Source of the DNA: Trichoplax adhaerens
Taxonomy: Eukaryota > Animalia > Placozoa
Assembly: GCF_000150275.1 (NCBI RefSeq)
Contig: NW_002060944.1
Coordinates: 8,074,735-8,138,734 of the forward strand
Length of the DNA: 64,000 nucleotides
Direction: 5' to 3'
Numbering within the stretch: position 1 is the first letter of the stretch; each line of letters begins with the position of its first letter. The position numbers were made by a program, and so were the translations under genes. This document shows, in pieces, positions 1 through 64,000 of this stretch. The notes beneath the pieces are model-generated. The model had not been told where the DNA came from and did not search any database. It saw only the letters and a program-made list of their open reading frames with translations.

Positions 1-364
1 ACGGCTGTGCACTGAAGTATACTACATTAGCCTGTCATGGATCAACGCGTGCTACCCATGCAAGAACACAGGTGACGATTCTTTTTCTATGCAAACGACT
101 GACATCCAACTACTACATGATACAGTATACAGTGCCAAAAATTTTGAACCGGCCGATCCTCTCTGTCCGGCTATCCGGTTACCCCCCATTCATTTTACCG
201 ACTTGATGTGCTTGGTGTGCGCATCCTCCTTAAGCACTCCCGCCAGATTTCAAGTCAAAAAACAGGATCCTCGACAACATTTTGCCTCAGAGTTAATCCA
301 TCCAAAACATTCAAAAAGAACTGCTGAAATTAGCTGCGACTAACCCTGGTAGAAATCGAACAAG

Positions 365-2798
365 ATGACTTTGCTAGATGATTGCCAAGAGCACTTTGCT
401 TCTCGCGATCTTTATCAAATAATTGGTGTGGATAAATCGGCAAGTTCATCGGAAGTTAAACGAGCTTACTACAAGTTATCATTGAAAGTCCATCCAGATC
501 GTGTTGATGAGGTACGGTAAGAATTCGCCGTCCTTCATGTCGATAATAATTACGTAACTATCGTTAATTAGCTATGCCATCATTCTACAGTTCTACAAAC
601 AGGGTTATCTGCAGTATAAAATGAGTAGTATTGCGGTATTTGTCGCTCTATGCTGTATGAATACTTCTCGATAGGACATTGGTCAATCAACATGATCTAC
701 AGTACGCGTACGAGTATATAAATAATAATAATATACAGTATAATTAATCTAAAATAAGATTTAGATAAAGTTCGCGTGCAATGCTGCAACCTAGAGGACT
801 CATTTAGCAGCCTTATTCACTGGTCCACTCAGTGCATTTTTACAGACCAGTTATTTAAATCAGTCTAACCGGAAAGCGTTTTGTTAAATAACAATAAATA
901 TGATAATGTTAGTGTCTTGATGATATGTACTACTTTCCCCTGAAGTAAATTAGAAAGCAGGGGCAAGAAATAAAATTGCCTCTTATAGTACGTTATTACG
1001 TGACTTATAAATACGTTAATTCAGTCACTATTAGGTATATTGTTAAAGGTAGCCTAGCGGTAGCTATAATTCAACCTAGCGTACTCATAGTAACAAATTC
1101 ACATACAGTTTTTGCCGTACTGCAGGTTGGTTAGCCTTGAATGTCGATGCATTGCTTTGCATATTCTTGATATTGCAGTATAGGTAGTGTACATATTTTA
1201 ACGGAATTCGCAGTCATCAAAATAAATAAAGACATTGAACTGGAAAGTGATAAACAGCAAGAATTAGGATGTTTTTATCTTCTACTATTCCAAGATGCTA
1301 TATCCACTAAATCAAACTATTTATACTACTTTTACTTACAGTACAGTATACCATCAACAAGACCGGAAATAGCTCAATACTTGACTTCTGAATACATTAA
1401 TATAATCATTTTTAGATTTCCTGACAAAAAGTAGACTAGTGCTGGAGTAGCCATTATTTAAGATTAGAATTACGAGATTCTTATGCTATATCAAGCTTAA
1501 GCCAAATTTCCTTAGAAGCACACTCATCGCGTACTAGTGGCATAACACGCGGTCGTATTTTATTATAGTAGCTGCAGTAGACGCAGGGAAATACTCTTTC
1601 AATTTATTGTACACAAGAAGATATAAAAAGGGGTTTGAATAGGGTACATTTACAATTGAATGTAGGGAGAGCGAGAAAGTAGCACCAAGAAATTTCAAGT
1701 ATTAGGTCGGATACACAGTGTATTATCAAACTCTGACGCTAGAGCTCTTTATGATGAATCCGGTGAAATTCTCGATGAAGATCTACCTGAAGCGCAGCAA
1801 GATCGTGACTGGAGCCAGTACTGGCGATTACTATTTCCAAAAATTACTTTAAAAGATATTCAAGAATTCGAAACGAAGTATAGAAGTATGCTTGCTTGTT
1901 ATAATTTTGTAGAAATTTCACCTCTAATGCTCATCTTCGTGTACACGTGCAAGGAGCTCTGCATCGATTGTCAGTAATTTGTTAAACTTAAACTAAATGA
2001 TACATAATTATTCTGAATAACTTAAACTACAACACTGTAAATTGCAATGCTGTACTTAAGAATCAGCTACTGATGTCTATTAACGAATTGAAGATCTTAC
2101 ACAAACCTAACTTATATTTTAGCGTCCATAAATGACGCAAAGTTAAATCGTTTTCAGCGTAGAACGTACGTATACGAATATACTGTGCACGCAAGAATAA
2201 TCTCAAAATTTTACACCTATTATTTATTACTGGAGGTTCAGCTTAATAATAAAATACATCTTCGTTGATATGTTTCCAGATTCTGCTGAAGAAAAGAATG
2301 ATTTGATTGGATACTATGTACAGCTCGAAGGAGATATGGAGACGATCATGGAAAATATGATGTGTTCTCGAATCGAAGATGAGAATCGCTACTACAAAAT
2401 TCTCAATCCACTTATTGAAAGTGGTGAACTTCCAGAGTTTAAATCCTTTCAACGTGATTCAAAAAAACGAAAGAAAAGGAAGAAAAATGTAATTCCCTCC
2501 TATTCTTCATTGTACCTTAACGGATTATAACATAGACTGGAGACATGGTGCACTAAATTAATTATTGTTTATAACATAGTCAGAACTTAATATGTTTGTA
2601 TTATCAATTACACAGGCTGAGAAAGAAGCAAGAGAAGCGACAAAATTAAAGCAGGAATTAGGCATTAATGAAAGTAACGATTTAACCTCAATGATTCTAA
2701 AAAGACAGGAAAATAGGATGCGACAATCTGAGAACTTTCTTGCATCGTTAGAAGCAAAATATGCTAACAGCTCCAAAAAGGGTAAAAAGAGAAAATAG
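365..2798 (+). CDS. DNAJC9: DnaJ homolog subfamily C member 9, 252 aa; exons 365-511, 1666-1885, 2280-2488, 2616-2798
   Basis: Manual splicing at GT-AG junctions gives an open frame: [22 protein letters not shown]...[12 protein letters not shown] (J-domain HPD), [53 protein letters not shown]-like segment, C-terminal FLASLEAKY plus basic tail. These are all DNAJC9 hallmarks. Confidence 0.93.
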
Positions 2799-3747
2799 TT
2801 CTCTGAAATTTTGAATATTTGAAATTTTTTCGTTTCTGTAATGATTTAAAATAGTGTACGATGCCCATTTCAAATGAAATGTAAATCACCATCAAATATT
2901 CTGTTAGCTATTGGATAAGGTATACTACCTAACATATCAGGATACCCTTTAATATATACGTATGTACGAACTCGTATAGCAAATCATTGAGGAAAGTGTA
3001 GGTTTATTTTTAATTCTTGAAATTTGTAGTTAATATCTTGTTGCTGTTGACAATTTTCTGACTGTTATCGTAAAACCGAACAGACTTTGCGTGTATGAAT
3101 TCAGGCTAACATAATTAGCTCTGTGAACTAGAGTCATGCATATGCTAATTACATCAGGTCTATATCTGTGAAATATGCATAGTATTTATTTAAAATCGTT
3201 GTAAATTTAAATTAAATTTAATAAATAAATTTGCATTGATTTCGAATAAGTTAAAATATGATAATCCGAAAGAAAACGGAGGCAGTTGTATTGCTATTCT
3301 TATTTATCAGTGAGATATACATAGAAATATTCTTATCAAGCTTAAAATAGAAAGATCACCTGATCAGGTATAGAAATGAAGATGCTATAACACACAAAAG
3401 ATGCCATAACAACGTGCATATGTTGATAAATCATTCAAGCAAGTTACCTATATTTAAGAACTAAAAATAATACCATACAGTTTTAGACATCACCGGAGGA
3501 TGTCAAGTTGTCATACACGGTTGCTACTACGAGCATATAAACTTAATTATATTATGTAGCTCACTTGTGACGTTAAAGAAGCAAATTTAAATTTAGTGTG
3601 TGCGACACTCTGCCGTGAATATTTGCAGATAAAATTGCCATCGTAGCTAATATATAAATTGTCAATAACAATTACATAATATAGTTCTATTCATAATTTC
3701 GTGCTATAAAATAGTCGTTCCATAATTTGCAAGAAATATCCAATAGG

Positions 3748-6700
3748 TCAGTCTTCCGTGCCTTCTATAAGTGTATCATGGTCATAATCACTGTTGGTGA
3801 AAATTCGAATTGTATTCGTCACGATGGGGGTAATCTTGATCAAACCTTTGAGCATGCCACCACCGCGGTACCTAACATTTCTATATAAAAAAGTTAAAGT
3901 CCATTGTTATACTATGTCATCAAAACATAGTATGCTACGCATAGCTATAATTCTTTATCACACGTCTAATCAAAAGACGGCTACAGGCAATATTGCCTAT
4001 CTGGAACATATGTATCATTACTAACCCTGGTTGATTCGATATTGGACCGGCATCGTGAGCAGCTGGAAGAGTACGTCGTGGTTGCTTCGATTTTTTGTTG
4101 GAATTTTGAATTAAACTTAATATTAGTCGATATAACACGATAAATGGAGTTAACAGCCACCACAAAAAATCTCTTAAATCATCCTTCCATGACGCTTGCT
4201 CATACTCTTCCGAACTTCCCTACAACCCAAATCATTGCATATATTGAATGAATAAATGGTAATCACATAACAGTTTGTTCAAGGTTGCTTAAGACGCTTT
4301 AATCTCACTAGATGATCATTACCGGTAACACCATCAAGACAGCGCTAGGAACTAGATGCAACGATTCTAATGATTCCAAATAATAATCGTCAGTGAGTTG
4401 TTTTCGAGGATGTAGAGTAGCCAAAGTAAAGGGTCCAAAGTCTGGTCCAACATACTAAGTGAGTGAAACAAATACCACTATAATTTAACACAATACTTTG
4501 AAACAATTAACACACACACTCTATTATTCCTTTCTCTTATTGTAGTTACATTGTACCTGTGCAACATGTGCAACGACATCCTCAAGCAACTCGTGGGAGT
4601 GAAATTCTCGATTCATTGAAGATCCATCCGGAAATCTAAACTGTATTTTACAGGTCTCATTGGTGTGATCTTCAGTCGTAAAGCCACCGGTATCTACCAT
4701 TGGCATATTAGCCGCTTCTTCTTCAGCTTTTTGTCTTTCCATCAACATTCTACGCTTTTCTTCAGCAGCTTCTCTTTCTCGCTTTATTTTTTGGTCAACC
4801 GGTTGCTTTATTTCCATATGCAATGTAAAAGTAAATTTAGTTATATCTTTGCCATATTGTGAATTTTAACTATAAGCACTATTAATTGCATTTCAATATA
4901 AGTCGTTGTTATTTAAAATATTGCAATACCTCTGGTTTACTGGCCGGCTTGCGTCTAAAATAAAAAGTTGATCAAGTTATATAAATTACTTACAATTTAA
5001 AAAAGCAATTAAAGATGCAACTCCCAAGTATTTTTTATTAAAAGAATGGATACGCGAGTATAATACACTTGGACTATATTTCGAAAACTGAGTAAGCGTA
5101 TGGTATTATAAAATTTCATTAAAACATTTATAATATTGCCTTCATTTTGTATAGCTACATATTGTAAATGTATATTTTCTATAGGCATAATTATTGCAAC
5201 TACATCCTAACTCACACATAATCTGTTCCAGCAAAGATTTAAAGATGGATATTATTATACTTTAGCTTTTTTCTGTATATGCGAACTTTAAATGTATTGA
5301 GGCCATACTAGGTCAAAGGTAAGTTTACTACGTATATTGTGATTTCCACTCAAATGTACGTTAAAGGAATAATATGTATTAAAATACACTCTAATTATGC
5401 ACAAAAGAAACATTAATGATCCTACGACAAAGAAAAAAGTTACAGTAACCATCTTACCCTAAACCGAAGAAGCCGGCTTGTGCAGCTGGCGGAGGTTCTT
5501 CGTATTTAGTCTGATTATATCCTGCAGGCTGATTTACTGATCCACCAGCAGCCTCAATTGATGCTAAGTGTTGTTGATGAACCTAACGATATTAAAGTGG
5601 CACTTTTGCATGAAGCTTTCAATTTTCAAAAAAGCCTTATCATCAGTTGGCTTAAAAGTGTTGCTTACAATTATATTAATTCCATAATCAATAGCAATGA
5701 TACTTACTTGGATGGCTTCATTAGCTCTAACTAAAAATTGGCTTGGCTGGATATTTCCAGCTAAAATTTCAATTGGCATTCCATTTTGACCTACGAAGTA
5801 TGTAGATGGTACGTGCAAAACGGGATCTGATATATGCAAACAACTTAAATTAAGGATAAATAGCTCAGATAATCGCTTATATGTACAATTAATGGATTTA
5901 ATACAAGGACTAAACAATTTTTATTGTCGTATAAAAGGGTTTGCACTAACGTTTAATCTAATATTAAGATGGATGATAAGAATGAAATCAGTCAGCCGCC
6001 TAGATAGTTAATTTAATTATGTGATATGCCAGGGTATTTCTAAAGGGAAGCTTTAAAGCGTAAAATATACAAATAAAAATTTCTTTTACCAAAATCTGAA
6101 GGTTTAATCAAAATAATAGGAGCTTTAATAAAGTTATAGAAAATTAAAATATTTTTACCCTTTCGTAAAATATCCTTCTCAAGTTACAATTACTGTTAAT
6201 TTTAGAATGATTTTGGTGTGTTACTATACACGGTACAGTAATCACTTTAAATACGAACGCGGATTCAGTCGCGATATTGTTTAATTAGTCAGTTTGATAA
6301 AAGTATTGATTTGCTTACAAGATATAAAATCCTGACTAGTTATAAAAAATACATTTTTAAATCTCAGGGTCATGCCACGAAACAGACACTTCGAAGTTGA
6401 AAGTCTCGTGATTTTTAATAAACCGAATAGTATCAAAAATCCTACTGTACTTACTGTAGGATTATCGTTTTAATCTTGAAGACAAGAAAGAAAAGGATAC
6501 ATATTTGGCTGAATTGCTTTCCTTCTTTGCTGAAAGTTATAAAAAGAACGAATTTAACACGAATTATACGATTTAAAGGGTGGCAAATCCTGGCAATACT
6601 CATATTTCAAACGTTTTGATATACAGTAGAGTAATTAACCGCGAGTTTTATACTCAAGAATGAATTGATTACATTTCAATCAAGCTGATCAGCAATATTC

Positions 6701-8045
6701 ATTACCTGTTGACATCAAATCGGCATGAAACGAAGTGCTCTTTCGACAACATTTGTACCTAATAGGTTAGAAAAGTCAGTATCAGAGCTAAATCTTTATG
6801 TTGAGTATTGCATAAACTCGTACTACATCATAACATACTATACTATACAATTTCTTATATACTGTATAAGAGTATGGTCATTATCTTAGTACAGTAGAAT
6901 AAAAGTATTATGATAGTATTGTATTTACATCTTCTTCTTCCCATGTTTTCTCCATTTCCTTTGAAGCTTGGTTTGACCCTAAATGAATCAATAAAAGTAA
7001 TGATGATCTATCGATGTAGGTCCATTTATGTACTATGCAAAGTTTCAATCTTTCATGCAAACGCCTATTTCTACTCATTCTAAAGTATTATAATGATGAG
7101 GAATGAAAATGTATAGCTGTATAAATAAGCTTCTTAACGATATTCTCTGTAGGTAGAATTTGAGATTCAACTTCATCTTGCTTATGGCTAATTATTGTAA
7201 CCATAATGGAATACACTGCCGGCTTTGATGGCAAAAGTACGTACAGTACAAAAAGTACGATCATTTACTATGCGTAGTCAAGAGTATGATTCATCATCAT
7301 TTACTTTTAAGTAGACGCAAAAATTGTATCTATATCAACATTGTTCAATTTACGGTATATTTACTGTGTAGTCTACTCCTCTGATACTGGTTCACAGCAA
7401 AGCATACGATATTATCCGCTTTTTAATAGCGTCTAAAATAGCAAAAATTAACAGCATAAAGTTACAAGCCACTAGGGTAGAAGTTTTACTGCAATATTGA
7501 TCTATGCATGAATAATTTTCCTCCATCATTTGTATGTATATCCGTCACATTCAAGCTCTACGCCTTCCTCTACTCAACTTGTTTGATACGATTAGCAACT
7601 GATTTATAGTAAAGTGTAAATCAGGCGCGGCAATTGGCGTCTACAATAGTAGCCATTAGCGGCAGGCAAGCATAAGCATTAAAAAATTATTATTATCACA
7701 TTAAACGATGCATGAACAATTTTTCTCCATCATTTGCATCTGTATCTACATGGTTCCATTTTTTTATGCCTCTGTTTACAGTATAGTCTATTTCTGTGAT
7801 ACAATTTGCAATTAATTTCCAGTAAAGTATGAATCATGAGCGTCATTAGTGTCTAACATAGTCGAAATTGAGTTAGCAAGACGAAGAGCATTTGTCAAAT
7901 TTTAATTCAACATCGATCGATGGCAAGGGAAATTTTTCCCCTACTATCGCACTAAAATCATCTTACCATGCATGTAGATCATAAAGATATATCGCTTCAT
8001 TTTAGCATAAGCGACTGCTTGAGAAATTGTTCCAGTATACCACAT
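3748..8045 (-). CDS. UBXN4: UBX domain-containing protein 4 (erasin-like); exons 8045-7967, 6978-6929, 6778-6706, 6529-6501, 5826-5708, 5582-5458, 4954-4930, 4805-4557, 4454-4323, 4219-4026, last exon ~3880-3748 (uncertain)
   Basis: N-terminus MWYTGTISQAVAYAK and QFSQIYPVLHVPSTYFVGQNGMPIEI (UAS/thioredoxin-like domain), coiled coil (KREREAAEEKRR), UBX domain (CKIQFRFPDGS...F...L..HPRK...L.LVPSAVLMVLP), then hydrophobic hairpin (FLWWLLTPFIVLYRLIL). Exon phases are compatible through 4026. Confidence 0.85.
7504..7880. repeat. Diverged tandem duplication, ~204-bp unit x2, in UBXN4 intron 1
   Basis: atgcatgaataattttcctccatcatttg at 7504 recurs as atgcatgaacaatttttctccatcatttg at 7708, with colinear similarity downstream. 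Confidence 0.7.
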
Positions 8046-8772
8046 TTTAACCGCAATAATGATATGAAATAGATGGAAAAAAGACGAGCAAGATTGCAAC
8101 CGTATGGTTCCTAAGCGATGCAAGATCGATTTGGCCAAGATAGAAACTGAAACGATCCCAACTAGGCATCGTCTACAGTATATATAGTACAGTACAAGAC
8201 AGGAAAGATCCTGACGACAATGTACTGTACACTGTACATTATTACTATTATTGGATTTTCTTAATACCTGTCTGTATATTGTATTTGCTACTCTTGTTTG
8301 CTACACTATATAGTATACAGTATGGTCGTCGTTGAGTGCTATTTCGGCTGGTTACAATCATCATCGTCAAGCCCAACTTGCAGTATGATTCTACTCCACT
8401 GGACAAAAATTAATACGGTACATATATTACAAGGGTACTATCTGAGTATCAACCCAATAATGCATCTTGCAAGATTGACTGCAGCAGACTGTCGATGCAT
8501 GACTCATACATCGCTCAATCACCCATACAGTCCATCATGAACAAGATGAGCACCATATCTAGATGGAGAGGGACGCCAATTTGCTAGCTCAATTCCTCTA
8601 CCATCATCGAAGATCGTCAACGAGAATTGCTATCCATGAGATCAGTAAAGTCCTCATCAGTTCACGATAGCTCTATGGATAAACGATCGAGAGGATGCAA
8701 TCTGTATGCAGTATGAAATGGAAATTAATTCATCATTTGACTATCGAATGATGGGTGGGGAGATGGTATTTG

Positions 8773-9260
8773 ATTCCTCCTGCAAATGGCCGAATAATAA
8801 TTATTAATTAGTAGAAGTGAATAACAAGAACGGCTAAGGATGAGATCGTTAAAAGGTCCATATCTATTAGGGCCGTGGGCATGATGGGGGATTGTATTCA
8901 ATTCCTCCTGCAAATGGCCGAATAATAATTAATTAATAGAAGTGAACTACAAGAACAGCTAAGGATGAGATCGTTAAAAGGTCCCTACCTATTAGGGCCG
9001 TAGGCATAATGAGGGATTGTATTCAATTCCTCATGCAAATGGCCGAATAATAATTAATTAATAGAAGTGAACTACAAGAACAGCTAAGGATGAGATCGTT
9101 AAAAGGTCCCCTATCTATTAGGGCCGTGGGCATGATGGGGGATTGTATTGAATTCCTCCTGCAAATGGCCAAATAATAATTAATGAATAGAAGCGAACAA
9201 CAAGAACAGCTACGGATGAGATCGTTAAAAGGTCCCCTATCTATTAGGGCCGTAGGCATG
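8773..9260. repeat. Minisatellite, ~126-bp unit x ~4, high identity
   Basis: Unit attcctcctgcaaatggccgaataataatt...ggatgagatcgttaaaaggtcc...ctattagggccgt starts at ~8773, 8901, 9026 and 9152. Confidence 0.95.
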
Positions 9261-10283
9261 GCTTGATATGAAATTAGAGATGCAATCTCTTGCAAAATGT
9301 GCAATTTATTAGCAGCATGAAATAGGAATCGATCAATAGCTTTATCGCCTGGCGGTAATTGAATGCTTATAATATTGACAAAAAAAGTAGCCAACAACTA
9401 CTAAAGCTGAGATTGCAAAAACCCACTGTCAGATACGCCTGCTATAAAATTAGATCAACACTACCTACAAAAGTATGCAATCGATTGACAGTAGGAATTA
9501 GCAATCGATCGATGATTCTATTTTCAAATGGCAATAGTTAGTCCAACCCCTCTCCTGCATAGGATGCTATCATGACAAAGCAGATGCTTGTCTTGGGCGT
9601 TGATCATTCCTACCTAAATAGGTAGCTGTGAGTCATTGCATACTCTCCCTACTCACTTAGAGAATGATGGCTAAGAGCACAGGAACTAGCTGGTAGAAAG
9701 GTGTGACGGAATCGTAGGCTGTTCAATCCATCAGCCCTGTAATGATTCAATGAAACACCATTCTATTGATTTCTACACTTTGTGATTTGCCTTAATTAAG
9801 AGACTGGACCATATGTTCACCATGACGTGTTGTCATGAATAATCATATTGCTACGGTCATGGTAAAACTAAATGATGACATGAGCTATTTTTAGTCCTGT
9901 AAATGATTCTAAAAACTCTGAGCTGAAATAAACACTGCAACTTCTCATTTGTTAACACTGTGACAATAAGTAGAGATAGCAAGAGACTACCGTGACACTA
10001 GGTGATATTTTCCATCAAAGCCTATCAATAGATCAATCTTTAAAATAATGCAAGTAAGCCAGTGATTCAGAATGCTGCACTAAATATTGAGATTTTAGCT
10101 TAACGAACGCGTTACTCAAGCAAAAAATAGCTTAATCCATCACAAAGTAAAGCGTCATGATTAATAGCTTAAAATGAATATGGCCAATTGGTCATGTATA
10201 CTACTAATAATTATAATCTAATGGACAGCGTCCTTATTCATCAATTTCCATTACTTGCATTTCATTCGTGATTAGACAGATTG

Positions 10284-10459
10284 CACCATATGACTTCTTA
10301 GCGTTGCTATGGCTTATAATCATGTACTAGCCAGAATTATATGAATAGAAGTTGTAACTATCTTCGATATTCACCATATGACTTCTCAGCCCTACTGTAG
10401 CTTATAACCGTATAGTAGACGTTATTACATGAACAAAAGTTATAATTTCATTCGATATT
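10284..10459. repeat. Tandem duplication, 88-bp unit x2
   Basis: caccatatgacttct...ttcgatatt at 10284 and 10372. Confidence 0.75.
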
Positions 10460-12007
10460 GTCCGCTTACTGTACAATTACTGGGCAGCTACTTGACTAAC
10501 TAATGATCTCAAAAAGTAGGTCAACACCAAAGACACTTAACTAGAACGAATCAGAAATACATATTTTTAAATTCCATATTTAAAATATAGATTAAGTAAA
10601 TGAGAAATTTCTATAGCAAAGCTCCTCCGTTCGCAAGATTTCCTATATAGTTGTTATCAGTTTAAAAAATAATAATTATAATCTGTTACTGCGGAATTGC
10701 AGAAATATCAACATAAAGAGAATACGCGATCATATATTAAGCAATAGTACCCTCATGAAATAGTAAGTAAAATTGCATATTTCGCTACTGTAACAAAAAA
10801 AACGTAGCTTGCCATAAATAAATTTTATGAATAGGTTAAAATTTTTAAAGCTAACTAACTGTTGCTAATATCTATTCTAGAACAGAGACATATACAGGGG
10901 CATTCTATATGAAATCTTGCGCTATTGTAAATGTCTTATCCTGTTAAATTTTCGATTTGTTAGACTGATTCCTATCTGTAGAGCTTACCGCTTCGCTAAT
11001 AATTATATTATTACATTTTAGAGTATACTCTAGCAAAATGTAGTATATAAATAGTTCAAGATATAAATAGATCATTCTAAACGGATTTTATGCTTTAATT
11101 ATTTTACTATATTATTCAGGATTTAACTCGTAAACTATTGCTTCTGATCATAATATACTGATACTATCCTTACAAAACTGTTGCAATGAATATATGTTAT
11201 ATAGAAAATGTACTATAATAAAAGATTACTCCGGAATGATTCAGCATAATGTTACCATTGAGTAAATTAGTGTACAATAACTGTACTACTTTGTATCATC
11301 TTATGATTTATGCGATATAATTGATCTTAACATATTGAGCTGTAACACTTCAGTATGCTTAGTAGTACATCATCTACAATATTTTACTTTACTGGTTAAT
11401 TCGATCATACTACCAGTAGCTATTAAATTTTGATTTTCACTATTCAAATCTTGCCATCCTAAAGAAGCAATGGTGTGTGATTACATAAGCATATATTTTA
11501 CTATCAGATAGAAATAAGCTATTGTTATGATGATTCTAATTAGAACCCATGATTAAGTTGTTATTGTCATCAAGTGATAATAAAATGTTTGCTCTCATTC
11601 AGAATGTTTGATATAGACTATTGTTCAAGTTGACATCAGCAACAGGAAACATCTACGTCAGTTGAGATTGATTCAGGCCTAATTAATTTCTATAATAAAA
11701 AGGGTGTCTAATTTATCCTAACCTACTTGCTTTTCTAACTAGATTAGCCATAGTAAAGAGCGTGCGCTTTTCCAAAAATTACTATCATAGCTGTAGTAGG
11801 TTAGAAGTTGATCTTACTTAGCTAGACGATTGCTGGCATTTCCTACCATTATTTTCCTCATTGATGTATCAGATCGTATCTTATTGAAAAGAAGGAGTTA
11901 TATTACAACGATTATTGAACCTGCCTACCGGACAGAATAACTCGATCTTAGATTAACTATCACTACTTTGTTCATTTTAGCTGACTGATATTTTCCTATC
12001 TATCATC

Positions 12008-13928
12008 ATGGTCTTAGATGCTATAAGTGAAAATCAAACTGAATCAACATTTCAACGTCGTAATAGTTGGCCACTTATTGAAGAACAGCAACAAGATAAT
12101 TACAATCAAGAAGGTAATCTATGTCAGCTAACAACAAATCAACGGCGTATCTTACGTGATTTCCGACGACTATCACAAGCAGTCGTTAGTATCCCCAAGA
12201 AGGATTCTCTTAAAAAATCCTATCAATCAATTCATTATGTTGCCGCTAGAGTAGGAGGAATAGCTAAAAAATGTATAGGGTTTTTATTTCAATATGTATG
12301 GGATATTGTTTCGGCAGATTATGCTTATATTTCAGAACGTGCCGATTTAGAAGGGAGTTCTGCTATGGATTCTTCTTTAGCCAATCTGTTGAAAAATGTT
12401 CGCTATGAAAATTATCAATTACGATTAGGCGATGATTTGTATGGAAACATTGTTCGTATGCCGTGGAGTTATATCTTTAGCCTGATTGCGGCGGCTTATT
12501 TAGCTGTTAGTATAATCTTCACCTTTGCTTATTTCGTAGCCGATATTCTCGATCTGGATCTGTCTTCTTCAATTTGGCAATGGTTTGTTTATAGCTTATC
12601 GACAACAACGTGTTTAGGTTCAGACAGTCTTGATTCCGATCGTGTCCATCTTTTCATCTTATTGATTGCTAACTCGCAAGCATTTGTATCCCAATTATTA
12701 TTAGCATTTGTCACTGGAATCGTTTTTGCTCGTTTTTCTCGAGGACGTAGTCAAATTCGCTTTGCTGATAAGTTAACAATAAACCCAGTCAATGGTATCG
12801 ACTGTTTGCAAGGCAGATTAACTCCATGTCGGCCACGATTTGGTGTTATTGATTGTAATTTAAGGTTATTCGTTTCCAGACCATATCAGAGTAAAGAAGG
12901 AGAGCACGGTGTAAGGACTAAGTAAGTATGTCTATACTCGATGATGGTCTTAGTGTTACAAAGATTAGTATCATTTTTCCCCTAAGCTATCGCATATTTG
13001 ACACCGATCGTTATCAGGAATCCCACAATTTAATTAATAAAATAGCATGGCTTTATTAATGTTATCTAGTTGGCATAGGATCAAGAAAATTGCACTTTGT
13101 TCTTTAAATAAATGGAATAGAAGAGTTCATTTAATATGTACAATTCCAAATTGTAGACAAAAATGGCCAATTCTTAGCAATTTCATGCTAGAAAACATAA
13201 TTATTAAAGCCTCTAGCAATTATAACCACAATTAACAAAATAAATTTAAAGCATAGGAAACTAATCCTTTCTTAATTGCTTATTATGAAGGCAAGTTCCT
13301 CTTTTAACTGAAACTCTACCAGCCATGTCAATAATGTTAAAGTTTACTCATCGATTAGACGAATCTAGTGAAATTCGCCAAGCAATGGAATTGGGTGAAG
13401 ATTATTATTTGTCTATTACTATTACTGGGGTGGATGCTTGTACTTTAAATCCTATCTTTGATGTGAGAAGATACAAAGCCAATGATATCATAAAGTTAGT
13501 TTTACTACTACTATTAACCTAAATATACGAAAACAAATGTGTGTATATATAAGTATAGAGAACACAATATAATCTTTTCTAAATCGTTAAATAATGCATT
13601 CCACGACGAAAGAAAAAATTTTTCGAGTTAATGCGTCTTTTATATTATTTCTGACCTTGTTGAGATTCATATACTAATAGTAGGTAATATTAGATTCATA
13701 AGTAAATTACCTTAAGTATTTAGCAATTTAGCTATTATGTATGTCCGACTTATTTCCTACTGTTTCTTCGATAGAAATTATAGATTTATCGATATGATTG
13801 AAAAGGTGAAACCGGAGCCTGGATTATCTCTATGCCATTCTAAAACCGTAATCGATTTCAATAAATTAAATAAAGTAACTCCTATAAAAGAGCCCAGCGA
13901 AAGTGACGATAAAGATAAAATGGACTAA
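12008..13928 (+). CDS. Kir-fold channel-like protein, copy 1 (423 aa), filter TCLGSD; exons 12008-12921, 13291-13494, 13775-13928
   Basis: Slide helix DDLYGNIVRMPW, M1, pore helix FVYSLSTTT, M2 ending TGIVFARFSR, and cytoplasmic-domain motifs KEGE, HRLDESS, G-loop TGVDACT, RFIDM, IDFNKL. Two phase-2 GT-AG introns restore a full ORF. Confidence 0.9.
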
Positions 13929-16058
13929 CAATAATCATTATTGAACATGCGAACAAAATTTAACGAAATGAAAAATTATACCAATCTGCTTGGACAAAAT
14001 AGTATTAGATATTAAATCAATTGCTTGGTTTTAATCAAAGGGAAGGATCTGATGAAGACCCGGATAAAAAGTGATGTCTATGCAATAAATGAATATCTTC
14101 AATCGTCTTTTGCTTTGTATCTACACACAAAGCCTGATTTATACTTCGAGAGTGGCCACATCGAATACGAAAGATAAAATAAAATTGAATTTTCTACCAA
14201 ATCAATTGTATAGAAAATCAGAACAGTATTTGATTGCTGCTCTAATAATTTTATTTCTTATATGTATTTATCATACCGTATCGAAAAAAATTTGCCACAT
14301 CAGTGAGTAATTTACTGCACGAAGATAATTAAGAATGTTGCATATATTCTCTTTCGAATTCTGATCAATGTAAAACGTTAACTGAATTTGGCATTTTTAG
14401 GCCCGCTATTAGCAATAAGACATTAAAGTTTACGTTAATCATGAATACGGGTAGCATTAAATCACATTCATCGTTGTAGCATATTTGATTAGAATCTATT
14501 TATTTGTGTCATTAGTAATGATGATTTACAACAGAAATGCTTATGACTAGTAGCCAGGACAAATGTTAACTTAGTGGCATTGGTTATTCAGTATCAGCTA
14601 AAAATACGTCAATTTTATTAATAAGGATAATATAAATCATATTTATCAATCTACTGTATTCAGGTATTAAATTATTTATTCGCGTTCTTGGCAACGATGA
14701 TAAACAAAGAGATAACTATGCAAAAAAAGTATTTTTAAAAATTAAACTTCCAAAAGCTAGCTATGAAATCTAGGTCGGAATTAATATGAATAGATGAATC
14801 TTCTAACAATGTGATGCATAACTAATTATTTCTAGACGAGAGATATAAAAATTTAACTCTTACACGGTATTATATGACAATATTAGTAGCTACAGCAGAC
14901 TACAAAGATTGTATATATATACCTATGTTATACATCTATAAAATAGATAAATCGTTACAGCAGCTATTGAGTAGAATTAATCATTTCTATACAGAGAAAG
15001 AGCTTTACCATGGTTATAAAAGAACTTATTATTCGCTCAAGAAATGATGATAACTAGCTTAATTAGCAACGTTACTATTGCTTAAGGTATTAATTAAGCA
15101 CGATAAAAGTCGGAATCAAGCTATCATGAATGAATATGAATATCAATTGTAATAGTAATTAATTGCAATCTAATGCCATAGATGATAACTTGCTGATAGA
15201 ACGGTCAAATTGTAGCTGTTTAGCTACTTTAACAGTCAAATGTCATGGGTCTAATTACCGAGAGAAACCAATAAAATACATAGAAAAGCAAATAGTTTCT
15301 TATCTCATATCACGCTAATTAAATTAAACTACCGTACATTGAATCGGTTATTGGTATAATCCCAATTGTGCAGTTATCAAGATCTCCAATTACGTGTACC
15401 CTATCAAACTGGAATTAGTTAATAGTTATCAACTAATTTCTATAAAATAAATTACAACTGGTGCCTGTAGCTGTCATCTATTTTAATAATACAATTCCCA
15501 TGCTATAAATACCACATAGCGAGACATTCTACCGCTATCGGACTGTAATAAAGAAACCATGATATAGTTCGAATTTACTAGTGTACTAGATGAATGACCG
15601 CCAATATAATTTACGACAATGAATAAATTTATTGTTAAGAAATAGATAATTATCTAAAAATAATAGTTAAATGGTCTCCCATAATAATAATTTCTTGGTA
15701 ACATCTTCTCGTAATGATAGGACTTGCTATTACATGACCCTCAATCGCGTTAGTTCAATAACATTTCGGTAAACGATTATTTGATTTCCTGTTTTCATAG
15801 CCACGTATCGATGCTACTATTTGACTACTTTATCTGTAACAATCCATTGTAAATTAAGTTCATGTTATTCTTTCTATAATTTGTCTGCCTAATATTGACA
15901 TCGACTGAGATAATTCCATCTTGATAAAAGTATCATTTCCTGTTTAATAGGTCTTAGCATATGTAATTCATATCATTTGTTGTCAAATCGGTGGAAAGAA
16001 AACGAATCGTTTCTTCACTCACTTACAAAAATCACAATACTAGCCGAATACATTACAA

Positions 16059-17758
16059 ATGGCCGTCAATTTATCTAGTTCTGATCACCATCTTACTCAA
16101 TATGAACGAATAAGGCGTCGACTTAGTTTGCCTAATTTTCAACAAGATCCCATCGGTGATTCTATTCATCCTTCCGATCTAATTTCAAGTCAAAATCAAC
16201 ACCGATTTGGGCGTCATTATCGACGTGTATCCGTGGCTATGAGTAGAATATCGGAAAGAGATTCAATTCAGAACAGTTTACGAGCAATCAGAAACATGAT
16301 TTCTGCCATATACCAATTTATCAAGAAATGGGTCATGGTGATTATTCAGCACGCTTGGGATATCATTTGTTTGAACTATGCGACTATGTCTGAACGTGCT
16401 GATCTTGAGGGACGATCGGCTATGGACTCCTTTTTAATTAAAATTCTAAAAAATGTCCGCTATCAAAATTATCAAATTCGGTTAGCTGATGATTTATATG
16501 GTAATATTATTCGCATGCCTTGGAGTTACATCTTTGGATTAATCGCTATGATGTATTTATTTATTAGCGTTCTATTTACATTTACTTATGTAGCCGTTGA
16601 TAGTCTTGATCTTCATTTGGGTTATTCATTTTGGCACTGGTTTGTCTTTAGTTTATCAACTACAACATGCCTTGGCTTAAGTAATCTCGATGCTGATCAA
16701 GTTCATATCGGCATCTTGTTAATTGCTAACTTCCAAGCATTTATATCTCAACTATTACTAGCCTTCATAACTGGTATCGTATTTGCTCGTTTCTCACGAA
16801 GACGAAGTCAAATTCGATTTGCTGAAAAGTTGATTATAAATCAGATGGATGGTATTGATTGCATTCAAGGACGATTAACTCCACATCGGCCTCGATTTGG
16901 TATTTTTGATTGTAACATTCGATTGTATTTAAATCAGCCCTACGTTACTAAAGAAGGAGAATGTGGACTTAGGACAATGTAAGAATTAATTTTCGCTATA
17001 TGTTAATGGAAGCCATGTTTAAAAGTTTCAAAGGGAGCGTTTACGATTTTACTTGATTTGTTGATGATAGGCAACTCTACAGTAATAATAGTAATTTCTT
17101 TTCATTAATTATACAAAGTATTAAATATTTTACATTCATTTTTCTACTATCATTAGCTAAAATTTACTTCGTTATGAACGAAATGATATCGTTGATCACA
17201 ATAGTTGTTTGATTGGACTTATGAAAGGCAATGACTAAAAATAATGTCTAATCTTACTATTCTAGAGAGGTTCCATTATTGATAAATAATGTCCCAACCA
17301 TGGCTATCATGATGAAGTTTACCCATCGATTAGATGAATCTAGTGCAATCAGAAAAATGATGATAGACCCTAACAGTGATTTTAGTTTAATGACAACTCT
17401 CTCAGGTGTTGATGCTTGTACTCTAAATCCAATTTTTGACGTTAAAAGATACCATCGAACTGATATCAAAAGGTGAGCTATACTTTATTATTCTTTTTAA
17501 ACTTTAAATTATTAATATTTAGATATAAATTGAATTTGAAATTAGATAAATTGGCATTCTTTTAATATTATAATTATATAATAACGTTATTTTTACGGGA
17601 TCATTTGTATTAGAGATCACAGGTTTGTTGACATGTTGGAAAGAATTTATACGAGTGAAACCGAAAGTGAAGTTCACATCGATCTCAATAAATTAGATCA
17701 AATCATACCAGATCAAAATGGAATTGAAAAAGCGAAGGATAAACAAACTAAAGCATAA
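16059..17758 (+). CDS. Kir-fold channel-like protein, copy 2 (423 aa), filter TCLGLS; exons 16059-16978, 17266-17472, 17614-17758
   Basis: Same motifs and intron positions as copy 1; 207-nt exon 2; spliced frame open to TAA at 17756-17758. Confidence 0.9.
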
Positions 17759-18895
17759 AATAATAATCGACCTGAATTTCTACCTTGGATAAGCATACTA
17801 TCGTAATAATCTCTTCTGCTAATTATAATTATTACTACACTCTTACTGCATAATCTTAATTTTTATCCTATATTACACAAAAACTACAATCTAGTAATTA
17901 CGTCCAATAATATTGAAAATTTATTTCAACTGCTTATTATTGAAGACATTGAAGAAATTCCTATGGTTTAAATAAATAATTCGAAAAATTCCATCATTTT
18001 GTAATATGCAACTTTAGATACGCAGTTTGGTTTAGAGTTCATTTCTTTGAAACTAAAAACCAAATAAATACTATTATTAATAAATTATGTAACATTTAAA
18101 TCACGCCAGAAATGAGATAATGAAGTAATTCAATTGTCATTTTTAATTGGCATGAAGAACCATTTCCAATATCAACCAATAGTTCAAGATTTTCCTATAT
18201 TTTAAATACTTTGTGCAATGCTACCGTTTGGTAATAGCCCAGTAGAATAAGGTGCTTTATATCTAGAGCTTATGCCATCGAAATTGAAAGTAAAATTTCA
18301 CCGATAGCAAACAAAAACTGAAGAAATTTCTAATATTAAAAGAAATATGAATTTAAAATATCTAATAGTTCTCTCAATGGTATTGAAGACTTATTTCTAA
18401 ACATATTATTTCTGAAATCTTTTAAAAGAATTTCTCCATCTTTTAAACACTTTGAAGAGCTCTTTCATTTTGTAATTACCAAGTTGAATGCCTCACTTTA
18501 TATCTAGAGCTTGCAACCATAAAACTGAAAACTATGTTTCTATTAGTTACAATCCATTGAAAAACTAGAGCAACTATTGGAATTAGGAAAAGCCAAGGCT
18601 AAAGTAAGCTAATGGATGGAAAAGCTATACCATGGTTGAGTAGCAATCTTGACTGATGTCGCTGCTATCCCTTGAAATATTTATTACTATTTAACACAGC
18701 ATGAATCTCATATGTATCCTAATCTATACCAATTTTTTCAATTTTCTAGTTATACTGATGGCATTCAAAAATTTTCTGCCTATACTTTAAAGAGCTCTAT
18801 TAGTCTATTACCGTCAAAGAAGGCCCGTGGCATCGAGTGATGTGGCCTGCTATTCTGTATCATCTACAATACCAAAAGATTATACTGTGATCGCT

Positions 18896-19096
18896 ATCAT
18901 TTTTGTAAGTGCCAAATTAGGGAAAGCATATTACATTTATCTTGCCTATTACTATATGACAGATACCGGCAAGGCTAAAAGATTTCGCTGAAGACGTTAT
19001 CATTCTGTAATTATCGAATTAGGGTAGCATATCACACCTATTTATCTTGTCTACAGCTTTATATCCGTCATCATTGGCAAAGTTAAAGATTCGCTA
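18896..19096. repeat. Diverged tandem duplication, ~103-bp unit x2
   Basis: atcatt.tgtaa...aattaggg.agcatat.aca...tttatcttg.cta...ggcaa.g.taaa.gatt.cgct occurs twice. Confidence 0.65.
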
Positions 19097-21399
19097 AATT
19101 CAATCCAATTTCTTTATTTAATACTTTATAAATATAAAGTAACGTGTAAAGCTAATATACAAGGTAATCATCAATCCTTTTAAAAAATTGACGATAAAAG
19201 CAATGATATAACAACAATAGCGACAATATTATGAACAACCATCTGGTATCAAACAATTAATTACTATAGGAAAAATTAAAATTATCAATACTATCCTGAT
19301 TTCTTCCAGGAATAACTAAGAGCATTTTGCAATACCATAACCAGTCTATTTAACGACATGGAAATGAAAGCTGACAAAAAATACAATTAGCCACTCGGTA
19401 TAAAATTGACGAGCTCGAAATTCCCAACTTTTCCCTGTAAATTGATCATTAAAATTGCGTATGTTAATGGTCTGGTATCAGTCCAGATATAAGTATTGTA
19501 ATTAATCATGAATAGAATATGTCAGTAACTGCTTATTTATGAAACTGTTTCGTATAGCAAATGGCGCAGAATCTGTATCTTGATGATTCTATGGAACATA
19601 ATTTCATTTGATTGTTTGCAAGTTATTTCTGATTGGTACGAACACTAGACGGCTAATTGCCTAAGCTATTGTTACCTATAGGACTATAAAAAATCTATAG
19701 ACTATATCAATAGCTTAATTTTAAAATTATTATAATAAATATAATGTGGTCTTTATCCAAATACATCTATACAATGTTAATTTCAATCGCTGGAAATATA
19801 AGAATAGTAACTGCAAATAATTCTATCGCTTCAGACATAGCAATTGATCGAATTTATCAGTAGCCGGTTACAGATCTGTTAAAATAGAAAATAATTATTC
19901 AGAATTATCGCTAAAAGTTTATTAAATTGAATTCTTAAAGCTTGCATATATTAAAAGAAGTTATTAATGAACGTGTTAGTGTAGCCATCGATAATTATGG
20001 CATTTGAATAGATTATTCAATAGCTACAAAGTTGTTAAAATTAAGAAAAACTTTCCTGTGTTTTAATAAAATCGATTCATAAATCATATAGTAAATTCAA
20101 ATCTGACAGAATTTAATGCTGCGTTAAATTTAATTACAATAAAATTTTAAACTTAAGCGTATCCATAGCAATAAGACTATTTTAGCCAAAAATTTTTGTC
20201 AATCAAAGCCAGTAAAATATTTCGATCTGAAGACATATACAAGATTCCTTAATCTTTCAGAAGATGATAATGTAGTAAATGTGTCGATTACAATTTATTA
20301 TTAAACACATCAGTAAGAAGTCTTAAGGTTGCCCTTTGAGAAGTAAACAGTATGTTTTTACATGAATTTAAGTAACTAATATTCATAATTGCAAGTAGTG
20401 GAGTGAAAATCATGTAGTAACTCATATCTGTAACTAGTTTTGAACTTGGTTACCTGAAGGTAGCCAATCGCCATCTATCCCGAAGAATTCCAGAAATTCA
20501 ATTTTTAATGCTTACAAATACTAGGATGGGCTGTAACTAATAATATTTTTAATAAATGCGCTGGTAAGCACTATTTTTCAAGGCGAATTTGCGGAACTTA
20601 ATATTTATCCCTCAGAAATTGAATTTGATTACCTTTAAATATTCATTCCAACGAAGACAGAACTAGTTTATTAACTAGATCATAGATTTGTGTAAATCTG
20701 CTAAAATAAATGGTAAGGATCTATCAAAATATCGTTATACAACTTAATATGTAGTCCTAAAAAAAATGGTACAATTGATAATCATAGATAATCAAGCATC
20801 CAAAGGGAGACATGGTTATTGAGCAAATGGATCATTAAGTACAGTAGTAAAAAGGCATATCTATCCTTTTATATCACAACAAACTTATACAGCTTGATTT
20901 CTAGTTTTCGCCAATAGTCGAATGAGCAATCAGTAATATTCTTTCTAACAAACATATCTCTCCTTGCCATTTTTTTCTTTATTATCCTATTTTAGCCTTA
21001 ATAATGGAAAAATACCTATCAATTGAATAGACAATAAACTAACATACCATTGACTGTAACCAGCAACGAAGATCTTACAAAATTTGTAACTGTATCATCA
21101 TACTTCAATGGAGCTAACCTATGGTGACAGTAAATTTAATTATCAAATATGAGCCTGAACTCAATAAGGTAAAAGCCCAAATACGATATCCTATACCGAT
21201 ATCATTTGCCTCAATACAGTAAAGCTTCACAAAATTGGTATTTCTAAATCAACTTTACCACGATTTCATGGTCTACTTATCTTGAGCATATCGTTCTCAT
21301 AGTTCACTTAAAAATTCAAGTATGAGATTATTTTGTATTACCCATAACTTATAGTACAGCATATTAGTATACAGCAAATATTATTAAGAGCCATTTACT

Positions 21400-23880
21400 T
21401 CTATTTCATGCTATACTATTAACCAATTGTCACAAAACAGCTTTGCAACAAGATAACGCAATATACGATCAATAATTCAATTCCTTGAACCACGTATCAA
21501 GGAACGATATCTGCACTATCACAAACACTTTTGCTCTACTAGCAGACTACACAAAGACTTAAACGCCTCGTATTTTACGTTAAACACTAAGTTGGACAAT
21601 TCTTCTTTATTTCACGATATACTGCATTTATATACTATTCCTCAATAGTTCATGAGTCATAGTTAATACAATTAACATTAGAATCACTTACTGAATTAGA
21701 TATTAATTTTAGCTACTGCTCCCTTAATGCAGACAACAGTATTTACGAACATAGACATATAATGACTAATACAGAATAGTCAGATTACGATATGTCCTAT
21801 CACGGAACATTTCCATGATAATTTACAGTCTACTATAAGTAAATTACAATCACAATGATTCGAACTGTAAGCAGATGATTTGCATTCCCTATTAGAACTA
21901 TTAATTTCAGTATGTGTATAAGTGTCACTGTCATAAAAAGTCAGTGCTATATTAAAATACAGTATATCCAAATTAGAAGTTAACTAAATAAGGATAGTCT
22001 AACAGAATTATCCTAACATAGTTATTTCTACTGTAATACAGTATTTAACACTGTAACACCAATATATTCGATAATATAGTTATTCCATCTTTTTAATACC
22101 GATTTTACGGTATTAAATAACTCATCTATACAAATAATGGTATTTATTCACATTAACTATCTTACTTTCAAGTATATATCCTTTTATTTAAATATGTGAT
22201 AAAGCATCAAATAGAATTCGTCAGCGATGACATTCATACCGTGTAAAATTCTACAATTAATATTATTCAGTTAATTTGACTAATAGTTAAGTAAAGCATG
22301 TCTTCTTTTTATTCAAATATGTGATAAACTGTCGAACAGAATCGGCTAATGATAACATCTATACCGCATAGAAAATTACGGTTAACATCGCAATCTATAT
22401 CATAGTTCTATCTCCTAACTTTTATATTGTACATTACAATAAAGTAAAAAATTTTCGGACCTGTGATAAAGTGATCTTCAAAACAATAAATCAAGAACTA
22501 CAGTTTCTTGCAAATTTCACTTTATTACAGAAGTTAGGTTCGTCTAACTACCAAGGACTATCTGACTATCTGATAATCTACTTATTACAGCAAAATTCAG
22601 GATTTATTTACGATTAGTTACAGAATGCTTTTACTGTAACAAATCTTATCTTGCCCATTAAGTCGCAAGATCAGATCTAAATTTACTATCGCGCAATCTA
22701 TTCATAATTCGCGCGTCTATTTAAAGCATTACAATACAATACTTACGGTACTAACATACTTAGCGCAAATCTATTTATATCTCAGATCTTTATATAAACA
22801 TCTTAATAGATTCGCTACAATACGTACTGTAAACATCTTCTACAAATAGACTCTTACACAATCTTACACTCTAGCTTACAAGTTAAGTTATTCTCGTACA
22901 GTCTTATAATAGTAATCTAAGCTATATTTGGGGCTGCACTACAGGACCTCACTGACTATTAACGACCTTTTAGCATATTTATTTATGTTAATACGCTAGA
23001 AAGCTATTGTAAATCTGCTACATTTCATAATATTCTATCTTATCATCAATGCATGCTTTATTCGATTTTTTCGTATCAATTTATTTAGCAATTAACTTTA
23101 AGAGTACTATGTCATTTTATGGATCCATACCCTTTATATATTTTACTTTCAATGCATAGGAATCCAACGGAACCTAATTTAAATATTTTCATGATACATT
23201 GATCAAATACTGTTACAGTGTTACACACTGTAACATCGAGGTTAGCGTAGAAGTATCTATGCTAGGATAATTTTGTTGGTTTACTCTTATTCAGTGAGTT
23301 TCTAATTTAGATATGTAGTGCTTAAATATAGCACTAGCTTGTATTGCAGTGATATATGTACATACGGCATACTGAAATTAGCAATTAAATTAGGGAATTG
23401 AAAATAATCTTCATACAATTCAAATCACTATGATTGTAACCTACTTATGGTAGAGTGTACTGTAGGCTATCGTGGAAATATTCCGTGATAGGATATATTG
23501 TAATCTGATTATTTTGTATTAGTCATTAGATGCCTATGCTCATAAATATTGTTGTCTTCATTAGGTAGCAGTAGGTAAAATTAGCTTTTGATTCATTAGA
23601 AGGTTTCAACGTTAATATTACTAACCAGGATGTCTAAACTGTTGTAAAAGAGTATATAAATACGGTATATCTTATAACAAAGTTAGTTCTTAAGATTCGT
23701 GTTTAGCGTAAAATATGAAGCGTCTAAGTCTTTATGAAGTCTATTAGTATAGGAAAAGTGTTCTGATAGAGTAGATATTACTCCCTGATACGTGGTTCAG
23801 GGAATCGACTTATTGATTGTACATTACGTTATCCTTTTGCAAAGCTGTTTTGTAACAAATAGTATCTGCATATGATACAA
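21400..23880. repeat. Long inverted repeat: arms ~21400-22035 and ~23240-23880 with ~1.2-kb spacer
   Basis: The reverse complement of 23701-23860 aligns colinearly with 21426-21585 (e.g. acaaaacagctttgcaa; tgaaccacgtatca), and that of 23247-23336 aligns with 21944-22031. Identity is roughly 75-80% by eye. Confidence 0.88.
22462..22943 (-). mobile_element. Solo LTR (482 bp) of an LTR retrotransposon
   Basis: Termini TGT...ACA, flanked by perfect 5-bp target-site duplication GGACC (22457-22461 and 22944-22948). Minus-strand AATAAA lies ~60 nt before the end. A second copy is at 45372-45688. Confidence 0.85.
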
Positions 23881-24360
23881 AGCGAAAATAATCTTAATTT
23901 AATCGCTTAAAATAGAATAAACTACTTCCTAACGGTAATGGTGGAGCTTATAATTAATTCTAGAATGCAACAATCGTGATTTCTTTGTTTAGATTTTAAT
24001 TCTATCAAATAATTAAGACCCGCCGGTATTATTCAATCATTTATAAGAGCCCAAAGGCAAAATATTATATAGAGTAATTGAAGATGTTGTTTGCATGAAA
24101 AAGAAAAACACCATAATAAAATATTTTAGGGGATATTAGTAACTGATACTTATGCTTAGTCACTGTTAAGGCTACTATTGATTGAAAGTTAATTCAAGGT
24201 TAACTTCAGCACCATTAATACTTTTAATATATACTTTATGAATACTTATTGAAGAACGTCCATTTTCAGACTTATGCCGCGATTAATTAAAAATTAATTC
24301 GAAACTAGAGCGATAGTCGAAGGTTAATTATGGAAGCGTAATCATTTCTTGAATCATTTT

Positions 24361-24601
24361 AATTTAAGTTTATTGGCGAATCAATCAGGAATCACCTCAA
24401 TTTTCAGAATTAAATATTCTTTTTACTTTTGATTTAACTTCTAAATACTTATTAAAAGTGAAGTGATTTTTAAATTATTTCAATTTAAGTTTGCTGGTGT
24501 ATCAATTAAGAATCAGTTTAACTGCCAGAATTAAGATTCCTTTTACTTTGGATTTAACTTTTAAATACTTTTTGAAAATTAATTGATTTTTCAATTATTT
24601 C
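24361..24601. repeat. Tandem duplication, ~121-bp unit x2, ~220 bp upstream of Kir copy 3
   Basis: aatttaagttt...cagaattaa...ttttacttt.gatttaactt.taaatactt...aattatttc at 24361 and 24482. Confidence 0.8.
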
Positions 24602-24822
24602 ATATGGTTCTATCAACAGTCTGAAACTATTTTAAACTAACTAAAACTGTAGCCCTTTTCATCTTATATTCATATTACTTTTTAGACAAATATTTCAATC
24701 GGTAATTATTCGATTTCAACGTCATTTTATTGGATATTTCATTAGTTTGATATCGATTAAAAGTATAACCATTTCCCACGTTCTATCTACCTTTTAAAGA
24801 CTCTTTTAATTAGCATCATTCT

Positions 24823-27800
24823 ATGCCAAGATCACCTATGGAAGTACCCGATTTTCAAATTAACGATACCCCTAGAACGCCTAAGAGACGTCACAGTTGG
24901 CCAGCTATTTCCCATCGTTGTTGCAATTTAGCTTGTCAAGGCCATCATCATTCCATTTCGATGCATCCACGGCGATTAATTCGTCATCTATCTCATATTG
25001 TATCGAATACCAGTATTTCACACTCGCCTTTGCTTCGAGCAACATTACAATCCTTTTTATTAGCTATGCTTGCCACGAGCCAATTCATCAAAAAGTGGTC
25101 CATCATCATTATTCAGTACGCTTGGAAACAAATTTGTTTAAACTACGCCGCAGTCTCGGAAAGAGCTGATCTTGAAGGAAGTTCAGCCATTGATGATAAA
25201 TTTGCCGAACAACTTAAAAATGTACATTTTCGAAATTATCAGATTCGATTAGACAACGATTTATTTGGCAATCTTGTACGAATGCCATGGAGTTATATCT
25301 TTGGCCTGTTTGCTGTGGCCTACTTGACCATCAGTATCGTATTTACCATTACATATACAGTAGCGGACATCATCGATTTTGATCTTTCTTATACATTTTG
25401 GTATTGGCTAGTCTTTAGTTTATCAATCACAACATGCTTAGGCTCGGAAAACTTAGATCCTAATCGTGCTCATCTATTATTAATCTTGATTTCTAATTTG
25501 CAAGCATTTATCTCGCAAATATTGCTGGCTTTTGTTACTGGAATTGTTTTTGCTCGTTTCTCTCGACGACGATGTCAGATTCAATTTGCTGATAAATTAA
25601 TTATTAATTCGGTTGACGGAGTTGACTGTCTCCAAGGAAGACTAACACCCATTCGAGCACGATATGGTATCTTTGATTGCCATATAAAGCTATACCTAAC
25701 CAGAGGATATCGTACGAAAGAAGGAGAACATGGTATTCGAATTACGTAAGTCTTAGCTAGAAGGATAATTCTACTATTTATTACAATTTTTCGTCCATTT
25801 CCATCCCAGTAGAACTAATCTTTGACATATTATGAAATGTAATTAATCTTTTATATCTATCTGGTCCTGAATGACAAGATTAATTGTAATAAATTCTAGT
25901 ACGCTAATATGAAAGCTACTACTTGGAGGAAAGATCTTCTATACATGCGATCAATTTGCTCTACTCTTCATCGACTAACGTCATGAAAATAATCTCTTGC
26001 TTAATTAACATTACGACGATTTGTAGTGCACTATCGTACAAGTCAGAACGAGTTCAGCAATCCATAGAGGATTCTTAAGGAATAAACTAGGTAGATAAAA
26101 ACAAATTAATAGTTGACCATGATGGCAACGGCAATATTACGTCAATCTTTCATTATTTTCAATATCAACTAATAAAATTCATAACTAACATAAATATTTG
26201 ATGGGCATCATTTTTAAAGTAGGTTATGACTTATCGTGTGACAGTAAAAATTTCTTTGCAAGAGCTGATTAGAAATAAAGCTACACAGAAAATAGTTAAA
26301 GTGATTTACGGAGCTACAGTAAAGGGCAAAGCCTTATCAATGGGATTAGTTGAATAGTTATAATAAATGATAATAATGTTAGAAAACAGTATTTTGGCAA
26401 TATAAACGAACAAAATATCGCCCCTAAATTAGATAACAAAGCAAGAATATGTAATCAAAGATCTGAACGTATTGTTCTGGGTAATTTTATCTATCTTATC
26501 TAGATATCAGTAGTTTTTAATATGAAGTAATCGACTGTATACAGTAATTAATATCGAGTAAAAATTAAAAATTCTTCTTTACACTTTATCATCTCTTTTA
26601 TTGAATAATTATGATGTATCCAGATATGAATTGGCATACTTTTATCTTTATGCTAATCAATCGATACTGTCATAGATAGATGCCGGTAGCTGAGAGTTCT
26701 TAGGTATAAATGTATCTCTGGACGAGTAAAAATTGAACATTCTTCTCTATCATTCTATCATCACTTTTATTAAATAACTGAATGCATCCTGATATGAATT
26801 GGCCACGCTTTTATCTTTATAATAATCAACTGACTCTTCCATAGAGAGATACAGATAGTTGAGGGTTCCTATATACCAGTGGATCCCTAGACCAGTAAAA
26901 ATTGAAAATTCCTCTCTACGACTCCATCATCACTTCTATTATTGAATGGCGTATTCTTCAGATATCCATTGGCGCACTTTTAATTTTTATTCTAATCAAC
27001 TGATACTGTCATAGAAGGGTGTGGGTATTCGAGCGTTCTTAAGTATAAATGGACCCTAGTTCTTTACAAGAGAATCTTAATAGACTATAGATAATCTTAA
27101 TAATACAGTTCTACGACTTAAAATTGAGTACAGTAAATCAATGACGGTTATTGCTTGCCTACTGCTGTTATAGTCAAGGTGTTGTATTCAAAACACTATC
27201 ATTATAGTTCTCTAGTTTGGAGTAAATGTAGTATCTGCCTTCTATGTAAAAGATACATTAATAAACAGCGATCAAAGGAAAATTTTAACTAATATTACAG
27301 ACTTTAGCCTATATTGATCCATATTGATCCGTTAGCACTTTTCTGCTAGGTAGATATAAATAGAGACTACTTTTCACATCTTTATGCTAATCAACGTCTA
27401 TCGCAAGTTTGTAAGAAAATCAGTTCTTTAGTAAGAGGCCGATAATAAAAAGTAAGATGGTAGCATCCGTCCTTAGGGGACTAGTAGTGTCAAAGATACT
27501 ACATTTAGGCGTAGAATAGTCGAGTGCTATTAGTGAGTAATTTAGGGACGATAGCTGCTGTAGGCGATAATGTATGGCGCCTGGGTAGGCGGTGTCATGT
27601 ATTATGAGAAATGGAGCAACTAGCATATAATCAACTACAGTGCACTATAGGCGGTATCAACATATCTCAGCAGTTATAATGGAGGATATAAAAGACTGAT
27701 CCTTTAGGAGTACATTCAACCTGAGATCTAGCTGTGTGCCGATTACATGTCTAGGTTTTAATGCTATAATACTCAACAATAATTAAGTAATAAACTGCTT

Positions 27801-30800
27801 CTATCTGCTAATAATGGAAGATAATTTATTGAGAAACTTCTCTATGATAGAGATAGAAAATAGTACCGTACTAACTACAAAATTATAATTCATGAAAGTA
27901 AAGAGTGCATAAGCGTAAATGAAGCACTAATTTAGTGCAGGAGGACTTACTATACTGGAAAATTTTTATAACCACCGATACGCTTGAGTTCTAGCCTATA
28001 AACGTTGATATCTTGACTAGCGTTCTCGTCTGTACCACTAATTTATATATTGCAGTTGAATATAAAATTAATACTATTAAATATAGGGTCGCGGATCCCT
28101 TATATTAGATATATAAATATAGAATGGCTAAATTCCCATTTAGTTTGAGGAGACTAAAAGGAGTAAAATTAACCAGCTATTTTACTAATATCCATCTGTA
28201 GTAAAACTGAAATCAAGAAAATGCCAGTGGATAGGAACAACTAGTTATAGCAATATTTTAGGAGTCCAATGTCCAAGAAAGATAAACTAACAATTAACGA
28301 AAAGGCTTTACTTTTATATTGTATATTGATTCGTTGAAGGCTAGGATAGATGAAGTAATTCATGTAGTACTTGGTTAATTAAAGAGCAAAATCCGTACAC
28401 TTGTTGTATAAACTACAAGTCTTTAATTAAATATCCATCATTTTACGTTATTTAATTGAAAAAATAGGTTAGTAAACATCGATTAATCACTAGAGGATAT
28501 CTAATTCTTAGTTTAAGTGATAGAATACGTATATCAAAAACACATTATCTAAAAAGCTACTGAATTTTACTATACATTTATAAAAATACCAATATCTAAT
28601 TCTAATTTTAATTCGTTCAATATTAAAGTAAAATTGCAATATCTTACCGTATAAGATTGTGTTTGTTTAAACTTCTACAGCATTCTTTTCAATCTTCTGT
28701 CATATTATAGTAGAGTATTTTCAGTACCAAAATTAGTTGATTAATAGTGAGCCATTCCAGTAGAATCTCAAGAAAATAACACTGATCCTATCCTGTCATG
28801 GTTTGATATGAAATCGTGCCCCATATTTTCGATGAGAGATTACAGTAATTATTTATTGAAATGCAATTCTTTGTACACCCATACTATTGTCTATCAGATG
28901 AATAATAGTCAAAGCAATATCTAATTAGTCATCTAAAATTTATCTAAATACTCCAAGTACTACAATCTCACCATCTTATGAAATTACAAAAATTGGGCCG
29001 TCACTGTATTGCATAAACTATAGCCTCTATGGGCTAAAAAGATTGATATTAGCACGAAGATGCTAACTTTTTGAACAATAAGAATATTAGAATACTTTAG
29101 ATTGCTCTACTTGATAGTTACAATGAAGTCTTCTATGCAAAATTTCCAATTAAAAATTAGTCTACGTGACCTATAACAACTTTTCCAAGGTGATACGTGA
29201 CCATTAAAATCAATTTTACATTGCTCTGTCATTTAACCGTAAAGATGAGGAAATCAATTTGGAATTGCCAGCTAGAATGATCCTAGACAGGTTGTCATGT
29301 TCGAAATTGATCTGTTAATAAATGCACTTGAATTATCACAAATGAAGCCATATGGTTATTTTTATACTAACTGCGATAATGTAGTTAAATACTAGTAATA
29401 AGATTTTTAGATTGCAGCAAAAGTTCATATCCTTAAAGTAATCTCAGTCTGATAATGATTTCTTTCTACTCCTTTTCAATACAATCTAAACCCTCGTAAG
29501 CTATGCATTCACTACTATGTAGAACGAGTATATTTCCACTATTGAAGGTCATAGGCAGACTAGATGGTGCCCAGAAGGGGATCCCTTCGACGTGATAGGA
29601 AATCTTGATTACTCCTTTTTCCTAGAAGCAGGGTTTATAGGTCATCATATTATTATTAATTTACCAAATACGTGACCAATAAAATCATTTTGACCGCTTC
29701 CTGTTTGATCGCTTTGAGGATAGAAAATGTCAACGTGTGAAAGTAGAATAAGATTAGTTACTGTATAATTAATTACTCTAGTGCAGCTTGGAGTTTAACC
29801 TTAAATGAATTCAATTATGCTAAATGGAAAATTAGTAGTAACTATTCATATTAGTTCCAGGGGTACCAGTGAATCTGCAATCACGATTACCATATGCGAG
29901 AAAGAAAGATACAATAAGATTAAACAGTGTATAATTAATTACTTTAGTGCGGCTTGAAAGCTTAGCTCTAAATGAATTCAATTATGCTCAGCGAAAAACT
30001 TACAGTAACTTTTATTTCAGCTTCGGTGATAGTAGTGAACAAAAAATTACGGAAATCATACATGAGAAGGAAAGGCAAAACTTTACTTTCAATTAAATCT
30101 TAAAATCGTAATCACATTCTTCGAACTCTTTCCGTTGTTTCTCTAAGTTGTATTCTTAGTTTTAAAAATCTTGCATTAAGAAAGGTAGTATACGTTGATG
30201 CTATCATTAGATTATCCTAACCAGATTAGAGTATCGATATAGCTATTGCATATCAAATTACCACAATTGGATATCTTAAATTATTTCCAGAAACGAGTCC
30301 AAAGTCTATTCTATTAATATTAATTCGAGTAGTACGTGACTAGCGAATTAATTTTGGTATAATGTCTGAACTTTAATACATAGAGGGAATTAGTGGGAAT
30401 CATGAATAGATTATGTTATACGAGTTTTAGGAAAAATTGCCACAAAAGAGTGCACAAGCATTTCGCTCTCTAAAATGATCTAATGACTTTAAAATAATGA
30501 CATCTGATGAAATAGCATTTAACAGCTATAACCTGCCTATTTGGTCAATGATGAAAATTCAATATGAAAACGAAAGAAATATACCAATCCACTACCTGTT
30601 CAAAATAAAAATGATCTATATATTTCATTATAACATTTGCTGGCAGGTATCGCTTTGAATGTTATTTCAATATATATCTACTGCGAACAAAAGAAAATCA
30701 ATGCCATTAATAAATAATGCTTGATTACGATATAGAGATGAAACATTCCTGTATAAAATGGATATCATTAAGCACTCTAAGTGCTCCACCTATCCTGTAT

Positions 30801-33015
30801 GTGGGTCCATGGTCAATTTATATCAATTTGGCAGACTACATGACTGTTAACTTATAAAGCCATTTCGCCATATTGTCTCTACATAATGATAGGCGATTCC
30901 AAAAGAATCATTCTATATTATTTGGCATGACTGTAATATTAAGGAGGGCTATCCAAATTACTTGCAAAATAACTTGATATCATGTAACCCAATTTAGTGG
31001 CTGGTTTATGTCAGTTTCAGAAATACTAACATTTGCAAACAAGAACAATACAATATGAAATTGAAAGGAGAATAACAGGAGCATATTTAAAATATCATAA
31101 AATTCCCAATATCATGTCTATTTCTGACAATAGCGTGTTGTTAATATAAATTAATTACGGTTCAACTATATTGTGGATATAAATATGCAAGGTATAAAAT
31201 CGATGAAATTAGGTATTTAATATAGTTTATTAGTATATTTGAACCCTTTATAGTAGTATTTCGTCTCAAAATCGCCTATTCTAAACTAAAGTAATCAATC
31301 TACTAATGTTATATGGTATGACAAGCTTCTGCGTTGCTTTTTGAACCCTATTGAATGCGTGAACTCTTTTTCAGGTAGATGTAATTTATCTTCCCTTAAT
31401 TTGCTTCATCAAAAAGAAATACTCTTAAATTTTGAGGATCTCAAATAATCAGAGCTCACTCTACTCCATTTTAAAATCACTAGTTGATTGGATGGACAAG
31501 TTTTATGCCGCAATTTAAAATAGTATTAATTAATAAAAACATTCCACGGATCCAATCGTACAAAGATCTATTCAATTCACTCAATACAATTACTTTTTGC
31601 TCTTTACATGGTATCCCTAATGATCGATAGCCCCTTGGAGTATAAATTCTTCTTTAATTATCTTTATGAAAGCCTTCTAAATCGTTTTACATTCAAAATT
31701 GTTAGTTGCAAATGGAGTCACGTAGTAGAAGGAAAGGAGATTTTAGGTCACGTACCATGTGACACCTAGTGGGATAGAATTCATCGTTTTGTCACCTCAA
31801 GGCTTAAATGGCGTGAATTCTTTTCCATGAATAGACAGTAATTGTAATAGTAGCCTTACTTGTACACTATTACTTCACTGAATCACTACGAAAATGATTA
31901 GGGACAATGAAGATTGATCATGATGTATATCCACATCTCTTTCCATAGTTATTCTTGTTTTATTTCGGGTATCTTAAGTTAGTAAGAATATTACTTGCAT
32001 GTATAGTACAGTAACAGTATAACTGGAATAAACTATCAGTATACTTACAGGAAGTGAAAGCTAAAACTGACTACAATATTCTATCATCCCTAGTCGATTT
32101 CGTTCCTTCATTTAGTCATTCTACTGTTTATTACTGGTATAGATTAAACTACTAATATTCTAATAGAGTAACGGAACTTAACCAATCGGACTATTCCATC
32201 GTTATATATTTATTTTCTCTTTTAAGCTTCTTGATTTAATATTGTTAGACTAACTAATTTTTCAACTCAGTTGCAATGCCGATTGTAAGTTAATTCAGGT
32301 ATAGCTAGAATGGATTATCAATTTCTATTAAAGTATCAAAGATTATAGGCTGCTAGTTCCAATGCCACTGATAAATTTGAGCGATGATAAATAGTTACCT
32401 TCAGTCATTGCAATTGCTTATATCAAACTGAGATCTAGACTGAATTAATTTATGAAACAATTTATCTAGCTTATATTTATAACTAATCGACGGGGAATAT
32501 GAAAACATAAAGTAATGAAATATTATTTTAATTGATATCAACCTAGGCAGCTACCTTTAGTTAGTGATAACTTCCCTATTCTTGCATTGATGGTCAAGTT
32601 TACCCATCGACTAGATGAAATGAGCGAGCTTAAGAAAGCAATGATGGATCCTAATGAAGATTTTGGGTTAATGGACACTATCACCGGTGCTGATGCTTGC
32701 ACCTTAAATCCAGTTTTGGACGTTGGCCGATATCGTCATGAAGATATCATAAGGTGCAATCTTTTTTACTATTTACTTCGTCAATTTGAAGCATGATGAT
32801 AGTATTACCTAAACTAGGTGAATTATATACGGTTGCATTACTCTAAATAGTTCGTTATATAATTATCCATGTCTAGGAATTATCATTTTATTGATATGAT
32901 AGAAAGAATACGCATTGAAGCCGACAGCAATGATCATGAACTTTACGTGGATTTTAATAAATTAAACCAAGTTATTTCGCTAGATAAGGCGGAGGAAGAA
33001 TTAGCTACTGATTAA
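24823..33015 (+). CDS. Kir-fold channel-like protein, copy 3 (422 aa), filter TCLGSE; exons 24823-25745, 32547-32753, 32877-33015 (6.8-kb intron 1)
   Basis: Exon 1 ends AC|GTAAG at the paralogous position. The next paralogous exon 2 (QLPLVSDNFP...HRLDEMSEL...TGADACTLNP, 207 nt) and exon 3 lie 6.8 kb downstream, in frame with no stops. Confidence 0.85.
26555..27058. repeat. Tandem repeat, ~168-bp unit x3, in Kir copy 3 intron 1
   Basis: agtaaaaatt.aa.attc...catc.ct..tatt...gatat..attggc...ctaatcaa..gatactgtcataga starts near 26555, 26723 and 26892. Confidence 0.85.
29762..30075. repeat. Tandem duplication, ~166-bp unit x2, in Kir copy 3 intron 1
   Basis: tgtataattaattact.tagtgc.gcttg...taaatgaattcaattatgct at 29762 and 29928. 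Confidence 0.8.
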
Positions 33016-33523
33016 ATAGAATCACACTTTTTATCATTCACAAGTTAATTATTCCAGTTTTGTCTTTATGAAATGCTAAAATAACTTAATCACATCGACA
33101 TGTAGCTTAAAATCATAGCTTAATCTAATAATTCAAACAACGGACAGAAAAACTTTTCTGCTCTTAGTTACTTTAATACTCTTTGTTTTATCCTAGATGA
33201 ATAATTTTTAGTAAATCATTACTCTATGAAATTCTTAACATTAATGATGTTATTGCTCTCAATGCTCTTATATGCTCGTATAACCAACATGCGAAATCAT
33301 CGAAACTAGTGGCAATGGAGACTAACCATATATTAAACATGGCATAAAAGACAAAATTCACTTAATCTTGATGAAAATTGCTGCTACGGAGATACAATGC
33401 TACATGCTCATCTTACACAATCATCGCGTGTAATACTTATAGATTAAACCTATCTTTGATTAGAGTATAGATAGTAGTAACAATATTTATAGCGATTTGA
33501 GTAATTAAATTAGCAAGATTAGT

Positions 33524-33903
33524 AAATTGAGCTAATCAGTAGATAATTAAGACGATGGAATATTACAAAGTTATGGCCTATTTAATCATTTCATCTCCTA
33601 CAAGCATTATTAATCAAATTCGGTTTAGTTACGTCCTTAAAAAAGAAATATAAGACTTTTAATACAACAGAATGTTTAGTCGTATGGTAGTCAGACCACC
33701 ATAAATTAGCCAGGCAAATTGAGATAATCAGTATGCAATTAAGACGATGAAATATTACAAAGCTATGGCCTATTCAATCATTTTATCCCCTACCAATATT
33801 ATCAATCAATTTCGGTTTGGTTACATCTAACAAACAGAAGTATATGACTTTTAATGCAGTAGAATATTTAGTTCTTATGGTATTATATGGTACTCGGACC
33901 ATT
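33524..33903. repeat. Tandem duplication, ~192-bp unit x2
   Basis: aaattgag.taatcagt...aattaagacgatg.aatattacaaag.tatggcctatt.aatcattt at ~33524 and ~33716. Confidence 0.85.
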
Positions 33904-36221
33904 ATACAATCCAAATATGCTGTTACGTCGCTCTATGCAGTTTTAATGCAATAGTATAAATATATCCTACAAGTAGACGCTTATATTAACGGTATGCAAA
34001 GGTATTACCAAGGTTCAAATAATATCCACCAAACTTTATTCAATAATCGTGCATTTAACCTATAGTCAGAAGTATAGATTGTTCTTTTAGCTGTCGCACT
34101 ATAAAATACTTTTAGTTACTGTAGTATTCCTGTCTCATCATTCTGTAGACCGCTAATATTAACGTAGATCAAGGATTGATATCTAGATAGGACTAGTGGA
34201 AGATAATTTTAGGTGATTGTCCGATTCTCTCGTACTGAATAGGCTGTTATTAACAAACAAGTTGATTACTAATCGATTTATACTGTGTTACCATTGAGTT
34301 GTTCCTCGTAGTACTAACATAGAAGTAGATTACCGATTGATCTTACTCACCAATTATACGTGGTGTAACGTACTAACGATAGCAATCTTGTCTGATAATG
34401 ATCATATTCCATTGCTCTATACTGTATGCTAATAATATTAATATGAATTGTACTATTAATAGGCAATAGTATGGAATTATAGCAACAATGATAATGTTCA
34501 TGATTAGTTCTAAATTCTTGTTATGCTATAACACTATTTCATCTCTCTACCGATGACTGATATTCGTGCAAGTTTTATAAATTATTGATAAAAGAATTTT
34601 GATAGTAGCTATATTTACAATTTGACTGTTTTCCTATCCTATTGTTTTAATTCTAACTAGATTGAACAATAATAATATCTAGTTAGATCATATTTCAATG
34701 CAAAAGATTCTATAGCTAATTAAATCAAATTTCCTTGCCATGGAAACTAACTTAACAATTAGCCCAATATTATATGCTATCAATCAAATTAATCGATTCA
34801 CTGCCTAATATAAATAAATTTAATCCAATGTATCTTTATAGTGTTAATAATATGCAGGCTGTCCTAAAGTGACAATTGATGTTAACATTATTTCCAATTC
34901 TTTCATTTGTTACAGTATCTGTACATATATAGAATTTAATCTGTAACTTACACAATTGTTGGCTTTGCAAGAGTGATAGAGGTCTAGCTACCAACGGAAA
35001 TGAAAATGTAATATAATACTTTGCGATATGAATTTATAGACTTTACCCTAAAAGATATACCGACAATATCGATGATCTTAACGGTCAGAAATTTGAATAG
35101 TAAATTGGTTATAACGATAGGATATCACACTTTTACAGTTAATTTTTGAAATTCTTTTAGCAGGAGCAGTTTATCAATAAACCATCATCAATATAAGCCT
35201 CTATTATAATATAAGGTGATTGTATATAATCAAAAACTAGGGCCTTGATTAATACTGAATCTTTAAATAATCATTCTATTTATAGTTAATGTCTTTAGAA
35301 AATAATACACATGTGCATCGGACGACATTTCGCATCTAAGTTTGATTTAATTTCATAACTTAACGTTCATTATGCAATAATTTAGTGATGACAGAATGTT
35401 AATTTCGAAGCTAGCCATAAAAACTCAATATGTCATGCTTATAAGAAATTAAATTTGAATTTAAAAGTGGATTAATGATAACTTATACCGTAGTAGAGAG
35501 CTTGAATCATGAAACGGAGATGTAGTTCAAAATAAAAAGATTTACCAATGTTACTACACGATCACTAAACTCCATAGATAGACGAGAAAATCGAAACTAA
35601 TATAGTAAAAGCCAGACGATAAGATAGTATAAGTACAGGATTATAAATCAGACACTAATATCAAAATTTTAATTCTACAAATCTGTAGGAAGGAAAAGTA
35701 AAAGACTTCCTCTTCCTTCGACATCATCAATCCTGATTGTCCTATATGAAATGGATATAAAAATCTCATAATTTCATCTGATTATGCAAATAAGGTAGAT
35801 AATTCTGACTACTATTTATATGAGTCCAATTATATTTTCATTAATATATCCCGAGACGAAGCCTTGATCATTAATTACGTCCATAGTTATTATTGTATCT
35901 AATTTCTTATGAAAGGTTCTGATTAATTAGCCCAATTATTCCATGCAGACAATCAATTATTTTCTTGACTATAACTAAGTTTGATTCAATATATAGGAGT
36001 CCAAGCTAAAAGTATTGCTGATAAGTACTTTTGAACTACATTACCATTTAGTACGGTACCAGTTACATCGAGCTATTAGTAAGTAAACGGGTTGTTGATT
36101 TATCTAGTATCTTACTATGTGCCCATCATAAAAATAGCGTAGACAATAACCAAACATCCCTTACTGACCATTGCTAACTATAGAACACCTGGACATCCAT
36201 TTTCTTTCAAATTCTGTCTCC

Positions 36222-37760
36222 ATGGCTTTTCAAAATGCTCAAGATATCAAGAATGCCGCAATACAAGAACGTCGACATAGCTGGCCACATCAGCCAAGGA
36301 TGATGTATCCTAACTTTAGCTCAAAAAATAGCTCAAGGTTTAATTCACTATCGTATCTACGACGATTATTTCGCCGGATATCTCGAGTTATTGCCGATAC
36401 TCTAATGCAACCTAATCTTCTTTGTATGACCGTCAATGCAATTCCGTGGATGATACAATCACTCTATCGATGGATCAAGAAATGCATCATCTTCTTATCT
36501 TTATATCTATGGGATTGTGTATGCTTAAACTATATCAGGGCTTCAGAACGTGCTGATTTAGATGGAACTTCGGCGATGGATGATTCATTAGCGAATAGAT
36601 TAAAAAATGTCCATTTTCAAAATTACCAAATCCGCTTAGATTATGATCTATACGGCAATATTGTACGAATGCCATGGAGTTATATTTTCAGCCTCTTTGC
36701 TATGATCTATTTAGTTACTAGTATCATCTTTACCTTTGCTTATGTTTGTGCCGATTTAATTGATTTTGAACTTGGTTATTCATGCTGGCATTGGTTAGTT
36801 TTTAGCCTATCGACCACTACATGCTTAGGTTCCGATAGTCTGGATCCTGATCAAGCTCATCTTTTATTAGTTTTGTTAGCTAATTTACAAGCTTTCATAT
36901 CTCAGTTATTACTAGCATCGGTGACTGGTATAGTCTTTGCTCGTTTCTCACGACGACGAAGACAAATTCAATTTGCCGATAAATTAATCATCAATCGTAT
37001 TAATGGTGTTTCCTACTTGCAAGGAAGATTCACACCCATTCGACCAAGATATGGCGTATTTAATTGCATTATTCAGTTGTACTTAACTCGATCCTATCAT
37101 ACTGAGGAAGGAGAGAACGGCTTTAGTGTTCAGTAAGTGAATGCGGGTATTAGTTAGAACAATTCATTAAGGCCTATCCTTTCGATGTTGTTTTCCTTAT
37201 ACCCATTATCGATTAATATAACCTTGACGGATTCGATTATTGTTTTAACTCTATTCTCGATCATTACAGTGCATTACCGCTTGCTTGTGATACATTCCCA
37301 ATTGTGGCTATGGCGGTTAAATTTTCTCATCAATTAGATGATTCAAGTCTTCTTAGGCAAACCTTGACGAATTCATCGAAAGATTTTGGTCTAATCGTTT
37401 GTGTCATGGGTGCTGATGCTTGTAATATGAATCCAGTGTTTGATCTTATTCGATATCGTCGAGAACATATCGTCAAGTAAGACAAGAGCAATTTCAGTTG
37501 AATTTTACTTTGCAGTTTTGTGTTTTTAACATACATTCTAACATACTTAGATTCTGAAATAAATTCGTGCATTCATTTTCTTGCTGTTTATTCATTCTGT
37601 TGTCTATGCTTGCAGAAATGCTCGCTTTGCCAATATGGTAGAAAATATCTATTCCAAAGACAACAAAAAAGATGTTTATATCTTTTGTGATAAATTAAGT
37701 CAAGTCATACTGTTGAAAGATTATGAAACGGAAGAGAGTTCTGAAGGCAAAGAAATATGA
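36222..37760 (+). CDS. Kir-fold channel-like protein, copy 4 (420 aa), filter TCLGSD; exons 36222-37132, 37270-37476, 37616-37760
   Basis: The first ATG is at 36222 (the ORF-track start is a TTG). Paralogous motifs and phase-2 introns are present, and the frame is open to TGA at 37758-37760. Confidence 0.9.
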
Positions 37761-40700
37761 ATAACTGAAATTGACGACTCTAATCTATCCAGTTTATTTG
37801 CTCTTACTTTATTTACTCGATGTAATTTAAATTAACAATATGATTAAATCAAGTTATTCCACTCAACAAAGTTTCAAAGGTTTAAGAGTATCATTAGAGA
37901 ATTCGTGGTATTCTTATTCCGATGATTTATTTAGTTTATTCATTTTGTTCTCTAGTGGATATAATTTTATATACATAATTTTTTTCGACAATATTTGATC
38001 CTAAAAATACTATGTAGACTATTTCTTTAAGTAGTTTACAGCCCATCAAGTTAGGATAATGCTAGCAATAAGTCTGAATAAGTTTATTCTAACGCTCAGT
38101 GTTTATGTCCTGATATCATTAAAATTGATCACAACTGAGCTAAAGTAGATTACAGCTGTTTGACAAGCGGTTGAATTCTAGTCTTTTTTGCTACTCCTAC
38201 ATGTGAGGAATGGCAAACTTTTGATAAGGCTATGTTAAATACTATAATTTGTAAACAATATTGTTAATAACAATTAATCATCTCCAATATTCATATCTTG
38301 ATGATCTAGAAGAATATAATTAAAATCGATTTGCAGAATAATGATGTTTACTTAGCTTTTGAAATTTACTTTATTTCTATCTTAACCTACTGTAATGTAA
38401 CTTAGTATTATGATTGTAGACTGTTAGCCATGTGTAGTATAATGTACGGTAGATATTTATCCTAAGAGATATTTGGTAGCTGTAACTATAGACTGTAGTG
38501 ATAGAGACTCTATGCTAGAGTACAGATGACTATATACAGTAAGCTGTTGAGTTACTAATATGGCTATAGATAAAAATAGAACTGTAAATCATATATTAGG
38601 ATATGGTTAATTCATTGTACTTTGGCTGGTGTGAATAATGTCTACGTAAGTACTGTAGTCGTATCCATATTGGATTAATAATGGTCCGCAGTAGAATAGT
38701 CTTACTAAGAATAATTTAACTATGTGTAAAATAAGGTAAAAGGTTGCCATGCGGATTGTAGCTGCGAATGCTACGGAAAGTATAAAAGCATGCAACTTTA
38801 GATTATTCTGTTAGTTCGTTCTAGAAGTCTTTAGTAGTAGTATTCGGCTAGAGTAGAGCTGTGTAGTTAATCTTTGTATAAGATTGAATAAAGCCCTTAT
38901 TTTTCTAAAATTTGGAATTTCGTGATTGGTATATATCACACCTACCTTAGAGTAAATTAGATACTACATTTTAAAAGACATCCATCTGCAAGTATTGATA
39001 TATCAGACGGCATAGAATAATGATGCTTTTAAAAACTGATCTACCATGAAACATCTACCATGAAACATTATGTTTATATATCTTCTATTATACAATCTAA
39101 TCCATGTTCGAGAAAGTATATTGTTAATAAAATCATTAGCTTCATTTATATCTTAATAATCTAGAATGGTAGACTAGATACAATAATTTAGAAGCCAATC
39201 ATCTCCAATATTCATATCTCAATAGCATAGAATGAGACTATATTATAAAACCGATCTACCATTAGTAACTGTGTTTATATAATTTCTATCGTAAAAGTGA
39301 TCATTGTCCCCATTCATATCTCAATAATTTAGAATAATCATTACTGTAACTGATCTGCAGCAAAAAATTAAACTAGATTGACTCCTACAGTTAGATATAT
39401 GTAAACTGTATCTGTCTTGATCTATTTTAACGCAGCCTAGACAGCAAATCTTCTCTATGATACTCAATTAATTTAGTATGCTAATTATTACGATAAACTA
39501 CCCTAGTTGGTAATGGGTAAATTTAGCCTCATATCTCTATAGTTAGACTCCATAATAAAATAAGCAGATCTTCAAAATCATCCTTAACTAATCTAGTATG
39601 CTAATTATTGGAATAAACTATTCGGTAATGGGTAAATTTATACTCATATCTCAATAATCTAGCTTGGTCATGACTATGGTTGATAGACACTATGGCAAAA
39701 CATGTAAACCTTTTCTATCATCCTTAATTAATCTAGTGTGCCAATTATATAGTATTTTCCAGTATCGTTACGCTAATCATCTTCTATGATATCATTTTAC
39801 TATTCTACAATTAACCATACTCTAGAGTAGGTTACCATAATATTATTTGAGCAGCTTCTGCCACATTAGTAGATATGCCTTGTCATAGATTACTATAAGT
39901 CCGTGGCCTAGTCTACAAATCTTTCTCTGATGTTCTTACCTATCTTACGTGGTATTTTCTTACAATGATTGAATTAATCACACTATACAGCCTATACCCG
40001 CTATAATAATGTATCATAATAACGTTTAAGCAGCTTTAGTCATTTTTAATTTGTCTACATGACTCGTCTGCATAAACATCATTCTGCGATGCCCCTATCC
40101 GATTCATCTTCATGATTCTTATTGCAAATATTGAATAAGTGACGAATTCTCTCATATATTATAACAGAATTGAAACAGCCTCTCTCATTATCTTTATCAT
40201 CACCTTGAGCAATATCTTGTTGATAATATCATATTTATTAAATTGTTTCTAACTTATTATCTAGCTTTATTTTATTCTTCATATACTCGCATAGAGATCA
40301 AATAGATCAAAAAGATCAAAATCAAAAATAAGACGTTTTGATCCGTCTCTGCTGCCTTCTATCTTGACTTGATCTATTTTAAACTACCAATACTTTCATT
40401 TTATACGAGTGTCTTAAAGCAGCTTCTCTCATTATCTCAATCATCTTTAGTAATGTCTTTAAATATCATATTTATTAAATTGCTATTAACTTACTATCTA
40501 GTTTATTTTATTCGTTTCGTATACAGATCAAAAACATCAGAATCAAAGGTAATGACACACTTCAGTCTATCGCAGCCACCTTATAACCTGGCTCGATCTA
40601 TTTTAAGCTATTCATATTCTCAATTGACACTAGCATGCTATTAAGCATAAATGTGTGCACCAATAGCTGCGACGTTAAGAAAGCGCCGACAAGATGTTAG

Positions 40701-41622
40701 AACAAACTATCCATTCTTGTCTTCATTCTTTCATTAGAATCTATTTTATCTAAGCCTGCAGTCTTTTCATCTAGACCTGATCCCTTTCTAATCGTTTCTA
40801 TTTTTAATTTACTTTAGTTTACTATTAGCTAAACATCTATACAGTGAATAAACTGTTGCGATGTACATCACGATGCTGACAAACTATGAAAATATTCTAT
40901 CTCTTTTTTCGGATCGATACTAGTACCATGGAAGATCAAAGTCGACGATAGCGATATGCTTTCCAAAGATGTAACGGGCATATTGTTTCCATCGTAATTA
41001 TAAATATCAGTCTTTGTTGTCAAATAAATCATAGAAACTGTTTACTATTATAAAGTAAATTCTATACTATAGTTTGGAAACACAATGAATCAGTATTTCA
41101 ACTGTTTGATCCTTTTCTAGCTCCAGACACCCCAGTTAGAATTTAATCAATGAAAGCTACTATTAATTATTAATCTTATAAGGCAGTACTAATAGAGTTT
41201 TAAAGGTAATAATAATAATTATTATCATGGCTGAGTTTGATGCACAGTAGTGTACCTTGAGATGGACTCATAAGAGCTTGAATATACTAAGTTGCTACAT
41301 AGAATATGGTTATCCATCCTGGATGCTCAACAAAATATAGTTATAAATTCATCCTAAGTTGATTTTTGATCTGCTAACTACTTTACCTTGCTGTATCGAG
41401 TATACAAGATAAACCATATTCTTCTCGTTAGAATTTGAATTATTTATCCCCAAAAATAGACCCTAATGATATTATTCTATCGATAAATAGATATGATACG
41501 TTTATTTGTAATAAAAGTAATCGAGTGATAGTTTTAATATTTGTCAATAAGTAATAGCATCCGACTAAATCGATAAAGCTACGCTTTGATATTTTAAACT
41601 TGAACAATTCTAATCAATCTTA

Positions 41623-43210
41623 ATGGCTATATTAAATCATCCATCCAATCAAGTTTATCCGCAACGACGGCATCGACGCCAAACTTGGCCATCTACCAAA
41701 CGTCAATCTCGTAAAAATATTCGCGGCAATCAAGGTCGATGCCAACTATTCAAACAACGACGACAATTATTGCTTGACTTCAGCCGGCAAACTCTATCCA
41801 CCCTCTCAATAGATAATTATTCGTCTCAGAGTTTCTCTCGATCTATATTAAATGCTATTAAAGCGTTAACACAAATCATCAAGGAGTGGCTGATCTTATT
41901 GGTTCGCTTTATGTGGAATGTAATTTGCCTTAACTATGCTGAAATTGCCGAACAAGCAGATTTTGACGATAACACTAATTTTAGCAGTATTTTATCTAGG
42001 AGAATGAAACAAGTTACCTATAAAAATTATCGACTTAACTTAGGAGATGATCTCTATGGTAATATTATTCGATTACCATTCAGCTATATGTTTATACTTA
42101 TTGGTACGATCTATCTTAGTATTAGCATTGCCTTTGCTACAACTTATATCCTAGCTGATGTTGTCGATCTTGAATTAGCTTATTCTCCTTGGTACTGGCT
42201 AGTTTATAGTTTATCTGTAACGACATGTTTAAGCTCGGAAGGTTTAGATATTAGTCGTGTCCATATCGGTATACTCTTGATCGCTAATTTACAAGCTTTT
42301 ATAGCTCAGTTGTTATTGGCATTTGTCACCGGCATCGTTTTTGCTCGATTCTCACGACCTTCTCGTCTAATTCAATTCTCTGATAAGTTAACTATTAATT
42401 CAATCGATGGTACTGATTATATTCAAGGAAGGTTAACAACAATTCGACCCCGACTTATTGTCAGCGACTGCCAGATAAAATTGTTTATCGTACGGCCCTA
42501 TGAGACTAAAGAAGGAGAAAATGGTGTCCGAACTACGTAAGAATTCTAGCAATTAGATGATATTGAAGACGTGAACGAAACATTTTCCATCGAAAGCTTT
42601 CTCATTTATAATAGTTAAGGCCCAAAAATAAATAAAGCGCTCATAACCTCATCTAAGTAGATTGGAATGTTCTTCTATAATGATTTAGCTTAAAACCATG
42701 TTCTTTCATTTCATAAAATAACTTGTGCTCCATTTAATCCGATACTTTCATTTGTAATGTTTTCAACTTTTAGGGAACTCGCTTTAGTCAATAATGCTTT
42801 TCCTACAATGGATTTCATGATCAAATTTTCACATCAATTAAACGATGAAAGTTTACTTCGAAAAGCAATAGAGACTCCAGATGAAGATTTGATCCTATTG
42901 GCCTACTTTACTGGCACGAATGCTTGTTCTTACAATACTATGTATGAATTAAAACGTTATTCTCGCGAAAATATCTTTAGGTAAGTCGTAAAATAAAAGT
43001 GTATGAATGATTACTTTATTAGCACAGACTGATAGTTTAACGAAGAGCTACCTTAACTAAAAGTGCTATCTGCAATCGTTTTTATCTTGGACTAGACACC
43101 ATCAATTTGTGGACATGATCTCTATAGACAAAGCTGAAGAAGGTGTCGAAAAATTTATAGTCGATTTCGCCAAATTAAATCAGCTTATTCCATTTGATCA
43201 AACTAAATGA
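41623..43210 (+). CDS. Kir-fold channel-like protein, copy 5 (411 aa), filter TCLSSE; exons 41623-42536, 42774-42980, 43096-43210
   Basis: Paralogous motifs (TGIVFARFSRP, KEGE, HQLNDESLL, HHQFVDM, VDFAKL) and intron positions; intact spliced ORF. Confidence 0.9.
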
Positions 43211-45371
43211 GAGAAATCAATACTAGAATAAATCGTAAAAACTATAGAGATTTGAGCTTACCCACAGTATGTGGTTCAAAGTGGTTTAGCAAGAATAGTT
43301 CAAATTGCATGAAAATGTCCACCAATGTTTAGGTTTGTTGCGTTTGAACGAAACAATTAGTCTTGCCTAAGAAATCAAAATAACTATGGCAATTTGAGCT
43401 TATTCATAGAACCGTATGCAGCTCCCAGTAATTAATTTGCTATTTAAGTAATATTCTGGGGAATATGATACCTGATGCATAAAATTAGACAAGACTTTTA
43501 CGCTATGGCTGATTGTTAGGGCGGAGTGAAGCAACGACTCTAATTCAAGAGTATCTGACAATCATCTTTACTGATAGCAAACTAGAATTCTATTTGATTT
43601 AATCCATGCCGCGAGATAGCAAATGATTAAGGACAACGAAGCCGTAAAACTTGCTTTACCGAGATTATTTACCAATAGAGATCGTAAGCGAGAAAGTAAA
43701 TTTCAGGAAGTATTGGCAATGGCAAAGTAGAATCAAATTTGAACATATTTATAAATTCATAGATTTATTATACGAATATCTACGCAATCGAGATAAAATC
43801 GTAAATTAAAATTAAAATAAGATGTCATGTAAAAGTATCTTATTTAATTAGCAGCTATGATGGTGATAGCATTAAACAGAAATTATATTAACAATTTAAA
43901 TTATATCACAGCATATGTTTACTTGATTTAACAAATTGAAGTATTTTTCGTACCTGAATAAATATTGGCAACATTCGGACTACTGAACCAATGTTGTTAA
44001 AATGAATCATTTAATATATCTGGATATACACATACAGTGGTCAATTTAGATTATCTGCGTATATCTAGACGGAAGAATCGGTTTATTGCGTAAAATAATT
44101 GCTTTATAAGGGCTAAATAACGGCAGCAAACTCAACAATAAATAGGATTTTCACTTCATAAGACTGAAGACTAATAATCTTTATTGATTGCAGTGATATC
44201 TTTAAAGTGGGTAGTCAAAACTAATACAGTTATTATACATTCATACTAGCCAATTTAATTTAATTTTTATCAACAGATCAGTTATAATAATATAATAAGG
44301 GTTTTAGATTATTAAGATATGAGTAAAGACAGTGATTGCTTTTACGCTACAGTATCAGACCATGAATTAGATTGTACAATAGAAGCTATATAAACACTAT
44401 TACTCATAGGAGATCAGTTTTGGAAAAGTATGATCATTCTAGGTTACTGAGGTATGTGTATTTAGAGACAATTGCCTTCCATAATTATCGATATACTGCC
44501 TCATTAGGTATTCAATATTTTCTTTCTTCTATGTGGTAAATAGAATTTTGTTAACCGACAAATACTGCGCAGGACTTAGTGATGGGTAACAGATAATACT
44601 TTAATTCACAATTAGTCTTGCAGTATATTAGCATTATGAACTTTAATTGGCTCTAATACTACAGTATCTTAACGTAAAACAATTTATAGTGATGAATTAA
44701 AGTAACCTCCAATTTTCTTCCGATATATAAATATTAGTTAGTCTTTAAACGAATCGGAACAGTAAGCTTTTTCAACATAGCATCTGTTTTCATTTATAAT
44801 AAATTTTACCAATATGATTATATGATATTCTTGTGATAAAGATATACCGGACATATTTCTGGATCTTCTCCTTCTATCTCGAACTATTATCAAAATTAGT
44901 CCTTCCTGACAACTATAAACTTCTCCCTTAAGTTTCATGGCAGAAATGATATAGACTCCTTACGCATAAACGATAAAATGACAGACTTTCTATTATTATA
45001 AAAGTAACTCGCTTTATACATTCTATTTATATTCGTGAATAGCTAAAAATTAATACTAGTAAACGATATAGGCTTTCGTCTATTCTTAGACCTAAATTTG
45101 TATCACTTTATATTCTACTTTAAAATACGTTAGAGCGCGTATATAATACGAGACAGTGATGATTAGAATACGATCTGATCTTGGAGCTCTCTTAAAAATT
45201 AGGTAACTAACTAATTCACTCGATCTTGCTAGAAAAAATGAATTAATTTTACAATCCATAATCCTAACGACAAGCTCTTTAATGTGTTTTACTTTACGGT
45301 GGTCTTTAACACCGTAATACTCGTCTACATATATATCATACTCCGATATTCTTATCATATTTATCTTTCAT

Positions 45372-45688
45372 TGTGATTTCTTCAACACTAAATCAAGAAC
45401 TACAGTTTCTTGTAAATTTCACTCTACATGTAATTACATAAGTTTGGTTAGTCTAACCTCTACCAAGGACTATCTGACTATCTTAATTATTACAACAAAA
45501 TTCACGGTTTATACTCATATACATTAAGTCATAGAATACGTTTCAGCTACATAATCATATCTTGCCAATTAAGAATCAAGATCAGATCTAAATTTACCAT
45601 CGCGCGATCTATTCATAATTCGTACAGTTTAAACTATTCTCATACAACCTTGGATCGTAATCTAAGCTATATTTGGGGCCGCATTACA
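45372..45688 (-). mobile_element. Second, internally deleted copy of the LTR at 22462-22943
   Basis: Shares aaatcaagaactacagtttcttg, taccaaggactatctgactatct, caagatcagatctaaattt and taatctaagctatatttggggc.gca.taca with the first copy. TG...CA ends are present but no TSD is visible. Confidence 0.75.
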
Positions 45689-46844
45689 GCTATTACCTTA
45701 TTATCTGGTTTCATTTCATTCTTTTGCACACGGTATAGAGATTAAACGTATCAAAGTCAATAATAATGATACGCTTTTGTCCATTTCTGCTATCATATAC
45801 CCTGGTTTAATCTATTTTAAACTATCAATACTTTCAATTGATACTATTATATCGTTAGACATAAATGCTTCCACCAAAAGCTGCCACGTTAAGAAAGTCC
45901 TGACAAGATATTATGATAAAATATCTATTTTCGTCATCATTTCTTCATAATGACCCATTTTATCTATACCTATAGTCTTTTATCTAGACGTGATCTTTTT
46001 CCAATCGTTTTTACTTTTAATTTACATTGGTATATCATTGAGGATCTATACAGTGAATAAAATGTTGCGATGTAAAGCATGATGCTGATAAACTATTAGA
46101 ATAATGTATCTCTTTTTGGATCGATACTGGTAAAGTGGATGATCAAAGTAAGGATATGGATATACTTTCCAATGATGTTACGGGCATATTATTTTCATCG
46201 TAATTGTAGATGTCAGTCTTTGTTGTCAATTAAAATCATGGAAACTGTCTAACATAATAAAAACAACTCTGTACAAAAGTTTTGAAACACAATGAATCAG
46301 CATTTTGACTGTTTGGCCGTTTTCTAGCTCAAGATACCCCAGTTAGAATTTAACTCTATATCAATAAAAGTTACTATTAATTATTAATCTTACAGGAGAG
46401 TACTAATAGAGCTGTAAGAGTAATAAAAATAATCATTATCATTGCTGAATTCGGCGTATGGTAGTATACCTGGGAGATAGACTCATAAAGCTAAAATGTT
46501 CCAAGTTGCTACATGGACTAATATCCATCCTTGATGCCAAACACGTATTCTGTTATATAAGTATTCATCCTAAGTTGATTTTTGATCTGTAAACTACTTT
46601 ACCTTGCTATAAAATTAAATGTAGAAAATAAACTATATATTCTTTTGGTTAGAATTTAAACGAATTATTCAAGAAATAGACTCTAATGATATCATTCCGT
46701 CGATAGAAAAGATACGCAACTTCCATTTCGCAATAAAAGCAATTAAAAGATCATTTTATACCTGTTAGTAAATAAATAGCGTTAAGGAAAATCGATAAAG
46801 TCACGCTTTGATATTTTAAACTTGAACAATTCTAATCAATCTTA

Positions 46845-48444
46845 ATGGCTATATTAAATCATCCATCCAATCAAGTTTATCCGCAACGACGGCATCGACG
46901 CCAAACTTGGCCATCTACCAAACTTCAATCTCGTAAAAATATTCACGGCAATCAAGGTCGATGCCAACTATTCAAACAACGACGACAATTATTGCGTAAT
47001 TTTAGACGGCAAGTTGTAACCACCCTCTGCAAAAATAATTATTCGCCCCAGAGTTTCTCTCGATCTATATTAAATGCTATTAAAGCATTAGCGCATATCA
47101 TCAAGGAGTGGCTGATCTTATTGGTTCGCTTTATGTGGAATGTAATTTGCCTTAACTATGCTGAAATTGCCGAACAAGCAGATTATGGCGATAAAACCAA
47201 TATAAGCAGTATTTTATCTAGGAGAATGAAACAAGTTACCTATAAAAATTATCGACTTAACTTAGGAGATGATCTCTATGGTAATATTATTCGATTACCA
47301 TTCAGCTATATGTTTATAGTTATTAGTACGATCTATCTAGGTGTTAGCGTTGTCTTTGCTATAACTTATTTCCTAGCTGATGTTGTCGATCTTGAATTAG
47401 CTTATTCTCCTTGGTACTGGCTAGTTTATAGTTTATCTGTAACGACATGTTTAAGCTCGGAAGGTTTAGATATTAGTCGTGTCCATATCGGTATACTCTT
47501 GATCGCTAATTTACAAGCTTTTATAGCTCAGTTGTTATTGGCATTTGTCACCGGCATCGTTTTTGCTCGATTCTCACGACCTTCTCGCCTAATTCAATTC
47601 TCTGAAAAGTTAATTATTAATTCAATCGATGGTACTGATTATATTCAAGGAAGGTTAACAACAATTCGACCCCGACTTATTGTTAGCGACTGCCAGATAA
47701 AATTGTTTATCGTACGGCCCTATCAGACTAGAGAAGGAGAAAATGGTGTCCGAACTACGTAAGAACTCTAGTTTTAGGTTATGTTGATGTCATAAACGAA
47801 TCCCTTTCTCTTGAAAGCTTTCTTGTTCACCATAATAAAGATTATAAAATAAATTAAGCGCTTATAACCTCATCTAGACAGATTAAAAAATTTTCCTCTA
47901 CAATGATCTAGCTCGAAATTGCTTTCCTTACATTTTATAAATGGATTATGTTTCATTTAATTCGACATTTTCGCTTTTCAATTTTTAGAGAACTCCCATT
48001 AACAAATAGTATATTACCTACATTGGATATCATGATCAAATTTTCACATCAATTAAATGATGAAAGTTTGCTTCGACAAGGATTAGAGACTCCAAATGAG
48101 GATTTTTTCCTATTGGCCTACTTTACTGGCACGGATGCTTGTTCTTACAATACCATGTATGAATTAAGGCATTATCGACGCGAAGATATCAAAAGGTAAG
48201 TCGAGAAGTAAAATTCTATGAATTATTACTTTACTAGCGTTAGCTAATATGCAGATGGAGAGCTACCTTTACTGAAACAGTTATCTGTAATCATTTTACT
48301 TTTGATAGAAACCATCAATTTGTGAACATGGTCTCTCAGCTCGAAGCTGAAGATGATACTAAAAAATTGACAGTCGATTTCTTCAAATTAAATCAACTCG
48401 TTCCACTTGATCAAACTAAACAAGAGTTATCAAAACTGCAATAA
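46845..48444 (+). CDS. Kir-fold channel-like protein, copy 6 (418 aa), filter TCLSSE; exons 46845-47758, 47989-48195, 48309-48444
   Basis: Closest to copy 5 in exon 1; intact spliced ORF with conserved phase-2 introns. Confidence 0.9.
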
Positions 48445-50889
48445 GTCACAGCAACTATAGAAATCGAATTTTATAGTATGCAGTTCGAATGATTTAGCAA
48501 GAATGTTTCTCATTAACGTCATTAGCGATCTAAAAATAGCATAAAAAGGTCTAATAATATTAAAACTTGTTGGTTTAAATAAAAAAATTAATTAGTCTAA
48601 CTTAGGGAATCAAAACTACGATCAATCAAGACATCTATAGGAATTCGAGCTTATTCATTGTATACGAGCTTCTAATAGCTAATTTATCATTTAAGTAATA
48701 TTCTTGAAAATATGATATCCGATGTATAAAATTAGACAAGACGCTTTGCATTATGGCTGATTGCTAGGACAAAACGAAGAAATGACTCTAATTGAATGAT
48801 ATTAGAAGATTGTTTTACTGATGGCGAAGTAGGATTATATTTAATCCGTACCATAACTAATGATTCTGCGATAGTGAAGCTGTAAAACTTGCTTTCTTAA
48901 GATTATTTGCCAATAGAGATTGCAAGCGAGAAAGTAAATTAAGGGAAGTATTGGCGATGGCAAGCTACAACCAAAGTTTTCCACAGAATATTTATAGTTT
49001 TAGTATACTGTATGTTTTTCTATACAATCGAGATAAAATCATAAATTCAAAACGAAATTTCATGTCAATTGGAGCAACTCCTAGCACTTTCGTCTATATG
49101 CTGTCGTCTACATATGATATCGTTCTTCGATGCCTTTATCATTTTCATCTTCCATGAATTCATAATACACTTCTTGAATTAACAATTAATTACATATGTA
49201 TAATCATAATAACATTTAAGCAGCTTCTAGTGCAATAGTTTATTTGCTACATTTACATAATGTATCGTTTTCGATGTTCTTATCATCCACTAGCGTAGAT
49301 ACTTAAATGGTCTAGTATACAAGTTCAACGATCCTCATACGATCTTTCTAACTTAATCTTCGCTATATTTTCAGTAGAAGTGGCTGATAACATCGATACT
49401 ACCCGGGATAGTTCTGATGCTATCCATTAATCGATGTTAACCATAACATTCACTTATCATTCTCCATTACTGTGATGATTTCAGCTACTTGTAGTAGTGC
49501 AGTGGCTGGCTAAATTTTGGGGTTACGTAGGTGAACAAACAGTAATAGTAAGAGACTATTACTCGGTTATTACAAGTACCTTTACCTACGAGTATATGGC
49601 TTGTCTGTATATTTTATTAAGCAGTTGCTAGTACTTAAGTTTATATATCGTGTCTACAAATCATTCTTTAATACCTTTACGTTAATCATCTACGGTATTA
49701 TTTCGCATTTACCTACGAGCATACCTTGTCTAGATATATATTTAAGTGGCTTCTAGTACCTTCGTTTATATATCGTATCTCTACATATTATTCTCTAGTA
49801 CCGTTATCTTAAGACTTAATCATCTTCTGTTGATATCATTTTGCATTGACCAATTTGCCTTGTCTACATAGATTTCGTTCTCCGATACCACTATTCCTGT
49901 TCATCTTGCATGACTTAATATTGCAACTATTAAATAAATGATCTTATACAATATAATGGTATTCAAGCAGCATCTCTCAATATCTTAATCACCTTGAGCA
50001 ATATGAGCGTATCTTATTTATATCGTCATAGTGAAAACCGTGATTAACTTATTATCGAGTATTCTTTGCATATAGAGGACAAAAAGATCAAAATCAAAGA
50101 TACTAGCACCCTTTAGTCCTTTTTTGCAGTCTTCTATCCTGGCTTGATCTATTCTAGACTATTGATACTTTCCGCTTACGCTAGTATACCATTCGATATA
50201 AATATTCGTACGTCCACCAGTACCTGCAGCCTAAAGAAAGATAGAAAGAAGCCTCTATCTATCAAAAGAAAACCCTGGTAAACCAATAGAATAAACTATC
50301 TATTTTGGGTACCATTCTTTGATGATTGAATGATCTATTTTATCTATTTCTCTCGTCTTTTATCTAGTCTTGATCTTTATCAAATTGTTTCTACCTTCAA
50401 TTTACATTAGTATACCATTTGAGATCTCTACGGTGATTAAGAAGTTACGATGTAAAGCCCGGTGTAGATAACCAATTAAAATTCGTAAACTATCAGTTTC
50501 TTGCATATATACCAGCACTATGCAAGAATAATGATATACTTTCCAATGATGAGGATATTGTTTCTGTTACAATTGTAAACGTGAGTCTTTGTTCTAAAGT
50601 AAATTATAGAAACTCCTGACCAATATTACGCAACATATAGAATAGTTAGAAACACAATGAATCAGCATTACGATTATTTGATCTTCCTGCAACTTGTTAA
50701 GACACCCTAGCCGGGATTTACCTCTGTGTCAATACTAGCTACTATGAATTGATTAACATTGTAAAGTAGTATTAATAAAATTATAAAAGCAATAGGAGTT
50801 ATTATAATCATGACTGAGTTCAATGTATGGTAAGATACCTTATAGTATATTTATAATAGCTAGAATATTCCAAGTTGCTATATTAATTA

Positions 50890-51130
50890 TCATCATCCAC
50901 ACGTTATGCCAACTAAGTATACTGTTCTCTATTCATCCTAAGTTTGATCTTTAATCTGTTCTCTACTAGTCATCATCATCCACCCTTTATGCCAACCAAG
51001 CATACTGTTATATATTTTCATCCTAAGTTGATTTTGCATCTGTTCACTAGTAAGTCATCATCCTCCACCCATTATATCAACCTAGTTGACTGTCCTATAT
51101 TCATCTTAAGTTGATTTTGGATCAGTTTAC
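50890..51130. repeat. Local triplication of a ~80-bp upstream segment of Kir copy 7
   Basis: catc.tccac...ttat..caac..ag...actgt...tattcatc.taagtt.gat occurs three times here and once at the equivalent place upstream of copies 5 and 6. Confidence 0.75.
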
Positions 51131-51385
51131 TACTTTACCTTGCGGTATATTCATCAAGTATAGGTGATAAAACTATCATCTTCATGTTGAAATTTAAACG
51201 AATTATCCAAGAAATAGACTTTAGGAATATCATTCGATCGATTAAAAGTAATTTGGTAATAGACGCGATCGAAGGATAGTTCTTAGTCTTTGAATTATCA
51301 TTATCAACAAGTAAATAACATTAGAAGGTTTTATGGATTACGCTTTACCATTTTAAACTTGAACGATCCTAATCAATCTTCATTA

Positions 51386-52962
51386 ATGGCTACACTAAAT
51401 CATCCATCAAATCAAATTAACCCACAACAACGGCAACGACGCCAAACCTGGCCGTCTACTAAACGTCAATATGGTAAAATTCATCAAGGTAGTCAAGGTC
51501 AATGTCAATTATCTAACCAACAACGACAATTATTGCGTGATTATAGACGGCTTTCACAAGTTGTAACCACCATCTCCAAAGATAAACATTCATTTCGTAG
51601 TCTCTCTCGAGATATATTAAATGGCATCATAACGTTAGTACAAATCATCAAGGAGTGGATAATTGTATTAGCTCGCTTTATATGGAATATCATTTGCCTT
51701 AATTATGCTGAAATTGCCGAGCAAGCAGATTTCGGTAATATGTCTAAAATCAGTAGTACGTCAGTGAGCAGAATGAAACAAATTATTTTTAAAAATTATC
51801 AACTTCGCTTGGGAGATGATTTTTATGGTAATATTATTCGACTGCCATTCAAGTATATCTTTACCTTAATTGGTATGATTTATCTTGGTGTCTGCGTTGT
51901 CTTTGCTATAACTTATGTCCTAGCTGATATTATCGATCTTGAATTAGCTTATTCTCCTTGGTACTGGCTAGTCTATAGTTTATCTGTAACGACATGTTTA
52001 AGCTCGGAAAGTTTAGATATTAGTCGAGTCCATATCGGTATACTCCTGATCGCTAATTTACAAGCTTTTATAGCTCAGTTATTATTGGCGTTTATCACTG
52101 GTATCGTTTTTGCTCGATTCTCACGACCTTCTCGTCTAATCCAATTCTCTGACAAGTTAACTATTAACCCAGTCGATGGTATTGATAATATACAAGGAAA
52201 GTTAACAACAATTCGACCACGACTTGCTGTCACTGATTGCCAGTTAAAATTATTTATTATACGACCCTATCAGACTAAAGAAGGCGAAAATGGTGTCCGA
52301 ACTACGTAAGAATTCTAATAATTAGATTATGTTAAAGACGTAAACGAACCATTTTCTCTTGAAAGCTTTCTTATTTACCGTAATTAAGATTGTAAAATCA
52401 ATAAAGTAATGATCGCGATCTCTTAAACTTCGTCTATGCAGATTGAATTTCCTTTACCACAATCTAGCTTGAAACGACTTATGTTTCATTTAATTCGATA
52501 TTTTCACTTGCAATATTTTCAACTTTTAGGGAAATCCCTTTAATTAGTAGTCTCTTTCCTACGATGAGTGTCATGCTTAGATTTTCACATAAATTAAACG
52601 AGGAAAGTCTACTTCGACAAGCTTTAGAGAATCCAGATGAAGATTTTAACTTATTGGCCTACTTTACTGGTACAGATTCTTGTTCTTTCAATACCGTCTA
52701 TGAAATAAAACATTATCGACGCGAAGATATCATTAGGTAAGTTGACTTTATTAGGTAACGGTTGATAGTTCAACCAAGAGCTACCTTGACTAAGTACTAT
52801 CCGTAATCCTTTTTATTTCCGAACAGAAATCATCAATTTGTGGACATGCTCACTAACATCGAAAGTGAGGATAACACTTATAAATTTTCAGTCGATTTCG
52901 CCAAATTGAATCAACTCGTTCCGTTTGACCAAATTAAACAAGAGAAATCAAAGGTGCAATAA
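51386..52962 (+). CDS. Kir-fold channel-like protein, copy 7 (420 aa), filter TCLSSE; exons 51386-52305, 52530-52736, 52827-52962
   Basis: ATG at 51386 aligns with copies 5/6 (MATLNHPSNQ); intact spliced ORF to TAA at 52960-52962. Confidence 0.9.
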
Positions 52963-54191
52963 ATCACAATAACTGTAGAGATCGAGTCTTACAGTATACA
53001 GCTTAAATGGTTTAGCAAGAATAGTTCTCAATAACGTCATGGACTTTGAGCTCATTCGCAGTATACCGCCCTAATTGTTAATTTACTATTTAAGTAATAT
53101 TCTTGGGAATATGATATCCGATGTATGAAATTAGACAAGACTTTCATGTTATGGCTAATTACTAGGGTTAAACGATGAAATTACTCTAATTTAAGAGCAT
53201 CTGAGAATCATCTTTTACTGATAGCGAACAAAAATTATATTTAATGTTCCAGAACTAATGATTAAGCGACAGGAAAGCCGTAAAGCTTGCTTTATCAAGA
53301 TTGTTTGTCAATAGAGATCGCAAGCGAGAAAATAAAGTGCGGGAAGTAATGGCAATGGCAAACTAGAACCCGAATTTTAATAATATATTTATAAATTCAT
53401 AGATTTAGTGTACGTTTTTCTATACAATCGAGATAAAATCAGAATGAAATGTCATGTGAAAGTATCTCATTAATTAGCAGCTATGATAGTGATAGTAATA
53501 AACAGAAGTTAGATTACTGTAACCATTTAAATTTTATCAGTGTATATGCTTGGTTTAACAAATTGAAGCACTTTCGTACTCAAATATTGGCAACGTTCGG
53601 ACTACGGATGACTAAATAAATATTGTTGAAAGGAATCATTTTGCATATCCGGATATAGTAAATTTTGATTACCTGTGAACATCTGGATGCGAGAGCCGGT
53701 TTATAACGTAAAACAGTTGTATTGTTAGGCTAAACAATGGCAACGAATCAACAATAAATAGGATTTTACTTCATAAGACTGAAAATCTAATAATCTTTAT
53801 TGATGAAAGTGATATCTTTAAAGTGGGTAATTAAAACTAATACAGTTATTATAAGTATGAACATGATAAGAAAGCTCCCTACTTGCACTGCTGATTTATT
53901 GACTCTTGATTAAACGATCAATATATAGTAGTATGGAACACGAAAGTTATCAGCATTAGACTTATTTCCAGTAAATAAGTCACTCCAATTGACAATCAAA
54001 TATAAAAAATACAATCTTAACCCTCTCCTAATTGAATATAACTTATGCATCTCTTGAATAAAGTCACGTATAACAAATACACTACAAGTTAATAGCATTA
54101 CAATAAGTAAACGACAATGATCAGAACGCCTAGTAATTACTTGTAAATTAATTATTATTAGTGATCATGCTGCGAATGTCGGGCAATAATA

Positions 54192-57100
54192 CTACATCCA
54201 TGGTTCCCATCCTTGCCATGTACGACCTAAAATATTGGGATCGGTAGCTTGATCAATAAGACAAGTGACTTGATCTTCAACTGAAAGATTGTCAGCTGGC
54301 ATTCGAGCTCTTTCATTATATTGTTTATCCCCCAGCGCGAAACTCTCCAAAATAGATAAATGATGGCATAGCCTAAGCTCATCCCTATATTAAACACACA
54401 AAATGGTAGTTAGCGATGCATTAGCAAGATAATTGATCTTATCTTATGAAATTATTCCGTACTAAATTAGCAAACCTTGTTACAAAAGCTGGATTTGCTC
54501 CTTTCAATTTGCGTTTCGCAAAAGTAACCTTTTCACGAGGATACCAACTAAAATCATCCGATTCTATTAAAGCAGTAATCAGTGCAAATTTTTAGTTTAA
54601 TGTAATGTTGCATTAAAACGGAAAGCACATTTCAGACTAAAATTGCAAACAAAGATAGATAATGAGCTCCCGATCTTTAATCGAATTATGTGTATGAATT
54701 CCTTCATTTAAAGTAGTACAAATATGCATATATAGAATAATCTCACTATACCAGTTCATTTCAAGACTAATTTATATTTATAAATCGGAAGAAATCATAA
54801 CTTACTTTTAATCAATCAACATATATTATTTTACTTTAATTTATTGTAATACTGAACTAATTAAAGTTCACTATAATCATTACACTACAAGACTAATTGT
54901 AAATCAAAACAGACTATTAGTTACCTGTCTTTAAGCCCTGCTTAGCATTTTGTCGGTTAGCAAAATTCTATTTAAAACATAGAAGAAATAAGACAGTGAA
55001 TACCGGAGAAGGCGTTATGTCAATAATTGAAATATGCGTATTACGAATCACTCAGGTTTACCTGCCAATCTAATGACGGTTCCTTAATAAAGACATCCAT
55101 AGTGTTTACAAGCAGATCTGGTTTATTTCGTAGGGCACGCAATGTGTGAACCATACTACATTTCAATTGACCATTTTCTCGTAAAGGAAGCATTAAATTC
55201 AGCATTTGCCTCGTTAGACGGAACGGCATCAGTTCTGGTAGTGGCAAGAACTAATAAAAAAAAAACCGATTTTAACATTGAGCTGCCTTTAATTAATAGA
55301 TAACATGATTTAAGCTAGGCAGTTCCGACAAGCAGTAAGAAATAATATAGATTAAGATCTAAGCTATAATAGAATGAAAACAAAATACAGATTATACCAC
55401 GGTATCCATCTGAACAATTCCAACCAACATTTTACAAAGAGGCTGATTAACTACTTAGAGATCAATTCAGTCTCACAACAGAACAACGGAACTTGTATAA
55501 CTTAACGTTATGCAAACTACAGCCCTTTAAATAATTTATTGCGTCATGATGTTCATTCTGTTCATCGATATTTTCTAAAGTTTACCAAATTACCTAACTC
55601 CTCGTCACATTTATCGGCAATAGAATCTCCAGATAAAAAGTATATCGCAAAAATCTCTTTAACATTTTTATTTCATTTTTATCATTTCACTATACCTGAG
55701 TTGCTGACCCAAATGCATGGCCAAAATCGATACCAATCATACCACCAGTCAAACGATCAATCATGAAATTAGATAAATGACGATCACCAATACCAAGTAA
55801 ATAATGGCATATAGATACAGTAGCATGAGTTCTTGCAAAATGCGATCGAAGCATGAGGTATGCCTCTGAAGAGGCAGATAACGCTACGAAACCTCGTCTG
55901 TGAGCAGAAAAAATTCAAAATAATCAAAAAGTTGCCGATCCAAATTAAAGTATATCTCACCTAATCTTTCTAGCATATTACGAATTACCGCAATAGATCC
56001 CACGGCACAGAATTCTCTCGGAATTTAAAGTGATTTTCTACTTCAGAACGCTTAGCTTTTCTAAAAGTAATAAAAGATTGGTTCATAGAATTATATTTGC
56101 ACCATTCCACACTTGCAATTGTACGGAATAAAGGGTTAATAAACCTACCTATACATCGATTGGTACATATAAAAAGGGTCGCCTGCGCTACCAAATTTAC
56201 CCAACCATTTAGAATAAAGTTTATGAGGTGAACTGTAAATTTAAAATCATGACATTATTAAAAAACAATCACATGGTCATTATTAAGATAGCTTATCGAT
56301 ATCTTGCATTAATTACTTTTGACTGCTTAGATAATGCTGCTTCTCATGATCTTCCATAGCGTCAGTAACAAATTCTTTTAACGTTATCGTATTCTTCATC
56401 CACTCGATCAATCCAAGCCTTTGAGTAAAATCATAGCAACATCAAATTATAATTGTCATCGCCACTATAAGTACATAAGGATCACTCGTTCAACCTTTGA
56501 GTGATTGGTATAACTTGATAGGTGCGAAGTCTTAAATCTTGTTGACTACAAATACTATCTTGCGCCAATATTTCATTCATGACACAGAAAAGCTAAAAGT
56601 ACAGACCAAATATATGCGTGACAGAATTTAACTTTGATTAATATTATCAACATGAAAACAGCATAATCGAGTTGTTAAACCTGCTCGATACGTTGATCCA
56701 AACGCAAATCTTCACCACATTTTACTAAGAATAAGTATTCCTTTTCGTCGTCTCCATGAATTGTCAATCTTAACGGTTTACGTATTGATTTCAACACCAG
56801 TAACTATTAAAACGTAGATTTTTTAATTACATCAATTCCCAAAGTTTAGCAAGGAAACGATGACTTACTCTTTCACCAAAGCTAGCAATCTTAAGGTGAT
56901 ACTCAGGTAAAGGCTTTGATCTTCCAGTATATTGTCCTAATTGTACGCGTAAAATATTTCGTGTTAAATCTTACTTGGTAAATTAATGTCGTAAAAGATC
57001 TTAATAACTAGATATAAAATTATCGATAGGCCTACCGCATATTTTAACAATGTTTACCTGGGACTTCAATAGAATAAGTAAAATTCGCTGCTTGGAAATT

Positions 57101-60100
57101 ACTTAACCAAGGGCAATATTCTTTTAAATTTTCTGGCCTATTCTTAATCTTTCCTGAAATTTCTTGTATCAATCTGGAAGCTATTTTCTCAAAATCCTAA
57201 CAGATATCAAAATAATCTTCAATATCTGATAATCATTTCAACATAGAATAATAGCAACAGACTTACAGAGGCTTTCATCGATTGTAATTTGCTGCCATCT
57301 TTTCCAAAATATTGCTCAATAACTTTTCCAAAGTGCTTCAAAATTGTAAACGTATTAAAATGAGCAAGCTACATTTCAATCTTTCTATCATGAATCAATC
57401 TTACCTGTATGAACCGACGCTTGTGTGACCCAAATTCAATCAATTCACCAGACGTTAAAGATGAAGCAGCTTCTGATTCATTTGAAGCATCAACGAGTAA
57501 ACCATCTCGCAACTTTTGGTAGCAAATCCTTATGCTTTCAGCTATAGAACCAGACTTTTTCTTCAAACCTTTAACTTCGTCTACCCAATCCTATTATGGT
57601 AATCATCCAAAGGTACCGCAGTCATAACTAAAAAATCGATATCGCTCTATCTATCAAAATAATTACGTTATAAGCATTATGAATCAATCTACCTTGAACA
57701 CTAAATCGGGCTGAGACAGCTGCTCCAATGCTCGAACAAAACTCTCTATGAGTGGCAGTTGTAATTTACTACTTAATCTATAAACCAAACCAAACGCATG
57801 ATGATTTAACAATCTTTAACTTGAAGGATATAGAATACTTTATTAGAAATTTATTATATGCAGCGCACGATGACTTACTTTGATACTGCCGTCTTATTTT
57901 GGCGGCCTACAGATGTTTCTTCAAATGTATATTGCTCATTGCTAACTTTAAACGCGTAAATGATAGCCTTAGGACAACAGAATTAAAATTAGTCATAAGT
58001 TATAAAGAATCATAAGATTATCATTCGCAATTTAATTAAGCCTCAGCTACATCATATGTAATTCTACCTGTGGATATTCATCAGCAATTCGGAATAAAAT
58101 TTCCTGCACCGCTCTCGCTTCTGGCTTGTCTAATATTGCCATCATCTGACTAATCCAACCAATAAACATCCAAGATGGAATTGCAGAACTCTATCAATTA
58201 CGTATATATTTGAAAAAATTTTGTTATCAATGTTGCATCCAATAGAAACTTATACTATATCCATTATAGTAATTATCTAAATATTATTTTGCTTCCGTAA
58301 GCCAAAAAATACACTGTATTATCCCAATAGGAAAGATTTGAACAATGTTCGTGCTATAACTGTATTTCAAATATCGATGACGTACTACTGGTTAAAATAT
58401 CAACACTGTCTATAGACTACAATAAACTACTGTGACATAAAAGATCATTTAAAACGTAATGCCTAGTACATCTGTGTTAAGAAATAATTCATCAGCCAAC
58501 AGGTTTAAATACAAATAACATAATAATATTGTTGTTAAAAATATCTAATATTAATATTAAACTGCCGGCTGGTGTAAAAGAGCTGTCTTTGGTTAAACCA
58601 ATTAAGATTGTCAGTATAGTTATAGAAAACACGAAGCTACCAAATCAACGCGAAAAAATTAGAACTATGTAGGCAAATAAGACATCCTAGTATCATCTAT
58701 GATTGTGTCTCATAAACAGACCTTCCTCATGAAACCATCAATAGTATTAGGATTACGCTCAACAATTTGCAACAAACGTGGAAAACGTTGACGTGCATCC
58801 ATAGAGTTGTAAGCCATTGCTTCGAGCGTATAACGTATTATTACTTCCGGGAAAATCTAACAGAATATTATGATACAATAAGTAATCAGATAATATAATT
58901 CCCAGAACTCCCACAGAAAATCAAGCATATCCAGCATTACCTTAGTATCAATAAGGCCTTTAGGTTGATCTATGGGATATATGATTCGAAGCATTAATGA
59001 AAGTATCAGGATAGAGGTACATACTAATTATAGCTGATATCAATAATTAATATAAAAGTGTGTCATACTTGCTTGACCATCTTCTTCATGGCGTAGTATA
59101 TCGTCACAAAAATTTACCATCATCATCATAGCTTCAATGTAGCTACTATTCAATGAATAAATAAAACAGAGTTGCTGAGATCAATCATTAAACAATTTCA
59201 CTTCACAAACCAGTCAAGGCGCTGAATTACCTTCCACCGCGTTCTTCCTTTGATGCTTTCACGGCTTGATGTAACGCTTGGCAAGCGTGAGATGTTAGTT
59301 TCGCCGCAATCTTTCAAAAACAAAGGAAGAAATATTTACAAATACCATAACATCACTTAATCAAAGTAATTACAGGAACTAAAAGGCATACTTTTTCTTT
59401 AGAATCATGTTGATTCACATTTGCAAGCTGATAAAGAGATTCCTTTTTCTCATTCAATAAGTCCAAAATTGACGCATCTTTAAAAATCAACAGTTACAAT
59501 ATCCAACGTTAACAAACGATTGGTACAGGATATCAGCAATATTAACTCGAATTTTATGTATACGCGATAGTATGTTACCAGATTCTGCTAATATCTTGCT
59601 AGTCATGTCCAATAGTCGACTTCGAAGTAATAAATGCTCCCTCATCAATGTAGTATTTTCTAATATCACACTCAAATCTTTAACTTTTTCTAGTAACAAA
59701 GTGTAAATGAAAGAGTAGCATAGAAAGTAATTAGTAAATTCTAAAAATTGAAAATTGATAACCGACGAAATGTTAGATAGTAATATTTATAAGCTAGCAT
59801 TGGGTAATGTGAGGCAATACCAAATTGCGAATTAGCAGTTAGTAACGTTTTTAAGCGTTCATCAGGTGGAGTCAGTAACGATTTATCACAATGGACTTTG
59901 GTATAAATATGTGTCCATTTGACAGTTAGTAATTCGTCTTTATCTAACTCCTAGAAAGGTTAATTTGTAGAGTAGTTGATTAATAAGGTGTGAGGCACAC
60001 AGATTAGCTTATTGCAAATCTGCATATGATAACGTATTCTTTACTGTAGTATAATTCTAAACGTGACTTACCTGATTAATATGATAAAGCGTTTGACGCA

Positions 60101-63100
60101 GATGTTTTATTGCGACAGGATAATTTGACTATCATCAAAAGGTAAGAAATTACATCAACTGAAGTAAATTCTGTTATACATATAATTTAATCAGCAAAAA
60201 TTGGCTATAGAAATACTGTGTACCTGTAACCTAGCTGTATCTGCAAGTTTCAAATAGAGTGAAACTTCTTCTTCTGCTATTCGTTTCTTTAGGACAGGAA
60301 AAGTATAAATCACTCTGTCTTCGCCATCGATCTCCATCGAATCCTCAGTACTATAAATATTAATAATATTAAAGTATTACCTCGAAAGAAACTTTATGAT
60401 ATGATTTAATCAAAAGTTCTCTTTCCAGTATCGGTGGAGTATTGTATTATTTATTACTTAAGGAATACAATGTAAATACATGAAAAAAATTTACCTCGTA
60501 AAAGCTGTCTGAATGACTCTGTACTGCAATAAAATCTTACGCAAGTACATACACCTATTAAGAAAATAGCAGTTAGCTAATTGTACATTTAAGTAGCCAT
60601 AACAATAACTTATATAAGCATTTATATAAGATAACCTATTAACGATAACATCATCCCAGACATTAATAGGATCAATGACTTCATTAGGAAAACGTGTAGA
60701 CCACTTGGATATTAAAGAAAGCACAGGTGTTACAGATTCAAAATTACCTATAATTCAAATTGCACAAAAGTTGAACAAAAAACAGTAAATCCAATATTCT
60801 TATACTGAACGAGAGTCAAGACTGAATAATTATAAGTAACTCACGTCCATCGTCCATGAATTGCAAAAATTCTTGCATTTCAGTTAATGTTTGCAGAGAT
60901 TGTAGTTTGGATGCACGACTATACGATAAAGTACTATCCAACGCAGACCAATCCTAATATAAGATATGAAAAGTCTACAGTTAAATATATGACCTAAAAT
61001 ACTAGTAAAGGCATCATATGCCGTATACACAAAGTAAGGTAACAAATAACAGTAACACAGCCAATCAAATATAATAAATTAAAAGATATTGCATAAGCAT
61101 AACTAAATAAATTAATTGCACAGTCATGATCGCCATAGAATTTAGAATACAGCCCACGATCACAGTAATATTATAATTCTAGCTATACTGATAGCAAAGA
61201 AATGTGCAAATATAAGACAAGCCAGATTTAACGATTAATTGGGCTTAGTTCCATGCTAGTCAGCAATGAAATTAGATTATAATCAGACCTGCAAAAATTT
61301 CTGTATTGAGAAATCTAGGTAATAACGAGCACGATCGTACTTCTCCAATAGAACATGGATTAGAGCAAGACAATCGCAATGACGATTCTAAAAATAGGAA
61401 GCAAAGCATAAGGTATAAGTTTCTAGTAACATTGTGCCAATTGTATCCAGCAAATAAAAGATTTACACTTAACACAAATCAATTATTAAAATCTCTCTCC
61501 AAAGCCATTTTATTATCCGTTCTAATTACCTCTAAAACTGAGAGATGTTCGTCATTAGCAAGTGATTTGTTTAGATACTGAATAAAATGATCACTTCCAG
61601 CTAGGTCATTTTCGCACATGACCTTGGCCTTACTTTTCAAAAATAAGGGCAAGTAATTCTCCTGATACAGATAAAATATTGTCTTTAGTTATTAAGAATC
61701 TTAATACCTTAATATTTTTATAGGTAAAAAATCAAACATCCTAAATAAAACTTTAAATATAGAGCGAGTATCAATACCTGATAGTAATTATCTTCCCATA
61801 TTTTATCAAATGATGGTGGATCATTGTTATCAACGTTAACTAGCGACAGATATTCTAATTTATCCCACTGTGTCAAGTTATATAAGCACTGCATGATGAA
61901 ATATAAGAGCAAAGACCATTAAGAAATTAGTCGAATTTATATGTACATCTATGGATATGAGATAATGATAAAAATTTAACCTACTTCTAATCGAGAGATC
62001 TCCCATAGATCTTCTTCCTCCGCCTGTGGTTCACCGTCGGGCCAACTTGAACAATCCATAGCCTATCCATCAGAATGTTTTATTAAGATACTAGTTAAAA
62101 CAGTATAGTCAGTTTACCGTATTAGGAATAATTCACTGGAGCGCTACATTTCAAAACGTCGCCCCATAAAGCTCCAATATGACCACCTCAATTATTATGC
62201 ACAGACGTTACCTGATTGTAGTATTTCACAGCCGCTGCATAATCATGACGTGATTCCGCTTCTAAGGCTCGTTGAGTAATGTCTTTAGTGCCTAAATGTC
62301 CGCTAAATATGCCACGCAATACATCATAATATCCAATAGATTTGTATAATTTGGATAATTCAATCCAATTACTCGTGGCTTCTGAGGCGCTTGACGTTTT
62401 AATACGCTTCGACGGAGGTTCCTCAGTATCTAGATGCATAATTTGCTTCTCCAAAAGTAAAATACCTTCCAATAATAAATATTGCAGCGTTAGACTTCAT
62501 TCAATATTTCAAAATTTAACTCTCCTATTTATAAAAAGGCTCTTTTCAGCTAAAATTTTATACAGTACCTATTGGTTGCTGTGAACTAGCTAAGCTAGCT
62601 ACGCTAGCAAAACTACTTTGAATTGATAGTTCTTTTTGCTGATAACAAATATCCTAATACAGCAATAAAATACATACAGTAGAAATAAATAAGGCGGTTC
62701 ACCTTGTGAGCTTGTGTGAGTTTATTGCAGTACAGTATTATCAGAAACCGTAAGTAACTTACCTGAACACAGGCTATCAACGGAGGAAAGTAATGTTTCG
62801 ACTTTTTGACAATATTACTAAGAGAAGCTTTAATTTCCGCTTTTGTCTCTGCAGCATCCTCATCGTTAAAGTTTTCTTCAATTTGAGAAAATATCCCATG
62901 GAATAGAGAAGCAAACAGCATACGCGCAATGGTGTTGTCAAGCTTTCTCACAATAAAAATGTCATAATAAAATTAGAAAACTGTCAATTCCAATTGCTAA
63001 CGTTACATTTACTATAAAATCGCGATCAAGCTCTAGCTATAGAAATCTTAGTAGCCATACAGGGCTACCATTCCTTCTCATCAAACAACACTACATAATG

Positions 63101-64000
63101 TACTCAACTAATCTTAGATTATATTCCCGAGTTTTAAAGTACATACCGTAAATTAGGACTGTTAGAACCCGTGCATATACCTACTAGATCGTTTACACTT
63201 AAATTAACATAATGGTAATTTTTGATCGAGATAACAAACCTGAGCAAGAGCTTGAAATGGCGCAATTAATTCAGAATGCTTTATTTGAATATCTGGCAAC
63301 TCTCCATCACGATATTTTCGGTACATAACAACCTTATTTTCGCGTGCAATCTTCTGTTGCTTTAGAATTTCCTACGCAGTCAAAAGGATAAAATCCTATC
63401 TAATCTAGTTGCTTTAAATTTTTACTTATAAATGGATTGGACAATATATATCTGTCATACAGTCATTCTTACCTCACGAAGTTGCTTTTTTCTTCGCTCC
63501 CGCTTAGCATAGAAGGCGTTATTTGCCATCTCACTTTTAATATATCTTCGCCTTAAATGATTTAAACTGGATGAAGGCTGGGAAACAGCTAAAGTTATGC
63601 GCGGAAAATTAAAATAGAACTTTAAGTATCGTTGCGTATTATCAACAGTGAAACGAGAGATGCTGTTTAAAAGTATTTTTACTTGTAGATTAATTCAATT
63701 AATACTTACATTGCGATTGTGGTTGTGATGCAGTTTCACTTGATAGTTTTTGCTGGCCGAAATCTTTACTCAATGGTTTCATTTGCAAAGGCCTTTGACG
63801 AGGACTTTTTGAACTCAGAAATAGTAGTGTACTCGAAGTTTCAGAACTAGTTGATGATAATGACTGCTGCAGGAACGCAGCGTAAGACTGGATACTTTTA
63901 TCAACACTTGACGGGTCAAGCCAATTACGTGCATCAGTGTCTTGTGTTGGTGTAAACTGCAAATTCGTACTTTGTGTAGCACGCAACAGATGTTCATCAG
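54192..64000 (-). CDS. PRKDC: DNA-dependent protein kinase catalytic subunit, 3' portion (many short exons; 5' part lies beyond the window)
   Basis: [14 protein letters not shown] (ABCDE autophosphorylation cluster), [36 protein letters not shown] (FAT), [28 protein letters not shown]...[24 protein letters not shown] (PIKK kinase), and FATC end [28 protein letters not shown] (TAG 54194-54192). Confidence 0.97.

Follow-up and report, generated by a model that had tools for sequence, protein, structure and literature searches.

A tandem family of Kir-fold genes with a replaced selectivity filter in Trichoplax adhaerens, outside the animal Kirs and possibly acquired from a microbe

The analysed stretch of 64,000 nucleotides of the placozoan Trichoplax adhaerens (the window) carries a tandem array of seven genes encoding proteins of the Kir fold, which lie outside the animal Kirs and in which the selectivity filter has been replaced. 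The subunits are likely tetrameric and likely not K+-selective, and a microbe is the likely source of the family, which would have been taken up in the placozoan stem; for this reading taken as a whole, we estimate a probability of roughly 0.4. The genes are already annotated, either as “ATP-sensitive inward rectifier potassium channel 10” or as uncharacterized, and the rebuilt filter is the surprise that lends itself better to testing.

Placozoans have electrical signalling but no neurons, and reconstructions of early animal excitability draw on their set of channels. The family described here is not an ordinary animal Kir and is probably not a K+ channel. If the proteins conduct, they would offer a set of Kir filters that nature has rebuilt in several ways; if their origin is microbial, they would be one of the few ion channels transferred into an animal. 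Should the donor have been a bacterium and the family have acquired a new selectivity, the array would be a microbe-derived pore-loop channel family in an animal and a natural example of a Kir scaffold that conducts something other than K+. A search of the openly available literature found no paper joining Trichoplax and KirBac and nothing on the non-animal type or the lost filter of the family. The terms “potassium”, “channel” and “5381” do not occur in the available main text of the study of transfer candidates (Driscoll 2013, PMC3641634), and the available part of a 623-organism survey (PMC12749960) does not list the family under its TriadG numbers. The 32-gene expression sheet of this survey, four identifiers of which are unmappable, has no TriadG5381x-5382x entry.

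The gene array

The window contains seven ORFs of 308–340 codons, all on the plus strand, each followed by two short exons. These Kir-fold genes are located in tandem on one 9.7-Mb contig and have DNAJC9-like, UBX-domain, and DNA-PKcs genes as neighbours. Gene 1, which was flagged in the initial annotation, is the first of the array.

12008..13928, plus strand: gene 1, TRIADDRAFT_53814, 423 aa; the spliced model equals database protein P0205
12008-12921, 13291-13494, 13775-13928, plus strand: coding exons of gene 1; both introns are phase 2 and GT-AG
16059..17758, plus strand: gene 2, TRIADDRAFT_53815, filter CLGLS; the model equals P0003
24838..33015, plus strand: gene 3, filter CLGSE; model-predicted first intron of 6801 nt, joining two database proteins, P0004 and P0020
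36222..37760, plus strand: gene 4, TRIADDRAFT_53818, filter CLGSD; the model equals P0006
41623..43210, plus strand: gene 5, TRIADDRAFT_53819, filter CLSSE, contains HHQFVDM; the model equals P0010
46845..48444, plus strand: gene 6, TRIADDRAFT_53820, filter CLSSE, a recent duplicate of gene 5; the model equals P0011
51386..52962, plus strand: gene 7, TRIADDRAFT_53821, filter CLSSE; intron 1 is joined in an RNA contig of X6

Both joints of gene 1 (12921 to 13291 and 13494 to 13775, across GT..AG) were found in the contigs of all four sequencing runs, one of which is on record as RNA and three of which are presumed to be RNA. The two introns occupy the same places in genes 1–6, both in phase 2, and the boundaries of gene 7 agree with them. 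The three-exon reading of gene 7 gives a protein of 420 aa versus 447 aa in the database model, the difference being located in the C-terminus. The RNA cover of genes 5 and 6 is low or absent and was given no weight in either direction. The initial annotation had pointed to a single large exon beside neighbouring genes with much shorter ones, and this is borne out by the 914 nt of the first coding exon of gene 1 and the median exon of 94 nt in the DNA-PKcs gene (14 exons from RNA joints). The large exon is real; as evidence of origin, it is weak.

Rickettsial DNA is known from the Trichoplax genome project (PMC3641634, in the part available), which brings contamination of the assembly by bacterial or symbiont DNA into consideration. 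This explanation is rejected, and its likelihood is practically negligible, given the spliced GT-AG introns of gene 1 in 4/4 runs, the 9.7-Mb contig with its eukaryotic neighbours, and the orthologues present in Trichoplax sp. H2, one of which is annotated as “ATP-sensitive inward rectifier potassium channel 10”. The array is a real, expressed nuclear family, with splicing observed for gene 1. The base composition is native as well: GC3 is 0.26–0.31 in six array genes versus 0.315 in the DNA-PKcs gene. Five further placozoan-type proteins (P0002, P0005, P0007, P0009, and P0015) each cluster with individual genes of the window, and for this reason the array appears to predate the split of several placozoan lineages. 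Four of them end at the exon 1 boundary, and P0002 runs into the intron. In addition to this family, placozoans possess a canonical Kir, since one is listed for Cladtertia (1 of 54 channel rows; human match E 1.1e-73) and one for Hoilungia (1 of 61 channel rows; human match E 1.5e-73) in supplement 3 of PMC12749960, as far as available.

Fold, assembly, and the rebuilt pore

The following elements were located in gene 1:

12056..12073, plus strand: RRx[ST]xP motif (RRNSWP in gene 1)
12203..12352, plus strand: predicted long amphipathic helix, residues ~66-115, before the slide helix (H66-115 in the AlphaFold2 model)
12431..12553, plus strand: slide helix and M1
12572..12643, plus strand: pore helix and rebuilt filter loop, STTTCLGSD replacing TxxTxGYG; 11/24 columns invariant
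12650..12763, plus strand: M2 with the family pattern N-x-Q-x4-Q, the TGIVFARF bundle crossing kept, and a short basic linker; 17/32 columns invariant

Matches to the Pfam families IRK (PF01007) and IRK_C (PF17655) were detected in all six full-length proteins, four of them above the curated cut-off. It is IRK_C that exceeds the cut-off in these 4/6 proteins, and the IRK match of the full gene 1 protein is slightly below it. NCBIfam returned no family for the three placozoan proteins scanned. The AlphaFold2 model of gene 1, built from 122 sequences with a mean pLDDT of 83, contains M1, an intact pore helix, M2, and the beta-sandwich; the underlying alignment consists mostly of canonical channels, and the loop may be biased. 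It replaced a poor first model from 11 sequences (pLDDT 54). The best structural match is KirBac3.1 (Z 18.6, rmsd 6.9, 259 residues aligned), tied with the cytoplasmic domain of Kir2.1 (Z 18.4, rmsd 2.5, 172 residues aligned). A weak match of residues 46-88 to a C-type lectin chain was taken as helical noise. The proteins have a Kir architecture and a predicted Kir fold.

Modelling suggests that these subunits likely assemble as tetramers. The four-copy model scored 0.57 versus 0.00 for the best control, with contacts agreeing by at least 82% and a pLDDT of at least 65, which possibly reflects memory of solved Kirs. In the calibration of this mark, it was passed by 21/30 microbial and 17/29 eukaryotic solved self-pairs and by none of the 23 and 30 single chains, the job with four copies being unlike the calibration jobs in this respect.

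The most prominent feature of the family is its filter. The TxG[YF]G signature is present in 26/26 animal rows of the alignment and in 132 of the 145 profile hits versus none of the ten placozoan rows, where the corresponding positions read CLGSD (four rows), CLSSE (three), CLGLS, CLSSD, and CLGSE (one each). The filter Thr is replaced by Cys, the Tyr by Ser or Leu, and the second Gly by Asp, Glu, or Ser; genes 5–7 have also lost the first Gly. The preceding TT and the length of the filter loop are conserved. Outside the filter, the Glu/Gln position of the pore helix is Ser, and the residue equivalent to D172 (Kir2.1 numbering as given in the available part of PMC3283738) is Leu, both in 10/10 placozoan rows. 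Ser or Ala occupies the position of the upper hinge Gly; the lower Gly and the gate Phe are kept. A cavity-side Gln at M2 position -8 was found in all 12 placozoan-type proteins, in none of the 115 animal anchors, and in one of the 136 profile-hit anchors (P0056). The loss of the filter signature was absent from the initial annotation.

The substitution pattern indicates that the new pore is under purifying selection rather than in decay, as many pore and M2 columns are invariant and dN is low relative to dS. The invariant columns of the pore and M2 listed above compare with only 12/130 in the N-terminus that holds the RRx[ST]xP motif. In the pore region, dN is 0.10–0.20 versus saturated dS, and in the membrane region, it is 0.16–0.19 versus a dS of ~1.5, the values of old paralogues. 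The RRx[ST]xP motif itself is found in 12/12 placozoan-type proteins, which are homologous and hence do not count as independent cases. It fits a consensus of the kinase-A/14-3-3 type and is a putative site. The hydrophobic moment of the amphipathic helix is 0.33–0.76, with four to seven charged residues (10 proteins).

Relatives, landmarks, and origin

A profile of 11 placozoan-type sequences was searched against 1.84 billion representatives, yielding 1432 matches, the best 150 of which were examined; 145 of these are not placozoan-type. Among these best 150 of 1432, the top non-placozoan matches are of bacterial size (130, 127, and 115 bits), one of them, P0016, having 28% identity. Twenty-six of the 145 were looked up, giving three named bacteria and six eukaryotic records (Gefionella, Aphanomyces, Pythium, Phytophthora, Spirogloea, and one EukProt record). 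No animal- or holozoan-named protein was found among these 26 of the 145. Solved channels score 78 (KirBac1.1), 70 (KirBac3.1), 61 (Kir4.1), and 31 bits (Kir2.2) against the profile, and none of the 120 matches found with a sponge Kir query scores above 66.5 bits. The nearest clusters in the ESM Atlas, which serve as leads only, are mostly eukaryotic, and P0056 has a mostly eukaryotic nearest cluster in common with the placozoan family. Peptide patterns revealed no close prokaryotic relatives in 185,579 GTDB genomes. A search with the family M2 motif, which recovers 7/7 genes of the window, found two stretches in GTDB, neither of them in Kir genes, and no viral contigs; no viral relative of P0016 was found. 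A scan of JGI metagenomes gave generic matches only, with 21–32% identity.

Indel landmarks were scored in an 85-row alignment of placozoan, bacterial-type, protist-type, long-linker eukaryote, and animal rows. The animal rows are the 26 aligned out of the 120 matches to the sponge Kir query, and animal-type lengths were measured on them. The group labels are partly assigned by us, most “bacterial” rows being labelled from protein size; the few that carry names are Deltaproteobacteria, Acetobacter, Bdellovibrionaceae, and Ca. Binatus. Rows P0056, P0062, P0063, P0118, P0146, and P0352 have no taxon name.

According to the initial annotation, the channels match the prokaryotic KirBac type and not animal Kir, and three short landmarks agree with this. 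The first is the linker after M2. Gene 1 has TGIVFARFSRG followed by five residues and the conserved F (12713-12763), and the linker length is 6 in 10/10 placozoan, 31/31 bacterial-type, and 13/14 protist-type rows, compared with 9 in all 26 animal and all four long-linker eukaryote rows. The form RP-SRLIQ-F, cited as an example, exists in genes 5–7, whereas the flagged gene has RG-RSQIR-F; likewise, HHQFVDM belongs to gene 5, the flagged gene having NYRFIDM. The second landmark is the spacing between EG and the H of HRLD, which is 26 residues in gene 1 as claimed. The same value is found in 6/6 full-length placozoan, 31/31 bacterial-type, 7/14 protist-type, and 3/4 long-linker eukaryote rows, and the animal rows have 28–37. 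The third is the short loop between M1 and the pore without a Cys turret: its length is 42 residues in all ten placozoan rows, while it is 46–78 in 24/26 animal rows (one row has 27 and one is unscored), and the extracellular Cys pair is present in 0/10 placozoan versus 26/26 animal rows. The KirBac1.1 motifs quoted in the initial annotation agree with the PDB chain. A fourth proposed landmark in the slide helix is real as a motif (DLY-x7-W at 12431-12466) and is rejected as a landmark; it is not diagnostic, since the D..W spacing is 9 in every group, including animals (24/24 scored).

The landmarks are not specific to bacteria, however, and other characters are animal-like. The distance from the filter Gly to the M2 Gly is 32 in 10/10 placozoan rows and 115/115 animal-query anchors versus 30 in 124/130 profile-hit anchors and 31/31 bacterial-type rows, and Gln at M2 position -13 occurs in 12/12 placozoan, 114/115 animal, and 14/136 profile-hit anchors. 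Sequence comparison indicates that the short linker and the 26-residue spacing are ancestral states and not bacterial marks, because the Kirs of oomycetes and a malawimonad share the linker and, mostly, the spacing. The indels called “KirBac-type” are thus an ancestral state found in several eukaryote groups.

KirBac1.1 (PDB 1p7b) and KirBac3.1 (1xl4), the best solved relatives by both sequence and fold, share the short linker, the spacing, the short Cys-free turret, and the TGxVFARF bundle crossing with the placozoan family. In contrast to them, the placozoan proteins have no TxGYG, two additional residues between the filter and M2, and no hinge Gly; they carry an N-terminal extension of 130 residues with RRx[ST]xP and a long amphipathic helix, and their genes contain two spliceosomal introns and form an array of seven in an animal. 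Canonical animal Kir1-7 (for example, sponge P0237 and Actinia P0273) have a like architecture, with the same filter–M2 distance, the M2 Gln, and basic residues after M2. Unlike them, the placozoan family has neither the Cys pair, the linker longer by three residues, and the wider EG–H spacing nor the pore-helix Glu, the D172-type residue, and the TxGYG filter. The short-linker protist Kirs, namely the Gefionella okellyi protein P0029 and those of the oomycetes Aphanomyces, Pythium, and Phytophthora, have a spacing in the range of 24–26. P0029 also has a degenerate filter; the oomycete forms are fused two-domain tandems with intact filters. A grouping of these protist Kirs with the placozoan family is unsupported. 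P0056 shares the M2 -8 Gln, the Asn upstream of it, the -13 Gln, the spacing of 32, the pore-helix Ser, and a GLS filter. Its identity to the placozoan proteins is only 24%, however, and the pairing dissolves without the pore and M2, so convergence is possible.

Phylogenetic trees were computed, four gappy rows of the 85 being excluded from the 81-row tree; branch supports are SH-aLRT or FastTree values. Animals and long-linker eukaryotes form one branch (SH-aLRT at least 99) that excludes the placozoan rows, and the family falls outside this branch in every unconstrained tree that includes animals. The placozoan stem measures 1.2–2.4 substitutions per site, and the point at which it attaches shifts between P0056, P0016, and a position between the long-linker eukaryotes and the rest. 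When the pore and M2 columns were removed, the family was placed beside P0016 in the 40-row tree (SH-aLRT 90) and between long-linker eukaryotes and the rest in the 190-row tree (support 0.17). P0056 is the best-likelihood sister under PMSF, and the cytoplasmic domain disfavours this pairing (site log-likelihood -8.7 versus the P0016 tree).

AU tests were performed in IQ-TREE on 40 of the 85 rows and 275 columns with shortened searches, the PMSF site profiles being derived from a guide tree that favours placozoan–animal monophyly. The check proposed earlier, nesting within metazoan Kirs, was run, and the tests reject a grouping with the cnidarian and bilaterian rows (p 2.7e-10 under PMSF, 0.0012 under LG). 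For grouping with all animal rows except P0352, p is 0.045 (PMSF) and 0.041 (LG). A position as sister to all animal rows is not rejected (0.097–0.105 under PMSF, 0.119 under LG), and a fast LG search rejects placozoa plus animals at 0.0145. Placement within bacteria is neither favoured nor rejected (0.154 under PMSF, 0.096 under LG). The remaining PMSF values are 0.29 for grouping with animals and long-linker eukaryotes, 0.40 for monophyly of all eukaryotes, 0.43 for protist-type rows, 0.385 for P0016, 0.72 for P0056, and 0.51 for Gefionella. The claim that the family is not an animal-type Kir is backed by the profile scores, the free trees, and the rejected cnidarian/bilaterian grouping. As for the choice between horizontal transfer and ancient retention, which the initial annotation left open, both topologies survive the AU tests, and no donor clade is supported.

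A third origin, as a fast-evolving duplicate of an ordinary animal Kir that lost the animal insertions, would account for the animal-like spacing of 32 and M2 Gln, and a long stem could be pulled to the outgroups; the sister position to all animal rows survives under PMSF. Such a duplicate must, however, have exactly reversed insertions of three and approximately four residues and lost both turret cysteines. The AU tests reject a grouping with the cnidarian and bilaterian rows even though the guide tree favours placozoan–animal monophyly, and the fast LG search rejects placozoa plus animals. We regard this explanation as very improbable; descent by duplication from the ordinary placozoan Kir is unlikely.

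More weight belongs to a short-linker Kir paralogue of old eukaryotic descent that was passed on vertically and persisted, among animals, in placozoans alone. Short-linker Kirs do exist in Gefionella, Aphanomyces, Pythium, and Phytophthora, and the AU tests reject neither all-eukaryote monophyly nor the grouping with protist-type rows. An early branch would fit both the intermediate position in the 190-row tree and the way in which ancestral characters are combined with animal-like ones, and the nearest ESM Atlas cluster is 85% eukaryotic. On the other hand, retention would require the gene to have been lost several times, namely in sponges, ctenophores, cnidarians, bilaterians, and unicellular holozoans; the best named eukaryote among the best 150 of the 1432 matches reaches 97 bits versus 130 for bacterial-size proteins, and no holozoan name appeared among the 26 looked up of the 145. 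Retention is rather unlikely. Horizontal transfer, bacterial or protist, is weighed above it and is somewhat favoured on the partly surveyed distribution, since retention demands many losses.

Under the preferred reading, a short-linker Kir gene would have entered a placozoan ancestor, tentatively from a bacterium; a microbial eukaryote as the source is an unlikely alternative. The acquired gene would then have gained two phase-2 introns and an N-terminus of 130 residues and rebuilt its pore, followed by tandem amplification beside the separate canonical Kir. The native GC3, the filter–M2 spacing of 32, and the animal-like M2 -13 Gln speak against transfer, although native GC3 is to be expected if the transfer is old. 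The fullest form of the scenario, in which a bacterial KirBac gene was turned into an animal-regulated family of new selectivity with a C-L-G/S filter, a phospho-switch, and seven copies, would be an unlikely sequence of events.

Possible function

The retained bundle crossing and cytoplasmic domain would gate the pore. A Cys/Leu/Ser filter with an outer acidic or Ser residue, together with the cavity Gln, would pass cations, and phosphorylation of the putative RRx[ST]xP site would control trafficking or gating. From the residues involved, we infer with about even odds that the filter passes cations with little preference for K+. Strong rectification appears unlikely, because the D172 equivalent is Leu. 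NaK, of another family, is a pore-loop channel whose non-canonical filter is read as a loss of K+ selectivity.

Alternatively, the subunits may not conduct at all, whatever their origin, and may serve as sensors or as partners that are silent or regulatory. Every copy lacks the filter Tyr and the second Gly, genes 5–7 lack the first Gly as well, and Ser or Ala stands in for the upper hinge Gly. GYX filters were interpreted by Prole and Marrion as non-selective or non-functional (PMC3283738, in the part available), which would agree with silence. The altered filter of kinetoplastid GYX proteins, read there as a loss of K+ selectivity, concerns another family and a smaller change than the placozoan one, which is borne by a Kir scaffold. 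However, conservation in the placozoan proteins is highest in the pore helix, loop, and M2, and the new polar cavity residues are fixed; for a simple partner, seven copies would be a surprising number when related species have one canonical Kir. A silent role is doubtful.

Less probable still, the channels might have remained K+-selective by means of an unusual filter. The K+ filter is built of backbone carbonyls and tolerates variants such as GFG and GLG (PMC3283738, in the part available), and the preceding TT and the loop length are conserved here. The replacement of Thr by Cys, of Tyr by Ser or Leu, and of the second Gly by Asp, Glu, or Ser, along with the Ser at the pore-helix Glu/Gln position in every placozoan row, makes this improbable. 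What probability remains beyond these three possibilities belongs to the passage of other solutes. Trichoplax expresses KIR mRNA, the genes being unspecified in the available part of the source (PMC5095125).

Duplications within the channel array

Genes 5 and 6 of the tandem Kir-fold channel array lie in a duplicated block, the two copies of which (40482-43827 and 45689-49067) are 80% identical. Between these genes, non-synonymous divergence is about equal to synonymous divergence; for example, the values for the C-terminal domain are 0.125 and 0.151, respectively, with few changes underlying them. This near-equality suggests relaxed or diversifying selection on genes 5 and 6.

The following genes flank the array:

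1666-2530, + strand, DNAJC9-like gene
4524-5920, - strand, UBX-domain gene
about 53780-62972, - strand, DNA-PKcs gene with many short spliced exons

Two blocks within the array resemble the DNA-PKcs gene region at its 3' end:

43432-44237, 75-77% similar to 53078-53853
44483-44783, 75-77% similar to 54724-55028, inverted

These pieces were apparently carried along in the channel duplications. The intergenic stretches 43257-44158 and 49479-50229, located between channel genes, are covered by contigs from several sequencing runs.

Gene models and repeats

The predicted first intron of gene 3 (25746-32546) is 6801 nt in length; those of genes 1, 2, 4, 5, and 6 are 137-369 nt. In the databases gene 3 is split into two proteins, P0004 corresponding to exon 1 and P0020 to exons 2-3. 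A 169-bp tandem repeat is located at 26557-26941, inside this predicted intron. As for gene 7, the three-exon reading, with its tail at 52827-52962, results in a protein of 420 aa, and the database model, 447 aa in length, has a different C-terminal tail.

Two other repeats were found in the window:

8756-9260, a 125-bp unit occurring in four copies with 92% similarity, within the higher-GC stretch upstream of the array
21427-22058 and 23211-23858, located between genes 2 and 3, a 650-bp inverted repeat pair with 75% identity

Other Kir-like proteins

Degenerate selectivity filters were also identified in the Kir-like proteins P0056, P0062, P0029, and P0128, which originate from metagenomes and Gefionella. 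The ESM Atlas cluster nearest to both the placozoan-family protein P0001 and P0056 contains 105 members; 85% of them are eukaryotic, and the Pfam IRK domain is present in only 21%. This cluster may represent a wider degenerate-pore family. Two Kir domains in tandem within a single chain were found in P0043, P0084, P0121, P0030, and P0146 (oomycetes and other protist-type records). KirBac-type genes are carried by plasmids of Synechocystis, Caballeronia, and Fulvitalea (plasmid matches H1-H10); thus, the family is mobile among bacteria.

What the first reader, a model, noticed from the sequence alone, without database searches (positions are those of the whole stretch)
12008..52962. Seven-gene array of intact Kir-fold channels that have all lost the GYG potassium selectivity filter
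Seen: the pore loop aligns without gaps to the Kir consensus F-S-I-E-T-Q-T-T-I-G-Y-G but reads (Y/F)-S-L-S-(T/I/V)-T-T-C-L-(G/S)-(S/L)-(D/S/E). Filters: TCLGSD (12608-12625), TCLGLS (16665-16682), TCLGSE (25432-25449), TCLGSD (36819-36836), TCLSSE (42223-42240, 47445-47462, 51992-52009). The pore-helix Glu (Kir2.1 E138) is Ser, and the partner Arg and turret disulfide Cys pair are not recognisable. All seven ORFs and splice sites are intact, and the altered pore is among the best-conserved segments, so this is not decay. Known: TxGYG/TxGFG is needed for K+ selectivity, and single changes (weaver GYG>SYG) give Na+-permeable channels. Inference: a lineage-specific family of non-selective cation, Na+/Ca2+ or other-solute channels built on the Kir scaffold, or modulatory subunits. 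An acidic ring at the outer mouth in 6 of 7 copies hints at cation or Ca2+ handling.
Basis: partly seen in the sequence, partly recalled or inferred. Interest (0 to 1): 0.92.

Follow-up and report, generated by a model that had tools for sequence, protein, structure and literature searches.

The report
Placozoan Kir-fold channels without potassium filter
Trichoplax carries seven neighbouring genes for proteins built like inward-rectifier potassium channels but with the potassium-selecting motif replaced by a conserved new one, so they are probably non-selective cation pores, a design known until now only from a few bacteria and a trypanosome.

Summary
The window is Trichoplax adhaerens DNA. 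It holds seven tandem, same-strand, three-exon genes, and these are the only members of the family in the genome. All seven filter coordinates are exact.

The proteins have the Kir/KirBac fold (AF2 pLDDT 84; Foldseek KirBac3.1 9e-23). Where K+ channels read T-x-G-Y-G, these read C-L-(G/S)-(S/L)-(D/E/S). Five orthogroups, each keeping its own filter variant, recur in other placozoans. Pore helix, filter and TM2 are the best conserved parts (dN/dS 0.06-0.13). One canonical TIGYG Kir lies elsewhere on the scaffold.

The kind is not new. Prokaryotic NirBac channels (non-selective) and T. brucei TbIRK (still K+-selective) are Kir-fold proteins without the signature. I found no paper on the placozoan genes, which databases label as K+ channels.

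Best reading (about 0.5): gated tetrameric cation pores that are not K+-selective, with a NaK/CNG-like half-filter and an acidic mouth.

Origin is unresolved. The family lies outside crown animal Kirs and lacks their insertions, but a sister position is not rejected. Its nearest relative is an unplaced metagenome protein with a similar filter.

The parts
12008..13928 (+). Gene 1. Exons 12008-12921, 13291-13494, 13775-13928 (423 aa). Not annotated in T. adhaerens; its orthologue in Trichoplax sp. H2 is P0001 (99%).
16059..17758 (+). Gene 2 = TRIADDRAFT_53815 (P0003). Exons 16059-16978, 17266-17472, 17614-17758.
   Evidence: exact mapping
24823..33015 (+). Gene 3. Exon 1 is 24823-25745; exons 2 and 3 are 32547-32753 and 32877-33015 (annotated alone as TRIADDRAFT_53817). 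Intron 1 is 6.8 kb, carries about 169-nt tandem repeats, and has not been tested by RNA.
36222..37760 (+). Gene 4 = TRIADDRAFT_53818 (P0007). Exons 36222-37132, 37270-37476, 37616-37760.
41623..43210 (+). Gene 5 = TRIADDRAFT_53819 (P0010). Exons 41623-42536, 42774-42980, 43096-43210.
46845..48444 (+). Gene 6 = TRIADDRAFT_53820 (P0012). Exons 46845-47758, 47989-48195, 48309-48444.
51386..52962 (+). Gene 7 = TRIADDRAFT_53821 (P0008). Exons 51386-52305, 52530-52736, 52827-52962 in the three-exon reading. The annotated fourth exon 53225-53314 is doubtful.
12608..12625 (+). Filter of gene 1: TCLGSD in place of T-T-I/V-G-Y-G.
16665..16682 (+). Filter of gene 2: TCLGLS.
25432..25449 (+). Filter of gene 3: TCLGSE.
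36819..36836 (+). Filter of gene 4: TCLGSD.
42223..42240 (+). Filter of gene 5: TCLSSE (the glycine-free type).
47445..47462 (+). Filter of gene 6: TCLSSE.
51992..52009 (+). Filter of gene 7: TCLSSE.

Best explanation
The seven genes encode pore-forming subunits of a placozoan-specific branch of the Kir/KirBac superfamily.

Architecture of each subunit:
- A family-specific cytoplasmic N-terminal extension of about 135 aa. It holds an invariant R-R-x-S/T-x-P motif and a 50-residue helix.
- A slide helix, TM1, a short turret, a pore helix, a re-made filter and TM2 with the conserved G-I-V-F-A-R-F bundle-crossing segment.
- The beta-rich Kir cytoplasmic domain.

Four subunits, alike or mixed among paralogues, form a gated pore.

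Inferred filter mechanism. The lower half of the K+ filter (T-T-C-L-G) is still recognisable. The upper Y-G half is replaced by S/L plus D/E/S, followed by a further near-invariant Asp. The pore would then keep at most two ion sites below a wide acidic vestibule, as in NaK (TVGDG) and CNG channels. It would pass Na+ and K+ with little discrimination and bind or pass Ca2+ at the mouth.

Shown: the anatomy, fold, conservation and predicted tetramer. Inferred: conduction, selectivity and regulation by basophilic-kinase phosphorylation or 14-3-3 binding at R-R-x-S-x-P.
For: Fold:
- PDB sequence search gives KirBac1.1 at 1e-10 over residues 142-298.
- The AF2 model with 123 sequences has pLDDT 84.2 and the elements in Kir order.
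- Foldseek gives KirBac3.1 at 9e-23 and Kir2.2 at 3e-20.

Filter replacement is aligned without gaps.

Selection:
- S196, L197, S198, T200, T201, C202, L203 and 17 TM2 positions are invariant among 11 placozoan sequences.
- Mean pairwise identity is 0.75 for pore helix and filter and 0.81 for TM2, against 0.27-0.44 for the N-terminus.
- For g5/g7 and g6/g7, dN/dS is 0.13 in the pore loop and 0.06 in TM2, against about 0.4 overall.
- Five orthogroups are shared with other placozoans. Each keeps its own filter variant (GSD, GLS, GSE, GSD, SSE/SSD), while the N-termini are only 37-65% identical.

Assembly: four copies of residues 136-380 score ipSAE 0.61 against a best control of 0.00. The runs agree in at least 81% of contacts and partner pLDDT is at least 68. 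The mark was reached by 21 of 30 solved homomers and 0 of 23 monomers in the tool's calibration. The pass may be from memory of solved Kir tetramers.

Precedent: NirBac1.1 and NirBac1.2 are Kir-domain proteins with non-canonical P-loops. They form tetramers and give non-selective monovalent cation flux (PMC4607889).

A separate canonical TIGYG Kir exists in the same genome, so K+ inward rectification does not depend on these genes.
Against:
- TbIRK shows that a Kir homologue without the signature can remain K+-selective.
- The Pfam IRK model passes its gathering score only for gene 1 (23.1 against 22.7). The other copies score 10-19 bits.
- Genes 5-7 have no glycine in the filter, so a K-channel-like backbone conformation is doubtful there.
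- g5/g6 give dN/dS of 0.85. This is distorted by gene conversion of exon 1.
- The AF2 filter geometry leans on GYG-bearing homologues in the alignment.
Confidence: 0.5

Rival explanations
1. The proteins are non-conducting or modulatory subunits. They assemble with each other or with the single canonical Kir and tune, silence or localise it, or they act as Kir-shaped sensors or scaffolds without ion flux.
For: - GYG-mutant Kir subunits are classic dominant negatives (established knowledge).
- One canonical Kir is present.
- Seven paralogues could give combinatorial regulation.
- No conduction has been shown.
Against: - The filter residues themselves are invariant and kept per subtype across genera. 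A dead pore would not need this.
- The bundle-crossing gate segment is the most conserved stretch.
- The family differs from the canonical Kir at five indel landmarks in turret, TM2 exit and cytoplasmic domain, which makes co-assembly less likely.
- The homotetramer prediction passes.
Confidence: 0.2
2. The proteins are pores for something other than alkali cations. The ring of four Cys at the foot of the filter and the Asp/Glu rings would coordinate divalent or soft metal ions (Ca2+, Zn2+), or the pore would pass protons, ammonium or small organic cations.
For: - C202 is invariant at the Thr site.
- D/E stands at the last filter position in 6 of 7 copies, and D209 is near-invariant.
- N222, Q224 and Q229 are invariant polar residues in TM2.
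Against: This rests on side-chain chemistry alone. NirBac1.2 was not Ca2+-permeable. HCN channels carry Cys at the same site and conduct Na+/K+ (established knowledge).
Confidence: 0.12
3. The proteins are still K+-selective channels that use a non-canonical filter, as TbIRK does.
For: TbIRK (filter GGYVG) keeps PK/PNa above 7 (PMC5429665). Databases name these genes as K+ channels.
Against: - There is no aromatic residue and at most one glycine in the filter; genes 5-7 have none.
- Single changes in GYG already abolish selectivity in Kir3.2 weaver (established knowledge).
- NaK and CNG channels, which have comparable half-filters, are non-selective.
Confidence: 0.07
4. The array is made of decaying or unexpressed duplicates of no function.
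For: - No RNA evidence could be obtained.
- Gene 3 is split by 6.8 kb of repeat-bearing DNA.
- g5/g6 dN/dS is 0.85.
- Pfam scores are weak.
Against: - Seven of seven CDS are intact with canonical splice sites.
- Orthologues of five groups exist in other placozoans with 59-92% identity in the membrane core.
- Constraint on pore and TM2 is strong.
- For g5/g6, introns are 70-85% identical while exon 1 is 89-99% identical.
Confidence: 0.03

Closest known systems
NirBac channels (NirBac1.1, 1.2, 2.1; Zubcevic et al. 2015, PMC4607889)
   Same: They have the full Kir/KirBac architecture with a P-loop that lacks TxGYG, form tetramers, and give non-selective monovalent cation flux. The NirBac2.1 filter TTGTD has the same G-(S/T)-D pattern as the placozoan CLGSD.
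   Different: They are prokaryotic, single genes, and lack the N-terminal extension. NirBac2-like genes that I recovered from Gemmatimonadaceae (filters TTGSA and TTGTA in L013 and L014) cluster 100* with local GYG-bearing KirBacs, not with the placozoan clade. The likeness is therefore convergent. The NirBac1 P-loops share nothing with K+ filters, whereas the placozoan pore helix and lower filter are still alignable.
TbIRK of Trypanosoma brucei (Steinmann et al. 2017, PMC5429665)
   Same: It is a eukaryotic Kir homologue without the signature sequence, found only through a weak Pfam IRK match.
   Different: Its filter is GGYVG. It is K+-selective, localises to acidocalcisomes, and is a single gene. 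It is a different lineage.
KirBac1.1 / KirBac3.1
   Same: These are the best sequence and structure matches. They share the short turret, the absence of the +3 insert after TM2 and of the beta-D/E insert, and the H-x-[IL]-D-E-S-S motif.
   Different: They have a canonical TVGYG filter, no 135-aa N-terminal extension, and lack the +2 post-filter and +1 CD-loop residues.
Animal Kir (KCNJ) channels, including the canonical T. adhaerens Kir (L001)
   Same: They share the overall fold, the +2 residues between filter and TM2, and the E-G-E motif at the Kir2.1 E224 site. A clade of the family plus animal Kirs is not rejected (AU p 0.76).
   Different: The placozoan family lies outside the crown clade (100*). 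It has no long Cys-bearing turret, no PKKRAETL-type insert, no Asp/Asn at the TM2 rectification site (Leu instead), and no GYG.
NaK, CNG and HCN pores
   Same: These are tetrameric P-loop pores in which partial loss of TVGYG (TVGDG, TIGE-, CIGYG) leaves two sites and gives non-selective cation conduction. An acidic residue follows the Gly, and HCN has Cys at the Thr site.
   Different: Their scaffolds differ (2TM without a Kir domain, or 6TM). The resemblance is functional analogy recalled from established knowledge and was not tested here.
P0062, an unplaced 314-aa protein from a JGI metagenome contig
   Same: It is sister to the placozoan clade in three trees (SH-aLRT 90-96). It shares Ser at the pore-helix Glu site, a filter ending in G-L-S like gene 2, the N/Q/Q pattern in TM2, and the +2 and +1 indels.
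   Different: It is only 24% identical, has no N-terminal extension, and its organism is unknown. The tree tool flags the join as a meeting of long branches.

Membership tests
Kir/KirBac superfamily (Pfam IRK + IRK_C) | Slide helix, TM1, pore helix and loop, and TM2, in that order | tested here: met
   The AF2 model has H144-149, H153-182, H189-200, loop 201-214 and H215-244. Alignments agree.
Kir/KirBac superfamily (Pfam IRK + IRK_C) | Beta-rich cytoplasmic Kir domain after TM2 | tested here: met
   PF17655 is precomputed for five members. The cytoplasmic-domain pLDDT is about 95. Foldseek hits cover 270-310 columns of Kir chains.
Kir/KirBac superfamily (Pfam IRK + IRK_C) | Score over the Pfam IRK gathering threshold | tested here: inconclusive
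   Gene 1 scores 23.1 against 22.7. The other six score 10.5-19.4 or have no hit.
Kir/KirBac superfamily (Pfam IRK + IRK_C) | TxG(Y/F)G K+ signature | tested here: not met
   All seven copies and all placozoan orthologues read C-L-(G/S)-(S/L)-(D/E/S).
Kir/KirBac superfamily (Pfam IRK + IRK_C) | Tetrameric assembly | tested here: inconclusive
   The prediction passes (0.61 against a best control of 0.00). It may reflect memory of solved Kir tetramers and is not a measurement.
Kir/KirBac superfamily (Pfam IRK + IRK_C) | K+ selectivity and inward rectification | not testable with these tools
   This needs electrophysiology or flux assays.
Crown animal Kir (KCNJ) | Long turret with the conserved extracellular Cys pair | tested here: not met
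   The turret is short and KirBac-like, about 20 residues shorter, and has no Cys.
Crown animal Kir (KCNJ) | Three-residue insert after TM2 and four-to-five-residue insert between beta-D and beta-E | tested here: not met
   Both inserts are absent.
Crown animal Kir (KCNJ) | Placement inside the animal Kir clade | tested here: not met
   The animal clade, including the canonical Trichoplax Kir, is 100* without the family. A sister position is not rejected.
NirBac (functionally non-selective Kir-domain channels) | Kir domain architecture with a non-canonical P-loop | tested here: met
NirBac (functionally non-selective Kir-domain channels) | Common descent with described NirBacs | tested here: not met
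   NirBac2-like genes group with Gemmatimonadota KirBacs (100*), away from the placozoan clade.
NirBac (functionally non-selective Kir-domain channels) | Non-selective cation flux | not testable with these tools
   This needs a 22Na/86Rb liposome flux assay or electrophysiology.

The most novel reading that the evidence does not exclude
Placozoa keep an old, otherwise unsampled lineage of Kir-fold channels whose filter was rebuilt into a Cys-plus-acidic-ring pore. Expanded to five ancient subtypes, these form Na+/Ca2+-permeable, kinase- or 14-3-3-regulated depolarising leak channels. They would be the first non-K+ members of the Kir architecture in animals. In a nerveless animal that has only one true Kir, they would be a main determinant of resting potential and Ca2+ entry.
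Probability: 0.3. Interest if true: 0.8.

Novelty: new variant of a known kind. Interest (0 to 1): 0.62.

Why it matters
Kir channels are treated as uniformly K+-selective in animals. Ion-channel censuses (VGL-chanome counts, UniProt names) count these seven genes as K+ channels. If they conduct Na+/Ca2+, Trichoplax has one Kir rather than eight, together with a new class of depolarising channel.

The family also offers seven natural variants of a rebuilt filter on a scaffold that is well understood and easy to study structurally. That is useful for studying how selectivity is encoded. It adds an animal case to the NirBac and TbIRK evidence that the P-loop is an evolvable module.

The family sits outside crown animal Kirs and lacks their insertions. 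This bears on when the animal Kir features arose.

Tried and rejected
- Papers. Supplements of Najle et al. 2023 held no entry for these genes. The Sebe-Pedros 2018 atlas paper is not held. Searches for the gene identifiers found no paper.
- An eighth copy. A weak C-terminal-like hit at 10836-11018 has stops in all frames and is chance. The whole-genome search found no copy outside the window.
- Horizontal transfer from bacteria. The best non-placozoan scores are KirBac-type. The free tree does not nest the family in any bacterial group. Holding it together with animal Kirs gave a higher likelihood (AU p 0.76). Transfer is therefore neither shown nor excluded.
- Descent from NirBac2. Rejected.
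- Kinship with oomycete or algal Kir-likes, suggested by the protein atlas. Not seen in the tree; those keep GYG/GFG and are tandem two-pore proteins.
- N-terminal extension. No homologue outside the family.
- Fetching the contig of P0062 from metagenomes found nothing.
- First AF2 run. With 11 sequences it was poor in the membrane part (pLDDT 56) and was replaced.
- Joined models. Joined CDS of the seven genes were built only inside scripts, for codon counts and trees.


Full report
WHAT IS THERE

The window is Trichoplax adhaerens. Five annotated proteins (TRIADDRAFT_53815 and 53818-53821) map onto it at 100% with exact exon boundaries. The assembly has 105.6 Mb in 1414 contigs.

Seven ORFs of 305-339 aa lie on the + strand between 12008 and 52309. 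Each is exon 1 of a three-exon gene with GT-AG introns, conserved intron phases and one terminal stop.

Three points of annotation differ from the public record:
- Gene 1 is not annotated in T. adhaerens but is in Trichoplax sp. H2 (P0001, 99%).
- Gene 7 reads to a stop at 52962, parallel to gene 6. The annotated fourth exon is doubtful.
- Gene 3 is the exception in structure. Its exons 2 and 3 lie 6.8 kb downstream, behind DNA with about 169-nt tandem repeats, and are annotated alone as TRIADDRAFT_53817.

A profile search of the whole genome finds exactly seven first, seven second and seven third exons, all in this window. The orphan pieces therefore belong to gene 3.

WHAT THE PROTEINS ARE

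Sequence evidence:
- Pfam IRK matches are weak. Only gene 1 passes the gathering score.
- A search of PDB sequences gives KirBac1.1 at 1e-10 and animal Kirs at 3e-6 and weaker, over residues 142-300.

Structure evidence:
- An AF2 model from a 123-sequence alignment has pLDDT 84.2 and pTM 0.72. It shows slide helix, TM1, pore helix, loop, TM2 and a beta-rich cytoplasmic domain.
- Foldseek puts KirBac3.1 (9e-23) and Kir2.2 (3e-20) on top.
- Four copies of residues 136-380 are predicted to assemble. The score is ipSAE 0.61 against a best control of 0.00, the runs agree in at least 81% of contacts, and partner pLDDT is at least 68. The mark was reached by 21 of 30 solved homomers and 0 of 23 monomers in the tool's calibration. 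The interface includes pore helix, filter and TM2. The pass may be from memory of solved Kir tetramers.

Filter and pore, from HMMER and MAFFT:
- T-[IV]-G-Y-G aligns without gaps on C-L-(G/S)-(S/L)-(D/E/S).
- The pore-helix Glu site is Ser.
- The site of the Kir2.1 Arg partner is Leu.
- The glycine hinge of TM2 is Ser/Ala.
- The TM2 rectification site is Leu.
- The G-I-V-F-A-R-F bundle-crossing segment is kept.

About 135 residues precede the slide helix and have no homologue outside the family. They hold an invariant R-R-x-S/T-x-P and a helix of 50 residues. The motif fits both the basophilic-kinase consensus and the 14-3-3 mode-1 consensus; this is inference from established motif knowledge. 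The helix is only moderately hydrophobic, and its place is unexplained.

A single intronless canonical Kir with TIGYG, a long Cys-bearing turret and the animal inserts lies 7 Mb away on the same scaffold.

IS IT UNDER SELECTION?

Conservation among 11 placozoan sequences:
- The pore helix and filter positions S196, L197, S198, T200, T201, C202 and L203, and most of TM2, are invariant.
- Mean pairwise identity is 0.75 for pore helix and filter and 0.81 for TM2, against 0.27-0.44 in the N-terminus. The pore window ranks 25th of 411.

Trees give five orthogroups shared with other, unnamed placozoans (g1-P0002, g2-P0174, g3-P0004/P0006, g4-P0009, g5-7-P0024). Each orthogroup keeps its own filter variant: GSD, GLS, GSE, GSD and SSE/SSD. 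N-termini are 37-65% identical and the membrane core 59-92%. Both pore chemotypes are therefore old.

Nei-Gojobori dN/dS on the young triplet:

| Comparison | Overall | Pore loop | TM2 |
|---|---|---|---|
| g5/g7 and g6/g7 | 0.39-0.45 | 0.13 | 0.06 |

Older pairs are saturated at synonymous sites.

g5/g6 give 0.85, but this figure is distorted. Their introns and flanks are 70-85% identical while exon 1 is 89-99% identical. That points to gene conversion of exon 1, which removes the synonymous yardstick.

Decay is excluded.

WHERE IT COMES FROM

A profile of the family against 1.84 billion representatives finds only placozoan proteins above 1e-100. The next hits are at 1e-32 and are mostly KirBac-type proteins of about 285 aa, with some oomycete and algal Kir-likes.

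In three trees the family is one clade (100*) on a very long stem. It lies outside the crown animal Kir clade (100*), which contains the canonical Trichoplax Kir.

Indel landmarks:
- The family lacks the animal-specific long turret, the three-residue insert after TM2 and the beta-D/E insert.
- It shares with animal Kirs two extra residues after the filter and the E-G-E motif.

An AU test does not reject the family plus animal Kirs as one clade; the constrained tree was in fact 20 log units better than the quick free tree (p 0.76). The choice is between an early offshoot of the animal Kir stem, an older eukaryotic lineage, and transfer. None is shown.

The nearest single relative is P0062, a 314-aa protein from a JGI metagenome contig. 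It has Ser at the pore-helix Glu site, a filter ending in G-L-S like gene 2, and the same N/Q/Q pattern in TM2 and the same small indels. The join has SH-aLRT 90-96 but is flagged as a meeting of long branches, and its contig could not be fetched. If it is real, the filter change predates Placozoa.

WHAT IS KNOWN

I found no paper on these genes. Censuses count them as Kir. The design has two precedents:
- NirBac1.1, NirBac1.2 and NirBac2.1 are prokaryotic Kir-domain proteins with non-canonical P-loops. The two that could be purified form tetramers and give non-selective monovalent cation flux, and NirBac1.2 does not pass Ca2+. The NirBac2.1 filter reads TTGTD (PMC4607889).
- TbIRK of T. brucei has GGYVG and remains K+-selective (PMC5429665).

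I recovered NirBac2-like genes (filters TTGSA and TTGTA) from two Gemmatimonadaceae genomes. They cluster 100* with local GYG-bearing KirBacs, so the G-(S/T)-(D/A) likeness to the placozoan G-S-D is convergent.

Other isolated signature-free Kir-likes turned up in the profile search. They include one from the protist Gefionella okellyi (P0037). Loss of the signature has therefore happened several times in this superfamily.

HOW IT MOST LIKELY WORKS

The evidence for a working, gated pore is a conserved tetrameric scaffold, an intact bundle-crossing gate and cytoplasmic pore domain, and filter residues fixed per subtype.

The lower filter (T-T-C-L-G) is still K-channel-like. The upper Y-G is gone and is replaced by small or acidic side chains, followed by another near-invariant Asp. 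By analogy with NaK, CNG and HCN (established knowledge, not tested here) this gives a short filter and an acidic vestibule. The expected result is non-selective Na+/K+ conduction with Ca2+ binding or entry.

I put this at about 0.5. The rivals are:

| Rival reading | Confidence |
|---|---|
| Modulatory or non-conducting subunits | 0.2 |
| Pores for divalent, soft-metal or other ions through the Cys ring | 0.12 |
| TbIRK-like K+ selectivity | 0.07 |
| Decay | 0.03 |

VERDICT

The finding is not categorically new. It is a new, animal, multi-gene variant of the signature-free Kir-fold channel, mislabelled in databases and apparently undescribed. Interest 0.62.

EARLIER NOTES OF THIS SCAN

Two first-reader notes on this same window were tested here.
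- KirBac-like indels (s1-793295): true for four landmarks, with two animal-like exceptions. Horizontal origin is not shown.
- Two pore chemotypes (s1-793349): confirmed, and shown to be ancient.

Noticed in passing
window 41629-42528 against 46851-47750: Exon 1 of genes 5 and 6 is 89-99% identical, while their introns and flanks are 70-85% identical. This looks like gene conversion confined to exon 1, strongest over TM1 to TM2.
   Followed up: partly
window 26640-27051 and 29744-30013: Tandem repeats of about 167-170 nt lie inside the 6.8 kb first intron of gene 3. They may explain why this intron is 20-50 times longer than its counterparts.
   Followed up: no
window 21422-21837 and 23451-23863: Two adjoining inverted-repeat pairs (103 and 113 nt arms, 83-84% complementary) bracket about 1.6 kb between genes 2 and 3. 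This may be a foldback or TIR element without a long ORF.
   Followed up: no
window 33524-33872: A direct repeat of 157 nt (83% identical, spacing 192) lies just downstream of gene 3.
   Followed up: no
window 53225-53314; 12008-13928; 32547-33015: Annotation problems in the public T. adhaerens gene set. TRIADDRAFT_53821 carries a doubtful fourth exon instead of the stop at 52962. Gene 1 has no model. TRIADDRAFT_53817 is only the C-terminal two exons of gene 3.
   Followed up: partly
residues 17-22 of each protein, e.g. window 12056-12073: An invariant R-R-x-S/T-x-P stands near the N-terminus of all paralogues and orthologues. A second R-R-x-S follows about 35 residues later in genes 1-4 and 7. 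The first fits PKA-type and 14-3-3 mode-1 consensus motifs.
   Followed up: no
L001 988-2133 (-), G000:C1413:1072-1074 kb: The single canonical Trichoplax Kir (TIGYG) is an uninterrupted ORF, unlike the three-exon divergent family.
   Followed up: no
P0048, P0066, P0146, P0306 (Aphanomyces, Phytophthora, Pythium): Oomycete proteins carry two complete Kir units in one chain, each with a GYG/GFG filter. This is a tandem two-pore Kir architecture.
   Followed up: no
P0037 (Gefionella okellyi, EukProt): A malawimonad Kir-like protein of 403 aa also lacks the signature; its pore region reads S-L-S-L-L-T-A-Q-G-M-A-G. In the trees it does not group firmly with the placozoan family.
   Followed up: partly
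L013 and L014 (two Gemmatimonadaceae genomes, G002 and G001): Each genome has one canonical KirBac and one NirBac2-like paralogue, with filters TTGSA and TTGTA. The NirBac2 type is therefore more widespread in this family than the single described gene.
   Followed up: partly
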